A stretch of DNA of 64,000 nt from Okamejei kenojei (GCA_035221665.1 CM069147.1:9734001-9798000), one strand, 5' to 3'. Positions 1-64,000 are shown, numbered from the stretch's first letter. Program-made: numbers and translations. Notes: generated by a model not told the origin, from the sequence alone.

Positions 1-188
1 AAGCCAATTAACCTCTAAACCTGTACGTATTTGGAATGTGGGAGGAAACCGAAGATCTCGTAGAAAACCTACAGGGAGAACGTACAAACTCTGTACAGAC
101 AGCACCTGTAGTCGGGATCGAGCCCGGGTCTCCAGCGCTGCATTTGCTGTGAGGCAGCAACTCTACCGCTGCGCCAACGTGACCGTCC
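1..188 (-). mobile_element. HE1-like tRNA-derived V-SINE, cut by the window edge
   Basis: Minus strand reads TGGCGCAGCGG (A box), a B-box-like GGCTCGATCC, then the V-SINE core GAGTTTGTACGTTCTCCC...GGTTTCCTCCCACATTCCAAA. Confidence 0.85.
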
Positions 189-989
189 TCTGCGTTCTTG
201 ATTCCTGTACCTTTGGTAAAAGATTCAGTGCATTCATCCCATCAATTCTCCTCATGATTTTGTACATCTCCATATGATCACCCCTTTTTCACTCAGGTGG
301 GGGTGTGTATGTGGAACGAGCGGCCAGAAGAGGTAGTCGAGGCAGGTACAATAACAGAATTTAAAAGACACCTGGACAGGTACATGGATAGGAAAGGTCT
401 AGGGGCAAAATGCAGAATTAGACATTAGACTCTAGCGGTAAAGCATGGAAACAGGCTCTTTGGCCCACCTAGTCTGCTCTGACCAGCAATCACCCAGTAG
501 ACTAACACTACCCCACACGCTGGGGACAATTTACAATTCTACAGAAGGCAATTAACAGATAATTGCCTTTGGACTCGGTGGGCCGAAGGGCCTGTTTCCA
601 CCTTGTATCTCTGATATCTAAAGCCTAAAGAAACAGCAATATCAAGTGTGGTGCAGACACGTGGATGGAACTGGATGTCAGCATCTCAAATCAAATCTCT
701 TATATTCCATGTTTAACATTAATTTCCTTTCAGGATATCCCACTGTGGCAATCATCAACGATAAAGACATTGGGGATAATAAGATAGATAATGTCAGCTT
801 CATCACCATTAATTGATGCACCTAATGTGTGACTTGTCAGAAAATGATTGATTCATAACAACAATCTAATGGTAAATTCATAACTACAAGATTCAGCTGA
901 TGGTCTAAAGTGTTCAGTCATTCCCTGGCAAATAATACTAAGTGCTTCCTTTAGAAACGGCAGTGGTTTTAAGAAATCTGTTTTTTGAA

Positions 990-1115
990 CAGGTATGTGG
1001 ATTGGACAGGTTAGAGGGATATGGACCAAATGCAGGCAGGTGGGACTAGTGTAGATGGGGCTTGTTGGCCAGTGGAGGCAAGTTGGGTCGATGGGCCTGT
1101 TTCCATGCTGTATGA
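990..1115 (+). mobile_element. CR1 (HER1-like) LINE 3' tail fragment
   Basis: GAGGGATATGGACCAAATGCAGGCAGGTGGGACTAG...GGGCCTGTTTCCATGCTGTAT, the same tail as the longer CR1 copies at 4905 and 37680. Confidence 0.7.
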
Positions 1116-1118
1116 AGA

Positions 1119-1210
1119 AGTCTGAAGAAGGGTCTCGACCCATAACATCACCCATTCCTTCTCTCCAGAGATGCTGCCTGTCCCACTGAGTTACTCCAGC
1201 TTTTTGTGAC
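1119..1210 (+). mobile_element. Penelope-derived short repeat with degenerate hammerhead core
   Basis: GTCTGAAGAAGGGTCTCGACCC then a mutated GAAAC, followed by the family tail AGAGATGCTGCCTGTCCCACTGAGTTACTCCAGC. Confidence 0.7.
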
Positions 1211-1472
1211 TCTATGACTTTATGACTGTAAGTGATCGCTTCCTCTTTCAATTGATTGAATAGTTACTCTATTGTTACATTTCTAAAGCTCAGCTCGCAA
1301 CTGAAGACTTCCTGGTGCTTTGCCCAGCATAGATGCATAAACAAGTGTGAATGTATTAATGGTCAAGGGCACAACAACTTTCATACCTTCTATGAATGCA
1401 AACGCTGTCATACTTTATGCTCTGAAACTTTAAATGACTGGACTTCCTGACAAGTTATGGTTTGTAGAGTAA

Positions 1473-1761
1473 TGCCCCTGTCCCACTTAGGAAACCTGAA
1501 CGGAAACCTCTGGAGACTTGGCGCCCCACCCAAGGTTTCCGTGCGGATCCCGGAGGTTTTTGTCAGTCTCCCTAATGGTCGAAAGTGGTTTCCGTGTCAA
1601 AAATCGGTAATTGTTTAGTCGAAGCTGGTTGCGATGCTAGTTGAAGGTGGTTGCCAGAGAACAAAAACCTCCGGGAACCTGCGGGAACCGCACGGAAACC
1701 TTGGGTGGGGCGCAAAGTCTCCAGAGGTTTCTGTTCAGGTTTCCAAAGTGGGACAGGGGCA
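1473..1761. mobile_element. PIF/Harbinger-like MITE (long palindrome)
   Basis: ~90-bp inverted arms TGCCCCTGTCCCACTT...AAGTGGGACAGGGGCA flanked by TAA/TTA; same CTGTCCCAC terminal motif as the elements at 22370 and 42165. Confidence 0.8.
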
Positions 1762-2039
1762 TTATGGAGGAAATTTATGTGAAACAAGGCAAAGATGAAC
1801 AGCTTCCTTTCAAGGGCAATTTAATTTTTTTGCAACAATCAGATCTGTTTCCAAATGTGTAATTGTGTCCATCAGCCACGGATCCTTTCATAAGCAGTTA
1901 CGCATCTTTATAATGGAAACCTTCTCTTCCAAATGGAATGAACATTGCCATGGGCCAAAAGGCTATTAATCTATCACTTTGCCGCTGGGTTTACACTGTT
2001 ACACCGTTCAACTCACGCATACTCCCAACTTTTCCACTA

Positions 2040-2290
2040 CGATTCGATACGATACGATGGAAGTTTATTTATCCCCGGAGGGAAATTGGTTTGCCAACAG
2101 TCATAAAACACAAGATACATGAAATATGAAATTAAAGAAACAAGTGGAAAGGATTGGGGATGTGCAAAGATTGGGATGGGGGAGGGGGGAGGGGGGGTTG
2201 GGGGAGGGAAGTCCGTCTACCCCACGACAGAAGGGGGAGGAGTTTGATAGCCACAGGGAAGAAGGATCTGCTCTCCTGTGTTGCGTCCTC
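2040..2290 (-). mobile_element. Rex1/Babar-like LINE 3' end
   Basis: Minus strand encodes an RSFFPVAIKL-type ORF2 C-terminus, followed by AATAAA and a (TATCG)n-type tail. Confidence 0.55.
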
Positions 2291-2374
2291 ATGTTGACCC
2301 ACACAATGCCAACAGATCTGTGTTTATTGTAATAAAACAAAGCAGCGGTATGCACACATACATACATACACACT

Positions 2375-3360
2375 ATGAAAAATTAAAAGAGTTATTAGTG
2401 TTTACAAATTGTTGAGATTCTCTCTCTTGAAGGCCACACCCCTTCTGGAGGGACTATAAAACCCGGAAGTGTGGAGGTGCCTCCGTTCTCTGCAGATAGG
2501 GGAGTGAGAGGTCGCAATTCTCAGTCTGAGCTGTGAATAACACTGAACATATGTCTACTAAACTGTGAGTGGTTTTACTGACCTGTCAGTGCCCTTAATG
2601 TGGTTTGAAAATGTATTTTGAAAGTGCTAAAGCTGTGTTGCCTTTGGTTTGAAAGTGCTAAAGCTGTGTTGCCTTTGGTTTGAAAGTGCTAAAGCTGCCA
2701 TGCCTTTGGTTTGAAAGTGCTAAAGCTGCCTTGCCTAATTAAAGCTGCCTTGCCTAATTAAAGCTGCCTAGCCTAATTAAAGTTGCCTTTTATATAATTA
2801 AATGTCAAATCTTGAACACTCCCTGTTTGTGGTTTATATTGATTTTAGAAAAAACTCTACCACATACGGCTGTGATTTTTGGCCATCTTACTCAGAGTCC
2901 CCCTCCGCTCATCAGGTGCCGAGGATTTTTCCCATCGATGAAAAATAAAAGAGTTATTAGTGTTTTAAAAAATTGAGATCTCTCTCCTGTCAATCAGACC
3001 ATGAAGGCCATGCCCTTGCTGGTGGGAGGAGGGGAGGGACTATAAAACCCAGAAGTGTGGGCGTGGCTCAGTCTCTGCAAGATGGAGGAGGGAGAGGTCA
3101 CGACTCGCTGTCTTTAGTGGCCTTGCACCATGCTTGAAATAGTATGAAACTGCACTTGAATTTGGTGGCCTTGGACCCTTCTTGAAGTGGTAAGAAACTG
3201 CACTTGAATTTGGTGGCCTTGCACCCTGCTTGAAATGGAATTTCAAGAAATAGGCATGAGTCAACCGCCAGCCCACCAGCCATGAGTGAGTGAGCTGCCA
3301 GCACAACAGGCTAGAGTGACTGAGCCGCTAGCCCAAGAATCTATTCGGCTCACTATGTCC
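2375..3360. repeat. Unclassified composite repeat with internal direct and tandem repeats
   Basis: ~150-bp diverged direct repeat (2375 vs 2938); 31-bp unit x~4 from 2617; 19-bp unit x3 near 2737; 48-bp unit x2.5 from 3117. Confidence 0.6.
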
Positions 3361-3559
3361 ATACACACACATATTCATATACACAAATTTATACATATGT
3401 GTGTGCATGTATCTGTTTATAATGCATTGTATCTATAATGTTATATATAACATGTCATACACACACACATATATATATATTTATGTATATTCACACACAC
3501 AAATTATATACATAAGTGTATGTGTATATCTGTACGTATAATACTTTATACATAATGTT

Positions 3560-3580
3560 AGATAGACAGACAGACGGATG

Positions 3581-3664
<84 letters not shown>

Positions 3665-3670
3665 GTCAGA
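3560..3670. repeat. (AGAC)n microsatellite
   Basis: Directly visible. Confidence 0.95.
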
Positions 3671-4292
3671 TGGACCTTGCTCTTGAATCCAAAGTAACAA
3701 TGTTTTCAAATTCAGCCATTTTCTTTGTACGTATTTGCGTGTGCTCCAACTTTCTTTGGGACTTGTGTCTCTTCGGCCAGTGACATTATCTGCCATTGAA
3801 AATAATTTTTAAAAGCCGGTAAAGGCTTGAATAAATGTGACTGGTTCCAGAACCTTCAAACACGTCAGTACAAACACCTTGGCTGAAATTCCATATTGTT
3901 TTCAAGAGGTCAACAGTCGATAAGGATTCTTTCTGTGATGCGGATGGACAGGACTTGCAAACAGTCTGATAAGTTCTTTTATTAGTTCTGGCTTGAGCAA
4001 AGGTTATTGGAATTTTCTCCTGACATCAGAGTTTGTTTAATCGTGCCAGACATAGGAGACATTTAATGCATTTCGGTTTGTATGGCACTGTGTACTTGCT
4101 CTATCCCAAAAGTTAATAAACAAAGTAAATCCAAGCAACTCTGTGGTGAATTCAAAATATCCATTTCATTGGCATGGAAAACACGTTCAGATGGACTGAT
4201 AAAATGTAATACTGAATGGAGCCCTTATCCAGCACTAATGTCATACTTAAGCCAACTAAGAAATCACATGTAGAGGAATAAAGCTTTTCAAT

Positions 4293-4716
4293 AAGGTTGC
4301 TGCCCTACAGTGCCAGACACCTGGGTTCGATCCTGACTACTACTGCAGTCTGTATGGAGTTTGTACGTTCTACCTATGACCACGTGGGTTTTCTCCGGGT
4401 GCACCGGTTTCCTCCCACACTACAACGGCGTGCAGCTCCGAGGGTTAATTTGCTTCTGTAAATTGCCCCTAGTGGGTAGGATAGTTCACAATAGGTCTAT
4501 GTTATCCCACTTTCTCATCCAATCCCTACACACACACACACACACACACTAGGGGGCAATTTACAGAGGGCCAATTAACCTACAAACCCGCACGCCCTCT
4601 GGATGTGGGAGGAAACTGGAGCACCCAGGGGAAACTGCACACAGACAGCACCCGAGGTTAGGATTGAACCCAGGTCCCTGGCGCCGTGAGGCAGCAGCTC
4701 TACTGCTGCGCCACTG
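4293..4716. mobile_element. Two HE1-like V-SINE copies, tail to tail (+ ~4293-4480, - ~4495-4716)
   Basis: GGGTTCGATCCTGAC and V core on +; reverse complement of the same motifs downstream. Confidence 0.8.
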
Positions 4717-4904
4717 CGCTCTCTCCGAGTGTTCTGTTTGTCTGAGGTTGAATCAAAGATCAGTATTAGCCCATTCTTCCCGCAGTTCCAGATTCCACCA
4801 TCTGCAGTCACTTGTGTCTCCAGTCAACCATCCCTTTGCCTCTCCGGATTCTTGTTTAAACTGACAGGGCTTTTAGTTTAGCCTAGTTGCCAGGACACGA
4901 GGGC

Positions 4905-5270
4905 AGGCGGATGAGGGGTGATCTTATAAAGCTGCACAAAATCATGAGAGGAATAGATCAGGTTTGACGCACAGAGCCTCAAGCCTGGAATAGGGGAATT
5001 GAGAAGGGGAAAAGGTGAAGGGGAAAAGATTTAACAGGAACCTGAGGGGTAACTGTTTTACACAAAGGGTGGTGGGTGTATGGAGCAAGCTGCCGGAGGA
5101 GTTAGTTGAGGCATCATTTGAGAAACCTTTAGACAGGCCCATGGATAGGACAGGTTTGGAGGGATATGGGCCAAATGCAGGCAGGTGGGACTAGTGTAGA
5201 TGGGACATGTTGGTCGGTGTGGGTAGGTTGGGCTAAAGGGCCTGTTTCCACGCTGTATGACTCTGACTCT
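4905..5270 (+). mobile_element. CR1 LINE 3' fragment
   Basis: RGDLI...KIMRGID and NCFTQRVVGVW-type ORF2 C-terminus, 3'UTR and (GACTCT)n tail. Confidence 0.8.
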
Positions 5271-6294
5271 AATAATATAACATGCATTACATGGCACAAG
5301 CAATCAATGGGTCACATTTATGCTATTGTCATGGGAGATTTACATGTGCATATTGAATTGAATTGAATATTTTATTGTCACATGTGACAAGCCACAGTGA
5401 AATTAATTGCTTGCCCACCCAAGGTATGCAAATAGCCGCCACATAAAGGGCACTTATGTTCAGATGCTCTGGCCTGGGAGAGATGTGTCAGACTCCATGC
5501 ATCAGTCTTTGCAACAGTAGCAACATAATCTTAAAAGAGAGAAAGAAAGCCAGATTCATTTAACCAGAAACTTGAAAAGAAAAAGCAACTCATCAAATAC
5601 TCTACATTAGGAAGACGGGTATCAAGGGTGAGAAGGGTAACGCCACCCATTCCTTCTCTCCAGAGATGCTGCCTGTCCCGCTGAGTTGCTCCAGCTTATG
5701 GTGTCTATCGTGAGCATTCAAATACTGGCCTCGGACACATCGGTGCAGTCGGTAGTCAGCATAATCTTATTCTGAGACATCAAGCTACCTGTAAGAAAAG
5801 CCACAGGAGATCTGTCAGATGTATGGAAACAGTATGAAAGTAAATGTTGTGACCCTTTTGAATTATTTTAGCTTATTAAGTCGAACCGTGAGATATTTGC
5901 GCAAGCTTTGCTGGAGTGGTTTGTTGTTTTTGAAATTAAAATGCTGTTTGAAAGCTCAACTGAACAAAGATTATGTCGGAACGTGGCTGCACTACCTAGA
6001 TTTACACCTGAAAGTGAATTATTGATGAGAGCAGGAATTTCAAAGACGCCGGGATCAAAGCTTCTGTAATGAGCAACCAAGTGTTGGATGAAGCCTAACT
6101 TTCATGTAACATATTTTGAGCAAATTTACAACTAGCAATCTGGCACTCGGAAAAGAAAAAAAATAACTTAAATTAGGAACCAAAAACTGGACCCTGTTTA
6201 AATTTCAGCAAGAATCCTGGACACCTTGCAGTAACCTACCGTGACAACCCCAAAGTGGCCCCTAACGGTGTGAAAAAGCTTTCATGGTTAGGTC

Positions 6295-6735
6295 ATAAGG
6301 TCATAAGTGATAGGAGCAGAATTAGGCCATTTGGCCCATCAAGTCTGTTCTGCCGTTCAATCATGGCTGTTCTATCTCTCCCTCCTCATCCCATTCGCCT
6401 GCCTTCTCCCCATAACCCCTGACACCCGTACGAATCAAGAATCCATCTACCTCTGCCTTAAAAATATCCACTGCCTTGGCCTTCACCTTCTTCTGTGGCA
6501 AAGAATTCCACAGATTCACCACCCTCTGACTCTAGAAATTCCTCCTCATCTCCCTAAAGGAATGTCCTTTAATTGTGAGGCTATGACCTCCAGTCCTAGA
6601 CTCTCCCACTCGTGGAAACATCCTCTTCACATCCACTCTATTCAGGCCTTTCACTAATAGGTAAGTTTCAATGAGGTTTCCCCTCATCCTTCTAAACTCC
6701 AGTGAGTACAGGCCCAGTGCTGTCAAATGCTCACC
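6295..6735 (-). mobile_element. CR1 LINE 3' fragment
   Basis: ORF 6532-6726: LGLYSLEFRRMRGNLIETY...ESRTGGHSL, a CR1 ORF2 C-terminus. Confidence 0.9.
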
Positions 6736-6939
6736 ACGTTAATAATTCAATAGTCAATAGCTAATACGCTTTATTTGTTACACATGCAACTGCACAGTGA
6801 ATTAATTTTGCATATATTACACATGCGGGCACCGACATTATTGGTGACATTATTAGCACAGTTCGGCTTGCAATTAATGTTATTGTATTTAAATTAGATA
6901 CTTTTGCCGATCTTGTTTTCTCTGGAACCCCGTAGGTTG

Positions 6940-7315
6940 TGGGGAGACCTGATAGAAGTATATGAAATCATGAGAGGCAATAGAGAGGGTCGACAGTCAG
7001 AACCTTTTTCCTGTCAAAATTAAATCAAATTCTCGATGGCATAGTGTTAAAGTGAGGGGGGCAATGTTTAAAAGCAATGAGTAGGGTAAGTTTTGTTTCA
7101 CACAGAGGGTGGTGAGTGCCTGGAACGAGCTGCTGGGGGTGGTTGTTGAGACAGATCCAATAGTGGCGTTTAAGAGAATTTTGGGCAGGCGTGGGGATTT
7201 GGAGGGATATGGGCTACATGCAGGCAGGTAGGAATTGGTCTTGGCATCATTGTTGGCACAGACATTGTGGGCCGAAGGGCCTATTCTTGTGCTGTACTGT
7301 TCTATGTTCTATATT
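6940..7315 (+). mobile_element. CR1 LINE 3' fragment (older)
   Basis: GDLIEVYEIMRG and FTQRVVSAWNEL motifs; tail TGTTCTATGTTCTA. Confidence 0.75.
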
Positions 7316-7559
7316 TCTGGTCTTTAAAAAGTGTCTTTAATAGACAATAGACAGTAGGTGCAGGAGTAGGCCATTCGGCCCTTCGAGCCAGCACCACCAT
7401 TCAGTGTGATCATATCCACATCGAATATTAAATTCTAAACGGATGCAGACATAATAAAGCTATTTTACCTCGTGTGAAATGAGCTTCCACATCCCTTTGT
7501 TTAAACAGCGAAAGCTGCCAACAATAGTTGGGAAGATCCAGGAATATTGGGAAGATCCA

Positions 7560-7745
7560 GGAACTAGTAGGAAGACTAGGGTGGGAAAAGGGGGGGGGGG
7601 GGGGGGGGGGGGGGGAGTGGTGAGAGAGGGAATGCAGGGGTTATTTGAAATTAGAGAAATCAATGTTCACATCGTTGGGCTGTAGGCTGCCCAAGCGAAA
7701 TATGAGGTTCTGTTCCTCCAATTTGCATGTGGCCTCACACTAACA
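7560..7745 (-). mobile_element. Penelope-like element, GIY-YIG C-terminus and 3' repeat
   Basis: Minus strand encodes KLEEQNLIFRLGSLQPNDVNIDFS. Confidence 0.75.
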
Positions 7746-7964
7746 GCTGGGAAAGGTTGCAATGGGTGGACAGAGAAAGATAGAGTAAGTGTACACTACC
7801 CAATACCCGAACAGTTAGCAGATAGGCCGGTTACATCAAAGCGGCACTGATTTTCTGCACAACTGTAGATATATCACTTTTTCACAAACCCTGTCACCTG
7901 GATGCAAAGAACTTCAAAACAAAGCACTTTGGCTTAGAGACAGAGTGCGCAAAAGAGGCCCTTC

Positions 7965-8400
7965 ACTTTAGTTCAGTTTATTGTCACGTGTACAGTGAAA
8001 AGCTTTTTGTTGCATGCTACCCAGTCAGCAGAAAGGCAATACGCGATTACAATCAATCCATTTACTAGGTACATGATACTTCTTCTCCTTGCGTAGGGCG
8101 TGCACAGCCTAAATGTAGGTCATAGATAGACCTGTTTGTACGTTTGTACACGTCGGGTCGATTGCATTGGTTGAAACAGCGTGGACCACGTGAAGGTTGC
8201 AATCTTCCACCCCGGTACAAGATAAGGGAATAATGTTTAGTGCAAGATAAAGCCAGCAAAATGCAGTCAACGATAGTCCGAGGGACATCAAAGAGGTAGA
8301 TAGTCACTGCTTTCTGGCCGTGATAGGATGATTCAGTTGTCTGATAACAGTTGGGAAGAAGCTGCCCTTGAATCTGGGGGTGTGCGTTTTCACACGTCCG
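7965..8400 (-). mobile_element. Rex1/Babar-like LINE 3' end, interrupted at 8079-8213
   Basis: Minus strand encodes VKTHTPRFKGSFFPTVIRQLN; tail CACTGTACACGTGACAATAAACTGAACT. Confidence 0.7.
8079..8213 (-). mobile_element. 135-bp non-tRNA short retroposon with two stems and a GAA-rich tail
   Basis: Flanked by GGTACATGATA (8068-8078) and GGTACAAGATA (8214-8224); stems GATTGCA/TGCAATC and GACGTGTACA/TGTGCACGCC on the minus strand. Confidence 0.65.
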
Positions 8401-9184
8401 TACGTTTTGCTTCGGCCCACCTGTGTCCGCACCGACCAGCGATCCTCGCACACTAACGTTACCCTACACATACTGGGGACAATTTACAGTTGTACCAAGC
8501 CAATTAGCCTACAAACCTGTACGTCTTTGGAGTGTGGGATGAAAGCGATGATCTCGGAGATAACCCACGCAGGTCACGGGGAGAACGTGCAAACTCCGTA
8601 CGTTCGTAATTTTTCTGGATGAAAGGTGGGGTTGGACCACCAGTTGCCGGAACATCGGTGGTTATTTTCTTCCTCGAGAACATGGGGTCAACTTTGACAG
8701 TGCTGGACATTGTCACGAGAATTACATATCATTGCTTTAAGGTGAGAGGAGCAAGGTTTAAAGGAGATGCGTGCGGCAAGATTATGTTTACACAGAGGGT
8801 TTGTAATGAATAATCATTTTAATGCAATTCACACTTCACGGTGACATGGCCATTTGGTTGTTATCATGCAGCGATCAGTGCTTGTGCGAGGATGTTATAT
8901 TTATATACGAGCAGAGGCGTTTCTTTGCTTTCACCATCTGAGAATGCTTGACTAGGATATGCGAAACACAAAATCACAACAGCAGCATTTTCCCCTCTGC
9001 GGTTTATGGGTGTGGTGATTGTGCTGGCAGGAAAAGAAAGCTTTGGGCCTGTGGCAACAGTGAGCCAGCATGACTAGTTGGCAGCAGGCAACTTCACTCT
9101 TTCCATTTAGGGGGATCTCAGTTGTACTCGGGGAAAGGAACGGGTCAATTGACAAAGAAGAAAGTCAGCAAATCTTCGAAAGCA

Positions 9185-9560
9185 TGACGTTCTTGCTATT
9201 GAGGGAGTGCAGCGTAGGTTCACAAGGTTAATTCCCGGGATGGCGGGACTGTCATATGCTGAGAGAATGGAGCGGCTGGGCTTGTACACTCTGGAATTTA
9301 GAAGGGTGAGAGGGGGTCTTATTGAAACATATAAGATTATTAAGGGTTTGGACACGCTAGAGGCAGGAAACATGTTCCCGATGTTGGGGGAGTCCAGAAC
9401 CAGGGGCCACGGTTTAAGAATAAGGAGTAAGCCATTTGGAACGGAGATGAGGAAACACTTTTTCATACAGAGAGTTGTGAGCCGGTGGAATTCTCTGCCT
9501 CAGAGGGTGGTGAAGGCTGGTTCTCTGGATACTTTCAAGAGAGAGTTAGATAGGGCACTT
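9185..9560 (+). mobile_element. CR1 LINE ORF2 C-terminal fragment
   Basis: QRRFTRLIPGMAGLSYAERMERLGLYTLEFRRVRGGLIETYKII...FFIQRVVSRWNSLP. Confidence 0.95.
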
Positions 9561-9669
9561 CAGGGGATATGCGGTGAAGGCAAGAACCTACACCTACACC
9601 TATTGTCTATTGTTTATTGTAATCTTTCTACTACTGGGGATGCTGCCACTGGGAATAAACTATATCACA

Positions 9670-9991
9670 GTTTAATTTGGTTTAGAGACACAGCGCGGAA
9701 ACAGGCCCTTCGGCCCAGCGGGTCCGTGCCGACCAGCGATCACCGCACATTAACACTATCCTACACCCACTAGGGACAATTTTTACATTTACCAAGCCAA
9801 TTACATTTACCTACAAACCTGTACGTCTTTGGAATGTGGGAGGAAACCGAAGATCTCGGTGAAAACCCATGCAGGTCACGGGAGAACGTACAAACTCCGT
9901 ACAGACAGCACCCATGGGCGGGATCGAACCAGGGTCTCCGGTGCTGCATTCGCTGTGAGGCAGCAACTCTACCGCTGCGCCACCGTGACCG
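9670..9991 (-). mobile_element. HE1-like V-SINE, near full length
   Basis: A box, B box GGTTCGATCC, V core, CR1-like tail ending in (TAAAC)n. Confidence 0.9.
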
Positions 9992-10289
9992 TCACATGTT
10001 ACATGTCTGCGTTTTTCGGACTTGAAGGGTACAGGTTGACGCCTAAAACGTGACAACCCGTGAGTACGGACTCAGTGTGGTCTGCTATCTTACACTCTTA
10101 TACTAAAGTATGATTGTGCCTATGTACAGTGGGATTACCATTGAACACTAAGCAAAGTAGAGGATTTCACTGCACTTAGGTACATGTGACAATAAAGTAC
10201 TATTGAACCATTGAACCAAAACCAAACCTTCTATGTCAAGGCGAACATGGGAGAGGTAGTCCTCTATCCATCTAGCATCTCTGGATCTC

Positions 10290-10585
10290 AGGACATGGAT
10301 AGTCGACATTAGGGGTCGGGTTTCTTCAGACTGATTGCAGTTGGGGAGCACAGGGGGTGGGGGGGGGGGGGTGGGTTGGAGAAAGCTGGATAACAGGTGG
10401 GGTCAGAACTTTCTAACTTTGCCAGCTTTTTCTTCCCCCCCCCCCCCCACCCCACTACAGTGTCTGAAGCAGAGTCCTGACTTGAAACGTCACCTACCAT
10501 GTCCTCCAGACACGCTGCCTGAACTGACAAGTTACTCCAGCACTTTGTGTTTTACTTAAGATTCCAGCATCTGCAGTTCACTGTG
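10290..10585. mobile_element. Penelope-derived fragments in inverted arrangement
   Basis: Minus-strand CTGAAGA...CCCCTAATGTC at ~10300-10330 and plus-strand CTGAAG...GAAACGTCACC at ~10464-10495 followed by the family tail. Confidence 0.6.
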
Positions 10586-11654
10586 CGTTCTCTGTTCACA
10601 CCCTTGTGCAGTTAATTAATCGATGCTTTACAATAAATGCATTTTGATATTACTGCATCCTATTAAATAAAACTTCTGAACTGTGACACCAACATGAATA
10701 CTTGCTAACTCCATAAACATCCTAACTTTGACATTATTCCGTGTGAATTTATGCTAAACTTCTGGACATGTTTGCATTGTGGTTCTGAACTTATTTGAAA
10801 TAATCTTTTCTGGCCTCATTTTAAGTCCCCTTTTGTACACATATACAATTACAGTCTAAAAACATCATGAATAAATGGCCTTTGAGAATGTTTTTTCTTG
10901 CACCAATTAGAAAGGTTATGAATATTATTTCACACATTCCCCCCCATAAACATGGCGGTGCTAATTATTCCCAGGAGTAATTCAAATATCCTGAAGCTGG
11001 GATTCAACTTTACACGCTGCCAAAAATGTTCGATTTATGTACTAAACGGACAAATGCGACTCAACCCAAATAGCTCTCCAGTTAAATGGTTTTAGTCACA
11101 GGGTAGTTCATCTGTGGAACTCATTGCCACAAAGGGCTGTCAAGGCCAGGTCAGTGGATATTGTTGATGGGCCGAATGGCCTAATTCTGCTCCTATGACC
11201 TTATGAGCCCACAATGTCTGTGGCGAAAATGACAACAGGTTAAACTAATCTCTTCTGCCTGCAGCATACTTTCTATCGAGTATCTTTAGAAGTTTGTAAG
11301 ACAGATTGAAAGCCATGTGGAATTTCCTCAGGTGTTGGTGTGAACTTTCGTGGCTGCCACATCAATGTAGTTGGTTCACAACATAATGTTAGTAATTCAG
11401 TGGATATTGTTATGGCAAAGACAGACAAATTCTTGATTAGAACGGGCGTTGAGGGTTTTGGGGAGAAGGCAGGAAAATGGGATTAGGAGGCAGAGATCAT
11501 CCATGATTGAATCCAAGCAGAGTAGACTCGATGGGCTGAATGGCCTGGTTCTACTCCTAGAACTTGTGAATTTTGTGGTTTGCAAACTACTTCAGTTGTA
11601 GTTAAAATTGAACTGCATTGTTCGGTGTAGAGGCCGGACTGAACAAAGGTGAAC

Positions 11655-11995
11655 CAAAGATAGACACAAAAAGCTGGAGTAAATCAGCGGCAACATCTCT
11701 GGAGAGAAAGAATGGGCGAAGTTTCAGGTCGAGACCCTTATCAACTGGTTGGGGATAAGGGAAACCAGAGATATAGGCGATGATGTAGAGAGATAGAGAC
11801 CAATGAACGAAAGATATGCAAAAATGTAACGGTGATAAAGGAAACAGGCCATTGTTAGCTGTTTGTTGGGCGAAAATGAGAAGCTTGGGTTGGGGAAGGG
11901 ATTGATTGAGCGGGTTTGTCGGGGTTACCTGAAGTGAGAGTAATCAATATATTACCACTGGCTGTAAACTGACCAAGCGAAATAAAGATGAACTA
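11655..11995 (-). mobile_element. Penelope-like 3' region
   Basis: Minus strand HLYFAWSVYSQW (frameshifted HLIFRLGSLQP), pyrimidine-rich 3'UTR and hammerhead-type terminal repeat. Confidence 0.7.
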
Positions 11996-12502
11996 AAGGC
12001 CCCTTCTGCAGCCCCTGGATCGGGTTTCGGAGAGGAGGTGGATGGAGATGGTGGCAGCAGCAGACGCTGGACAAAGGGCCTGGTGAGATGATCCAAGGGG
12101 CTCCTACCTTCCGCGCCCTCGAGGTCGGCTGCGGGAGGCGGCCCCCCCCACACTGGGGAACGGGGGCTGGAGATGGACGGGCGTGGAGAGGGACATTGGA
12201 TCGCCGGACGAGCAAAATGGAGGCAGCGGCGGCGGCAACGGGCCTTTGTGGCCAGCTGCGGCTGGGACTGTGAAATGGTGCCCATATGTTGCCTTTTATA
12301 TATGGGCTAAGTGGACATTTCTATGCCTGCTGTACTGAGGCATGATTGTGCATGATTGTATGCACACACTAATGATTGTGCATACATATGGAGATAATCT
12401 TACTGAGCTGCATGCCAGCAATATATTTCACTGTACTTGGTACATGTGATAATAATGAAACCATTGAACATAGAACAGTACAGGAGGGAAACAGCCCATT
12501 CC

Positions 12503-12815
12503 ACTAGTGGCAGAGTCTCGGAGTAGAAGTCATTGCCTCAGAATAAAAGGGCGCTCCTTTAGGAAGGAGATGAGAAGGAATTTCTTTAGTCAGAGGGTGG
12601 TGAATCTGTGGAATTCTTTGCCACAGAAGGCTGTGGAGGCCAAGTCAATGGATATTTTTAAGGCAGAGATAGATAGGTTCTTGATTAGTACAGGTGTCAG
12701 GGGTTATGGGGAGAAGGCAGGAGAATGGGGTTAGGAGGGAGAGATAGATCGGCCATAATTGAATGGCCGAGTAGACTTGATGGGCCGAAGGGTCTAATTC
12801 TGCTCCTATCACTTC
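12503..12815 (+). mobile_element. CR1 LINE 3' fragment
   Basis: ESRSRSHCLRIKGRSFRKEMRRNFFSQRVVNLWNSLPQ. Confidence 0.9.
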
Positions 12816-13709
12816 TGACTGTCTGACCACAGCGTCTGTGTAGAAAATGACGACAAAATAAACTATTCTCTTCTGCCCGAGTATATTTTCCTCTGTGCAT
12901 CTGTAGAGGTTTGTAAGAGTGAGTAGTGACATGCCAAATTTCCTCAGTCTCCTAAATAAGTAGAAGCAAGTAAGTAATGTTTTGCATCAATATCGTAGTT
13001 TCACAAAAGATCGCTAGTAATTATCTTTGAAACAATTAAGCATTAAAAGGTAATTAAAATCAACAATCAAAAGCACTGTAATTAAAAAATACTCTGCCAT
13101 CTCCTTGTAGAGATGTGCAGGAAGGAACTGCAGACGCTGGTTTAAACCAAAGGTAGACACAAAAAGCCGGAGTAACTCAGGCATCATCTCTGGAGAGAAG
13201 GAATGGGTGGCGTTTCGGGTCGAGAACCTTCCTCAGACGTAGAGAGGATTTGGCAGAACTGAAGGACTTCACTCTGGGTGGCACAAAGGTGCAGCATTGC
13301 AAGGGACTACGAGTGCTGTCTGTGTGGAGTTTATACGTTCTCCCTGGCATCTCCCTCTAATAGTGCTGGAACAAGTAAAGGCAAAGCGTTGCTGCCTGGG
13401 TTCGATCCTGACTTGCTGGCTGTGCGGAGTTTGTACGTAAGATGTGGGTTTTCTTCAGGATTCCCCTCACTTCCTAAAGTGGTGCAGGTTTGTAGGCTAA
13501 TTGGCTTCTGTAAATCGCCACTAGTGTGCAGGGGCGATGGTCTGTGTGGACTCCACATCCATGCTGAACTGAACCAAACTAAACTCAGGGGATCAGTAAA
13601 TAGCTACTGGCTTATACAGGGAGATCAGCTTCAGAGTTAGCGATGGATACGATGACAGAGCTTCATGTTCCAAGACTTACAGAAGTCTCATAAGGCCAGT
13701 AACACCACT

Positions 13710-14070
13710 TAGAAACATAGAAACATAGAAAATAGCTGCAGGAGTAGGCCATTGATCCCTTAGAGCCAGCACCACCATTCAATATGATCATGACTGACCA
13801 ACCAGAATCAGTACCCCGTTCCTGCATTCTCCCCATGTCTTGGTTCCCTTAACGAGTGAATACATCTAGAATTAGCCTCCACTGCCTCTGTGAATTCTAC
13901 CGATTCCCAACTCTGGCTGAAAACTCAGTCCTAAATGGGCAACCCCTTATTCTTAAACTGTGGCCCTGATTCTGGACTCCCCTAACATGGGGTGCATCTC
14001 GCCTGTCCCCCCATAGGATTCCTCTCCTCCTTCTAAACTTGAACATAAGCCCAGTCGATCCATTCCACTT
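13710..14070 (-). mobile_element. CR1 LINE 3' fragment
   Basis: GHSLRIRG motif; tail (TTTCTATG)n. Confidence 0.75.
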
Positions 14071-14224
14071 GAACCAACAACGCCAATGTAACAAGATGTA
14101 ACTACATGCCTCGATGTGTTAAACTCAGTAACCCGGTGCAGTTTTATCTGCACAATTAGCAGTGCATTTAGGACTTTAAGTCGCAGTAATTTTGAATTTT
14201 TAGACATTAGATTTTCGACTTTGG

Positions 14225-14530
14225 AGATTGAGATCCGGTGTGGAAACAGGCCCTTCGGCCCACCAAGTCCACACTGTCCAACAATCACCACGTACACTAG
14301 CACTGGGCTACACAAGGGGCAATTTACAGTTCACAGAAGCCAATTAACCCTACAAACCTGTGCTGCCTTTGGAGTGTGGGAGGAAACCGGAGCACCCGGA
14401 GAAAACCCACGCAGGTCACGGGGAGAATGTACAAACTCCGTACAGATGGCACCCATAGCCGGGATCGATTCCGTGTATCTGACGTTGTAAGGCAGCAACT
14501 CTTCCGCTGCGCCACCACACTGTGCCACCC
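14225..14530 (-). mobile_element. HE1-like V-SINE
   Basis: A box, V core and tail on the minus strand. Confidence 0.85.
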
Positions 14531-14736
14531 CAAATACAAATATCCAAAATATATTAAAATCTTTTGAAACAAAATAGACGACAACTGAACCACTATTTCC
14601 CAATTATAATTTCCCCTGCTACTAACTATCAGGGTCTCACATTCACGACTATTTCTTCCTACAATCTTAGAGTAACCCTAGAAAAGTGTTTTTTTTAAAT
14701 ATTTCTTGCTGCTTTGCTCCCATGTTATGACAATAA

Positions 14737-15170
14737 ACAATAGACAATAGGTGCAGGAGTAGGCCATTTGGCCCTTCGAGCCAACACCGCCATTCAATAT
14801 GACCATGGCCGATCATCCCCAATCAGTACCCCGTTCCTGCCTTCTCCCCATATCCCCTGATTCCACTATCTTTAAGAGCCCTATCCAGCTCTCTCTTGAA
14901 AGCATCCAGAGAACCTGCTTCCACCTTGACTCTGCTATTTATAAGCGCCCCATCTCGCTCTCTCTTGAAAGCATCCAGAGAACCTGCCTCCATCGCCCTC
15001 TGAGGCAGAGAATTCCACAGACTCGCCACTCTCTGTGAGAAAAAGTGTTTCCTCGTCTCCGTTCTAAATGGCTCACTCCTTATTCTTAAACTGTGGCCCC
15101 TGGTTCTAGACTTCCCCCAACATCGGGAACATGTTTCCTGCCTCTAGTGTGTCCAAGCCCTTAAAAATCG
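14737..15170 (-). mobile_element. CR1 LINE 3' fragment with a ~68-bp internal duplication
   Basis: EAGSLDAFKRE occurs twice in ORF 14823-15029; tail (TATTGTC)n. Confidence 0.85.
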
Positions 15171-15269
15171 TGAATTTTTGTTACTTGCTGGTCACTAAAA
15201 CTCTCTCAAGCTCATTGCATTTATGAGCATTGTGATGTCTCTTTTCATCTAAATTCTTTCTAAGAATAG

Positions 15270-15545
15270 CGAGGTGGTTAGCATCCAGATGCCTGGTTTA
15301 TTGGGCTGGAGACAGCATTTTGAATCCCATTCTGTCAGCTGGGGAAATTAAATTCAGTTAATTAAATAAATCTGCGAGTGAAAAGCTATTATCATTAAAG
15401 GTGATCATGAAACTACCAGACTGCCGGGGAACGCATCTGGTGGTATTAACATCCTGAAGGACAGGAATCTGTCATTCTTGCATCACTTGTCCATTATCCG
15501 ATCTCCAGCCTACCAGTGCGACTGATTCAGTAAATGGTCTTCGGA
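15270..15545 (+). mobile_element. Older, diverged SINE of a second family
   Basis: B-box-like TTTGAATCCC, then AAATTCAG..TAAATCTG..AAAAGCT..GGTGATCATGAAAC..CATCTGGT; related copies near 38990 and 58350. Confidence 0.5.
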
Positions 15546-15549
15546 GTCT

Positions 15550-15780
15550 AGTTTAGTTTAGTTTAGTTTAGAGATACAGCACCGAAACCAGGCCCCTCGG
15601 CAATTAGCCTACAAACCTGTACGTCTTCAGAGTGTGGGAGGAAACCGGATATCCTGGGGAAAACCCACATGGCGGGTCACGGGGAGGACGCACAAACTCC
15701 GTACAGACAGCACCGGTAGTCGGGATCGAACCCGGGTCTCCGGCGCTGTAAGGCAGTAATTCTACCGCTGCCCCACCCAT
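15550..15780 (-). mobile_element. HE1-like V-SINE with internal deletion
   Basis: B box, V core, (TAAAC)n tail. Confidence 0.8.
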
Positions 15781-17149
15781 TGCACTTAGATGAACTTAGT
15801 CACTTAGTTCAAAGACATTTGGTATGTGGGACCAATTTTGTCCTTGCCATCAATGTTCATAACCAGTGAAACACCTTTAAAAAAGGGGACATTAAGACTG
15901 CAAGATTCATGGAAATTGCCAGGGAAAGTCAGTTTCTTTGCACGATACTTCATTACGAGAGCTGGGAACGGTGCCATAAAACATGGACCAGTGCAGCACA
16001 GGAACAGGCCCTTCAGCCCACAATGCCTGTGACAAACATGATGCCAGGATGCACTAATCTCATCTACCGATATGTGATCCATAGCCCTCTGATTCCCTGC
16101 ATTTTCATGTGCCTATGAAAAAGTCTCTTAAAAGTATCCTAATGTTGTAAAACGCCTCCTGATGTCATAATTCCTCTCAAACTTGGTTGCTCATCCACCT
16201 CTGTATATTTGAAAGCACTCACACTTTGGAAGCATTGATGGAGGTAGCAATGAGCTAAAGGCATGTGTTGTGAGTGTCAATAGACAATAGACAATAGGTG
16301 CAGGAGTAGGCCATTCGGCCCTTCGAGCCAGCACCGTGTCGGCTAATGCTGAATTATTGGATGAGATTTTCAAAGGGCAGCAAGTAGCTTTCAAGAGACT
16401 TTCTGACCATGCCTCTCATAATGTTATACACTTGTATCAGCCTACGAAACTCCAGACAAAACAACCCAAATTTGTCCAAATACTTCTCATGGCTAATACA
16501 CTTCAATCCAGTTCTGCAGCTAAATCTTTGGGGGAAAAAACATAATTAAAATCCTATAAAGCATACCGGGCAGGTGGGACTGGTGTAGCTGGGACATATT
16601 GGCCGGTGTGGGTAAGTCGGGCTGAAGGGCCTGTTTCCACACTGCATCACTCTATGGCGCTGTGACTCTAGCCATGCTCTGGAGCTCATACGCATTTGAA
16701 GTGTCTGCAATACCTGCAGATGGTTCCTGCTGATGATTATTCACTGTATAATGAACTGTTCAGTACGTGGGTCAGCTTGTAGTGTGATGTTTCCACAACC
16801 AGTGCAAACGATTGTTCAGATTGAATTTTCAGCAGTTTGCAATTTGTGCTTAAAATGCTGTGATCTTTAGCACCTATTAGCTGTGAAAGAAACAACCCAG
16901 AGGAAGAGACACTAAGTGTTGGAATAACGCAGCGTGCCAGGCAACATCTCAGGAGAACATGGAAAGGTGACGCTTCAGGTTGGAAGAAGGGTCCCGATTC
17001 GAAAGGTCACCTGTCCATGTTCTCCGGAGATGCTGCCTGACCCGCTGAGATACTCCAGCACTTTGTGCCATTTAAAAAATCTAATCTGACCCAACTCAAA
17101 CGCATCAGTACACGCCAATTTCATTGAGATGCCAATACGAGTCAGACTT

Positions 17150-17424
17150 AGCTTCAAGCCTGATTGGTGTTTGTTGGTGAGTTCTGGCGATGAGGCATTT
17201 TGTCACAAGCTGGGCAATCTGTTCTGGGAACCGCACCACAGGATCCATGGAGTCATTTCCCTGCAATGCCTGCAGAACATTCCGTGCTGACAACTGCCCG
17301 ATAGACTCGTGGTCAAAGGTATTGGTCTGGAAGAACCTTTCCACAAAGGACAGGTGGTGGGGCAATGTCCAGCTATCCGGCACATTGGAGGCATTTGTGC
17401 CAGGCCCTAACCTTTGCAACGGCA
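17150..17424 (-). mobile_element. Tx1/L1-clade LINE ORF2 fragment (downstream half of a split copy)
   Basis: LQRLG...NVPDSWTLPHHLSFVERFFQTNTFDHESIGQLSARNVLQAL...DPVVRFPEQ. Confidence 0.7.
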
Positions 17425-17608
17425 GGGCGGCACTGTGGTAGAGTTGCTGCCTTACAGCACCAGAGACCCAGGTTCGATCCTGACCACGAATGCTGACTGT
17501 ATGGAGTTTGTACCTTCTCCTTGTGACCGCGTAGGCTTTCTCCGAGACCTTCGATTTCCTCCCACACTCCAAAGACGTGCAGGTTTGTAGGTTAATTGGC
17601 TTGGTATC
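17425..17608 (+). mobile_element. HE1-like V-SINE 5' part, interrupted by Gypsy
   Basis: GGGCGGCAC..GGTAGAGTTGCTGCC..GGTTCGATCC..GTTAATTGGCTTGGTATC; resumes at 20911. Confidence 0.9.
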
Positions 17609-17803
17609 TGTAGATCAGTGTCACTCATGTTATGAGTCGTACTGTAGTTCCACCCATGGATTAATAGAAAGCCTTCTTTCCCTATCTTCTCTAGTCTGGA
17701 TCTATGTGTTAAGATGAAGTTACCTGTGCTGTATTGCTAATAAAAGTCTTTGAACCTTAATCATTGTTCGTGAGTTAAGTCATTCGAATAACAGGTTCCA
17801 ACA
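17609..17803 (+). repeat. 5' LTR
   Basis: TGTAGATCAGTG...AGGTTCCAACA; ~90% identical to 20703-20905 by manual count; contains AATAAA. Confidence 0.95.
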
Positions 17804-17806
17804 ACA

Positions 17807-17824
17807 TGGTGTCAGAAGTGGGAT
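17807..17824 (+). promoter_or_regulatory. Primer binding site, tRNA-Leu(CAA) type
   Basis: TGGTGTCAGAAGTGGGAT, 3 nt after the LTR, complementary to the vertebrate tRNA-Leu(CAA) 3' end. Confidence 0.85.
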
Positions 17825-18149
17825 TTGAGAGCAGGTTTTCATGGTCGAGTGATTTGACAGATTGTCTTGTTCGAACTCTGTTGCTCTGCGAGCGGCAGCA
17901 TTTCAAGAAGTGGTTCCTTTTTGTTTACAGAAATGACAAAACTTGCCATACGCAGGGCAACAGTCACAAGCTGCAATATGTGAACCCCCACAGTTAAAAC
18001 AATTGTCTATGAGTCTAGCGATAGAGCTGTTGGGCACTTGAGGAGAACGGCGAGAGGTTTGATAAAATGTGCCGGCAACATTAATGTCATGAGCAGAGTG
18101 GGGCCATGTCCCAAAACTTTTGTCTGAGCATCAGTCATTTTACACAGCC

Positions 18150-20330
18150 ATTAAATGACCTCACTATCCCATGCGCACTGTGGACGAGATTGCAATGCAG
18201 CTGGCTGAAGCGACTGTATTCACAGGACTAGATGCCAAGAGTTCATTCTGGCAGATTCTGCTGGAATGCAACTCATCTACGTTAACTATCTTCAGCACAC
18301 CATTTGGGCGATACAGATTTCTTCGCATGCCTTTTGGCATAACCTCTGCTAGTGAAGTATATCAACGAGCTATGGAGCAATTGTTTGCAGGTTACCCGTG
18401 CTCCATTGTAGTGGATGATATCCTCCTTGTTGGACGAACTGTCGAAGAACACGATGCTAATCTGACAAAGGTCCTGGACCGCGCCAATGCCATCAATCTC
18501 GTTAAACCCTCAAAAATGCAAATTCAGGGTAACTGAGATTAAATACGTAGGCCATGTGTTCACTAAGGATGGCCTAAAAACTGATCCGGTGAAAATCAGT
18601 GCCATCAACGAGCTCCAGCACTCTCAGACGTGCTCAGTCTGCAGAGATTCCTTGGCATGGTTAACTACCTGAGTAAATTTATTCCGAACGTCAGTGAAAT
18701 ATCAGCCCCGCTGCGCCAGTTTACCCACAAAGACACTGTTTGGGCTTGGCACGAGCAACAGCGGAGGGCGTTCGACACCTTTAAGCAGCAGATGTCTTGT
18801 GCTCCTACTCTTGCTTATTTTGATCCTAAACGACGGGTCACACTGACCTGTGATGCTTCACAACACGGACTTGGCGCAGTATGTCTTCAAAATGACGGTA
18901 GTGGCAAAAAGCCTGTCGTCGATGCCTCGCGCACCATGACTGACACAGAACAACGCTACGCCCAAATTGAAAAGGAGCTGCTAGCGATAGTTTTCACCTT
19001 CAAGAAGTGTAACGACTTTATCTTTGGATATACGATCACGATTGAAACTGACCACCAACCTCTGGTCAGCATCTTTAACAAACCGGTTCATGCCTCTCCA
19101 GGATGCCTGCAGCGGATGCTGGTGCAACTTCAAAAGTATGACATTGTTCTGACCTACAAAAAACGTGATAAGGATATGCACCTGGCTGACACTCTCTCCC
19201 GTGTACCCCGTAAGACCGGCGAGGGTCCGCCCTCACCGGATGACAACTTTCTCATAATGATTGTGTCTTTTATTCCCTCGTCCTGTGAGGAGGACCTGAT
19301 TGCCCACACTGCTGCTGACAGTACCTTACGGTCACTCACCTCCGTCATTAAGCGCGGCTGGCCAGACAAACACTACAATGTATCGCTGCCCGTTTGGCCC
19401 TTCTTTGCCATCCGTGATGAGCTAGTACTGCAGGAAGGCATTATTGTAAAAGACCACAAGGCTGTAGTCCCTGCTTCACTGCATAGCAAGTATTTTAACG
19501 CTGTCCATGCAGGGCACCCAGGCTCTGAAGCCTACGTGAATCATGTTTTACTGGCCTGGTTTGGCTGAATACATCCTCGAGAATGTGGCATCATGTGCAG
19601 TGTGTAAAAGCTTGGCACCTCTTCAACAAATGCAACCACTTCTCTCACACCTGGCTCCTGCCCTCCCGTGGTCTACAGTGGCAACTGACGTATTTGAGTG
19701 GCATGGCAAGCAGTACCTGGCACTTGTCAACTCGTATTCCGGCTGGTTTGACATCGATTTTCTTAGCAGCCCCACCTCGCAAGGTAGTTTTAAAACTCGC
19801 TCCCCGTTTTGCAGACCACGGAGCTCCTTGCATACTGCTATATGATAAAGGTGATCAATTTACCAGCCAACACTTCAAAGAGTTTGCTGCATGCTGAGGT
19901 TTTGGCCACATGACCAGCAGCCCTGAATGTTCGCAGTCGAATGGGCTGGCTGAACGGGCTGTCAAGAGTGCCAAGCAACTCATGGAACGATCCCACACAG
20001 CTAACACCGACGTGTACCTGGACCTGCTCAACCTACGCAACATCTCCCGCGACCATGACGTTTATTGTCAAGGCAGACCCGAGCCACAGTGCCTGTGGCA
20101 GATCAGGCATTGATCCCGCAGGTGGTCCTGCCATCAGAAAAACAGTGGTATGACTAAACAAGCAGGCCGCTGCCACCATTGACCAAGGGGCAGGTGGTTC
20201 GTTTGCAAACTGACAAAGGTCATGAGCGTATCGGTGTAATTTCTGGAACAGCCTCTGAGCCACGCTCATATTTGGTCAGTGCTGATAGCGGCACATACAG
20301 GCGTAACAGACAACATATCCTGCCTGTGAA
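18150..20330 (+). pseudogene. pol: Gypsy pol remnant (RT, RNase H, integrase) with frameshifts and stops
   Basis: RT LDAKSSFWQ, TPFGRYRFLRMPFG, VVDD; RNase H CDASQHGLGA, YAQIEKELLA, TDHQPL; integrase HAGHPG..CAVC, ATDVF, SNGLAERAV spread over several frames. Confidence 0.92.
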
Positions 20331-20691
20331 CGGCACCACCTCCGTATTATCCAGACCGTACAACTGTACATCCAGCGGCATCGGTCCGCCTGTACCAGCA
20401 CTGCAACTTACTTCTGAAATGGGTACTCTGCCAATGCCGACACCTCCTCCGCCTGTGCCAAAGTCCCCTGTTTCATCACCGGGAGTGCCGTTTCAATCTC
20501 GGCCACCAGTCTTACCGCCAACTCTGTTCCCGGCGGCGTAAAACGGAGATGGTCTTTATCGCACAGGTGCTGGTCATGTTTGCAAGCCCGCTGTGAAGTA
20601 CCCGGGCTATGTTTGACTTTCCTCCAGCTTATTATCAATGGCTATGCATGCTTTAGTTAGTCAATGGCTTTGTACTGACATTTAATTCTTT

Positions 20692-20702
20692 AAGAGGGAG
20701 GA
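20692..20702 (+). promoter_or_regulatory. Polypurine tract
   Basis: AAGAGGGAGGA immediately before the 3' LTR. Confidence 0.85.
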
Positions 20703-20905
20703 TGTAGATCAGTGTCATTCATGTTATGAGTCATACTGTAGCTCTGCCCACTGGGTTAATAGAAAGCCTTCTTTCCCTTTCTTCTCCAGTCTTGAGCTAA
20801 GTGTTAAGACGAAGTTACCTATGCTGTATTGCTAATCAAAGTCTTTGGACCTTAATCACTGCTCACTACTCGTGAGTTAAGTCATTCGAATAACAGGTTC
20901 AAACA
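20703..20905 (+). repeat. 3' LTR
   Basis: TGTAGATCAGTG...AGGTTCAAACA followed by the TSD GTATC. Confidence 0.95.
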
Positions 20906-20910
20906 GTATC

Positions 20911-21006
20911 AATGGAAGTTGTCTCTAGTGTGTGCGGGAAAAGTGGTAATGTGTGGGGATCGCTGGACAGTGCGGACTCGGAGGGCTGAAAGGCCACCTC
21001 TAAACT
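20911..21006 (+). mobile_element. HE1-like V-SINE 3' part
   Basis: TTGTCTCTAGTGTGT..GGGGATCGCTGG..GCGGACTCGG..CTCTAAACT continues the SINE broken at 17608. Confidence 0.85.
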
Positions 21007-21200
21007 GAGGGAAACACCGGGGGCAGGTAGAGCCTCAACAAGTCGTGACACTTGGTGCCCACGAGCTTTGGCTCTACGTACTGCCTGATGCAGCCACACA
21101 CGAAGGTGGCCATCGGGATGAGGGTGACGCTGTTGCCCCCGTTGTCTGCCAGCGTGTGCATCGTGACCCGTCAGACCCACTCCACCTTGACCGGATCACC
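21007..21200 (-). mobile_element. Tx1/L1-clade LINE ORF2 fragment (upstream half of the split copy)
   Basis: Manual translation: RVTMHTLADNGGNSVTLIPMATFVCGCIRQYVEPKLVGTKCHDLLRLYLPPV, which appears to continue into LQRLG near 17420. Confidence 0.7.
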
Positions 21201-21467
21201 TCTGCTCTATGGCTGGAGAGCTGCTGGCTGGATAAGTGCTCGAGTTGTATAATTTAACCCTCTTTAGAGACGAGGTGAGGGGGCGGCAAATCATTGCTGT
21301 AACTTCACTTCCACAAGTAAAATATCATCAATCAGAAAAGGCTCTCTGTGGTTAGGATGCAGCAGTGTCATTGAACAGCTCTCTCCTGAGATTCAAATAA
21401 CCTAGTTGCTGTTCTATCAATGCTGGCAGATTGGTTCCCGGCCTGCAAATTCTCTGGAAAGGTTCAT

Positions 21468-21755
21468 TTAGTTTAGAGATACAGCGCGGAAACACCGCAG
21501 AGTCCACACCGACCAGTGATCCCCGCACACTAATGTTATCCTACGCGCACTAGTGGCAATTTACACTAATACCAAGCCAATTAACCTACAAAACTGTACA
21601 TTTTTGGAATGTGGGAGGAAACCGAAGATCTCGGAGAAAACCCACGCAGGTCATGGGGAGAACGTACAAACTCTGTACAGACAAGCGCCCGTAGTCGGGT
21701 TCGAACCGGGGTCTCTGGCGCTGCAAGCACTGTAAGGCAGCAACTCTACCGCTGT
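21468..21755 (-). mobile_element. HE1-like V-SINE
   Basis: B box GGTTCGAACC, V core, tail. Confidence 0.85.
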
Positions 21756-22369
21756 CCTTCCCCCAGAGAGACTGCTTCCACTTTCCCTTGTAATCCTACT
21801 GTTGTTGCCAAGTGAATTCTCTGCTGACGCACAACATAATTGCCACTCAATACGGTGGCTTAAAGCCAATGTGTGTTTGCGGTCTTTAAAGTTACTTCAA
21901 TTATACCATAATACATGTGGGGTATTATGTCATTTCACACAGTTAACAGCTGCTGATTTTGTTAGGTTAGGTCTGCTCACTAATAACTAAATTGATCGGC
22001 ACTTGCGTAATTGTGCGGTAATAGATTAGAGACAATGCAAAGTAGATGTAATTATACCCAAAGCAAGTTCATCGCCAAATTAAAAGAAACAAATCCACGA
22101 CAGGCAGCAGGTAGAAACATTCTTTCAAGCAAGCTAACCTGTCAGAACACAGCTAGATTTCCATATTGATCCGTATTCAGACTTCCATCACATTAACCTA
22201 TTCACTGCCAATTTGTTTTACACTATTGGCCGATCCTGCAATGCCGCCAGGACAACTGACCTTCATGGTCAGGTCAAGAACTCTACACGTACAAGAAAAG
22301 GAACTTGAAAATGGTGCCAAAGTGGCGACTCTGTATACTGTCAGGGTGTACTGCTGCTCGAGAGTGTTA

Positions 22370-22571
22370 AGGGCCTGTCCCACTTGGGCGCGTTTTTTGT
22401 GTGTCATGCAGAATTTGTACATCCCAAAATCCTGGGGCGCCGTGCGCGACTGCGCATCACTGCCTACGTCACCACGCACCATGCGCGCATCACGTGCGGT
22501 TCACGAAGCGCGAAGCGTAAATGATGTCGCGTAAATGACAAGCAAAATGACGCCCACGTGGGACAGGTCCT
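22370..22571. mobile_element. PIF/Harbinger MITE inserted in a CR1 tail
   Basis: TIRs AGGGCCTGTCCCACTTGGGCG / CGCCCACGTGGGACAGGTCCT; TTA TSD at 22367-22369 and 22572-22574; CR1 AGAGTGTTA|GATGTAGCTCTTAGGG rejoins across it. Confidence 0.9.
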
Positions 22572-22938
22572 TTAGATGTAGCTCTTAGGGCTAACGGAAT
22601 CAAGGGATATGGGGAGAAACGGGGTACTGATTTTGGATGATCAGCCATGAGTGCTGGCTCGAAGGGCCGAATGGCCTACTTCTGCACCTATTTTCTATGT
22701 TTTAATATTTACTAAACACTTCCACTGTATCTGAGATGCTTATCTAACATGTATCTAAGTGCTTTTGTATAGTGACACTTGCACTGAACTGCATACAAAA
22801 ATGAATCTCACTGTACCTCAATACATGCGACACATAAAGTACCAATACTAATGAGTAGGAAGTAACTGCATTTGGTAGACACAAAAAGCTGGAGTAACTC
22901 AGCGGGACAGGCAGAATCTCTGGAGAGAAGGAATGAGT

Positions 22939-22966
22939 GACGTTTCGGGTCGAGACCCTTCTTCAG
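22939..22966 (-). ncRNA. Minimal hammerhead ribozyme core within a Penelope-derived inverted module (~22855-23003)
   Basis: Minus strand CTGAAGA A GGGTC-TC-GACCC GAAAC GTC. Confidence 0.55.
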
Positions 22967-24300
22967 CCTGGCCCACTGAGTTACTCCAGCTTTTTGTGTC
23001 TACCAATGACCTACGTAAACTCGGGGATGGCACTGAACAGTTTGGGTGTTTTGCTTCTTTGGAAATCATTTTTAAATTGATGAAAGTGGCTACTTATGTA
23101 AATACTATGACAATAATGTCAGCCTGCACTTTCCGCATTCAGAATGTAGAAATAAGGTGAGGAAGCCCACTCGAGATATAATATTAATAACTTACAACAC
23201 ATCGTCCATCTTCTCATTTCACTCCTACCGTCGGGAAGATGTGCAAAGATCATGAGGGGAATTGGGAATTGATAGGATGAATGCACCGGGTGTTTAGTCT
23301 GGTTTGATTAATTTAACTTAGAGATAAAGAGTGGAAACAGGCCCTTTGGCCCACTGAACCCACGCTGGCCAATGGCCACACATACACTAGCTCTATCCTA
23401 CACACTAGGGGGTATTTACAGAAGACAATTACCCTACAAACTTGCACATCTTTGGAATGTGGGAGGAACTCGGAGTACACGGAGAAAACCCACGCAGGGA
23501 GAACGTACAGACTCTGTACTGATGGCACTCGTGGTCCGGATCGAACCCGGCTCTCTGATGTTCTAAGTCAGCCACTCTTCCGCTCAGATGCTGTTAATCC
23601 CCACCATTAAACTGCGGAACGTGTAATCTCCACTGAGCTCATTTCAAAAGTCAAGAGAATCAAGAGTATTTAATTGTCACATGTAGCGCCGATGGTACAA
23701 GTCTGGGGAAGGGTCTCGACCCGATTCATTGCCTGTTCCTTCTCTCCAGAGATGGTACCTGACCCTCTGAGTTACTTCAGCATTTTGTATCTACGGTGTA
23801 AACCAGCATCTGCATTTCCTCCCTGCACAATGGTACAATGAATTTCTTACTTGCCGCTGCTTAACATGCCTGTAAACACAATAATTGTAGATAATATATA
23901 ATAAACTGGGATTAAACTAGTGTACGGGTGACAGCTCGTAGCTGCGGACTCGGCGATCCCACGCTGTATCTCTAAACTAACTAAAGTAATTCAATGCTGG
24001 CTCACACCTATGAAGCTCACATCTCTTCAATGGAGATAAGAAGAGTCCTTTCATTACTATTTTGCCTCTTCAGACCCAATGATTCAAATTGAATTTCAAC
24101 TCATCTGCTTGCACATCATCCATATCCTTCCAAATCCGTGCCTGTTACAAGGCTCCTCAAACGGCACAATCGTATCGGCTTCCATCGCCAACCCCGGCAG
24201 CAAGTTCCAGGGACTCACCATTCCCCACGTAATAAAACTTGCCCCTTACAGTTACCTGGATAGGAAAGGTTTGTGCAGAGGGATAGGGGCCAAACCAGGG

Positions 24301-24627
24301 GCAGACGGGACTAGTGTAGATGGGACATCTTGGTTGGCGTGGGCAAGTTGACCTAAAGGGCCAGTTTTCACGCTGCAAGACTATGACATCTCCTTCAAAC
24401 ATTCTCCCTGCAGACGGGACTAGTGTAGATGGGACATCTTGGTTGGCGTGGGCAAGTTGACCTAAAGGGCCAGTTTTCACGCTGTATGACTATGACATCT
24501 CCTTCAAACATTCTCCCTGCAGACGGGACTAGTGTAGATGGGACATCTTGGTTGGCGTGGGCAAGTTGACCTAAAGGGCCAGTTTTCACGCTGTATGACT
24601 ATGACATCTCCTTCAAACATTCTCCCT
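24301..24627 (+). repeat. Tandem repeat, 109 bp x 3
   Basis: Units start at 24301, 24410 and 24519; near identical. Confidence 0.95.
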
Positions 24628-24704
24628 CTCACCATAAAGCTATGCCCTGTTAGCTAACGAGCTACAAATTAGTACAGATTTTTAGTTAATTTTAGATCTT
24701 TTAG

Positions 24705-24945
24705 GGGGGCACAGTGGCGCAACGGTAGAGTTGCTGCCTTACAGCGCCAGAGACCGTGGGTTCGATCCTGACCATGGCTGCTCTCTGTACAAAGTATGTG
24801 TATTGTCCCGATGACCTGCGTGGGTTTTCTTCCGGTGCTCCGGTTTCCTCCTACACGGGAAGTGCTAATGTATGGTCGGCGCGGATTGGTGGGCTGAAGG
24901 GTCTGTTTCTGCGCTGTGTCTCTGAACTAAACTAAACTAAACTAA
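24705..24945 (+). mobile_element. HE1-like V-SINE
   Basis: A and B boxes, V core, (TAAAC)n tail. Confidence 0.85.
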
Positions 24946-25224
24946 GACTCTATAAACCTGCATTGTTAATGCACACAGAAACCTACACTTTCTTGCTTTG
25001 TTAGATGCAGAGTTTAGGCAGAATATTGATGCCAGTTTTTACTTGACAATGGTTGCAGCATATCTGTGATTTCCAACTTGGCGAACACACAATGAAAAGA
25101 CAAATCAAGTTTAAGAGGTAGTTTAAACAAAGTCCCATGTACAATGTTAAAAATGTGTATATCATGTATATTGCACAATATGGATTTCACATAGCGTAAG
25201 AGAACTATGTGCCATATGCCACAG

Positions 25225-25600
25225 ATACACACAAAAAGCTGCAGTTACTCAGCCGGTCTGGTGACATCTCTGGAGAAAAGGAATAGGTGACCTTTCGGGT
25301 CGAGATCCTTCTTCAGAGTGAGAGTCAGGGGAAAGGGAAACGAGAGATATAGACGGTGATATCGAGAGATGTAGAACAAATGAAAGAAAGATGTGCAAAA
25401 AAATAATGATGATCAAGGAAATGGTCTAGTGTTGGCCGTGGGCTGGGTGAAAACGTGTTATATAGATGATGAAACTCACCAGGACGACAGTGAAACTAGT
25501 ACAAAGACTAGGGTGGGGGAGGAGACGGAGAGAGAAGGGGTGCAAGGGTTTCTTGAAGTTAGAGAATCAATATTCATATCTCTGGGTTGCAAGCTGCCCT
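25225..25600 (-). mobile_element. Penelope-like 3' region with hammerhead-type repeat
   Basis: Minus strand GSLQPRDMNIDSL; CTGAAGAAGGATCTCGACCCGAAAGGTCACC. Confidence 0.7.
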
Positions 25601-27714
25601 AGAGAAATTGGCTATATGCCAGGACAATTTGTAACGTTTGAGGAAATAAAACGTGAGCAAAATGACCAAACCTTGTATGAACAGGAGGAGGCACTAAAAA
25701 ACATTGAGGATACTAGGTGGCACAGTGGCGAGGTGGTAGAGCTGCTGCTTCACGGTGCCAGGGAGCCAGGTTCAATCTTGACTGTGGATGAGGAGTTTGT
25801 ACGTTCTCCCTGTGGCCGCATGGTTATCCTCCCAGTGACTGTAGCGATATAGCGCAGAAACAGTCCCTTCGGCCCACCGGGTCCGTGCTGACCAGCGATC
25901 ACCCCATGCACTGGCACTACCCTACACACGCCGGGGACAACTTACAAGTTGACCAAAGCCAATAAACCTGTAAAAACCGGACGTCTTTGGAACGTGGGAG
26001 GAAACCGGAGCACTCGGAAGAAACCCAAGCGGTCGCGGGGGGAATGTGCAAACTCCGTATGCTGCGGTTTCCACCACATTTCAAAGACGTGCAGCTTAAT
26101 TGGCTTCTGTAAATGGCCCCTAGTGTGTAGGGAGTGAATGAGAAGCTGGGAGAACAGGGAACCGGTGTACAGGTGATCGATGGTCGGCGTGGGCTGAAGG
26201 GCCTATTTCCACGCTGTATCTCCAATATTAAATAAAGGCCACACATCGAGGGAAGGGTGACTCTACTGTCAGCCAAGTGATTGCTGTAATATGAATGGAA
26301 CTTTCACTAATTGAATCAGACATAGTGAATTGGGCAATTTTATTGCCACAGGATGACACAGCTGTCACCGAATTCTCAGCTTACAAATTCCTGTGCCATT
26401 TTAGTCCAGCCATGAGATCAAGCATGATGTCTTACTAACTCAGTAATAAGAAGATAGAGAGAGTTAGATAGAGCTCTAGGGGCTAGTGGAATCAAGGGAT
26501 ATGGGGAGAAGGCAGGCACGGGTTATTGATTGGGGGCGATCAGCTGGCGGTGCAGGCTCGAAGGGTCGAATGGCCTCCTCCTGCACCTATTTTCTATGTT
26601 TCTATGTCAGACTTGTGTGCAACCAGCATCATTGAGATTTCTCCTGGTTCCATAGAGCTGAAATTTCCATGCAACAATCTTATTTTTCTATAATCAATGC
26701 TTAGGTGCAAGTCCAACATTAAGTACGTGATACACAAAGTGCTGGAGTAACTCAACGGGTCAGGCAGCATCTGTGAAAGGAATGGAAAGAGTGATACAGT
26801 GTGGAAACAGGCCCTTCGACCCAACTTGCCCAACCTAGCTACACGTCCCAGCTACACTAGTCCCACCTGCCTGCGCTTGGTCCATAGTCCTCCAAACCTG
26901 TTCCATGCATGTACCTGCTTAACTGTTTCTTAAACGTTGGGATATTCCCATCCTCAACTACTGTACCGCCTCTGGCACCTTGTTCCATACACCCACCACC
27001 CTTTGTGTGAACAGGTTACCCCTCAGATTCCTATTAAATCTTTTCCCCTTCATAGGATAAGGTGATGTTTCAGGTTGGGAGCCTGAAGAGTCGTCCCAAC
27101 CCAAAACAGCGCCTCTCCGTAGGTTCCTTCTACAAATGCTGCCTAACCAGCTGAGTGACTCCAGCATTTTGTGTCAGCACAAAGTGATGGACTGATTATC
27201 GCGTAGCCAAAGTGAAATCTATCGGGTAAGATTGATCTTGACGTGCCTCAAGAGGTGATAGCAACATAAACTAGAGAGCCTGAACTAACCTTTGTACACA
27301 TTTGATCATGAACTTCTCCTTAAGGTATTGGCAAGTGTTAGCTTTTGAATAGTCACGCACTGATTTATTAATTCACGTCACCTGTTAGCAACGCTGTCAA
27401 GGTTTAGCCACAAGTAAACAGTCTTCCTTTGTTTTAACTGACAACTTTCTTTTAATATTAGAGGCTAGTGGAGTCAATGGATATGGGGAGAAGGCAGGCA
27501 CGGGTTATTGATAGGGGACGATCAGCCATGATCACAATGAATAGCGGTGCTGGCTCGAAGGGCCGAATGGCCTCCTCCTGCACCTATTTTCTATGTTTCC
27601 ATTACAAATGTTGCGAGCTTTGAAAACAATCTAAGGCACTCCCTTGTGCCTTCCCTGATTTCTGATGCAACGACACTCCAAAGACTTCATTGGCAATAAT
27701 TGATTAGTTGATAT

Positions 27715-28041
27715 CTAGTTGAGTTTTGTTTAGAGATACAGCGTGGAAACAGACCCCTTCGGCCCACCGAGTGCGCACCTACCAGAGATCACCCTTACAC
27801 TCGTTTAGTTCACTACCCTACACACACACACGGACAATTTACAGAAGCCAATTAACCTACACACCTGCACGTCTTTGGAGGTGTGGGAGGAAACCGGAGC
27901 ACCCGGAGAAAACCCACGCAGGTCACGGGGAGAAGGTACAAACTCCCTACAGACAGCACCGGTGGTCAGGGTCGAACCTGGGTCTCTGGCGCTGTAAGCG
28001 CTGTAAGGCAGCAACTCTACCGTTGCGCCATCGCGCCGCCC
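27715..28041 (-). mobile_element. HE1-like V-SINE
   Basis: Full head, core and tail on the minus strand. Confidence 0.9.
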
Positions 28042-28353
28042 TAATTGAACATGATTCAGTTTCTCAGTATGTAAAAACAAAGAGAGAGAACAAAAAATCA
28101 GAAGTCATCTGTTGACATTTTGGTCGGAACCAATGACACTGTGTGTGTTTGCCCTGCTGTTTTGATTGTGGGCAGTGAGAGGATAATTAGTCATGACTTA
28201 GAAAGGCAATGGGGTAGAGTCTGCTCTAGGCTGTCCCCTGTGGTCAGATCTCCCTTCATGAATAGAAAAAAATCATCAAATAGAAATCATTAAATGGACC
28301 AGATGGGATTTTATGTTTTCATGGCATTCTGAGTGCCCAGAGATGATAAGGTC

Positions 28354-28387
<34 letters not shown>

Positions 28388-28984
28388 GAGAAAAGCTTTC
28401 TGATGAAATGCAGAAATGCGGAGCAGACTGGGAAATAGTTCATCCTCAGCGAATGACTGACGAATTCCTAAAGAACTGGTTTACGGGCAGAATTTTTTTT
28501 CTGGTTGAAGTTGCACGAATGATACCTGATGACGTTGGGACTATCCGAGTCTGAAGAAGGGTCATGACCCAAAATGTCAACCATTCCTTCTCTCCAGAGA
28601 TGCTGCCAGTCCCGCTGAGTTACCCCAGCTTTATTTGTCTATCTTGATCAGACGTTGCTGGATTTAACCTCGCACGAAACGCTACTTCCTTATCATGTAT
28701 CTGCACACTGCAAATGGCTCAATTGTAATCAAGTGTTGTCTGTCAGCTGATTGGTTACCAGGCAACAAAAGCTTTTCACTGTACCTCGGTACACGTGACA
28801 ATAATACACTGAACTAAACTAATGATTGCTTTATCCGGTTCGGCAGGACAATTTCAGGTTGATAGGAAAATTTTAGGGACAGCATGGTGTGGAAGATGGG
28901 AGTAGAGGGAACGGAGGTGACACCTTACTTAAGCCAGCTGTGGAGACGGCAGTGTTTAATTCTGTCTCCACCCCTTCTCACACG

Positions 28985-29208
28985 TCTCCAATTTCCGGTA
29001 GCCCTTGCTATCTCCTCCCCTTCTCAGCGCCAGAGTGAGCACCACTGGATATTGGAGGAGCAGCACCTCATATTCCGCTTGGCAGTCTGCACCCTAGTGG
29101 CATAAACATTGACTTCTCCAATTTCCGGTAGCCCTTGCTGTCTCCTCCCCTGCTCAGCTCTCCCTCAGCCCTCGTGCTCCTACTCTTCCTTTCTCCTTTA
29201 TTCTGCCC

Positions 29209-29240
<32 letters not shown>

Positions 29241-29345
29241 CCCTACATCAGTCTGAAGAAGGGTTTTGTCCTGAAACGTTGCCTATTTCCTTCGCTCCAT
29301 AGATGCTGCTGCACCCGCTGAGTTTCTCCAGCACTTTTGTCTAAC
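28985..29345 (+). mobile_element. Penelope-like 3' end (second subfamily) with partial tandem terminal repeat
   Basis: LEEQHLIFRL; TCTCCAATTTCCGGTAGCCCTTGCT at ~28986 and ~29115; CTGAAGA (29253)...GAAACGTT. Confidence 0.8.
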
Positions 29346-29349
29346 TTTA

Positions 29350-29690
29350 GTTTGGTGCTTGTTTAGTTTGGCGATAGTTTTGTTTAGTCCATAGAGGTAC
29401 AGTGCGGACATGTCTTCCCTTTTGGCCACTGGGTCCGTGCCGATCAGCGATCACACCGCACATTACCTACAGGTGCCACATGTGCTAGCTGGACAATTTT
29501 TTTACATTTACCAATGTCCATTTACCTACATACCTGTACGTCTTTGGAATGTGGGAGGAAACCAAAGATCTCGCAGAAAACCCACGCAGGTCACGGACAG
29601 AACGTACAACATACACACAGCACCCGTGGTCGGGATCGAACCCGGGTCTCCAGTGTTGCAATCGCTGTAAGGCACCAACTCTACCGCTGC
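29350..29690 (-). mobile_element. HE1-like V-SINE
   Basis: B box and V core on the minus strand. Confidence 0.8.
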
Positions 29691-30425
29691 CCGAGTGAGG
29701 CCCGAGTGAGGGAGCAATAACATAATAGATGGAGATTATCACAGGTCTGTGGAGGCACAGGAGAGCGCATTGGACTAATGCACGTGGTAAAGGATAAGCC
29801 AAGCTTTCTGTTCTCAGTTTTTGATAGGATTATTGGCATGCCTTCGTTCCAAAGCTAAATGGCAAGAACAGCGCTTTAGTCAGACAAAAGCTTGCCATAA
29901 CATTGTGCTCTGTGCCAACAGTAGCATAAGCTGCGAAAGACTCACTCCAGCTACTTCAAGATGCCTTGTAACATTTATGAATGGCTGTCGCTCCGAGTCT
30001 TGCTGCATGTCTGAGTAAAGAACAGGGGGGGGGGGGGGGGGGGGGTTGAAAATTGCCTCGAGTGCTTTGGACTGAAAAATAATGAAGGATTACAAACAGC
30101 TTTGTAAGTTGGCCAGCGAGGAGCTAGCACAAATTTGTCCATCAGTGGTGCAGCTGGTGAAGCTGCTGCCTCACGGTGGAGAGACACAGAGTGCTGGAGT
30201 GACTCAGCGGGTCAGGCAGCATCTCTGGTGATGTAGGATGGCCGACGTTTCCGGTCGGGACCCTTCAACGTGATTCTGACCTTGGGCGCTCTCTGTGTGG
30301 CTCCATCATCTGGATTCCCTGCAGCCTCCTGGGAGGCCCAGGGAGAGCACGGAAACCCCACACAGAGAGCACCTGAGGTCAGAAACTACCCGCTGCGTTA
30401 CCCGAGAGAGCACCCGCTGCACTAC

Positions 30426-30805
30426 AATAGACAATAGACAATAGGTGCAGGAGTAGGCCATTCGGCCAATCGAGCCAGCACCGCCATTCAATGTGATCAC
30501 GGCTGATCATCCCCAACCAGTACCCTGTTCCTGCCTTCTCTCCATATCCCTTGACTCTGCTATTTTTAAGCGCCCTATCTCGCTCTCTCTTGAAAGCATC
30601 CAGAGAACCTGCCTCCACCGCCCTCTGAGGCAGAGAATTCCACAGACTCACCGCTCTCTGTGAGAAAAAATGTTTCCTCGTCTCCGTTCTAAATGGCTTA
30701 CTCCTTATTCTTCAACTGTGGCCCCTGGTTCTGGACTCCCCCAACATCGGGAACATGTTTCCTGCCTCTAGTGTGTCCAAGCCCTTAACAATCTTATACG
30801 TTTCA
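30426..30805 (-). mobile_element. CR1 LINE 3' fragment
   Basis: SLWNSLPQRAVEAGSLDAFKRE; (TATTGTC)n tail. Confidence 0.9.
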
Positions 30806-31419
30806 AATGTTACTGTGCCGCCACTTCTATCAAACCCATCTTAAATCGCCAATACCACTTGCTTTGAGGGAAAATCTCATCCGTATGTGACCGCTAATCA
30901 ACAGTCCATAAATGATGGAGGAGTTAACTAAGACTGAGAAAAGCTGCCAACGGACAAACTGAATTGATTGAACGATCATGATCCCCTTCATCCATTAACA
31001 GTATTTGACAAATCAATTATACAAATATAGAATGACTGGACTTTTGTTAGCAGTATTAAACAGTCATCGAGTCTGCACTGCTTACAGAATATAATTGTGA
31101 GGCTACTTTGGTGAAGATGCCTCTGCTGAAACTGTGATGACTGTTCAATCATAGCTAACAGAGCAATCAATAGATTGTATCGCAGTTAAATAATTGGTGA
31201 ATGTTCTATTAAATAATCTGAGAAAACCCTTTGCACAAAGGCCTCAGGGGCTCCATGATCTCTTTGTATGGATCTAGGGTAGACAATAATGCTGGATAAA
31301 CTCTGCGGGTGAGGCAGCATCTATGGAGAGAGGGCATAGGCGACGTTTCGGGTCGAGAGCCTCCTTCAGACTTTGTATGGATCTGGTCAGTCAGCAAGAT
31401 ACTAGCTACATTAGCGTAG

Positions 31420-32165
31420 CCACAGCCAGGTGATGCAGACACTTTAACTCCCCCTCACATTCCCACATTGACCTTTCCGTCCTGGGCCTTCTCCATTGTC
31501 AGAGTGGGGCCAATCGCCAATTGGAGGAACAGCACCTCATATTACGCTTGTGTGGCTTACACCCCAGCGGTATGAATATTGAATAGGAAGAAACTGCAGA
31601 TGCTGGTTCAAATCGAAGGTAGACACAAAATGCTGGTGTAACTCAGCGGGACAGGCAGCATCTCTGGAGAGAAGGAATGAGTGACGTTTCCGGTCGAGAA
31701 GAAGTGTCTCGACCCGAAACGTCACCCCTTCCTTCTCCCCAGAGATGCTGCCTGTCCCGCTGAGTTACTCCAGCGTTTTGTGTCCACCTTCGGCATTAAT
31801 ATTGACTTCTCTATCTTCAAGTAACTTTTGTTTTCCCTCTCTCTCCATCCCTCCCCTTCCCAGTTCTCCAACCAGTCTGACTGTCCCCGATTACATTTTA
31901 TCAGTTGTCACCTTCTCCTAGCTAACAATGATCTATTCTACATGTTCCATGATCTCCACCCCCTTTGATGTCTTGTTTTCACACCTACCACTTCCTTATC
32001 TCTGTATCTCCCCCTTCCCTCTCCCCCGGCTCTCAGTCTGAAGAAGGGCCTCGACCCAAAACATCACCCATTCCTTCTATCCAGAGCTGCTGCCTGTCCT
32101 GCTGAATTACTCCGGCATTTTGTGTCTACCTTCGGTTCAAACCAGCATCTGCAGTTCTTCCTACA
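31420..32165 (+). mobile_element. Penelope-like 3' end (GIY-YIG C-terminus + terminal repeat), interrupted at 31583-31797
   Basis: HFNSPSHSHIDLSVLGLLHCQSGANRQLEEQHLILRLCGLHPSGMNI; hammerhead-type repeat at ~32038. Confidence 0.85.
31583..31797. mobile_element. Inverted dimer of the Penelope terminal repeat with TSD
   Basis: AATATTGA at 31575-31582 and 31798-31805; arms GACACAAAATGCTGG... / ...CCAGCGTTTTGTGTC. Confidence 0.8.
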
Positions 32166-33915
32166 CAAGTGATATTATGATCTTACTTTGCAAATTACTA
32201 TCCAAGAATATAAAAAGCTGACAATTTAACATATGCTTCCAACATTTATTTGAGCAGAAGGCGATGATTACATGAGTTCTGCTTCATGGAGGAAATGCTG
32301 AATTTTACTGACATGACTGCCTTAATCTTCCTTCAGGTTTTGAAAGATACATAACCTTTTTGTTCGCTAGCTATCTAGGAATTTTAAATTAAAAAAAAAA
32401 CATTTGAAATAGACACTTAATAGAATATATGCTCAAGTTTATTCAAGTAAGCCCGAGGTTATGTATATTTGATGCAAAGAAGGGACATTTCCCTCCTGAT
32501 TCCTCTTCAGAAAGAAGTTTTAGGTGGCAAAGGTGCAGAATCATCGTGCAAAATTTATTACATTTACATTAACAATACTGCACGGTGAATATTTTCTGAA
32601 TATCTAACAGAGTTTTAAAAAAGACATAAAATGAACGTTAAATGGAGTGGGTTGGATTCCATTGTTATTGATGTAACAAAGATTAGAATCTGAAGCTCAC
32701 AATGAGAATGGACACAAACTGCTGGAGTAACTCAGCCGGACAGGCAGCATGTCTGGAGAGAAGGAATGGGTGACGTTTCGGGACAAGACCCTTCTTCAGA
32801 CAGAGCTGAGGAAGAGTGAGTTTCTGTTCCGGCTTGTCCACGAAAAAGCAGGCAGACCTCCTCGCTCCTCCTCCGTGCGTTCAGTAGGGTTTAGAGATGC
32901 AGCATGGAAACAGGCCTTTCAGCCCAGCGAGTCCAGGCCAACCATCCATCTCCTGTTCACGTTAGTTCTTGGTTATCCCACTTCTAGTGTGACGGCACAG
33001 CGGCGCAGCAGGTAGAGCTGCTGTCGCACAGCACAAAAGCCCCAGGATCGATCCTGACCTCGGGTGCAGTCTGTGTGGTGTTTGCACGTCCGGCCTGTGA
33101 CCATGAGGGTTTCCTTCGGGTGCTCCCATTTCCTCCCATAACCCAAAGACGTACAAGATTGGCCCTCTGTAAATTGCCCCTAGTGTGTAGGGAGTGGGTG
33201 TGAAAGTGGGATAACACAGATTTAGTGCGAATGGGTGGTGGGTTGTCTGAAGGGCCTGTGTTGCACACTGTATCCCTCAACTAGACTAAACATACAAACA
33301 CTGTGTAACACCTCACGTACATGCAGCCTGAAGGACTCCAGCCAGTGCATGTTTTTGAGCGTATTGTGTTGCGAGTTGCAGCCTATTTAATTTGATGCAT
33401 TTTGCATGTTTCGGATGAAAAAAAACTTAAAAAACAGGTAGAAAAAATTGGAAACACTTTTAGAATGGCAAATCCTAATGCCATTTATGTTCAGCTGATC
33501 TGGAAACAGTCGATATGTTCTGGCAACATTAATCTCTGTTGGAATGTTTATAAGGTTGGTGTTCGATTAGATCTGCTCAGAGTTGGGTCTGGATGCCAAA
33601 GATTCTCCTCTGGGTTAAGCCATGTCATTCACAATAGCAGTTTCTAACAATATGTCAATAAAACACATAGCATATTCTATTCTTTTAAAAAAAAATGTGT
33701 GCAGGGGAAAAAAAAAATATCTGAACTTCTCATTTCTTTTCCCTTCGTTGTTTTATCTTTGCGTGAGGAATAAATAATTTATTTGTCTCTGTCTGCTTTT
33801 CTGGGAAATGTGTTCTGTCCACCAAGACTTGCTTTACTTTGTGATTTATTATTTAATAATTTGCAGGGATTTGCTGTTGTAAGGCATGTGCTGTGACTGG
33901 TTGCAGAACACTTAC

Positions 33916-34119
33916 CATACGGTGCAGTTCACTGGCCTTTATGCTCCCCTCTCCGAACAGAAGCAGTTATTGATTTTCCACAACAACAGAAAATGCAGCG
34001 TGCTCCCACGGACGATCTCTGTTCTTGCTCGGATTGCTGTTATGGCAAAATAAAGAGTTACGGGTGCATGCTTGGAAGCCACACTGATCGACTCGCATGA
34101 GGAGGATGATGATGAGGGA
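33916..34119 (-). other. Candidate host-gene 5'UTR exon ending in ATG
   Basis: Minus strand T-tract-GCCCAG| acceptor at 34120-34121 and ATG|GTAAGT donor at 33914-33915; stops in all three frames; lies in a ~1.4-kb repeat-free island. Confidence 0.35.
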
Positions 34120-34869
34120 CTGGGCAAAAAAAAAAAAAATCAATCTTCAAAATAACGTAGACAGAAATGTGAGAATCTTCTTCCTATACGAATACTTTTT
34201 TTGTTGCTCCCATACAAAATGAATGGCTCTTTAAAGAAAACTGGTTATTTTTAATAATGATGATCTTGCCAAATGTGGTATTCCTAATCTGCAAAGCGGG
34301 AGATTCGGTGTGTTAAAAGCAGCGCCAGAGCTGGCAGGCTCCTCCTTCAGCATTGAGCAACATATAGATCTTCAGTAAATATAGATCTAGACGCATACAA
34401 AAAAAATAGCATTAGCTACAGAACATTAAGCACTTCATTATGTACGGAGATTCCTCTCGAGCTAGAATAAAACAAAACACCAATGTGGCATCAATCCTAA
34501 GGGAATGTATTTTTTGTTTGAAGATTAGCATGACTATGAGCTGTTTTGTGAAACATAGATGTTCTCCGTTTGGAAAAATAAAGTATTTTAAAATGATGAG
34601 AAAATGAGCTACTGGGTACTGATAGTTAAACACTTTCTTTAAATTAAAATTTGGCATTATTGAATGAATTAAGAGTTTTGAGAACCCCCGAAACTCCTTT
34701 CTTGATTGATTTTATTAGTTTGTTTTTCAAGAGTCAACAGAGACATGTACTGAAATGGAACAATTAAATTCTTACTTGCAGCAGCATCAATAGTCATCAG
34801 TCAAGAGTGTTTTATTGTCATAACTCGGTACACGTGACAATAAACTGAACCAAACTAAACTAAACTAAA

Positions 34870-35060
34870 GATAGGCACAAAATGCTGGAGTAACTCAGCG
34901 GGACAGGTAGCATCTCTGGAGGGAAGGAATGGGTGACTTCAGACTGAAGAAGGGTCTTGACCCGAAACGTCACCCATTCCTTCTCTCCAGAGATGCTGCC
35001 TGTCCCGCTGAGTTACTCCAACATTTTGTGCCTATCTTCAGTTTAAACCAGCAGTTGCTT
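34870..35060. mobile_element. Inverted dimer of the Penelope terminal repeat; intact hammerhead core at 34944-34971 (+)
   Basis: CTGAAGA A GGGTC-TT-GACCC GAAAC GTC; arms GATAGGCACAAAATG / CATTTTGTGCCTATC. Confidence 0.8.
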
Positions 35061-35744
35061 CCTAAACTAAACTAAGTTAAACTAAACTATGTCCTCAGCT
35101 TTAATATGAACATGAACTTCTATTTACCCACACTCTATGGAATGCCCTGCGACCGTTTGGTAAGATCCTGGTGCAATGGGGGGCAAGACACTCACAGGTC
35201 TATGAAGGTAGAAGCCTACTCCACTCACCATTGACTCTCCTGCCCTTGCTCCAACCTCCTTGTGCAGCAAAACAATCTGGATTTGGACTCCAGCAAAATC
35301 TCCCAGAGATACATTCACCATTTTCTTTTGTCAAGCAGAAACACACTAATTTGGCCTTTCATGTCAATGCACAGCGAGGGAGATAGGCCCATCAAAGAAC
35401 ATCAGAGGAATATGACTGAACTTTGGTGCCTTTCCTCACAATGGAAAACGTTGATTCTGCTGTGTGGGGATGTTTTATGTTGGAGTCCATCGTGTGTTGT
35501 GTTCTTTTTTTATTCGTATGGCTGTATGGTGACCACACATTTCACTGTCCTAATTGGTACATGTGACAAATAAATGTATCTTGTATCTTGTATTTTGTAG
35601 GGACCAAATGCGGGCAAATGGGACTAGCATAGATGGAGCATCTTGGTTGGTATGAATGAGTCGAGCCATAGGGCCTATTTCCATGCCATATGTCTACATG
35701 ATTCCATAATTCTATTTCCCAATACAGATAAATTGTTTTGTTCA

Positions 35745-36200
35745 TAAGTTCTTAAGTTATAGGAGCAGAATTAGGCCATTCGGCCCATCAAGTCAACTCC
35801 GCCATTTAATCATGGCTGATCTATCTTTCCCTCTCAATCCCATTCTCCTGGCTTCTCCCCATAACCCCTGACACCCGTACTAATCAAGAATCTGTCTATC
35901 TCTGCCTTACAAATATCTATCGACTTGACCTACACAACCTTCTGTGGCAATGAATTCCACAGATTCACCACCTTCTGACCAAATAAATTCTTCCTCATCT
36001 CCTTTCTAAAGATACGTCCTTTTATTCTGAGGCTTTGGCCTCTGGTCCTAAACTCTCCCACTAGTGGAACCATCCTCTCCACATCCACTCTATCCAGGCC
36101 TTTCACTGTTCGGTAAGTTTCAATTAAGTCCCCCTCTCATCCTTCTAAACTCCAGCGAGCAGAGGCCCAGTGCCTTCAATCACTCATCATATGTTTACCC
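35745..36200 (-). mobile_element. CR1 LINE 3' fragment
   Basis: Same family as 6295-6735, alignable by eye over ~450 bp. Confidence 0.85.
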
Positions 36201-36424
36201 ACATTTTCCCACGTTTACCCACTTTAGCCACATTTTGTAAGTGGTGGGGTACACACCTTTAAACATTTTCTCCTCATGTAACCTCAGCCTCTAGCCAGCA
36301 CTCAAGCCCTGAGAAGCAAGATGTACAGGTAGACCTCTTCAGATGTGAACACCTGGACCACAAGGAACGTCTTTGAATTCCCACCCGCCGCCAACTGGAC
36401 AACTCACATGGACCCAGCTCATGG

Positions 36425-36712
36425 ACTTTAGCGATACGGCCGGAACAGGCCCTTTGGCCCACCGAGACCTCGCCGGCCAACGATCGCCCCGTACACTAGT
36501 TCTATCTTGCGCACACTAGGGACGATTTACAGAAGCCAATTAACCTACGTCTGTACGTCTTCGGAGTGTGGGAGGAAACCGGAGCACCCGGAGAAAACCC
36601 ACGCGGTCATAGGGAGAACGTACAAACTCCGTACAGACAGCACCGGTAGTCAGGATCGAACCGGGGTCTCTGGCGCTGTGAGGCAGCAACTCTACCGCTG
36701 CGTCACTGGGCA
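36425..36712 (-). mobile_element. HE1-like V-SINE
   Basis: B box, V core, tail. Confidence 0.85.
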
Positions 36713-37679
36713 GCCCCTCATCCGCCACGCTTTTCACTTTTGTACAAAATTCTCAACAGAGGCGGCACGGTGGCGCAGCGGAAGAGTTGCGACCTCGCAT
36801 TCATCTCAACTTTTAACATTTTGCCCGGTCATATAAGTTCATAATATTTCCATTTGTGATTTTTTTTTCGGAAGGTTTTTATTGTGAAGAGTATAGGCAA
36901 AGTGTTTTAAGACATAAGATCCGGACTAACACGTTTACTGTGCCTGAATCATTGCGCCACTGCAAGGAATTGTTGGTTGAATCCGTCCAAATATGAACAA
37001 TTTAGCTTTGCACTTATTCTCTAAGTACAAAGAAATTGTAGAGTTTGATTTATTTTTCAAGCAGAAACACAGCAATTTGGCTTTCAGGTCAATACAGCAT
37101 CATTTCAAAGTGTGCAAAATTGAATTATTCACCTGGGAGATATATTAAGCACTCGATCTAAAAATGCCTCTATTCATTGGAGATTTGGAAAGAGGGGCAA
37201 GCTATTACCAAAAGCCTCATGTCACAGATAAATATTTCAATGTAAATAAATAAGGAATGCGTACCGTTTTTCCTTTGAATGGCTTTTCACAGTTCAGTAC
37301 ACACAATAGTTCTGGCCTCACATGTCCTCTGCTCCTGTCCAAACTTCCAACTCCCCAGTGGTTTGCTGGTCTAAAGAACAAACAGGTAGCAGAGAGCTTT
37401 CAATTTGCAGATACAAAGAATTCAATTAATCAGGCCTGTTTGAAAATAAAATTGTAAAATCATCCTTTGTTGTATTCGGAGATGTTTTTGTGTATTGTGA
37501 GCAAGTAAAGGTCTCTGATTGTCGTTGTAGATTAAATTGTGCCACATTAAATGACCTTCGTTTAAAAAGACAGAACATAGTCCTTCCACACACTGCACGA
37601 CCATACTCCAGAATGGGATCTCAGCGGTCGATGCACTTTATTGCCATTTAATGCAGCTGAAAAAATAATTTGAACAGTT

Positions 37680-37957
37680 TTAAGGTGAGGGGGAAAAGAT
37701 TTAATAGGAATCTGAAGGGTAACTTTTTCACACAAAGGGTGGTGGGTGTGTGGGACGAGCTGCCAGAGGAGGTAGTTGAGGCTGGGAATATCTCAACATT
37801 TAAGTAACAGTTAGACGGGTACATGGATAGGACAGGTTTGGAGGTATATGGACCAAATGCGGGCAGGTGGGACTAGTGTAGCTGGGACATGTTGGCCAGT
37901 GTGGGCAAGGTTGGGCCGAAGGGTCTGTTTCCATGCTGTATCACTCTATGACTCTAT
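37680..37957 (+). mobile_element. CR1 LINE 3' fragment
   Basis: NFFTQRVVGVW motif; tail (ACTCTATG)n. Confidence 0.85.
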
Positions 37958-38096
37958 GCATCTACAGTTTTTGTTCGTATTGGTCAATGTGTAGAGGTTG
38001 GTACCTCACGCTGCCTCGGCAAGGCCGGCAGCGTAATCAAGGACGTGTGGCGCTCTGATGCAGCGTGAAGTGTAGATGGAGTCAATGGAAGGGAGG

Positions 38097-38421
38097 TTTA
38101 GTTTAGTTTAGTTTAGTTTTAGAGATACTGCGTGGCAACAGGCCCTGCGGCCCACCGAGTCCGCACTGACCAGAAATCCCCGAACACTAACACTATCCCA
38201 CACACTAGGGACAATTGAACCGAAGACAGTTAACCTACAATTAACCTACAAACATGTACGTCTTTGAAGTGTGGGAGAAAACCAGAGCACCCGGAGAAAA
38301 CCCACACAGGTCATGGGGAAAATATAGAAACTCCATACAGACAGTACCCGTAGTCAGGATCGAACCCGGGTCTCTGGCGCTGTAAGGCAGCAACTCTACC
38401 ACTGCGCCACTGTGCCGCCCC
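38097..38421 (-). mobile_element. HE1-like V-SINE, full length
   Basis: GGGGCGGCACAGTGGCGCAGTGG...GGTTCGATCC...(TAAAC)n. Confidence 0.9.
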
Positions 38422-38429
38422 TTAATGTG

Positions 38430-38815
38430 TATTAATATAATATATTGTCACGTGTACGGAGGTAAAGGGAAAAGCTTTTGCTTGCATGCTATCAAACAAA
38501 AAATAAAATAAAAGACTATATATGAATACGATCAAACTGTCCACAGTGCACAAACAAAGGTCAAAGGGTTCAATATTTAGTGTAAGATAAAGTCCGATTA
38601 AAGATAGTTCAAATGTCCTCAATGTGGGACGTTGGATGGGAGAGGGGAGAGGAGGGAGTGACCGCGATGAGACATCCTTAATTATGCCGGTGGTGACCCT
38701 GCCAGGGCAGCGTGAAGCGTAGATGGTGTCAATGGAAGGGAGGTTGGTTTGCGTGACGGTCTGGGATACGTCCGCAACTCTCTGAAATATCTTGTGGTCT
38801 TGGATGGAGCTGGGT
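38430..38815 (-). mobile_element. Rex1/Babar-like LINE 3' fragment
   Basis: QDHKIFQRV...TNLPSIDTIYASRC...IIKD and a GTGACAAT tail. Confidence 0.7.
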
Positions 38816-39837
38816 TTGTTAAATATTGATTGTTCAAAACGGCGCTTCCATTTCATCGTCCCACATCTTCACTGTATCATAGTCGTTCATATATTGGATG
38901 AGATCTGGATCACTCACCGTTGACCATTTGAGGCTTTCAATCTTGCCCAGGCAGCTGAGATACAGTAATTTAAATTCCAATAATCAAATAAAATAAAATA
39001 TGGAATCCAAAAAAATCCGGGCTCAGAAATGGTAATAATAAATGCGTAGAGTGGTTGATTTAACCACTTAGTCATAGAGTTGTACAGCATGGGAACAGGC
39101 CATTCAGCCCAACAAGCCCAAGCTGACCAAGATGCTCAAGCTAAACGAATTCCATTTTACCTGCGTTTGGTCCATGCCCCTCGAAACCTTACAACCTAGG
39201 TACTACAGGTACTGGTTTACAAAAAAGGCACCAAATGCAGGACAAACTCAAACGGTCAGGCAGCATCTCTGAAAAACATGGATAGGTGATGTTTTGGGTC
39301 GGGATCCTTCTTCAGACTCATGAAGAAGGGTCCCGACCCAAAACATCTCCTATAGATGTTCTCCAGAGATGCTGCCTGACCTGCCGAGTTGCTCCAGCAC
39401 TTGGTGCCCTTTTTTCCCTCTCTAAACCCTTTCCTTTCCCAAACTACCTCCATTCGGGTGCTATGGAGGATAGGTAATAAAGATCAGTGTTGCAAGTGTC
39501 GTCTACGTATTAAAATAAAGATAGAGAACTTTTATTCACAGAGTACCACAAATCATTTTGGTTCATTTCTGCCCACTTCAGTTTATCAAGCCCTCAGCAA
39601 AGGGATTCAAAAAGAAACCATCAGCAGAAACTATAGAGCTATGGAAAGGCACAGAATAAAATCAATAAAGAAGGCAGATTGCACAAAGTATTACTGTGCA
39701 GAAATTTGATTTATTTGAACAGAGACAAAAAATCTCCAGTGCTATAGGTGATAATGATAGCATTACTTTAACACGACAACTTCCAACAAGGGAGCATCGT
39801 GCCATCAGTGCTGTGTCTATGGCTTTTGGCACAAACT

Positions 39838-40165
39838 TAAACCATTCAGTCATTTCATCTTTCGGAAAAGATTGAAACAAAGAACTGCAAATGTTGAATT
39901 ACAGAAAAAGGCCGCAAAGAGCTGGAGTAACTCAGTGGCTCAGGCAACATCTCCGGAGAACATGGATAGGTGACATTTCAAGTCCAGACCCTTCTTCAGA
40001 TGCCTGAAGAAGGGTCTGGACTTGAAATGTCACCTATCCATGTTCTCCAGAGATGCTGCCTGACCAGTTGAGTTACTCCAGCACTTTGTGGCCTTTTTCT
40101 GTAATTCAACATTTGCAGTTCTTTGTTTCAATCTTTTCCGAAAGATGAAATGACTGAATGGTTTA
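39838..40165. repeat. 328-bp palindrome (162-bp arms, 4-nt loop) centred on a Penelope-derived inverted dimer
   Basis: TAAACCATTCAGTCATTTCATC... / ...GATGAAATGACTGAATGGTTTA; loop ATGC at 40000-40003. Confidence 0.9.
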
Positions 40166-40422
40166 TTGGAGATTGACTGAATGGTTTATTGGAAACTGGC
40201 CACAATGCAGATGTTTGTCAGCAATTGTTGTATATTGTATGTAGAGGCTCTAGTGACGTGAGCATTCATAATTCAACAGCAAATTAAAATTATATGAAAA
40301 TATGGGACATCATTTACAGGCATCATACATTAGACGGCTGTAACCTATTGCTCATAACTTTGCTGTTTCATTGGGAACCAAGTATCTATCATGCTGCTGT
40401 GTAAAAATAAAACACACAATTT

Positions 40423-40715
40423 GGTGGCACGGTGGTGCAGTGGTAGCATTGTTTGGGTTGGATTCTGACTTAGGGTGCTGTCTGTACGGAGTTTGCACGT
40501 TCTCCCCGTGACCCCGTAAGGTTCCTCCGGGTGCTTCTGTTTTTTTCCCACACTCCAAAGGCGTACAGGTTTGTAGGTTAAATGGCTTCAGTTAAAAAAA
40601 AATGTCAATTGTCACTAGAATGTAGGATAGTGCTCGTGAGCGGGGATCGCTGGCCGGCGCGGACTCGGTGGGCCGAAGGGCCTGTTTCCGCGTTGCATCC
40701 CCAAACTAAACTGAA
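40423..40715 (+). mobile_element. HE1-like V-SINE
   Basis: Head (partly deleted), V core, tail. Confidence 0.8.
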
Positions 40716-42164
40716 AACGAAAGGGTTGGCAAAGTATGGATAATATGAGGGAATAAAGATCTGGACTCACAATTGGCTCCCTTGATCGCCACTTCCAGCG
40801 CAGTCAAAATGATGTAAATTATTAATGCAAAGGCTGACACGTGCAGATACTCTAAGAATATCTTTTAAAATGTCCTAGGAGTGGCTGTAACTAGCACTTG
40901 AACTGAATGACCTGCCCAGTACGAGTCTCTCTCATTGCTTCATTTTGCAGGTCTGAAACGTAGGTGGTAGCAAGCACAGCATCAATGGACAGATCGCCTA
41001 ACAGCCAAATGCTCAAAGCAAATGCCAAAAGGAGTTGATCTTCACAGGGAACAATGGATTGGTGTCGAAAATTAGTTGGACAGCTCTCGATTGAATTTTC
41101 AGGTGTGTTGTTCGCTGCGGTGGAGCACATCTGAAGTGAGCCGGAGAGGGGGAAAGTGACCTGATTAATTAAAGCTGGGTTGAGTGTAGGGAAGCATTCT
41201 TCCAAAACATCTCTCGGTGGTATGAGTAAAGAAGCAAGCCGACATTAATATTTCATCTCAACTTTCTGTCGGAGCTGCGAAGAATGCAATGTTCTCTCTC
41301 CTTGTATCAGCGCTGCACTGTCATCTCAGAATGACTGCCCATTAATGGACTGATTTTTTTCTTTTGTTTTGTCATCGTTTCGTGATTGCTGTTGACGTGT
41401 AATCAGGGGCCAGCGAACACTTCCGAATGCCAGAACGTTAAACTAAATCCGTTAAGAGAATTTTCAAATAATTCCACAGACTTCATTAACAATTTAATAT
41501 CACATAATCTATCCTCTAGTACCTTGAGAAAATTCTTCAGAAAATTCTTTTAAGTAACTTCCAAGATTTTGTATGATGATTTCAATCGAAGATCCAGCAA
41601 TTGTGGTGCAGCCTACACTGCAGTCAATATAACATGGCATAATCTAAAATCATAAAGCCATATTTTCATCACTGTACTTCTGTTCCAGTAACAGAATCGT
41701 TGCTATTAAATATCTGGGCTTGGGGTTTCTGCTGTGTTCATAGATAAAGAGTTTTACAGCGCGGCCCAACTTGTCCATACCGGCCAACATGTCTCATCTA
41801 CACTAGTCCTACCTGCTTGCATTTGGCCCATATCCCTCAAAACCTGTCCTATCCATGTATCTGTCGAAATGTTTCTCAAACGTTACGATAGTACCTGCCT
41901 CAACAACCTCCTTGTAGGCTAATTGGCTTCAGTAAACATTGTAAATTGTCCCCAGTGTGTGGGATAGTGCAAGTGTACGGGGATCGCTGGTCGGTGGGCC
42001 GAAGGACCTGTTTCTCTGTATCTCTGAAGTCTAAAGTCCAAAGGAATGAAAGCTGGAAGAGAGGTGCAGACTGGCAAGTGATAGGTGGATACAGGTCCGG
42101 GGGGGGTAATTGGCAGATGATTGGACAAAAAGTATTGGTGAATAGAGAAAAGGTCGTGAGATAA

Positions 42165-43010
42165 AAGGGCTGTCCCACAGCGGCGACCTAATCTGCGGGT
42201 TTAGACGAGTTTGCCATTGACTCAAACTCACAGCATGGTCGACATGTGGTCCAAGGAGGTCCTATGAGGTCACTGGAACTCTCCTTCATGCTCAAGGGAA
42301 GTTCCCGAATACTCACGGCCTCAGCTAGGTCACGGAAATATTTTCAGCATTTTGAAACATTTGGTCGGCATGGTTCTTTCTAACTAGTAGTACAGTGGAG
42401 TGGGGTTGCTATATAGTTACAGGCAGTCAAGGACAGCCATAGGCAATCTCCTTCACTGACCGGGCATTTTGATTGGCTCATTGGAGTTTTCAGGACCAAG
42501 GAAAACTGACCGGTAGGTAAAATGCCTGCTAAACTTTATTATACTTCTTAAAAGTGTCTCCACTCCTTCTCCCCCCCTTCTCCCACCTTCTCTCCCCTTC
42601 TCTCCCCGCCCCCCCACCCCCCTCTCCGCGATCTCTAAAGGACTTACCGTACACTGTGCAGCCGTCTTTTACCTTCCCCTTCATCGCGGGTGTGAATTTC
42701 AGACGGCGCTCCCCCGCTTTCCNNNNNNNNNNNNNNNNNNNNNNNNNNNNNNNNNNNNNNNNNNNNNNNNNNNNNNNNNNNNNNNNNNNNNNNNNNNNNN
42801 NNNNNNNNNNNNNNNNNNNNNNNNNNNNNNNNNNNNNNNNNNNNNNNNNNNNNNNNNNNNNNNNNNNNNNNNNNNNNNNNNNNNNNNCTCGCGGTTTCAA
42901 CGCGGACGGTCGATCCAGCTCGAGGTTTTCCAGGCGAGTGCCCTCGAGCTTGAAGGTCGAAGACACTCTTCTTAACTCGCGGATTAGGTCGCCGCAGTGG
43001 GACAGCCCCT
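42165..43010. mobile_element. PIF/Harbinger non-autonomous element spanning an assembly gap
   Basis: TIRs AAGGGCTGTCCCACAGCGGCGACCTAATC / GATTAGGTCGCCGCAGTGGGACAGCCCCT; TAA TSD at 42162-42164 and 43011-43013. Confidence 0.9.
42723..42887. other. Assembly gap
   Basis: N run. Confidence 1.
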
Positions 43011-43019
43011 TAAGGAGTT

Positions 43020-43310
43020 TATTTTATTTTAGAGATACAGCGCTAAAACAGGCCCTTCGCCCACCGAGCCCTCGCCGGCCAGCAATCACCCCCTATACTA
43101 GCACTATCCTACACACTAGGGACAATTTACAGAAGCCAATTAACCTACGTACCTGCCCATCTTTAGAATGTGGGAGGAAACCGAAGCAACCAGAGAAAAC
43201 CCACGGGGTCGCGGGGAGAACGTGAAAACTCCGTGCAGACAGCACCCATAGTCAGGATCGAACCCGGATCTCTGGCGTTGCAAGGCAGCTGTGCCACCGT
43301 GCCACCCCCC
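43020..43310 (-). mobile_element. HE1-like V-SINE
   Basis: B box, V core, tail. Confidence 0.85.
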
Positions 43311-43819
43311 CGTTAAGGAGTTCAGGAGAGGAGAGAGGTTTAAAGGCCCTGCTGATGCCAATCAGATGCAGAATTTGAAAGGGAAGAGCGTTTGACTCAC
43401 CATCTCTGTTGCATCAGGACCAGTTCCGGGGGGTAGGTTTGATACAAATCTAGGATGAAGTCACTCCTACATCAATAAATCAACACATTATATTGCCACA
43501 CGATTGCTGATACTGAACTCCTTCTACCACATTAACACTGCCTGTGATTTACCAGCCCCATTGTGTGGAATGGCAATTAATAAATTTGCATTCGGTGAAG
43601 AAATAATACATTTAACTGAATGTTCATTTACAAAGGATAACCCTTTTTGGAATAATGAATCTATTAACTCATTTTAAATGTACAAATGGAAAGATTAAGC
43701 ATTCCAGTGTGAGCCTTGTTCATAAATTAACCATCCTCATATTTTTCATATTTTTTTAATGATCCACAAGGAGGTTATTCAGCCCATCAAGTCTATGCTG
43801 GCTCTCGGAGTAAGCTTTT

Positions 43820-44112
43820 TATTTTAGTTTAGAGATACTGCGCGTAAACAGGCCCTTCGGCCCATCGGGTCTGCGCCGACTAGCGACCCCCGCACACTAA
43901 CACTATCCCACACACACTGGGGCCAATTTACATTTGTATCAAGACAAATCAAAGCTGTTCGTCTTTGGAGTGTGGGTGGAAACTGAAGGAGAAAACCCAC
44001 ACAGGTTACAGGAGAACGCACAAACTCCGTACAGACAGCACCTGTAGTCGGGATTGAACCCGGGTCTCTGACGTAGTAAGCCAGCAACTCTGCTGCTGCG
44101 TCACTGGGCAGC
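43820..44112 (-). mobile_element. HE1-like V-SINE
   Basis: B box, V core, tail. Confidence 0.85.
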
Positions 44113-45939
44113 CCTAGTCCTGCAAGTCCTCTCAACCCATTGACCAAGATCATGACTGATATTCTTCCTCAGCATCATTTCCCAGCTCTGTCCTCATAGC
44201 TTACGGCCATAAGACATTGGAGCAAAATGAGGGGCCATTTGACTCATCGAGGCTGTTCCGCCATTCAATCATGGCTGATCCGTGTACCTCCCTCAACCCC
44301 ACTCTCCTGCCTTCTCCCCGTGACCTTTGATGCCCTAACTAATCGAGAACCTGTCAATTTCCATCGGAAAGACACCCAATGACGTGGCCTCCACAGCCGT
44401 CTGTGGCAATGAATCCCACAGATTCACCACCTTCTGGCTCAAGAAATTCCTCCTCAGCACCATTCTAAAGAAACCGCGGGGTCCCTAATGCCAGACTTCT
44501 ATCGATCTCTGGTGAAACATAAAGTGCTGGAGTAGCTCAGTGGGTCAGGCAGCATCTCTGGAGAGAATGGATGGATTACATTAAAATAAGTACAGAAAGT
44601 CCGACTTTAAATCAGAGAATGAACACAGATCAATTACCTTATTGTCTGCCATTCTCCTTTCACATGTCTGAAGCCGCCTTGAATAGTATACAATCTAAAC
44701 TAATATTAATAACGAGAGCAAAGGTTTAAGGTGAGAGGGGCAAAGTGTAAAGGAGATGTGTGGCGTGTGTGTTTTCACACAGAGGGTGATGGGTGTCTGG
44801 TCTAGGCTGCGTAGCTGTGGCACAACTGGGAGAGTTGCTGCCTCACAGCGCCAGAGTCCTGAGTTCGATCCTGACCTCGGGTGCTATCTGTGTGGAGTTA
44901 TGGATTTAAGAGAGAGTTGGATAGAACTCTAGGGGCTAGTGGAGTCAAGGGATATGGGGAGAAGGCAGGCACGGGTTATTGATAGCGGACGATCAGCCAT
45001 GATCATATTGAATGGCGGTGCTGGCTCGAAGGGCCGAATGGCCTCCTCCTGCACCTATTTTCTATGTTTCTATGTTTCTATGCTCCCCGTGATCGCGTGG
45101 GTTTTCTCCGGGTGTTCCGGTTTCCACCTCGCATCCAGAAGATGTGCGGGTTGGCGGGTTAATTGGTGTCTCAGTAACATTCCCCCCTCATGTGTAGGGA
45201 GTTGATAAAGAAGTGAGATAACATGGAACTCGTGTGAATGGGTGATCGATCGACTCGGTGGGCCAAACGGCCTGTTTCCATGCGGTGTCTCTAAACTAAA
45301 CTCTAAATGCTGCCAGGAGTTGTGGTGGGGACAGAAGAGATAGTGGGATTTAAGAGTCTTTTAGATATGATCATGGAGAAGCAACAAATGGAGGGATATG
45401 GATCACCATCAGGCAGAGATGAGTTGGCTTCATGTTCACGATGTACATTGTGGACTGAAGGGCCTTTCATAGACTCATAGAGTCATAGAGTCTTACAGCA
45501 TTCTGTCCAGTCCTCTCAACTGTCTCTTCTGGTAGATTAGCTGTCGGTAATATGAAGCTGATTTTCAATGATAGCATGAATGTATTTTTTACCACTCTGT
45601 GCAAAATAATTTATTTCAACAGCTCCAAAACATACACTGTCTACTCACGTACAATCTTACTGATTTTATCTGTGGTATTTGTAAAATCTTGTCATGATTT
45701 TATTGTCAGCCCCTATAGATTGTTTTGCATTAAAAAGTGTAATAAGAGCTTAATGAAATCTGTTTTACTGAGGGGCATGTATGCTCGTTATATATAATTT
45801 ACAACATTCAACTTTGGAAATTCATAGATCATCTGTTTTTTTTCTGATAAGTATATTTTCCACATATTTGACAGCACAACCGCATAGATCTGCCAGTCCA
45901 TTTTTAATAGAACAAAGAGCAGGGAAAGATGCAAGATTC

Positions 45940-45988
45940 TCTCACCCACAGTCGGGGAATCAAGAACCAGAGGACAAAGGTTTAAGGT

Positions 45989-46029
<41 letters not shown>

Positions 46030-46285
46030 AGATTTAAAAGGAACCCGAGGGGTAACTTTTTCACACAAAGGGTGGTGGGAGTATGGACCAAGCTGCCAGA
46101 GGCAGTAATTGAGGCAGGGACTACCGCGACATTTAAGAAATATTTAGACAAGTTCATGGATAGGGCAGGTTTAGAGGATAAGGGCTAAACACAGGCAGCT
46201 GGACTAGTGTAGATGGGACATTCTGGTCAGTGTGGGCAGGTTGGGCTGAAGGGCCTGTTTCCACGCTGTCTCAATCTATGACTCG
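45940..46285 (+). mobile_element. CR1 LINE 3' fragment with an expanded poly-G run
   Basis: RFKRNPRGNFFTQRVVGVWTKLPEAV; G run ~45989-46028. Confidence 0.85.
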
Positions 46286-47019
46286 AAGAGACAGTCATTG
46301 CACTGCACATTGTCACAATTAAGGTTTTCTTTTGATCTTTGCGCATTCACATTCAGACTCAATCAGGAAAACTCAGCAGGCTTCTGCATAAAAATGGCCT
46401 AAATAATTTGAAGCTCGCGCGTGTTAGAAAACCTTGTTTTGGGAGAACGCTATGCAGAGGTGGCTTCAGAGTAATTAATTTTGACATTCAGCAGCAAAAA
46501 AGGAAGTGTGTAGCTCTTCCTGACGCAACGCTGTTCTCAGCTTCCTTTACCCAGTAGATCTATAATTCACTGTCTTTGCCTGAAGGATGTTGATTCATAT
46601 CCTAAGTGGCCTTAAAAGAACATAATGAATATAGATCGGCTATTTTGTAATATATCAGAACACTTTTATTGCCTATTTCAGTTCTTAAATCAGCAGATTA
46701 TGAGATGTTCCTCATTATGGCCATTTATCTCGAAGGAAGTATAAGTGTATATGTTTAAAGAACAATGCGATGCTCTCGTGAGGATCTGTTTAGCTGGTGA
46801 ACGAGACCCCGTTATGAATACGCTGCCTGCAATTTACACAAGGGACTTCCAGATTTTTGATGGGCTGAAGAGGAGCATCAGATTGACCCCCAGGTAGAGT
46901 GGTAGAGGTGAAAGTCTGAAATCATTTCAAGACAGCTCATTGCAGAAGAGGGAGTATTTCTGAATGGAATAAGCGTCAATGTCCAACTTGCCTCCCGAAG
47001 CACAAACTACAATGTAATC

Positions 47020-47280
47020 TCCTAGTGAGGCCACACACACACACACGTTGGAGGAGAAGCAACTCATATTTCGCTTGGGCGGCTTACACCTCAGCGGTAT
47101 GAATGTTGATTACCCTAATTTCAAGTAACTCCCGCATTCTTCTCCCCCCCCCCCCTCATCCCCGTCCTGCACCCTAGTCATCCTACTAGTTCCACTGTTC
47201 GCATCCTTTATATCCCTGTCGTTAGAACATCTTCCCCAGCCAACAATGGGCCATTCCTGCAGTCGTTTGCTGCCAGTCCT
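47020..47280 (+). mobile_element. Penelope-like GIY-YIG C-terminal fragment
   Basis: LEEKQLIFRLGGLHLSGMNVD. Confidence 0.75.
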
Positions 47281-48162
47281 GTTCATGGGTTCACAGGTGA
47301 GAGGAGCAGAATTCGGACATTCGGCCCATCAATTCAATCATGGCTGATCTATCTTCCCCTCTCAACCCCATTCTCCTGCCTTCTCCCCATAATCGCTGAC
47401 ACCCCGTACTAATCAAGAATCTGTCAATTTCCACCTGAAAAATATCCATTGACTTGGCGCTCCACAGCCTGTGGCAATGAATTCCACAGATTCGCCACCC
47501 TCTGTCGAAAGAGATTCTTCCTCATCCCCTTCCTAATGGTATGGCCTCTGATCCTAGACTCTCCCACTCGTGGAAAGAACCTCTCCACATCCACTCTATG
47601 CAGGCCTTTTTTGTTCTGCCCTTCTCTGCCTTTCAGTCTGAAGAAGGGTTCTGACACGAAACGTCACCTATATCTTTTCTCCAGAGATGCTGCCTGACCC
47701 GCTGAGTTACTCCAGCATTTTGTGGCTATCCTCGATGTAAGCTTCCAAGACAATTATTCTTAGTGGATGCCGTGATAAGAACATTCTAATATCATCATCA
47801 AAAACACAACTTTTCAGACACCTGTTAAAAGAGAAAATTAAACATTAAGTTTTAGTTTTTAGTTGGTTGAGAAATGCTCTTTGGCCCACCGAGCCCACAC
47901 CGGCCAGCGATCACTTGTACACAAGCTCTATGTTATCCCACTTTTCATATCCAACACACGAGAGGCAATTTACAGAAGCCAATTAACCTACAAACCTGCA
48001 CGTCTTTGGTATGTGGGAGGAAACCAGAGCACCTGGAGAAAACCCAAGCGGTCACAGGGAGAACGTACAAGCTCCGCGCAGACAGCACCCGTGGTCAGGA
48101 CCGTGCCATCCAATGTTAAATAGATCGGATCTCACTTACTACCCGCTCTCCTTCCCACAACA

Positions 48163-48472
48163 GGGGCGGCACGGTGGCGCAGCGGCAGAGTTGCTGCATT
48201 ACAGCGCCAGGGAGCCAGGTTCGATCCTGACCACGGGTGCTGTCTGCGTGGAGTTTTAACGTTCTCCCCGTAACCGCGTGGGTTTTCTATGAGACCTTCG
48301 GTTTCCTCCCGCCCTCCAAAGACGTACGGGTTTGTAGCTTAATTGGTTTGGTGTAAATGTAAGACTGTGCGTAGGATAGTGTTAGTGTGCGGGCATCGCT
48401 GGTCGGTGCGGACTCAGTGGGCCAAAGGGCCTGTTTCCACACTGTATCTCTAAACTAAAACTAAACTGAACT
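48163..48472 (+). mobile_element. HE1-like V-SINE, full length
   Basis: GGGGCGGCACGGTGGCGCAGCGG...GGTTCGATCC...(TAAAC)n. Confidence 0.9.
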
Positions 48473-49059
48473 ATGACAAATGTTTTAATAGCTTCATGTT
48501 TGGCATCAAGAACATTTACATTACTTAGAGTCTTGAATTTTAGTTTAGTTTGAATTCATGCCTCTACTTTTAACATAATATATTTATGCATAATAAAGTA
48601 TGCTTCTTCACATATATTTGTTGAATTTTTTAATTTATATTTAAAAGAGTTGTCCTGTACTTAGTGAATTCTAGAATCAGCATCATTCAGAGAGCAGAAT
48701 ACAAGGTAATGATACCGGCTGTGATATAAATGAGGTTATTTTATCAAAGGTGCATGGCCCAATATTGTACTGAAAACACATCTTCAGATCAATACCGTCT
48801 GCCACAATTAAACTTCCACTTTGAGACCAAGGAACATTTACATTTAGTCATCAATGGAAAAACGCAGAGCTTCAGCTCATTTCCAAGGTCAATTTTCAAG
48901 GAAGTGTTGAACAGCATCTCTCCATTCATCAGACTGAGATTCAGGGGACAGGGAATCGAGGGATATAGATGATGATACAGAGAGATATAGAACAAATGAA
49001 TGAAAGATATGCAAAAAACTTTAACAATAATAAAGGAAACTGGCCATTGTTACCTGCTG

Positions 49060-49192
49060 AAGTCTGAAGAAGGGGTTCGGCCCGAAACGTTGCCTATTTC
49101 CTTCGCTCCATAGATGCTGCCGCACCCGCTGAGTTTCTCTAGCATTTTTGTCTACCTTCAATTCTCCAGCATCTGCAGTTCCTTCTTGAACC
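49060..49192 (+). mobile_element. 133-bp hammerhead-bearing Penelope-derived element with TSD
   Basis: GTTACCTGCTG at 49049-49059 and 49193-49203; CTGAAGA (49064) A GGG...CCC GAAAC GTT. Confidence 0.8.
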
Positions 49193-49287
49193 GTTACCTG
49201 CTGCTGGGTGAGAACGAAAAGCTGGTGTGACTTTGGTGGGTGAGGGATGGAGAGAGAGGGAATGCCGGGATTAGGGATTCTCTAACT

Positions 49288-49582
49288 CAGGGATGGGGAA
49301 ACTGCGACCTTAAAGCCGCATGCAACCTTCCAGGCCATTAAGTGCGGCCTTTTGAATTAATCCACATTTTGTAGAACAAATCCTTTTATTTTTATTAATA
49401 TGTTTTTGTTTGTCTTTTATTATTTTTATTTTAATCTTAAAATGAACGTATTTAAAATACCAAAGAATAAAAGAAGATTCAACTAAATAATTCTATATCT
49501 AATTGAACTATCTTGGATGTGGCCTTATTAGATTACAACTAACTTAATGCGGCCTTCAACATGAAAAGGTTCCCCACCCCGA
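49288..49582. mobile_element. hAT (Charlie-like) MITE
   Basis: 8-bp TSD CTCTAACT (49280-49287, 49583-49590); imperfect TIRs CAGGGATGGGGAAACT / AGGTTCCCCACCCCGA; subterminal GCCGCA/TGCGGCC motifs. Confidence 0.85.
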
Positions 49583-50515
49583 CTCTAACTTCAAGTAGCC
49601 CCTGCATTCCCTGTAGAGAAGTTACAATTCTTTTTGCAAATAAATTACTCTTTTTTTTAGTGTTGGATAGCCAACCATTTATCATGAGGATAGACTGATA
49701 GTCTGAAGAAAGGCCTCGACCCGAAACGTCACCCATCCCTTCTCTTCAGAGATGCTGCCAGTCCCGCTGAGTTACTCCGGCATTTTGTTTCATTCGTCAG
49801 TTTAAACCAGCTGTTCGTTCTCATCTCGCTACAGGTAACAATGACTCTTTTCCTTTATCATCGTTACTTTCTTGAATATTTTTAATTCATCTGTTGTATA
49901 TCTCTCTCCATCATATCTCTTGTAAATCTCTCGTTTCCCTCTCAGTCTGAAGAGATATCTCGACCCGAAACGTCACCCATTCCTTCTCTCCAGAGATTCT
50001 GCCTGTCCTGCTGAGTTACTCCAGTATTTGTTACTCCAGCAGTTTAGAACCAGCTTCTGCAGTTCCTTCCTACACGTCTCTCTCCATTCACCGTTTGGCT
50101 GGGAATGATAAACGGATTCGCCAGCGAAGCTTCCCGTTTGACCTTTGCTTCTGTATTCAGGACATCACTGCTCTCTGTTGCCTTCAAGTCCTTAAGCCAA
50201 CATAGTTTATTCACATTTAGAAGCGGAGCATCCTTAGGGAATTGCAGGTGCTGTGAATTTTACCTGGAGGGAAGATGAACATTCCCAGGTCACCCGAGAA
50301 TCAACTCTGACACAAAGCAATTTACTGCGTCTAAGATACTCAACAGTCACAGCCTTGGGACTAACTTTGATTTTAATAGCAGTGTTATGGCAGCGTAGCG
50401 GGTGTATTACTCGGAGTGATATTCAGTCAATCAGACAGCGTTAGTGGACAAAAAATTGAATTAATGTACCAGGTCAGGAGCCCTGCGTTAAACCTCAACT
50501 CAACAGCAGACCTTT

Positions 50516-50543
50516 CTGATGAAGGGTTCCAACCCGAAACGTC
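50516..50543 (+). ncRNA. Minimal hammerhead ribozyme core (CTGATGA variant)
   Basis: CTGATGA A GGGTT-CC-AACCC GAAAC GTC. Confidence 0.55.
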
Positions 50544-50617
50544 ACCCATTCCTTCTATCCAGAGGTGCTACCAGTCCCGCTGAGTTACTCCAGCATTTTG
50601 TGTCTATCTTCAGTTTA

Positions 50618-52029
50618 TTTATTTTTTTAATATATATTTTTATTAGAGTATGTAGGCAGTGACTTAGCAAACACATGTTATGATAGCAATATTTTGTGTA
50701 CAACAGTCATACATTATTAATATTGTCAAGTGAATCATTTTGACTCTAATAATTTTTTTTTTAAAGAGAGAAAAACAGAAAGAAAAATAAAATAAAAATC
50801 AACATCAAAAAAGAAAATCATAAAGAATGGAATAATTTACTATTAATACATCATAGGAGATAAGATCAAGGAATATAGAATATAACTTTTCATCTAATCC
50901 TGAGTCCAAGTTTCAGTTAGGTTCCCCTGCTGAAACCATTCTACCCTTTTAAGTAATCAATGAAAGAAGACCATGTTCTAACAAAGAGTTCTTGTTTGTC
51001 CATTAGGGCAAATCTGATTCTTTCCAGGTGTAGGGTCTCCAACATTTCCGTAATCCACATTTTAATTGTGGGGGATATAGGGCCTTTCCAAGATTTTAAT
51101 ATTAATTTCGTCCCCATTATTATACTGTAATCTAGGAAATTTCTTTGACTTGTTGTAAGAGTTAAACTTTGTTCTGATGTTCCAAGTATTATTAGTTTTG
51201 AGTCCGGATCCAGTTTAGTATTAATAACTTCAGAAGTTAGTCTAAAAATCTCAATCCAGAAATTCTTAATTTTTATACAATTTGCAAAAGTATGTGTTAA
51301 ATTAGCCTCTGGATGCTGACATTTATCGCAGATAGAGGATATCTGTGGAAAGATTCTATTCAATTTAACTTTGGAGTAATGTAATCTATGTAATACTTTA
51401 AATTGTATAAGAGCGTGTCTGGAGTTTAGCGAGCATTGATGTATATATTGTAAACTTTTGTCCCATATAACTTTCGTTATGGATTGATTTATTTCATTTT
51501 CCCATGTATTCCGTCGATGGTATCTCGCTATCTAAAAGGGTATTATAAATATAAGTTGTTAATTTTTCTGTATTAGGATGCTTATTCAGACATTCATCAA
51601 GGATATCTGGTTCCTTATTCCTATAATCTTGTGTATTTGATTTAACATAATCTCTGAGTTGTAGATTTCGAAAAAAAAGTATTTGAGTGTATTCCATAAA
51701 TCTGTTGCAGTTCCTGAAATGAAAGATAAGTGCCTTTCTTATAAAGGTGTTCCATCTTTTTGATTCCATAGTTTTTCCATTGTATAAAGCCTTTATCCAG
51801 CATGGAAGGTTTGAATAAGGGATTGTTTACAATAGGGAGACACAGTGGTATATTATCCAATTTTAAAGCCTTTTTAAGTTGTTTCCAGATTCGTGTACCA
51901 CTATATATTATAGGGTTTTCCCTATAGGTTTTTTTATGCAATTTTGTCGGTGCAAATATAATCGAACCGATTTCAAAAGGTAGACAATCCTCCTTTTCCA
52001 TCCTTAACCAGTCTGGTTGCTGATCCATT
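50618..52029 (-). mobile_element. 5'-truncated L1-clade LINE with TSD
   Basis: ORF2 C-terminus CDKC...LTHTFANC...FW (cysteine-rich domain), AATAAA and A-rich tail; TSD TCTTCAGTTTA at 50607-50617 and 52030-52040. Confidence 0.9.
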
Positions 52030-52113
52030 TCTTCAGTTTAAACCAGCATCTGCAGTTCCTTCATACACATCAGACCTTTCAATTGAAAGATGAAAGATTA
52101 TCAACCTGAAACA

Positions 52114-52430
52114 GGTGCGGCACAGTGGCGCAGCGGTAGAGTTGCTACCTCCCAGCGCCCGAGACCCGGGTTCGATCCTGACCACGGGCGCTGTCTGTAC
52201 GGAGTTGGTGAGTTCTCCCCGTGGCCTGCGTGGGTTTTCTCCGGGTGCTCCGGTTTCCCCCCACACTCCAAAGACGTCCAGGTTTGTAGGTTAATTGGCT
52301 TCTGTAAATTGTCCCTGGAGTGTGGGATAGAACTAGTGTACGGGATGATTATTGGTCGGCGCGGACTCGGTGGGCCGAAGGGCCTGTTTCCACGCTGTAT
52401 CTCGAAACCAAACTAAACTAAATTAAAATA
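52114..52430 (+). mobile_element. HE1-like V-SINE, full length
   Basis: A box TGGCGCAGCGG, B box GGTTCGATCC, V core, (TAAAC)n. Confidence 0.92.
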
Positions 52431-52861
52431 AACTTTCCCATAATGGCAAAGGCATTGGAAAGTTAATGACATAGAGTTTATTGTCAAAAATGGGTTCAGG
52501 TTTATAAAGTTGACCACTATTTATGCACATGTAGCAAACAGCTTCAGGTAAGGGGCATCATGTGCCAGTAAATGAAAGATTGTGGTGGTTTTAATGGTAA
52601 TCATCAATTAAACTTGTCACAGAGAGCTTTCTGCTGTGTATATCTTCACTAGGAGGATCAATTCAGGCAAGTCCTGTTTTATTTTAATCAAAGTCACCTG
52701 ACTACTCTGCCCCTATAATAGTATTTTATCATGTAGAGAGTTTTTTCCCTTGTCTCAAAGTGGTGCTGCTAAATTAATATACTCCATTTACTGTTCACAT
52801 CAGAGTCCTCGCTGTGTGGACGAGAAATAATGTAATGGTTTAACAACATTTAAAATACATT

Positions 52862-54797
52862 GGGGGGTCCTAGTAAGACTGATAGGATCTTGGCCCACTT
52901 GCAACAGCTTAAGGGCGATATATTTTTTATTCAAGAGGCCCACCTTCGCAACAGAGAGGTAACACGGCTTAAGAGAGGCTGGATTAGCCACTTATTTCAT
53001 TCGAAATTTAATGATAGGGCTAGAGGTGCTGCTATCCTGATTCGTAAAAACGTTATGTTCGAACCACAGGAAACTGTGGAGGACCCTGCTGGCCGCTTTG
53101 TCATGGTTTCTGGCAAACTGCAAGACACACCTGTCATAGTGGCCAGTATTTACGGTCCCAACTGGGATGACAGCTCATTTGTAACCAAATTCTTTACATC
53201 TCTCCCAAACATTGAAAATCACCACGTCATTGTGGGTGGAGATTTTAATCTGGTCCAAGACCTTACACTGGACAGATCTTTGAACAAAGCCTCTACTTTA
53301 ACTAAATCAGGTAGGACTTTGCATGCTTTTGCCAAACTACTTGGGCTCACAGACCCATGGAGACATACATTTCCCACGACTAAATTATTTTCATTTTTTT
53401 CCCACGTGCACCGCACCTATACCCGTATAGACTTCTTCCTCTTAGATAACGGACTGCTCTCCAAAATCAAATCCAGCGAGTATCATAGTATCGTGGTATC
53501 AGATCACGCTGCGACTTCCCTCGATCTCCACTTTCGTAAACGAACTAACCCCTTTAAACAGTGGAGGTTCAACTCCTCATTACTAGCAGAGGCTCACTAC
53601 TAGCTATTCTTGCACTCCCAAATCATTTTATATTTTGAGCTGAATGACTTGCATTCGGACATAGAAAGAGGTATACTCTGGGAAGCTTCAAAAGCCTATA
53701 TTAGGGGCCAACTTATCTCTTTTGTCTCCAACCTGAAAAGAGCCGAGACGTCCCAAATGACAGACCTGTTACGAAAAATAAAGGACATTGATGACAAATA
53801 TGCATCTGACCCAGACCCTAATTTTTATAAAGAACGCCTTGGGTTACAAACAGACTTTGACCTCACGTCTACTAATAAAGCCAAGCTACGACTGCTTAAA
53901 TCTAGGCAACACTTTTTTGAATCTGGGATAAAGTTGGGAAGTTTCTGGCCTATCAGGCCAGAACCGAGGTGACTTCACGGCTAATCCCAGCCATTAGATC
54001 TAGCTTAGGGGAGATCCACACTGATCCTCTTAGAATTAATGAAGCATTTTGCTAAATTCTACGCTGAACTATACGCTTCCGATTGTCCTCCCCACTGCAG
54101 ATGACATGCTCCGTAGTTTGACGTTTCCCCGAATTGACGATGAAGCCAACGAGAGACTTGGGTGGCCCATAACCGTTGCTGAGGTCCAAGCAGCCATCAC
54201 ATCATTGCAAAGCGGCAAGTCGCCAGGCCCTGACAGCTTCACTGTAGAATATTACAAAGCTTTCCCTGCTCTCCTCGCACCTGTCCTGAGAGATATGTAC
54301 AATGAGGCGTTTCTACATCGTCGCCTACCGCCCACCTTGTCGTGGGCTACTATTTCCCTAATTCTTAAAAAGGGGAAAGATCCCCTGCTTTGTAGTAGCC
54401 ACAGACCAATTTCACTCCTGAATGTGGACCTCAAAATCCTCTCTAAAGACCTCGCGGCCCGGATAAATCTGGTCAAGATGGTCGTCCTACCCAAATTCCT
54501 GTATCTTTTCCAGCACGTCCCTATACTTATCACTAAATCTTTTTTTGACAAATTAGGAAGGAGAATATCTAAATTTTTATGGGGTAGCAAACCGGCTAGA
54601 ATTCGAAAGACGATACTACAGTCTCTTAAGAGTGACGGCGGTTTGGCACTTCCTGACTTTAGGCGATACTATTGGGCAGCTAACTTGCAAAAAATCTTGT
54701 ATTGGATGAATGATGATTGCAACCACCTCGTGGGTACACATGGAAAAGGCGAGTTCACGTCTCCCGTTGCGGTCTGTTCTATGCTCCAAGCTCCCCA
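52862..54797 (+). pseudogene. L1 ORF2 remnant: APE endonuclease plus partial RT with an internal deletion
   Basis: IQEAH, IYGPN, GGDFN, RIDFF, SDH (APE); KSPGPDSF, RPISLLNVDLKILSK joined directly to RINLVKMVVLPKFLYLFQ..GGLALPD; stop at 53601 and frameshifts. Confidence 0.92.
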
Positions 54798-55400
54798 GGG
54801 TACTAATTGTGGATGATCAGCCATGATCACATTTAATGGCAGTGGTGGCTTGAAGGACCGAATGGCCTACTCCTGCACCTATTGTCTATTGTCTATTAAT
54901 ATGGGGAGAAGGCAGGGGAATGGGGTTAGGAGGGAGAGATAGATCAGCCATGATTGAATGGCAGAGAAGCCCAGATGGGCCAAATGGCCTAATTCTGCTC
55001 CTATCACTCATGATCTTCTGATGATGATGATCAAGTCTTGGGCTGCACCGCCTGAAGTCTGGTCCACAAATAACATGGTGGTTTTCCAAAGGCTGAGAAA
55101 GTGTTGTCAGAATCGCTGGAAATAGAAATAGTGAAAAAACATTTAAATAATTAATTTTAAATAATTTAAAAATATTAAACATGTTTTTAAATGTTCAAAA
55201 CACATTCAAATTATGTGCGGGGGTTACACAAATTATGTGCATTTGTTTTAAATATTAATATGAATTAAAATAAACTTTAAAAAGACATGTGAGTTTTTTA
55301 TTCCAATTAGTTCCGAAGATAGCCACAGAAAGCTAGAGTAACTCAGCGGATCAGGCAGCATCTCCGGAGCAAAGAATAGGTGATGTTTCAGGTCAAGACC

Positions 55401-57198
55401 CAGGGCCGTCTTAGGGGGTGCGGGGCCCAATTGGGAACAATGTTGGTGAGCCCCAAGTTCCCAGCCAAGGTCTGTCAGCCCAGTTAATTAGTATATATTA
55501 TGAAATTATATACTAAGGTGCTATGGATTATACACCGTCTGAATCTCTCCGGCTCCCGTCTGACTGTCAGTACCTCCGCTGGCTTCCAACCTTTACCGTA
55601 GCAGCTAATTACCATTAAACTGCATTATGTGATTGGACACAATGCCCTTGGAGACAGCGGCTGATTGGACGGGAGGAGACCTATTTGATGATTGGACAGG
55701 AATTTTAAGGCAAGGTGGTTGTTAATTGGACGCAACCCCCTTAGAGAAAGCGATTGATTGGCCGCCAAATAATCAGGCACAAAATAATTGACAAATAGGA
55801 AAACAAAAATTGCTGTTCAGAGCAGACTCAGTGGACTATCTGGCTGTATCTCCAAACTAAACAGTATAACATACAGGTACATTCATTTAAAATAAAATTC
55901 AGTGATTATTGCTTGATTTAAAGCTAGTGTAAAGCTCAGTATCTGACCAATTTCTGTTGAACAAGTTTGGTCTGACGTGAGCATTTTTCTCTCCCAAAAC
56001 AGTTCATATCTTGCAATACGATCAACGAACCAGACAGCACTTGAACGCAGTCATGTGATTAGCAAGCGATTGATAAGACTTGATGGGGCACCCTGAGCTT
56101 TATCGCATTAGTAGTATTAGGGTCAAGTTATTCTCTCATTTGTTCCCATACAGTCTATGGGTATTGTGTTTACACGCCTGTTATGCTGCTGCAAATTAGA
56201 ATTTCATTGCTCTGTTGAGTGTACTCGTGACAATTATACATTGTTGACTTGACTCTTCACTCATGCATTTGTGCAATAGAAAACGGGTGATCATTGCACT
56301 CTGCGCCAAGTTAAAAAGAGTCAGCAGTTAGTCAGGAAGTGACTATTCGCCTCCAAAGAGAAACCCTTTGTTAGGTGGCTTCACTAAATGGTGTGATTCA
56401 ATATTCCTCCAGCAGTTTTTTTTTTGCTCGATCTGTAGCATCTGCAGTCGCTTGCGATTTAGTACTATGTTCATGCTGAAGCACACACAGCATTGAAATG
56501 CGAATACGACAATTAGCAAGAATATTGAACAATACAGTAACATGTAGCTCAGAGGACACTGGGGTTTAATTTTACAAATGCCCATTTTCACGAAGCAAGT
56601 CACTTTTGGCAACTATGCCAGTTTTTAAGAAGACAGACTTTTGCACTGACCACTTGAAAATAAATCAGTGGTTAACTGGCAATGTAAATGTGATGGTGTG
56701 CCTGCCATCAAAGCAGTAGGCACCGTGGGAGGAAGGTAGGGAGTGGGAGATGAATGTGGACGGACAGGGGGTGAAACAAAAAGATGAAGAGCTGGTTTCA
56801 GTCCAACAGCAGTACAAAACTTGAAACAGCTGGTCACAGGGCTAAGAGGCTGAAGTGCTTCAGGCTGCTGTTGGACTGAAACCAGCTCTTTATCTTTTTG
56901 TTTCACAGAATCACTTCAAGCCCGGTCTCTGCATTATAAGTGCAACATGAACCGTGATGGAAATTGGTTTTAGGAACTAGGGGTACGCTGAGGTCCATGA
57001 GGCTGAGGTTGGGAAGGAAGGGGGGGGGGTAGATGCAATAAGCCCCCCATGAGAAATTTTGAGACAAAAAGCTGGAGTAACTCAGCAGGACAGGCAGCAC
57101 AGCGACTCTGGAGAGAAGAGAGGGAGTGAGAGAGCTAAAAAGAGACGAGATGGGGAGCGGGAGAGAGAGAGCCGAGAGAGAGAGCACGAGAGAGAGAG

Positions 57199-57239
<41 letters not shown>

Positions 57240-57801
57240 GGGAGAGAACGAAAGACAGAGAGACACAACGTGGGTCGGTAGGTGAATGACTAAACTGCAC
57301 ATCAAGAATAAGCTCCTTCTCACAGTCCGGAGCCTTCAATCATCATGGTGAGTTTTAAGAAATTCTCAATGTGTCATCAATGCATCGATTAACATTCTTC
57401 AGTAAATGTAATTGTGTTTTGAACAAGTATTATTGACGCCGCGTGAATTTTATTCAAAGGAACGCGGTGTTATTAATACTTGTTCAAAACACAATTACAT
57501 TTACTGAGGAATGTGGATCGATGCATTGATGACACATTGTATAATTACTTATTAACTACTGGCTGTTAACAAGTGCTAACAGTAGTAGTTAACAAATCGT
57601 TTGTGTCTGATGGCCGTGCAGTAGTTGTTATCCATGTTCGTTTTAAAAGAAAATCCGGATGGCGAATGTTTTCAAAAAAATCTTTATTTAACAAAGCGAA
57701 TTCGTATTTCCATACGAAATACGGAACAATAGTGCGGAGCCCCCCTTAGGCGCAGGGCCCAATTGGGAGCAATCGGTCCAATCGGCTTAAGGCCGGCCCT
57801 G
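55401..57801. mobile_element. Non-autonomous hAT (Tip100/MER45-like TIR) element, 2.4 kb
   Basis: TIRs CAGGGCCGTCTTAG / CTTAAGGCCGGCCCTG; 8-bp TSD TCAAGACC (55393-55400) vs TCGAGACC (57802-57809); host Penelope repeat rejoins across it; subterminal CCCAATTGGG and ATTGGAC motifs. Confidence 0.8.
57367..57539. repeat. Internal inverted repeat, ~78-bp arms (copies at 60405-60577 and 63438-63611)
   Basis: CAATGTGTCATCAATGCATCGAT...CCGCGT / ACGCGG...ATCGATGCATTGATGACACATTG. Confidence 0.9.
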
Positions 57802-60168
57802 TCGAGACCCTTCACCAGACAGGTTAATTGATTTGTGTAAATTACCTCCGAGTGTAAAAAGTGGGATACATGGAACTAAACAGATGAACTACATCAAGGT
57901 TGGCACGGACTCGGTGTGCCGAAGCGCATGTTTCCACGCTGTATCTCTAAACTAAACTGAACTAAAACTCCACGATGGTCGGTGTAGATTCGATGGGCCG
58001 AAGGGCCTGTTTCCTTGTTGCATCCCTAAAACTAAAAGCTAAGAACAAACCACATTGTTTTTCATAGTCTCTATTAGAATAAAAATGTACTACAAGTATT
58101 ACTACGTAAAACGAACAAGTATTAAATTCAGTTTACAACTTGACTAAAAAATGTCCTGTACAGACAGCGCCCAGGGTCTTTGTCATTTCTGCTAATGTTC
58201 AGAGCTCACCTGAACAACATTTGACCGTTTCCATTTCACTTGACGAATGTATTAACACGGGGTAGGTAGGTGGCTCCATGGTCACATTTCGGTACTTGTA
58301 TTCAGAAGCCTGATTCATTCATCCAGTGACATAAAATGGAGTTCCAAGTCATTTAAATTCAAGCAGTTAATTACATGTGAAATGAAAAGCTGGTATCAGT
58401 AATGGTGACCATCAAACGACTGATCATATTTAAAACCATCTGGTGCTCTTTAGGGAATAAATATGCCATCTAAACTTGGTTGGGTCCACGTGTATCATCT
58501 GACCCACGGCAAAGGCATTTATTTTTAACTGCCCACTGAATTCGCCTGGTCAGTTCAATTAGTTTTAGTTTAGTTCAGGGATACAGCACGGAAACACGCC
58601 CTTTGCTTCATCTACTCCACGCCCACCATCAATCACCCATTTACACACGTTCTATGTCATCCCACTTTCTCGTCCACTCCCCACAAACCTCGGGGTAATG
58701 TTTACAGAAGCCAACGAGCCTGCAAACCCGCACGTTTTTGGGATGTGGGAGGAAACCGGAGCTCCCGGAGGAAATCCGCGCAGTCACGGGGAAAACCTGC
58801 AAACTCCACATGGATGGCACCCGAGGTCAGGATCGAACCCGGGACTGTGGAACTGTGAGGCAGCAAGAGGTGCCACAGTGCTACCTTCTGACTGGGAATG
58901 GGACCTGACCTGTGGTGCTGAGAGCGCCAAATCCTAACCACAAAGCCACCTGTTCAATTACACGCATGTTATCAAGTGTACATTAGAGGCAGAAGAATCA
59001 ATGGGAAATTGGGGAGTGTTTGAGAGGGGTTCACTTATAGGGAAATGAAAGTGGATAGGTCTCCTCTGCTGGGAGCGATTGAATAAGACTTGATGGGGCA
59101 CCCTGAGCTTTATTGCATTAGTAGTATTAGGGTCAAGTTATTCTCTCATTTGTTCTCATACAGTCTATGGGTATTGTGTTTACACGCCTGTTATGCTGCT
59201 GCAAATTAGAATTTCATTGCTCTGTTGAGTGTACTCGTGACAATTATACATTGTTGACTTGACTCTTCACTCATGCATTTGTGCAATAGAAAACGGGTGA
59301 TCATTGCACTCTGCGCCAAGTTAAAAAGAGTCAGCAGTTAGTCAGGAAGTGACTATTCGCCTCCAAAGAGAAACCCTTTGTTAGGTGGCTTCACTAAATG
59401 GTGTGATTCAATATTCCTCCAGCAGTTTTTTTTTTGCTCGATCTGTAGCATCTGCAGTCGCTTGCGATTTAGTACTATGTTCATGCTGAAGCACACACAG
59501 CATTGAAATGCGAATACGACAATTAGCAAGAATATTGAACAATACAGTAACATGTAGCTCAGAGGACACTGGGGTTTAATTTTACAAATGCCCATTTTCA
59601 CGAAGCAAGTCACTTTTGGCAACTATGCCAGTTTTTAAGAAGACAGACTTTTGCACTGACCACTTGAAAATAAATCAGTGGTTAACTGGCAATGTAAATG
59701 TGATGGTGTGCCTGCCATCAAAGCAGTAGGCACCGTGGGAGGAAGGTAGGGAGTGGGAGATGAATGTGGACGGACAGGGGGTGAAACAAAAAGATGAAGA
59801 GCTGGTTTCAGTCCAACAGCAGTACAAAACTTGAAACAGCTGGTCACAGGGCTAAGAGGCTGAAGTGCTTCAGGCTGCTGTTGGACTGAAACCAGCTCTT
59901 TATCTTTTTGTTTCACAGAATCACTTCAAGCCCGGTCTCTGCATTATAAGTGCAACATGAACCGTGATGGAAATTGGTTTTAGGAACTAGGGGTACGCTG
60001 AGGTCCATGAGGCTGAGGTTGGGAAGGAAGGGGGGGGGGGGGGGGGTAGATGTTATAAGCCCCCCATGAGAAATTTTGAGACAAAAAGCTGGAGTAACTC
60101 AGCAGGACAGGCAGCACAGCGACTCTGGAGAGAAGAGAGGGAGTGAGAGAGCTAAAAAGAGACGAGAT

Positions 60169-60300
60169 NNNNNNNNNNNNNNNNNNNNNNNNNNNNNNNN
60201 NNNNNNNNNNNNNNNNNNNNNNNNNNNNNNNNNNNNNNNNNNNNNNNNNNNNNNNNNNNNNNNNNNNNNNNNNNNNNNNNNNNNNNNNNNNNNNNNNNNN
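60169..60300. other. Assembly gap over the (GA)n tract of unit 2
   Basis: N run at the position of the (GA)n seen in units 1 and 3. Confidence 1.
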
Positions 60301-63258
60301 ACACAACGTGGGTCGGTAGGTGAATGACTAAACTGCACATCAAGAATAAGCCCCTTCTCACAGTCCGGAGCCTTCAATCATCATGGTGAGTTTTAAGAAA
60401 TTCTCAATGTGTCATCAATGCATCGATTAACATTCTTCAGTAAATGTAATTGTGTTTTGAACAAGTATTATTGACGCCGCGTGAATTTTATTCAAAGGAA
60501 CGCGGTGTTATTAATACTTGTTCAAAACACAATTACATTTACTGAGGAATGTGGATCGATGCATTGATGACACATTGTATAATTACTTATTAACTACTGG
60601 CTGTTAACAAGTGCTAACAGTAGTAGTTAACAAATCGTTTGTGTCTGATGGCCGTGCAGTAGTTGTTATCCATGTTCGTTTTAAAAGAAAATCCGGATGG
60701 CGAATGTTTTCAAAAAAATCTTTATTTAACAAAGCGAATTCGTATTTCCATACGAAATACGGAACAATAGTGCGGAGCCCCCCTTAGGCGCAGGGCCCAA
60801 TTGGGAGCAATCGGTCCAATCGGCTTAAGGCCGGCCCTGTCGAGACCCTTCACCAGACAGGTTAATTGATTTGTGTAAATTACCTCCGAGTGTAAAAAGT
60901 GGGATACATGGAACTAAACAGATGAACTACATCAAGGTTGGCACGGACTCGGTGTGCCGAAGCGCATGTTTCCACGCTGTATCTCTAAACTAAACTGAAC
61001 TAAAACTCCACGATGGTCGGTGTAGATTCGATGGGCCGAAGGGCCTGTTTCCATGTTGCATCCCTAAAACTAAAAGCTAAGAACAAACCACATTGTTTTT
61101 CATAGTCTCTATTAGAATAAAAATGTACTACAAGTATTACTACGTAAAACGAACAAGTATTAAATTCAGTTTACAACTTGACTAAAAAATGTCCTGTACA
61201 GCGCCCAGGGTCTTTTGTCATTTCTGCTAATGTTCAGAGCTCACCTGAACAACATTTGACCGTTTCCATTTCACTTGACGAATGTATTAACACGGGTAGG
61301 TAGGTGGCTCCATGGTCACATTTCGGTACTTGTATTCAGAAGCCTGATTCATTCATCCAGTGACATAAAATGGAGTTCCAAGTCATTTAAATTCAAGCAG
61401 TTAATTACATGTGAAATGAAAAGCTGGTATCAGTAATGGTGACCATCAAACGACTGGGATCATATTTAAAACCCATCTGGTGCTCTTTAGGGAATAAATA
61501 TGCCATCTATACTTGGTTGGGTCCACGTGTATCATCTGACCCACGGCAAAGGCATTTATTTTTAACTGCCCACTGAATTCGCCTGGTCAGTTCAATTAGT
61601 TTTAGTTTAGTTCAGGGATACAGCACGGAAACACGCCCTTTGCTTCATCTACTCCACGCCCACCATCAATCACCCATTTACACACGTTCTATGTCATCCC
61701 ACTTTCTCGTCCACTCCCCACAAACCTCGGGGTAATGTTTACAGAAGCCAACGAGCCTGCAAACCCACACGTTTTTGGGATGTGGGAGGAAACCGGAGCT
61801 CCCGGAGGAAATCCGCGCAGTCACAGGGAAAACCTGCAAACTCCACATGGATGGCACCCGAGGTCAGGATCGAACCCGGGACTGTGGAACTGTGAGGCAG
61901 CAAGAGGTGCCACAGTGCTACCTTCTGACTGGGAATGGGACCTGGCCTGTGGTGCTGAGAGCGCCAAATCCTAACCACAAAGTCACCTGTTTACACGCAT
62001 GTTATCAAGTGTACGTTAGAGGCAGAATAATCAATGGGAAATTGGGGAGCGTGTGAGAGGGGTTCACTTATAGGAAATGAAAGTGGATAGGTCTCCTCTG
62101 CTGGGAGCGATTGATAAGACTTGATGGGGCACCCTGAGCTTTATTGCATTAGTAGTATTAGGGTCAAGTTATTCTCTCATTTGTTCTCATACAGTCTATG
62201 GGTATTGTGTTTACACGCCTGTTATGCTGCTGCTGCAAATTATAATTTCATTGCTCTGTTGAGTGTACTCGTGACAATTATACATTGTTGACTTGACTCT
62301 TCACTCATGCATTTGTGCAATAGAAAACGGGGTGATCATTGCACTCTGCGCCAAGTTAAAAAGAGTCAGCAGTTAGTCAGGAAGTGACTATTCGCCTCCA
62401 AAGAGAAACCCTTTGTTAGGTGGCTTCACTAAATGGTGTGATTCAATATTCCTCCAGCAGTTTTTTTTTTTGCTCGATCTGTAGCATCTGCAGTCGCTTG
62501 CGATTTAGTACTATGTTCATGCTGAAGCACACACAGCATTGAAATGCGAATACGACAATTAGCAAGAATATTGAACAATACAGTAACATGTAGCTCAGAG
62601 GACACTGGGGTTTAATTTTACAAATGCCCATTTTCACGAAGCAAGTCACTTTTGGCAACTATGCCAGTTTTAAGAAGACAGGACTTTTGCACTGACCATT
62701 GAAAATAAATCAGTGGTTAACTGGCAATGTAAATGTGATGGTGTGCCTGCCATCAAAGCAGTAGGCACCGTGGGAGGAAGGTAGGGAGTGGGAGATGAAT
62801 GTGGACGGACAGGGGGTGAAACAAAAAGATGAAGAGCTGGTTTCAGTCCAACAGCAGTACAAAACTTGAAACAGCTGGTCACAGGGCTAAGAGGCTGAAG
62901 TGCTTCAGGCTGCTGTTGGACTGAAACCAGCTCTTTATCTTTTTGTTTCACAGAATCACTTCAAGCCCGGTCTCTGCATTATAAGTGCAACATGAACCGT
63001 GATGGAAATTGGTTGTAGGAACTAGGGGTACGCTGAGGTCCATGAGGCTGAGGTTGGGAAGGAAGGGGGGGGGGGGGGGGTTGATGTTATAAGCCCCCCC
63101 ATGAGAAATTTTGAGACAAAAAGCTGGAGTAACTCAGCAGGACAGGCAGCACAGCGACTCTGGAGAGAAGAGAGGGAGTGAGAGAGCTAAAAAGAGACGA
63201 GATGGGGAGCGGGAGAGAGAGAGCACGAGAGAGAGAGAGCACGAGAGAGAGAGAGCAC

Positions 63259-63308
<50 letters not shown>

Positions 63309-64000
63309 GGGAGAGAACGAAAGACAGAGAGACACAACGTGGGTCGGTAGGTGAATGACTAAACTGCCACATCAAGAATAAGCCCCTTCTCACAGTCCGG
63401 AGCCTTCAATCATCATGGTGAGTTTTAAGAAAATTCTCAATGTGTCATCAATGCATCGATTAACATTCTTCAGTAAATGTAATTGTGTTTTGAACAAGTA
63501 TTATTGACGCCGCGTGAATTTTATTCAAAGGAACGCGGTGTTATTAATTACTTGTTCAAAACACAATTACATTTACTGAGGAATGTGGATCGATGCATTG
63601 ATGACACATTGTATAATTACTTATTAACTACTGGCTGTTAACAAGTGCTAACAGTAGTAGTTAACAAATCGTTTGTGTCTGATGGCCGTGCAGTAGTTGT
63701 TATCCATGTTCGTTTTAAAAGAAAATCCGGATGGCGAGTGTTTTCAAAAAAATCTTTATTTAACAAAGCGAATTCGTATTTCCATACGAAATACGGACAA
63801 TAGTGCGGAGCCCCCCTTAGGCGCAGGGCCCAATTGGGAGCAATCGGTCCAATCGGCTTAAGGCCGGCCCTGTCGAGACCCTTCACCAGACAGGTTAATT
63901 GATTTGTGTAAATTACCTCCGAGTGTAAAAAGTGGGATACATGGAACTAAACAGATGAAACTACATCAAGGTTGGCACGGACTCGGTGTGCCGAAGCGCA

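Follow-up and report, generated by a model that had tools for sequence, protein, structure and literature searches.

Copies of a short repeat opening with a hammerhead-like motif are scattered over the 64-kb stretch of Okamejei kenojei DNA analysed here (the window), which raises the question of what the repeat is and how it came to be dispersed. Its sequence identifies it as a pLTR, the terminal repeat of a Penelope-like retrotransposon that is young and of Neptune/Nematis type. Where the original prediction implied a separate ribozyme-bearing short repeat family, we consider it probable that the window repeats are 5'-truncated insertions of an autonomous element encoding a reverse transcriptase (RT) and a GIY-YIG endonuclease (EN), likely run-off cDNAs primed near the RNA 5' end, with a motif that is conserved between subfamily consensuses, decays neutrally in copies after insertion and is only predicted to cleave. 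The family is ordinary in kind, though its copies have fixed starts and ends that likely record the element's copying mode.

More than 20 occurrences on both strands had been predicted, and blastn returned 38 merged matches on both strands of the 64-kb window; nhmmer likewise gave 38 matches, 37 of them at 25 bits or more (best match in reversed sequence, 5.1 bits), and 37 copies of the pLTR repeat are counted. Positions are numbered from C3 of the CUGA core (+1). The 4.1-kb parent begins with a pLTR whose hammerhead occupies +1 to +28, followed by a body to about +93 and a 33-nt tail to about +128; downstream of the tail come an ATG at +163, the RT, a Zn finger, the GIY-YIG domain, a pyrimidine-rich UTR and a pLTR. 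The copies and remnants in the window are:

1122-1211, plus: solo pLTR stub, +1 to +90 (blastn, nhmmer)
5639-5709, plus: stub starting inside the hammerhead, at about +23 (blastn)
7560-7730, minus: GIY-YIG C-terminal remnant running into the pyrimidine-rich 3' UTR, of which only the beginning is present, and not followed by a hammerhead; approximate bounds
10464-10579, plus: old-subfamily copy with tail and upstream UTR
11657-11901, minus: copy with damaged core, preceded by about 160 nt of UTR
13123-13236, minus: solo stub with tail
16907-17069, both strands: head-to-head pair (arms 16907-16982 minus, 16983-17069 plus)
22847-23006, both strands: head-to-head pair, exact core 22939-22966 in the minus arm
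23708-23820, plus: solo stub with tail, damaged core
25223-25316, minus: copy with upstream UTR
26732-26794, minus: stub without hammerhead
27083-27175, plus: old decayed stub (nhmmer)
28551-28645, plus: solo stub
29020-29353, plus: longer truncated copy with broken GIY-YIG C-terminus, UTR and hammerhead 29253-29280 (GUU cleavage triplet); approximate start
30179-30267, minus: old stub
31278-31369, minus: solo stub with 14-nt target-site duplication, beginning 1-2 nt before the core
31430-32157, plus: longer copy with GIY-YIG C-terminus, UTR, hammerhead at 32038 and tail, split by the pair 31582-31796; approximate start
31582-31796, both strands: head-to-head pair nested in the copy 31430-32157, tail only on the minus arm, 8-nt duplication AATATTGA on both sides
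32708-32799, minus: solo stub
34852-35063, both strands: head-to-head pair, plus arm with exact core 34944-34971 and tail
39226-39408, both strands: head-to-head pair of an older subfamily
39838-40165, both strands: head-to-head pair with 162-nt arms, 95% complementary, tail on both (atypical)
44517-44582, minus: stub without most of the hammerhead
47040-47736, plus: GIY-YIG C-terminal remnant, UTR broken by other sequence, hammerhead at 47638; approximate start
49064-49190, plus: tailed solo stub with 11-nt target-site duplication, helix II G.G mismatch
49703-49815, plus: solo stub with two helix II mismatches
49947-50067, plus: copy with tail and upstream UTR
50516-50610, plus: solo stub, its core 50516-50543 intact (helix II of 4 bp, UCCA loop)
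55315-55400, minus: 3' part of a copy into whose helix II a DNA element of 2.4 kb is inserted, the 5' part being 57802-57822
57061-57129, minus: decayed fragment, repeated at 60078-60146 and 63113-63181 through a 3-kb tandem triplication

The Penelope origin proposed for the repeat is borne out by parents encoding both RT and GIY-YIG. Their open RT-to-GIY-YIG frame of 803 aa carries the motifs DKG, DVQSLY, QGVAMG, YIDD and YIGET; Pfam recognized RVT_1 (E 2.9e-6) and GIY-YIG (E 0.0025) in it, each slightly below the curated cut-off, and CNRKKCNTC ahead of the GIY-YIG domain forms a CX2-5CxxC finger between RT and EN, as in clades Neptune and Nematis. Homologues of the protein are unnamed or 'uncharacterized', and no related protein was found among solved structures. 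A GIY-YIG query gave 150 scored genomic matches, every one at 99-100% identity. GIY-YIG remnants (LEEQ/LEEK..IFRL) had been said to lead into the longer copies in the window; those at 29052, 31521 and 47069 (plus) do run into a hammerhead copy, but the one at 7700 (minus) does not. Two pLTRs in direct orientation, together with a duplication of about 25 nt, mark a copy of the parent; direct repeats of 117 nt lie about 4 kb apart at locus L116, and locus L114 holds a 1-kb partial tandem. Coverage of the parent climbs steadily toward the 3' end in a 1-Mb sample. The element shows the traits of EN+ Penelope-like elements, namely an RT plus GIY-YIG frame, direct pLTRs or partial tandems, a 30-40 nt tail at one end and an inverted 5'-truncated copy. 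As far as the available text of the sources on Neptune/Nematis-type elements goes (10.1101/2021.04.23.441226, PMC3846280), the C-terminal GIY-YIG, CX2-5CxxC finger and strong 5' truncation are shared, as are partial tandems, the inverted 5'-truncated copy and a tail usually at one end. Target duplications are mostly 10-17 nt here against 8-10 bp in rotifers (Craig et al. 2021; Arkhipova et al. 2013, PMC3846280), and the family here has about 1.2 million copies and a sharp 5' pile-up at the hammerhead edge which was not found described in that text.

The very high copy number that had been expected is confirmed: sampling gives an estimated total of about 1.17 million copies genome-wide, mostly decaying, and a direct count of exact 28-nt hammerhead cores gives 72,524, compared with about 4,000 in coelacanth and about 9,000 in Xenopus in the text available of PMC4209133, where descriptors differ. 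Its 92-nt core by itself makes up about 3.4% of the genome as sampled, which puts it among the major repeats. The stubs might alternatively be a separate non-autonomous, ribozyme-driven element (a retrozyme or SINE) amplified via its own small circular RNA. The near-fixed ends and duplicated targets of most copies are in keeping with this explanation, and a pLTR origin has been proposed for animal (non-LTR) retrozymes, whose type I hammerhead, like the one here, is related to those of PLE pLTRs (Li et al. 2026, 10.64898/2026.07.22.740005, a survey whose available text places one chondrichthyan among the sampled genomes). Retrozymes, however, form tandem arrays and are defined there by two or more units in tandem, every unit bearing a complete hammerhead, whereas the copies here are dispersed solos and inverted pairs, with only nine same-strand neighbours among 463 copies and no tandem array within the window. 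Moreover, the cleavage site is spanned by the copies instead of being their start, and young-subfamily stubs agree letter for letter with the parent pLTR across 53 nt and make up a continuous series of lengths with it. We disfavour a separate element as very improbable.

The anatomy of the motif agrees with the predicted minimal type I hammerhead with an ACGU palindrome, a class (min-HHR) that Cervera and De la Pena (2014, PMC4209133) described from metazoan Penelope-like pLTRs. CUGANGA and GAAA..UH, an extra nucleotide after A9 and a G10.1-C11.1 pair are present, and the ACGU palindrome (15.2/16.2), which allows a dimeric helix III, is found in all subfamily consensuses, the dimeric duplex being predicted at merely -3.1 to -4.1 kcal/mol. 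According to the available text of that paper, the lack of a true helix III, the palindromic 15.2/16.2, the extra nucleotide between 9 and 10.1 and G10.1-C11.1 are shared features, as is the occurrence of mainly solo truncated copies; opposite-strand pairs 100-700 bp apart were already described. A strict minimal-hammerhead descriptor retrieved four window copies (22966 minus; 29253, 34944 and 50516 plus) and none in five shuffles of 464 kb. Comparison with the Rfam hammerhead models, by which the prediction could be checked, gave no match at E<=1 in the window or at E<=10 in 34920-35010; Rfam matches to miRNA models, located on inverted repeats and below the gathering score, were rejected. 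All five cores singled out as the best are present (22939-22966 minus; 34944-34971, 49064-49091, 49703-49730 and 50516-50543 plus), two of them with helix II mismatches (G.G at 49064; A.C and C.A at 49703), and the full motif as first written is matched exactly by only two copies. The proposed 5-bp helix II with a 2-nt loop falls under the 3-nt minimum for a hairpin loop, copy 50516 folding as a 4-bp stem with a 4-nt loop; helix II is of 4-5 bp here versus 7-8 bp in S. mansoni (PMC4209133).

Helix I had been suspected of being very short and activity accordingly doubted, and it is indeed of 2 bp, against the 4-5 bp of the min-HHR criterion and of the S. mansoni families; since 2 bp is also found in D. 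virilis (PMC4209133, available text), this is a described variant of the PLE hammerhead. Its third position is an A.C mismatch that pairs in 20% of copies, and U at -1 is retained in 44 of 44 copies with unrelated UTRs, its partner at +29 being A or G. It is conceivable, at somewhat less than an even chance, that the hammerhead of this lineage is catalytically dead and retained solely because it belongs to a module that acts as a promoter or binds protein. The 2-bp helix I and its mismatched third pair are suggestive of such a loss, as are predicted pairing probabilities of 0 for helix I and at most 0.03 for helix II in four contexts, the lack of an excess of 5' junctions at the cleavage site, and the fact that hammerhead mutants of PAc, a Poseidon element from Anolis (PMC11167929; Frangieh et al. 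2024), insert in vitro all the same. Against it, no subfamily departs from the others in any catalytic nucleotide, in the extra A or in the palindrome, recurrent changes preserve pairing (U.G wobbles), helix I in an older relative family is of 4 bp and has U-A replacing G-C (hand-picked rows, probably one event), and the D. virilis Penelope hammerhead, with its equally short helix I, was weakly cleaved in a version with elongated helix III. Folding of single copies was no better than that of shuffles (z -0.93 to +0.24). Predictions place the active fold 5-8 kcal/mol higher than the fold of minimum energy, in agreement with the PAc hammerhead, which is assisted by protein.

The helix II covariation put forward in the original prediction did not stand: over 233 copies, eight compensatory double changes were counted where stratified shuffles gave 12.8 +/- 3.2 (p = 0.96), and the GGGTT/AACCC case concerns the innermost pair (positions 13 and 16), where G16 lies in a CpG and decays to A in 31 of 229 copies. 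The hammerhead core decays neutrally in inserted copies, like control positions (divergence 5.8% vs 6.7%). Across six k-means subfamily consensuses the core is identical save loop position 14, and +29..+48 is variable; +49..+79 is as conserved as the core, so the conservation of the latter does not point to catalysis in particular. Between families, ten hand-picked rows show one change in helix I and several wobbles. As a ribozyme discovery the locus is of little weight, min-HHRs in Penelope terminal repeats having been published since 2014. A literature search on a Penelope/hammerhead family in sharks and skates found nothing, and the whole words 'Penelope' and 'PLE' are absent from one shark-and-ray genome preprint; the family may be listed in Repbase, Dfam, PMC4209133 or preprint supplements.

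The value of the locus, a modest one, lies in insertion anatomy, a very young, high-copy family supplying insertion-end statistics that bear on the PLE mechanism, including the origin of the pLTR, tail and inverted arm and the role of the hammerhead. Head-to-head pairs, tail and target-site duplications were absent from the original prediction. The 3' ends of 92 young copies fall at +88..+99 (60 copies) and +122..+140 (29 copies), and target duplications of at least 9 nt flank 39/200 solo stubs versus 5/200 controls. In 249 less-diverged copies, 5' stops per nt amount to 0.106 at -5..+2, 0.017 at +3..+24 and 0.007 at both the cleavage site (+25..+31) and -40..-11, boundaries at -5/-6 being possible artefacts where no reference UTR fitted the subfamily; these copies show no pile-up at the cleavage site of the kind that cleavage would have left as a fossil trace. 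Thirty-five of the 92 young copies stop 0-4 nt ahead of the core and only 12 in the following 55 nt, while 45 reach at least 60 nt upstream, indicating that template through the 5' edge of the core is common. The pile-up is spread over about 5 nt, and 23 of these 35 young copies do not reach the A at -3; no single start nucleotide is therefore pinned.

We tentatively read the stubs as fossils of the Penelope replication cycle: the RNA would begin 1-4 nt ahead of the hammerhead, a dimeric RT-endonuclease would prime both nicks with a different fixed RNA site per strand (+93 and +128), and most cDNAs would terminate by run-off at the 5' end, as strong-stop DNA does in LTR elements. By analogy with PAc, the protein would bind its own RNA near the ORF start and nick both DNA strands, and reverse transcription would begin internally at two sites, here +93 and +128 (PMC11167929, available text). 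Most cDNAs would end 0-4 nt before the CUGA core, yielding stubs of about 95 or 130 nt, because the commonest template would start there (candidate initiator TCAGTC); longer copies would require a template that is read through, in tandem or circular, or else a jump onto the RNA 3' end. The hammerhead is predicted to cleave weakly, only as a dimer or helped by the element protein, and cleaved RNA is predicted not to be the main template. In the same text PAc shares the pLTR hammerhead, two 3' ends a 30-40 nt tail apart and cleaved RNA that is not evident as template; it differs in that its ORF starts within stem II, against a candidate ATG 163 nt past the core start here, in that the protein here carries a CX4CxxC linker finger, and in being known from biochemistry where the present element is known from sequence. 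As PAc is of the Poseidon clade, with an ORF start inside the hammerhead, its mechanism is carried over by inference.

Alternatively, the 5' pile-up of the same element could be a processed RNA end or roadblock instead of a transcription start; a 5'-to-3' exonuclease might stall where the module is folded or bound by protein, or CAG|T might serve as a splice acceptor. The scatter of stops over +1..-4, the pyrimidine tract and CAG before the core in UTR-bearing copies (C at -4 in 91%, A at -3 in 82%, G at -2 in 93%), a D. virilis Penelope intron terminating at the helix I 5' end and the predicted pairing of the module's 5' end with the tail end are consistent with this alternative. We regard it as unlikely, short young copies having no common upstream exon and being preceded, by eye, by duplicated target, a few extra bases or an inverted arm.

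Where the two nicks both prime, each would use one site, to give a single head-to-head insert with one tail. Among the 463 copies, head-to-head pairs number 69 and tail-to-tail pairs one, and exactly one arm is tailed in 51 of 59 pairs (expected 29.5, p = 1.6e-7). Pairs could instead arise by self-priming (snap-back), with the tail from later endonuclease resolution (PMC3846280, available text; PMC8557442); many junctions do lie, by eye, at short palindromes such as CAG-T-CTG or ACGT, and a few pairs (4/59; in the window, 39838-40165) carry two tails. An arm copying a longer first strand cannot acquire a tail, but as a rule it is the shorter arm that has one (27 pairs vs 9, with 15 roughly equal), and in one young case (L260) the inverted arm is the tail alone, so that snap-back appears quite unlikely. 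Two-nick priming with run-off at the RNA 5' end would, if true, unite pLTR, one-sided tail and inverted arm in one scheme and leave more than 70,000 intact hammerhead cores, well over the coelacanth and Xenopus counts in the available text of PMC4209133. We note that one RNA-library contig runs from the core into upstream UTR; contigs cannot show ends and DNA is possibly present, and it was given no weight. Depth over the element in assembled contigs drops from the 3' end, as expected under 5' truncation.

The repeat is dispersed through the window, with 37 copies at ≥25 bits (the reversed sequence reaches 5.1 bits at best), and the five hammerhead cores named in the original prediction (22939-22966 on the minus strand, 34944-34971, 49064-49091, 49703-49730 and 50516-50543) were all found. 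The exact motif quoted for it matches only two window copies. A strict hammerhead descriptor is passed by four window copies and by none in five shuffles of 464 kb; no hammerhead model matching the repeat was found in Rfam. The very high copy number that had been proposed is borne out: 426 copies in 999 kb of sampled genome (100 samples of 10 kb each, placed at round-number coordinates over 40 large contigs and unweighted for contig size) scale to 1.17 million copies in the 2.76-Gb genome (bootstrap 1.0-1.34 million). Genome-wide, the 28-nt core pattern has 72,524 exact matches and a 53-mer taken from the youngest subfamily has 21,213, the reversed control giving 0 in both cases. Figures quoted in PMC4209133 are ~4,000 hammerhead motifs for coelacanth and ~9,000 for Xenopus.

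The assignment to the Penelope family likewise stands, as a parent with an RT and GIY-YIG frame and direct pLTRs was found. Its longest frame (803 aa) holds RT motifs, a CX4CxxC finger and GIY-YIG. The closest named homologues of the element's protein are in cartilaginous fishes (65-69% identity), which makes a host from that group likely. The parent loci include L116, which spans the complete 4.1 kb, with direct pLTRs and a ~25-nt duplication, yet is frameshifted, and L114, a partial tandem. On these features the element looks like an EN+ PLE of the Neptune/Nematis type, following the definition of Craig et al. (10.1101/2021.04.23.441226). A GIY-YIG query piece from the sample returned 153,274 first-look candidates genome-wide, and the 150 that were scored are all 99-100% identical, so the family is young. 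We note that in the N-terminal third of the ORF, as seen at L114 and a further parent locus, L101, a helical region at the N-terminus is separated from the RT by a long stretch rich in proline, serine and alanine; with it the coding span reaches ~3.6 kb.

The hammerhead motif in the repeat belongs to a known kind, the minimal hammerhead of PLE pLTRs described in PMC4209133, with which it has in common the extra A after A9, G10.1-C11.1 and an ACGU palindrome that would form helix III in a dimer. The literature consulted also took in PMC11167929, PMC3846280, PMC2377424, PMC6155905, the Craig preprint and the retrozyme preprint. Among the 233 near-complete copies scored, out of 463, the core letters are intact in 101, core plus helices II and III in 47, and these together with a 2-bp helix I in 30. 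Divergence amounts to 121/2083 (5.8%) in the core versus 265/3929 (6.7%) in the control, CpG loss is strong, and copies decay neutrally after insertion. Helix II covariation, which had been claimed, did not emerge among copies (8 compensatory doubles against 12.8 expected); the change offered as its example, at 50524-50535, concerns the innermost pair, which is more plausibly taken for part of a 4-nt loop. In a recurrent variant, two helix II pairs become U.G wobbles. Across subfamily consensuses the core is invariant except for loop position 14, whereas variation is seen in +29..+48 and in the UTR (numbering starts, as +1, at the C of CUGA, hammerhead C3, and the predicted cut comes after +28); since +49..+79 is as constant as the core, this constancy is no proof of catalysis. 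The active fold is predicted to lie 5.3-7.8 kcal/mol above the minimum-energy fold in four contexts. For PAc, the Poseidon element of Anolis, PMC11167929 describes a hammerhead that cleaves only with protein and is dispensable for insertion in vitro. We lean towards the view that the hammerhead of the repeat cleaves under some condition.

In a rarer, older related family (L054:9640(-), L060:5873(+), L271 and L273), helix I is 4 bp long and loop II has 3 nt. U-A replaces G-C in its helix I (four hand-picked rows, likely one event), and its pattern has only three exact matches genome-wide.

In 249 less-diverged copies, 5' stops pile up at the edge of the core, at a rate of 0.106 per nt at -5..+2, falling to 0.067 in the adjoining -10..-6 bin and to 0.003-0.017 in bins farther off; no excess of stops was found at the cleavage site in these copies. 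Of 92 young copies, selected for a perfect +1..+53 and thus excluding truncations inside it, 35 reach no farther than 0-4 nt before the core, 12 stop in the next 55 nt upstream and 45 run at least 60 nt upstream. Many UTR-bearing copies have TCAGTC at the 5' edge of the core, which we take to resemble the initiator (Inr) consensus and which also resembles a splice acceptor. The parent's candidate ATG lies at +163, and in L116 and L114 (around +160) this candidate start codon sits inside AAG|GTATG, a splice-donor-like string; together with CAG|T at -4..-1, it could delimit an exon of 160 nt in which the hammerhead and the tail would lie. Published work reports Inr-like motifs in rotifer pLTRs and, for D. 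virilis Penelope, an internal promoter that includes Inr and DPE.

Young copies have two 3' ends, at +88..+99 (60/92) and +122..+140 (29/92), with 3/92 elsewhere; the difference is the known PLE tail, here 33 nt, and the ends match the two start sites of PAc. Neighbouring copies among the 463 are oriented head-to-head in 69 pairs, tail-to-tail in one and on the same strand in nine, and the window holds six head-to-head pairs. Where both 3' ends could be scored (59 pairs), 51 have one tail, four none and four two; of the 12 pairs flagged at young loci, 11 are single-tailed. In an uncontrolled count, 18/59 pairs have at least 9 nt common to their outer flanks (in two or three of them the match lies inside the tail), and many pairs are therefore probably single insertion events. 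Simple snap-back from the longer arm would not produce the usual pattern, in which the tailed arm is the shorter (27 pairs, versus 9 longer and 15 about equal). A tail usually at one end and frequent inverted copies already appear in published PLE accounts; the pair and tail counts and the arm-length test come from the present analysis. We propose that both DNA nicks may prime internally near the RNA 5' end and that cDNA would run off at that end, producing stubs, the hammerhead being perhaps weak, assisted and off the main insertion path. In the window pair at 39838-40165, both 162-nt arms carry the tail and ~30 nt more, which points to duplication by a later fold-back and away from twin priming.

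Other elements in the window are as follows.

Other elements in the window (strand where assigned)
9153-9773: open frame
18159-20541: broken LTR-retrotransposon pol fragment in several frames, RT-RNase H by Pfam
50941-54816, both strands: LINE fragments matching AP endonuclease, RT and zf-RVT
55401-57801: 2.4-kb element interrupting helix II of one copy; short terminal inverted repeats (CAGGGCCG)
56065-64000: 3.0-kb unit in three tandem repeats, mostly 98-100% identity
56771-56906, 57367-57539 and their repeats: two MITE-like long palindromes, near-perfect, with arms of 42 nt and 78 nt

The frame at 9153-9773, in which Pfam matched nothing, resembles a CR1-type LINE 3' end, and we take the LINE fragments to be L1-like. 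The 2.4-kb element has an 8-bp target duplication (7/8 matching) and, going by the 8-bp duplication rule, is assumed to be hAT-like. The tandem triplication is either a recent duplication or an assembly artefact. Sub-threshold Rfam miRNA matches are caused by the palindromes and were rejected. Outside the window, the frames at L048:5087-7167 seem to us to resemble a DIRS-type element (with RT and tyrosine recombinase); a young Penelope copy is inserted in it, flanked by a target duplication of ~12 nt.
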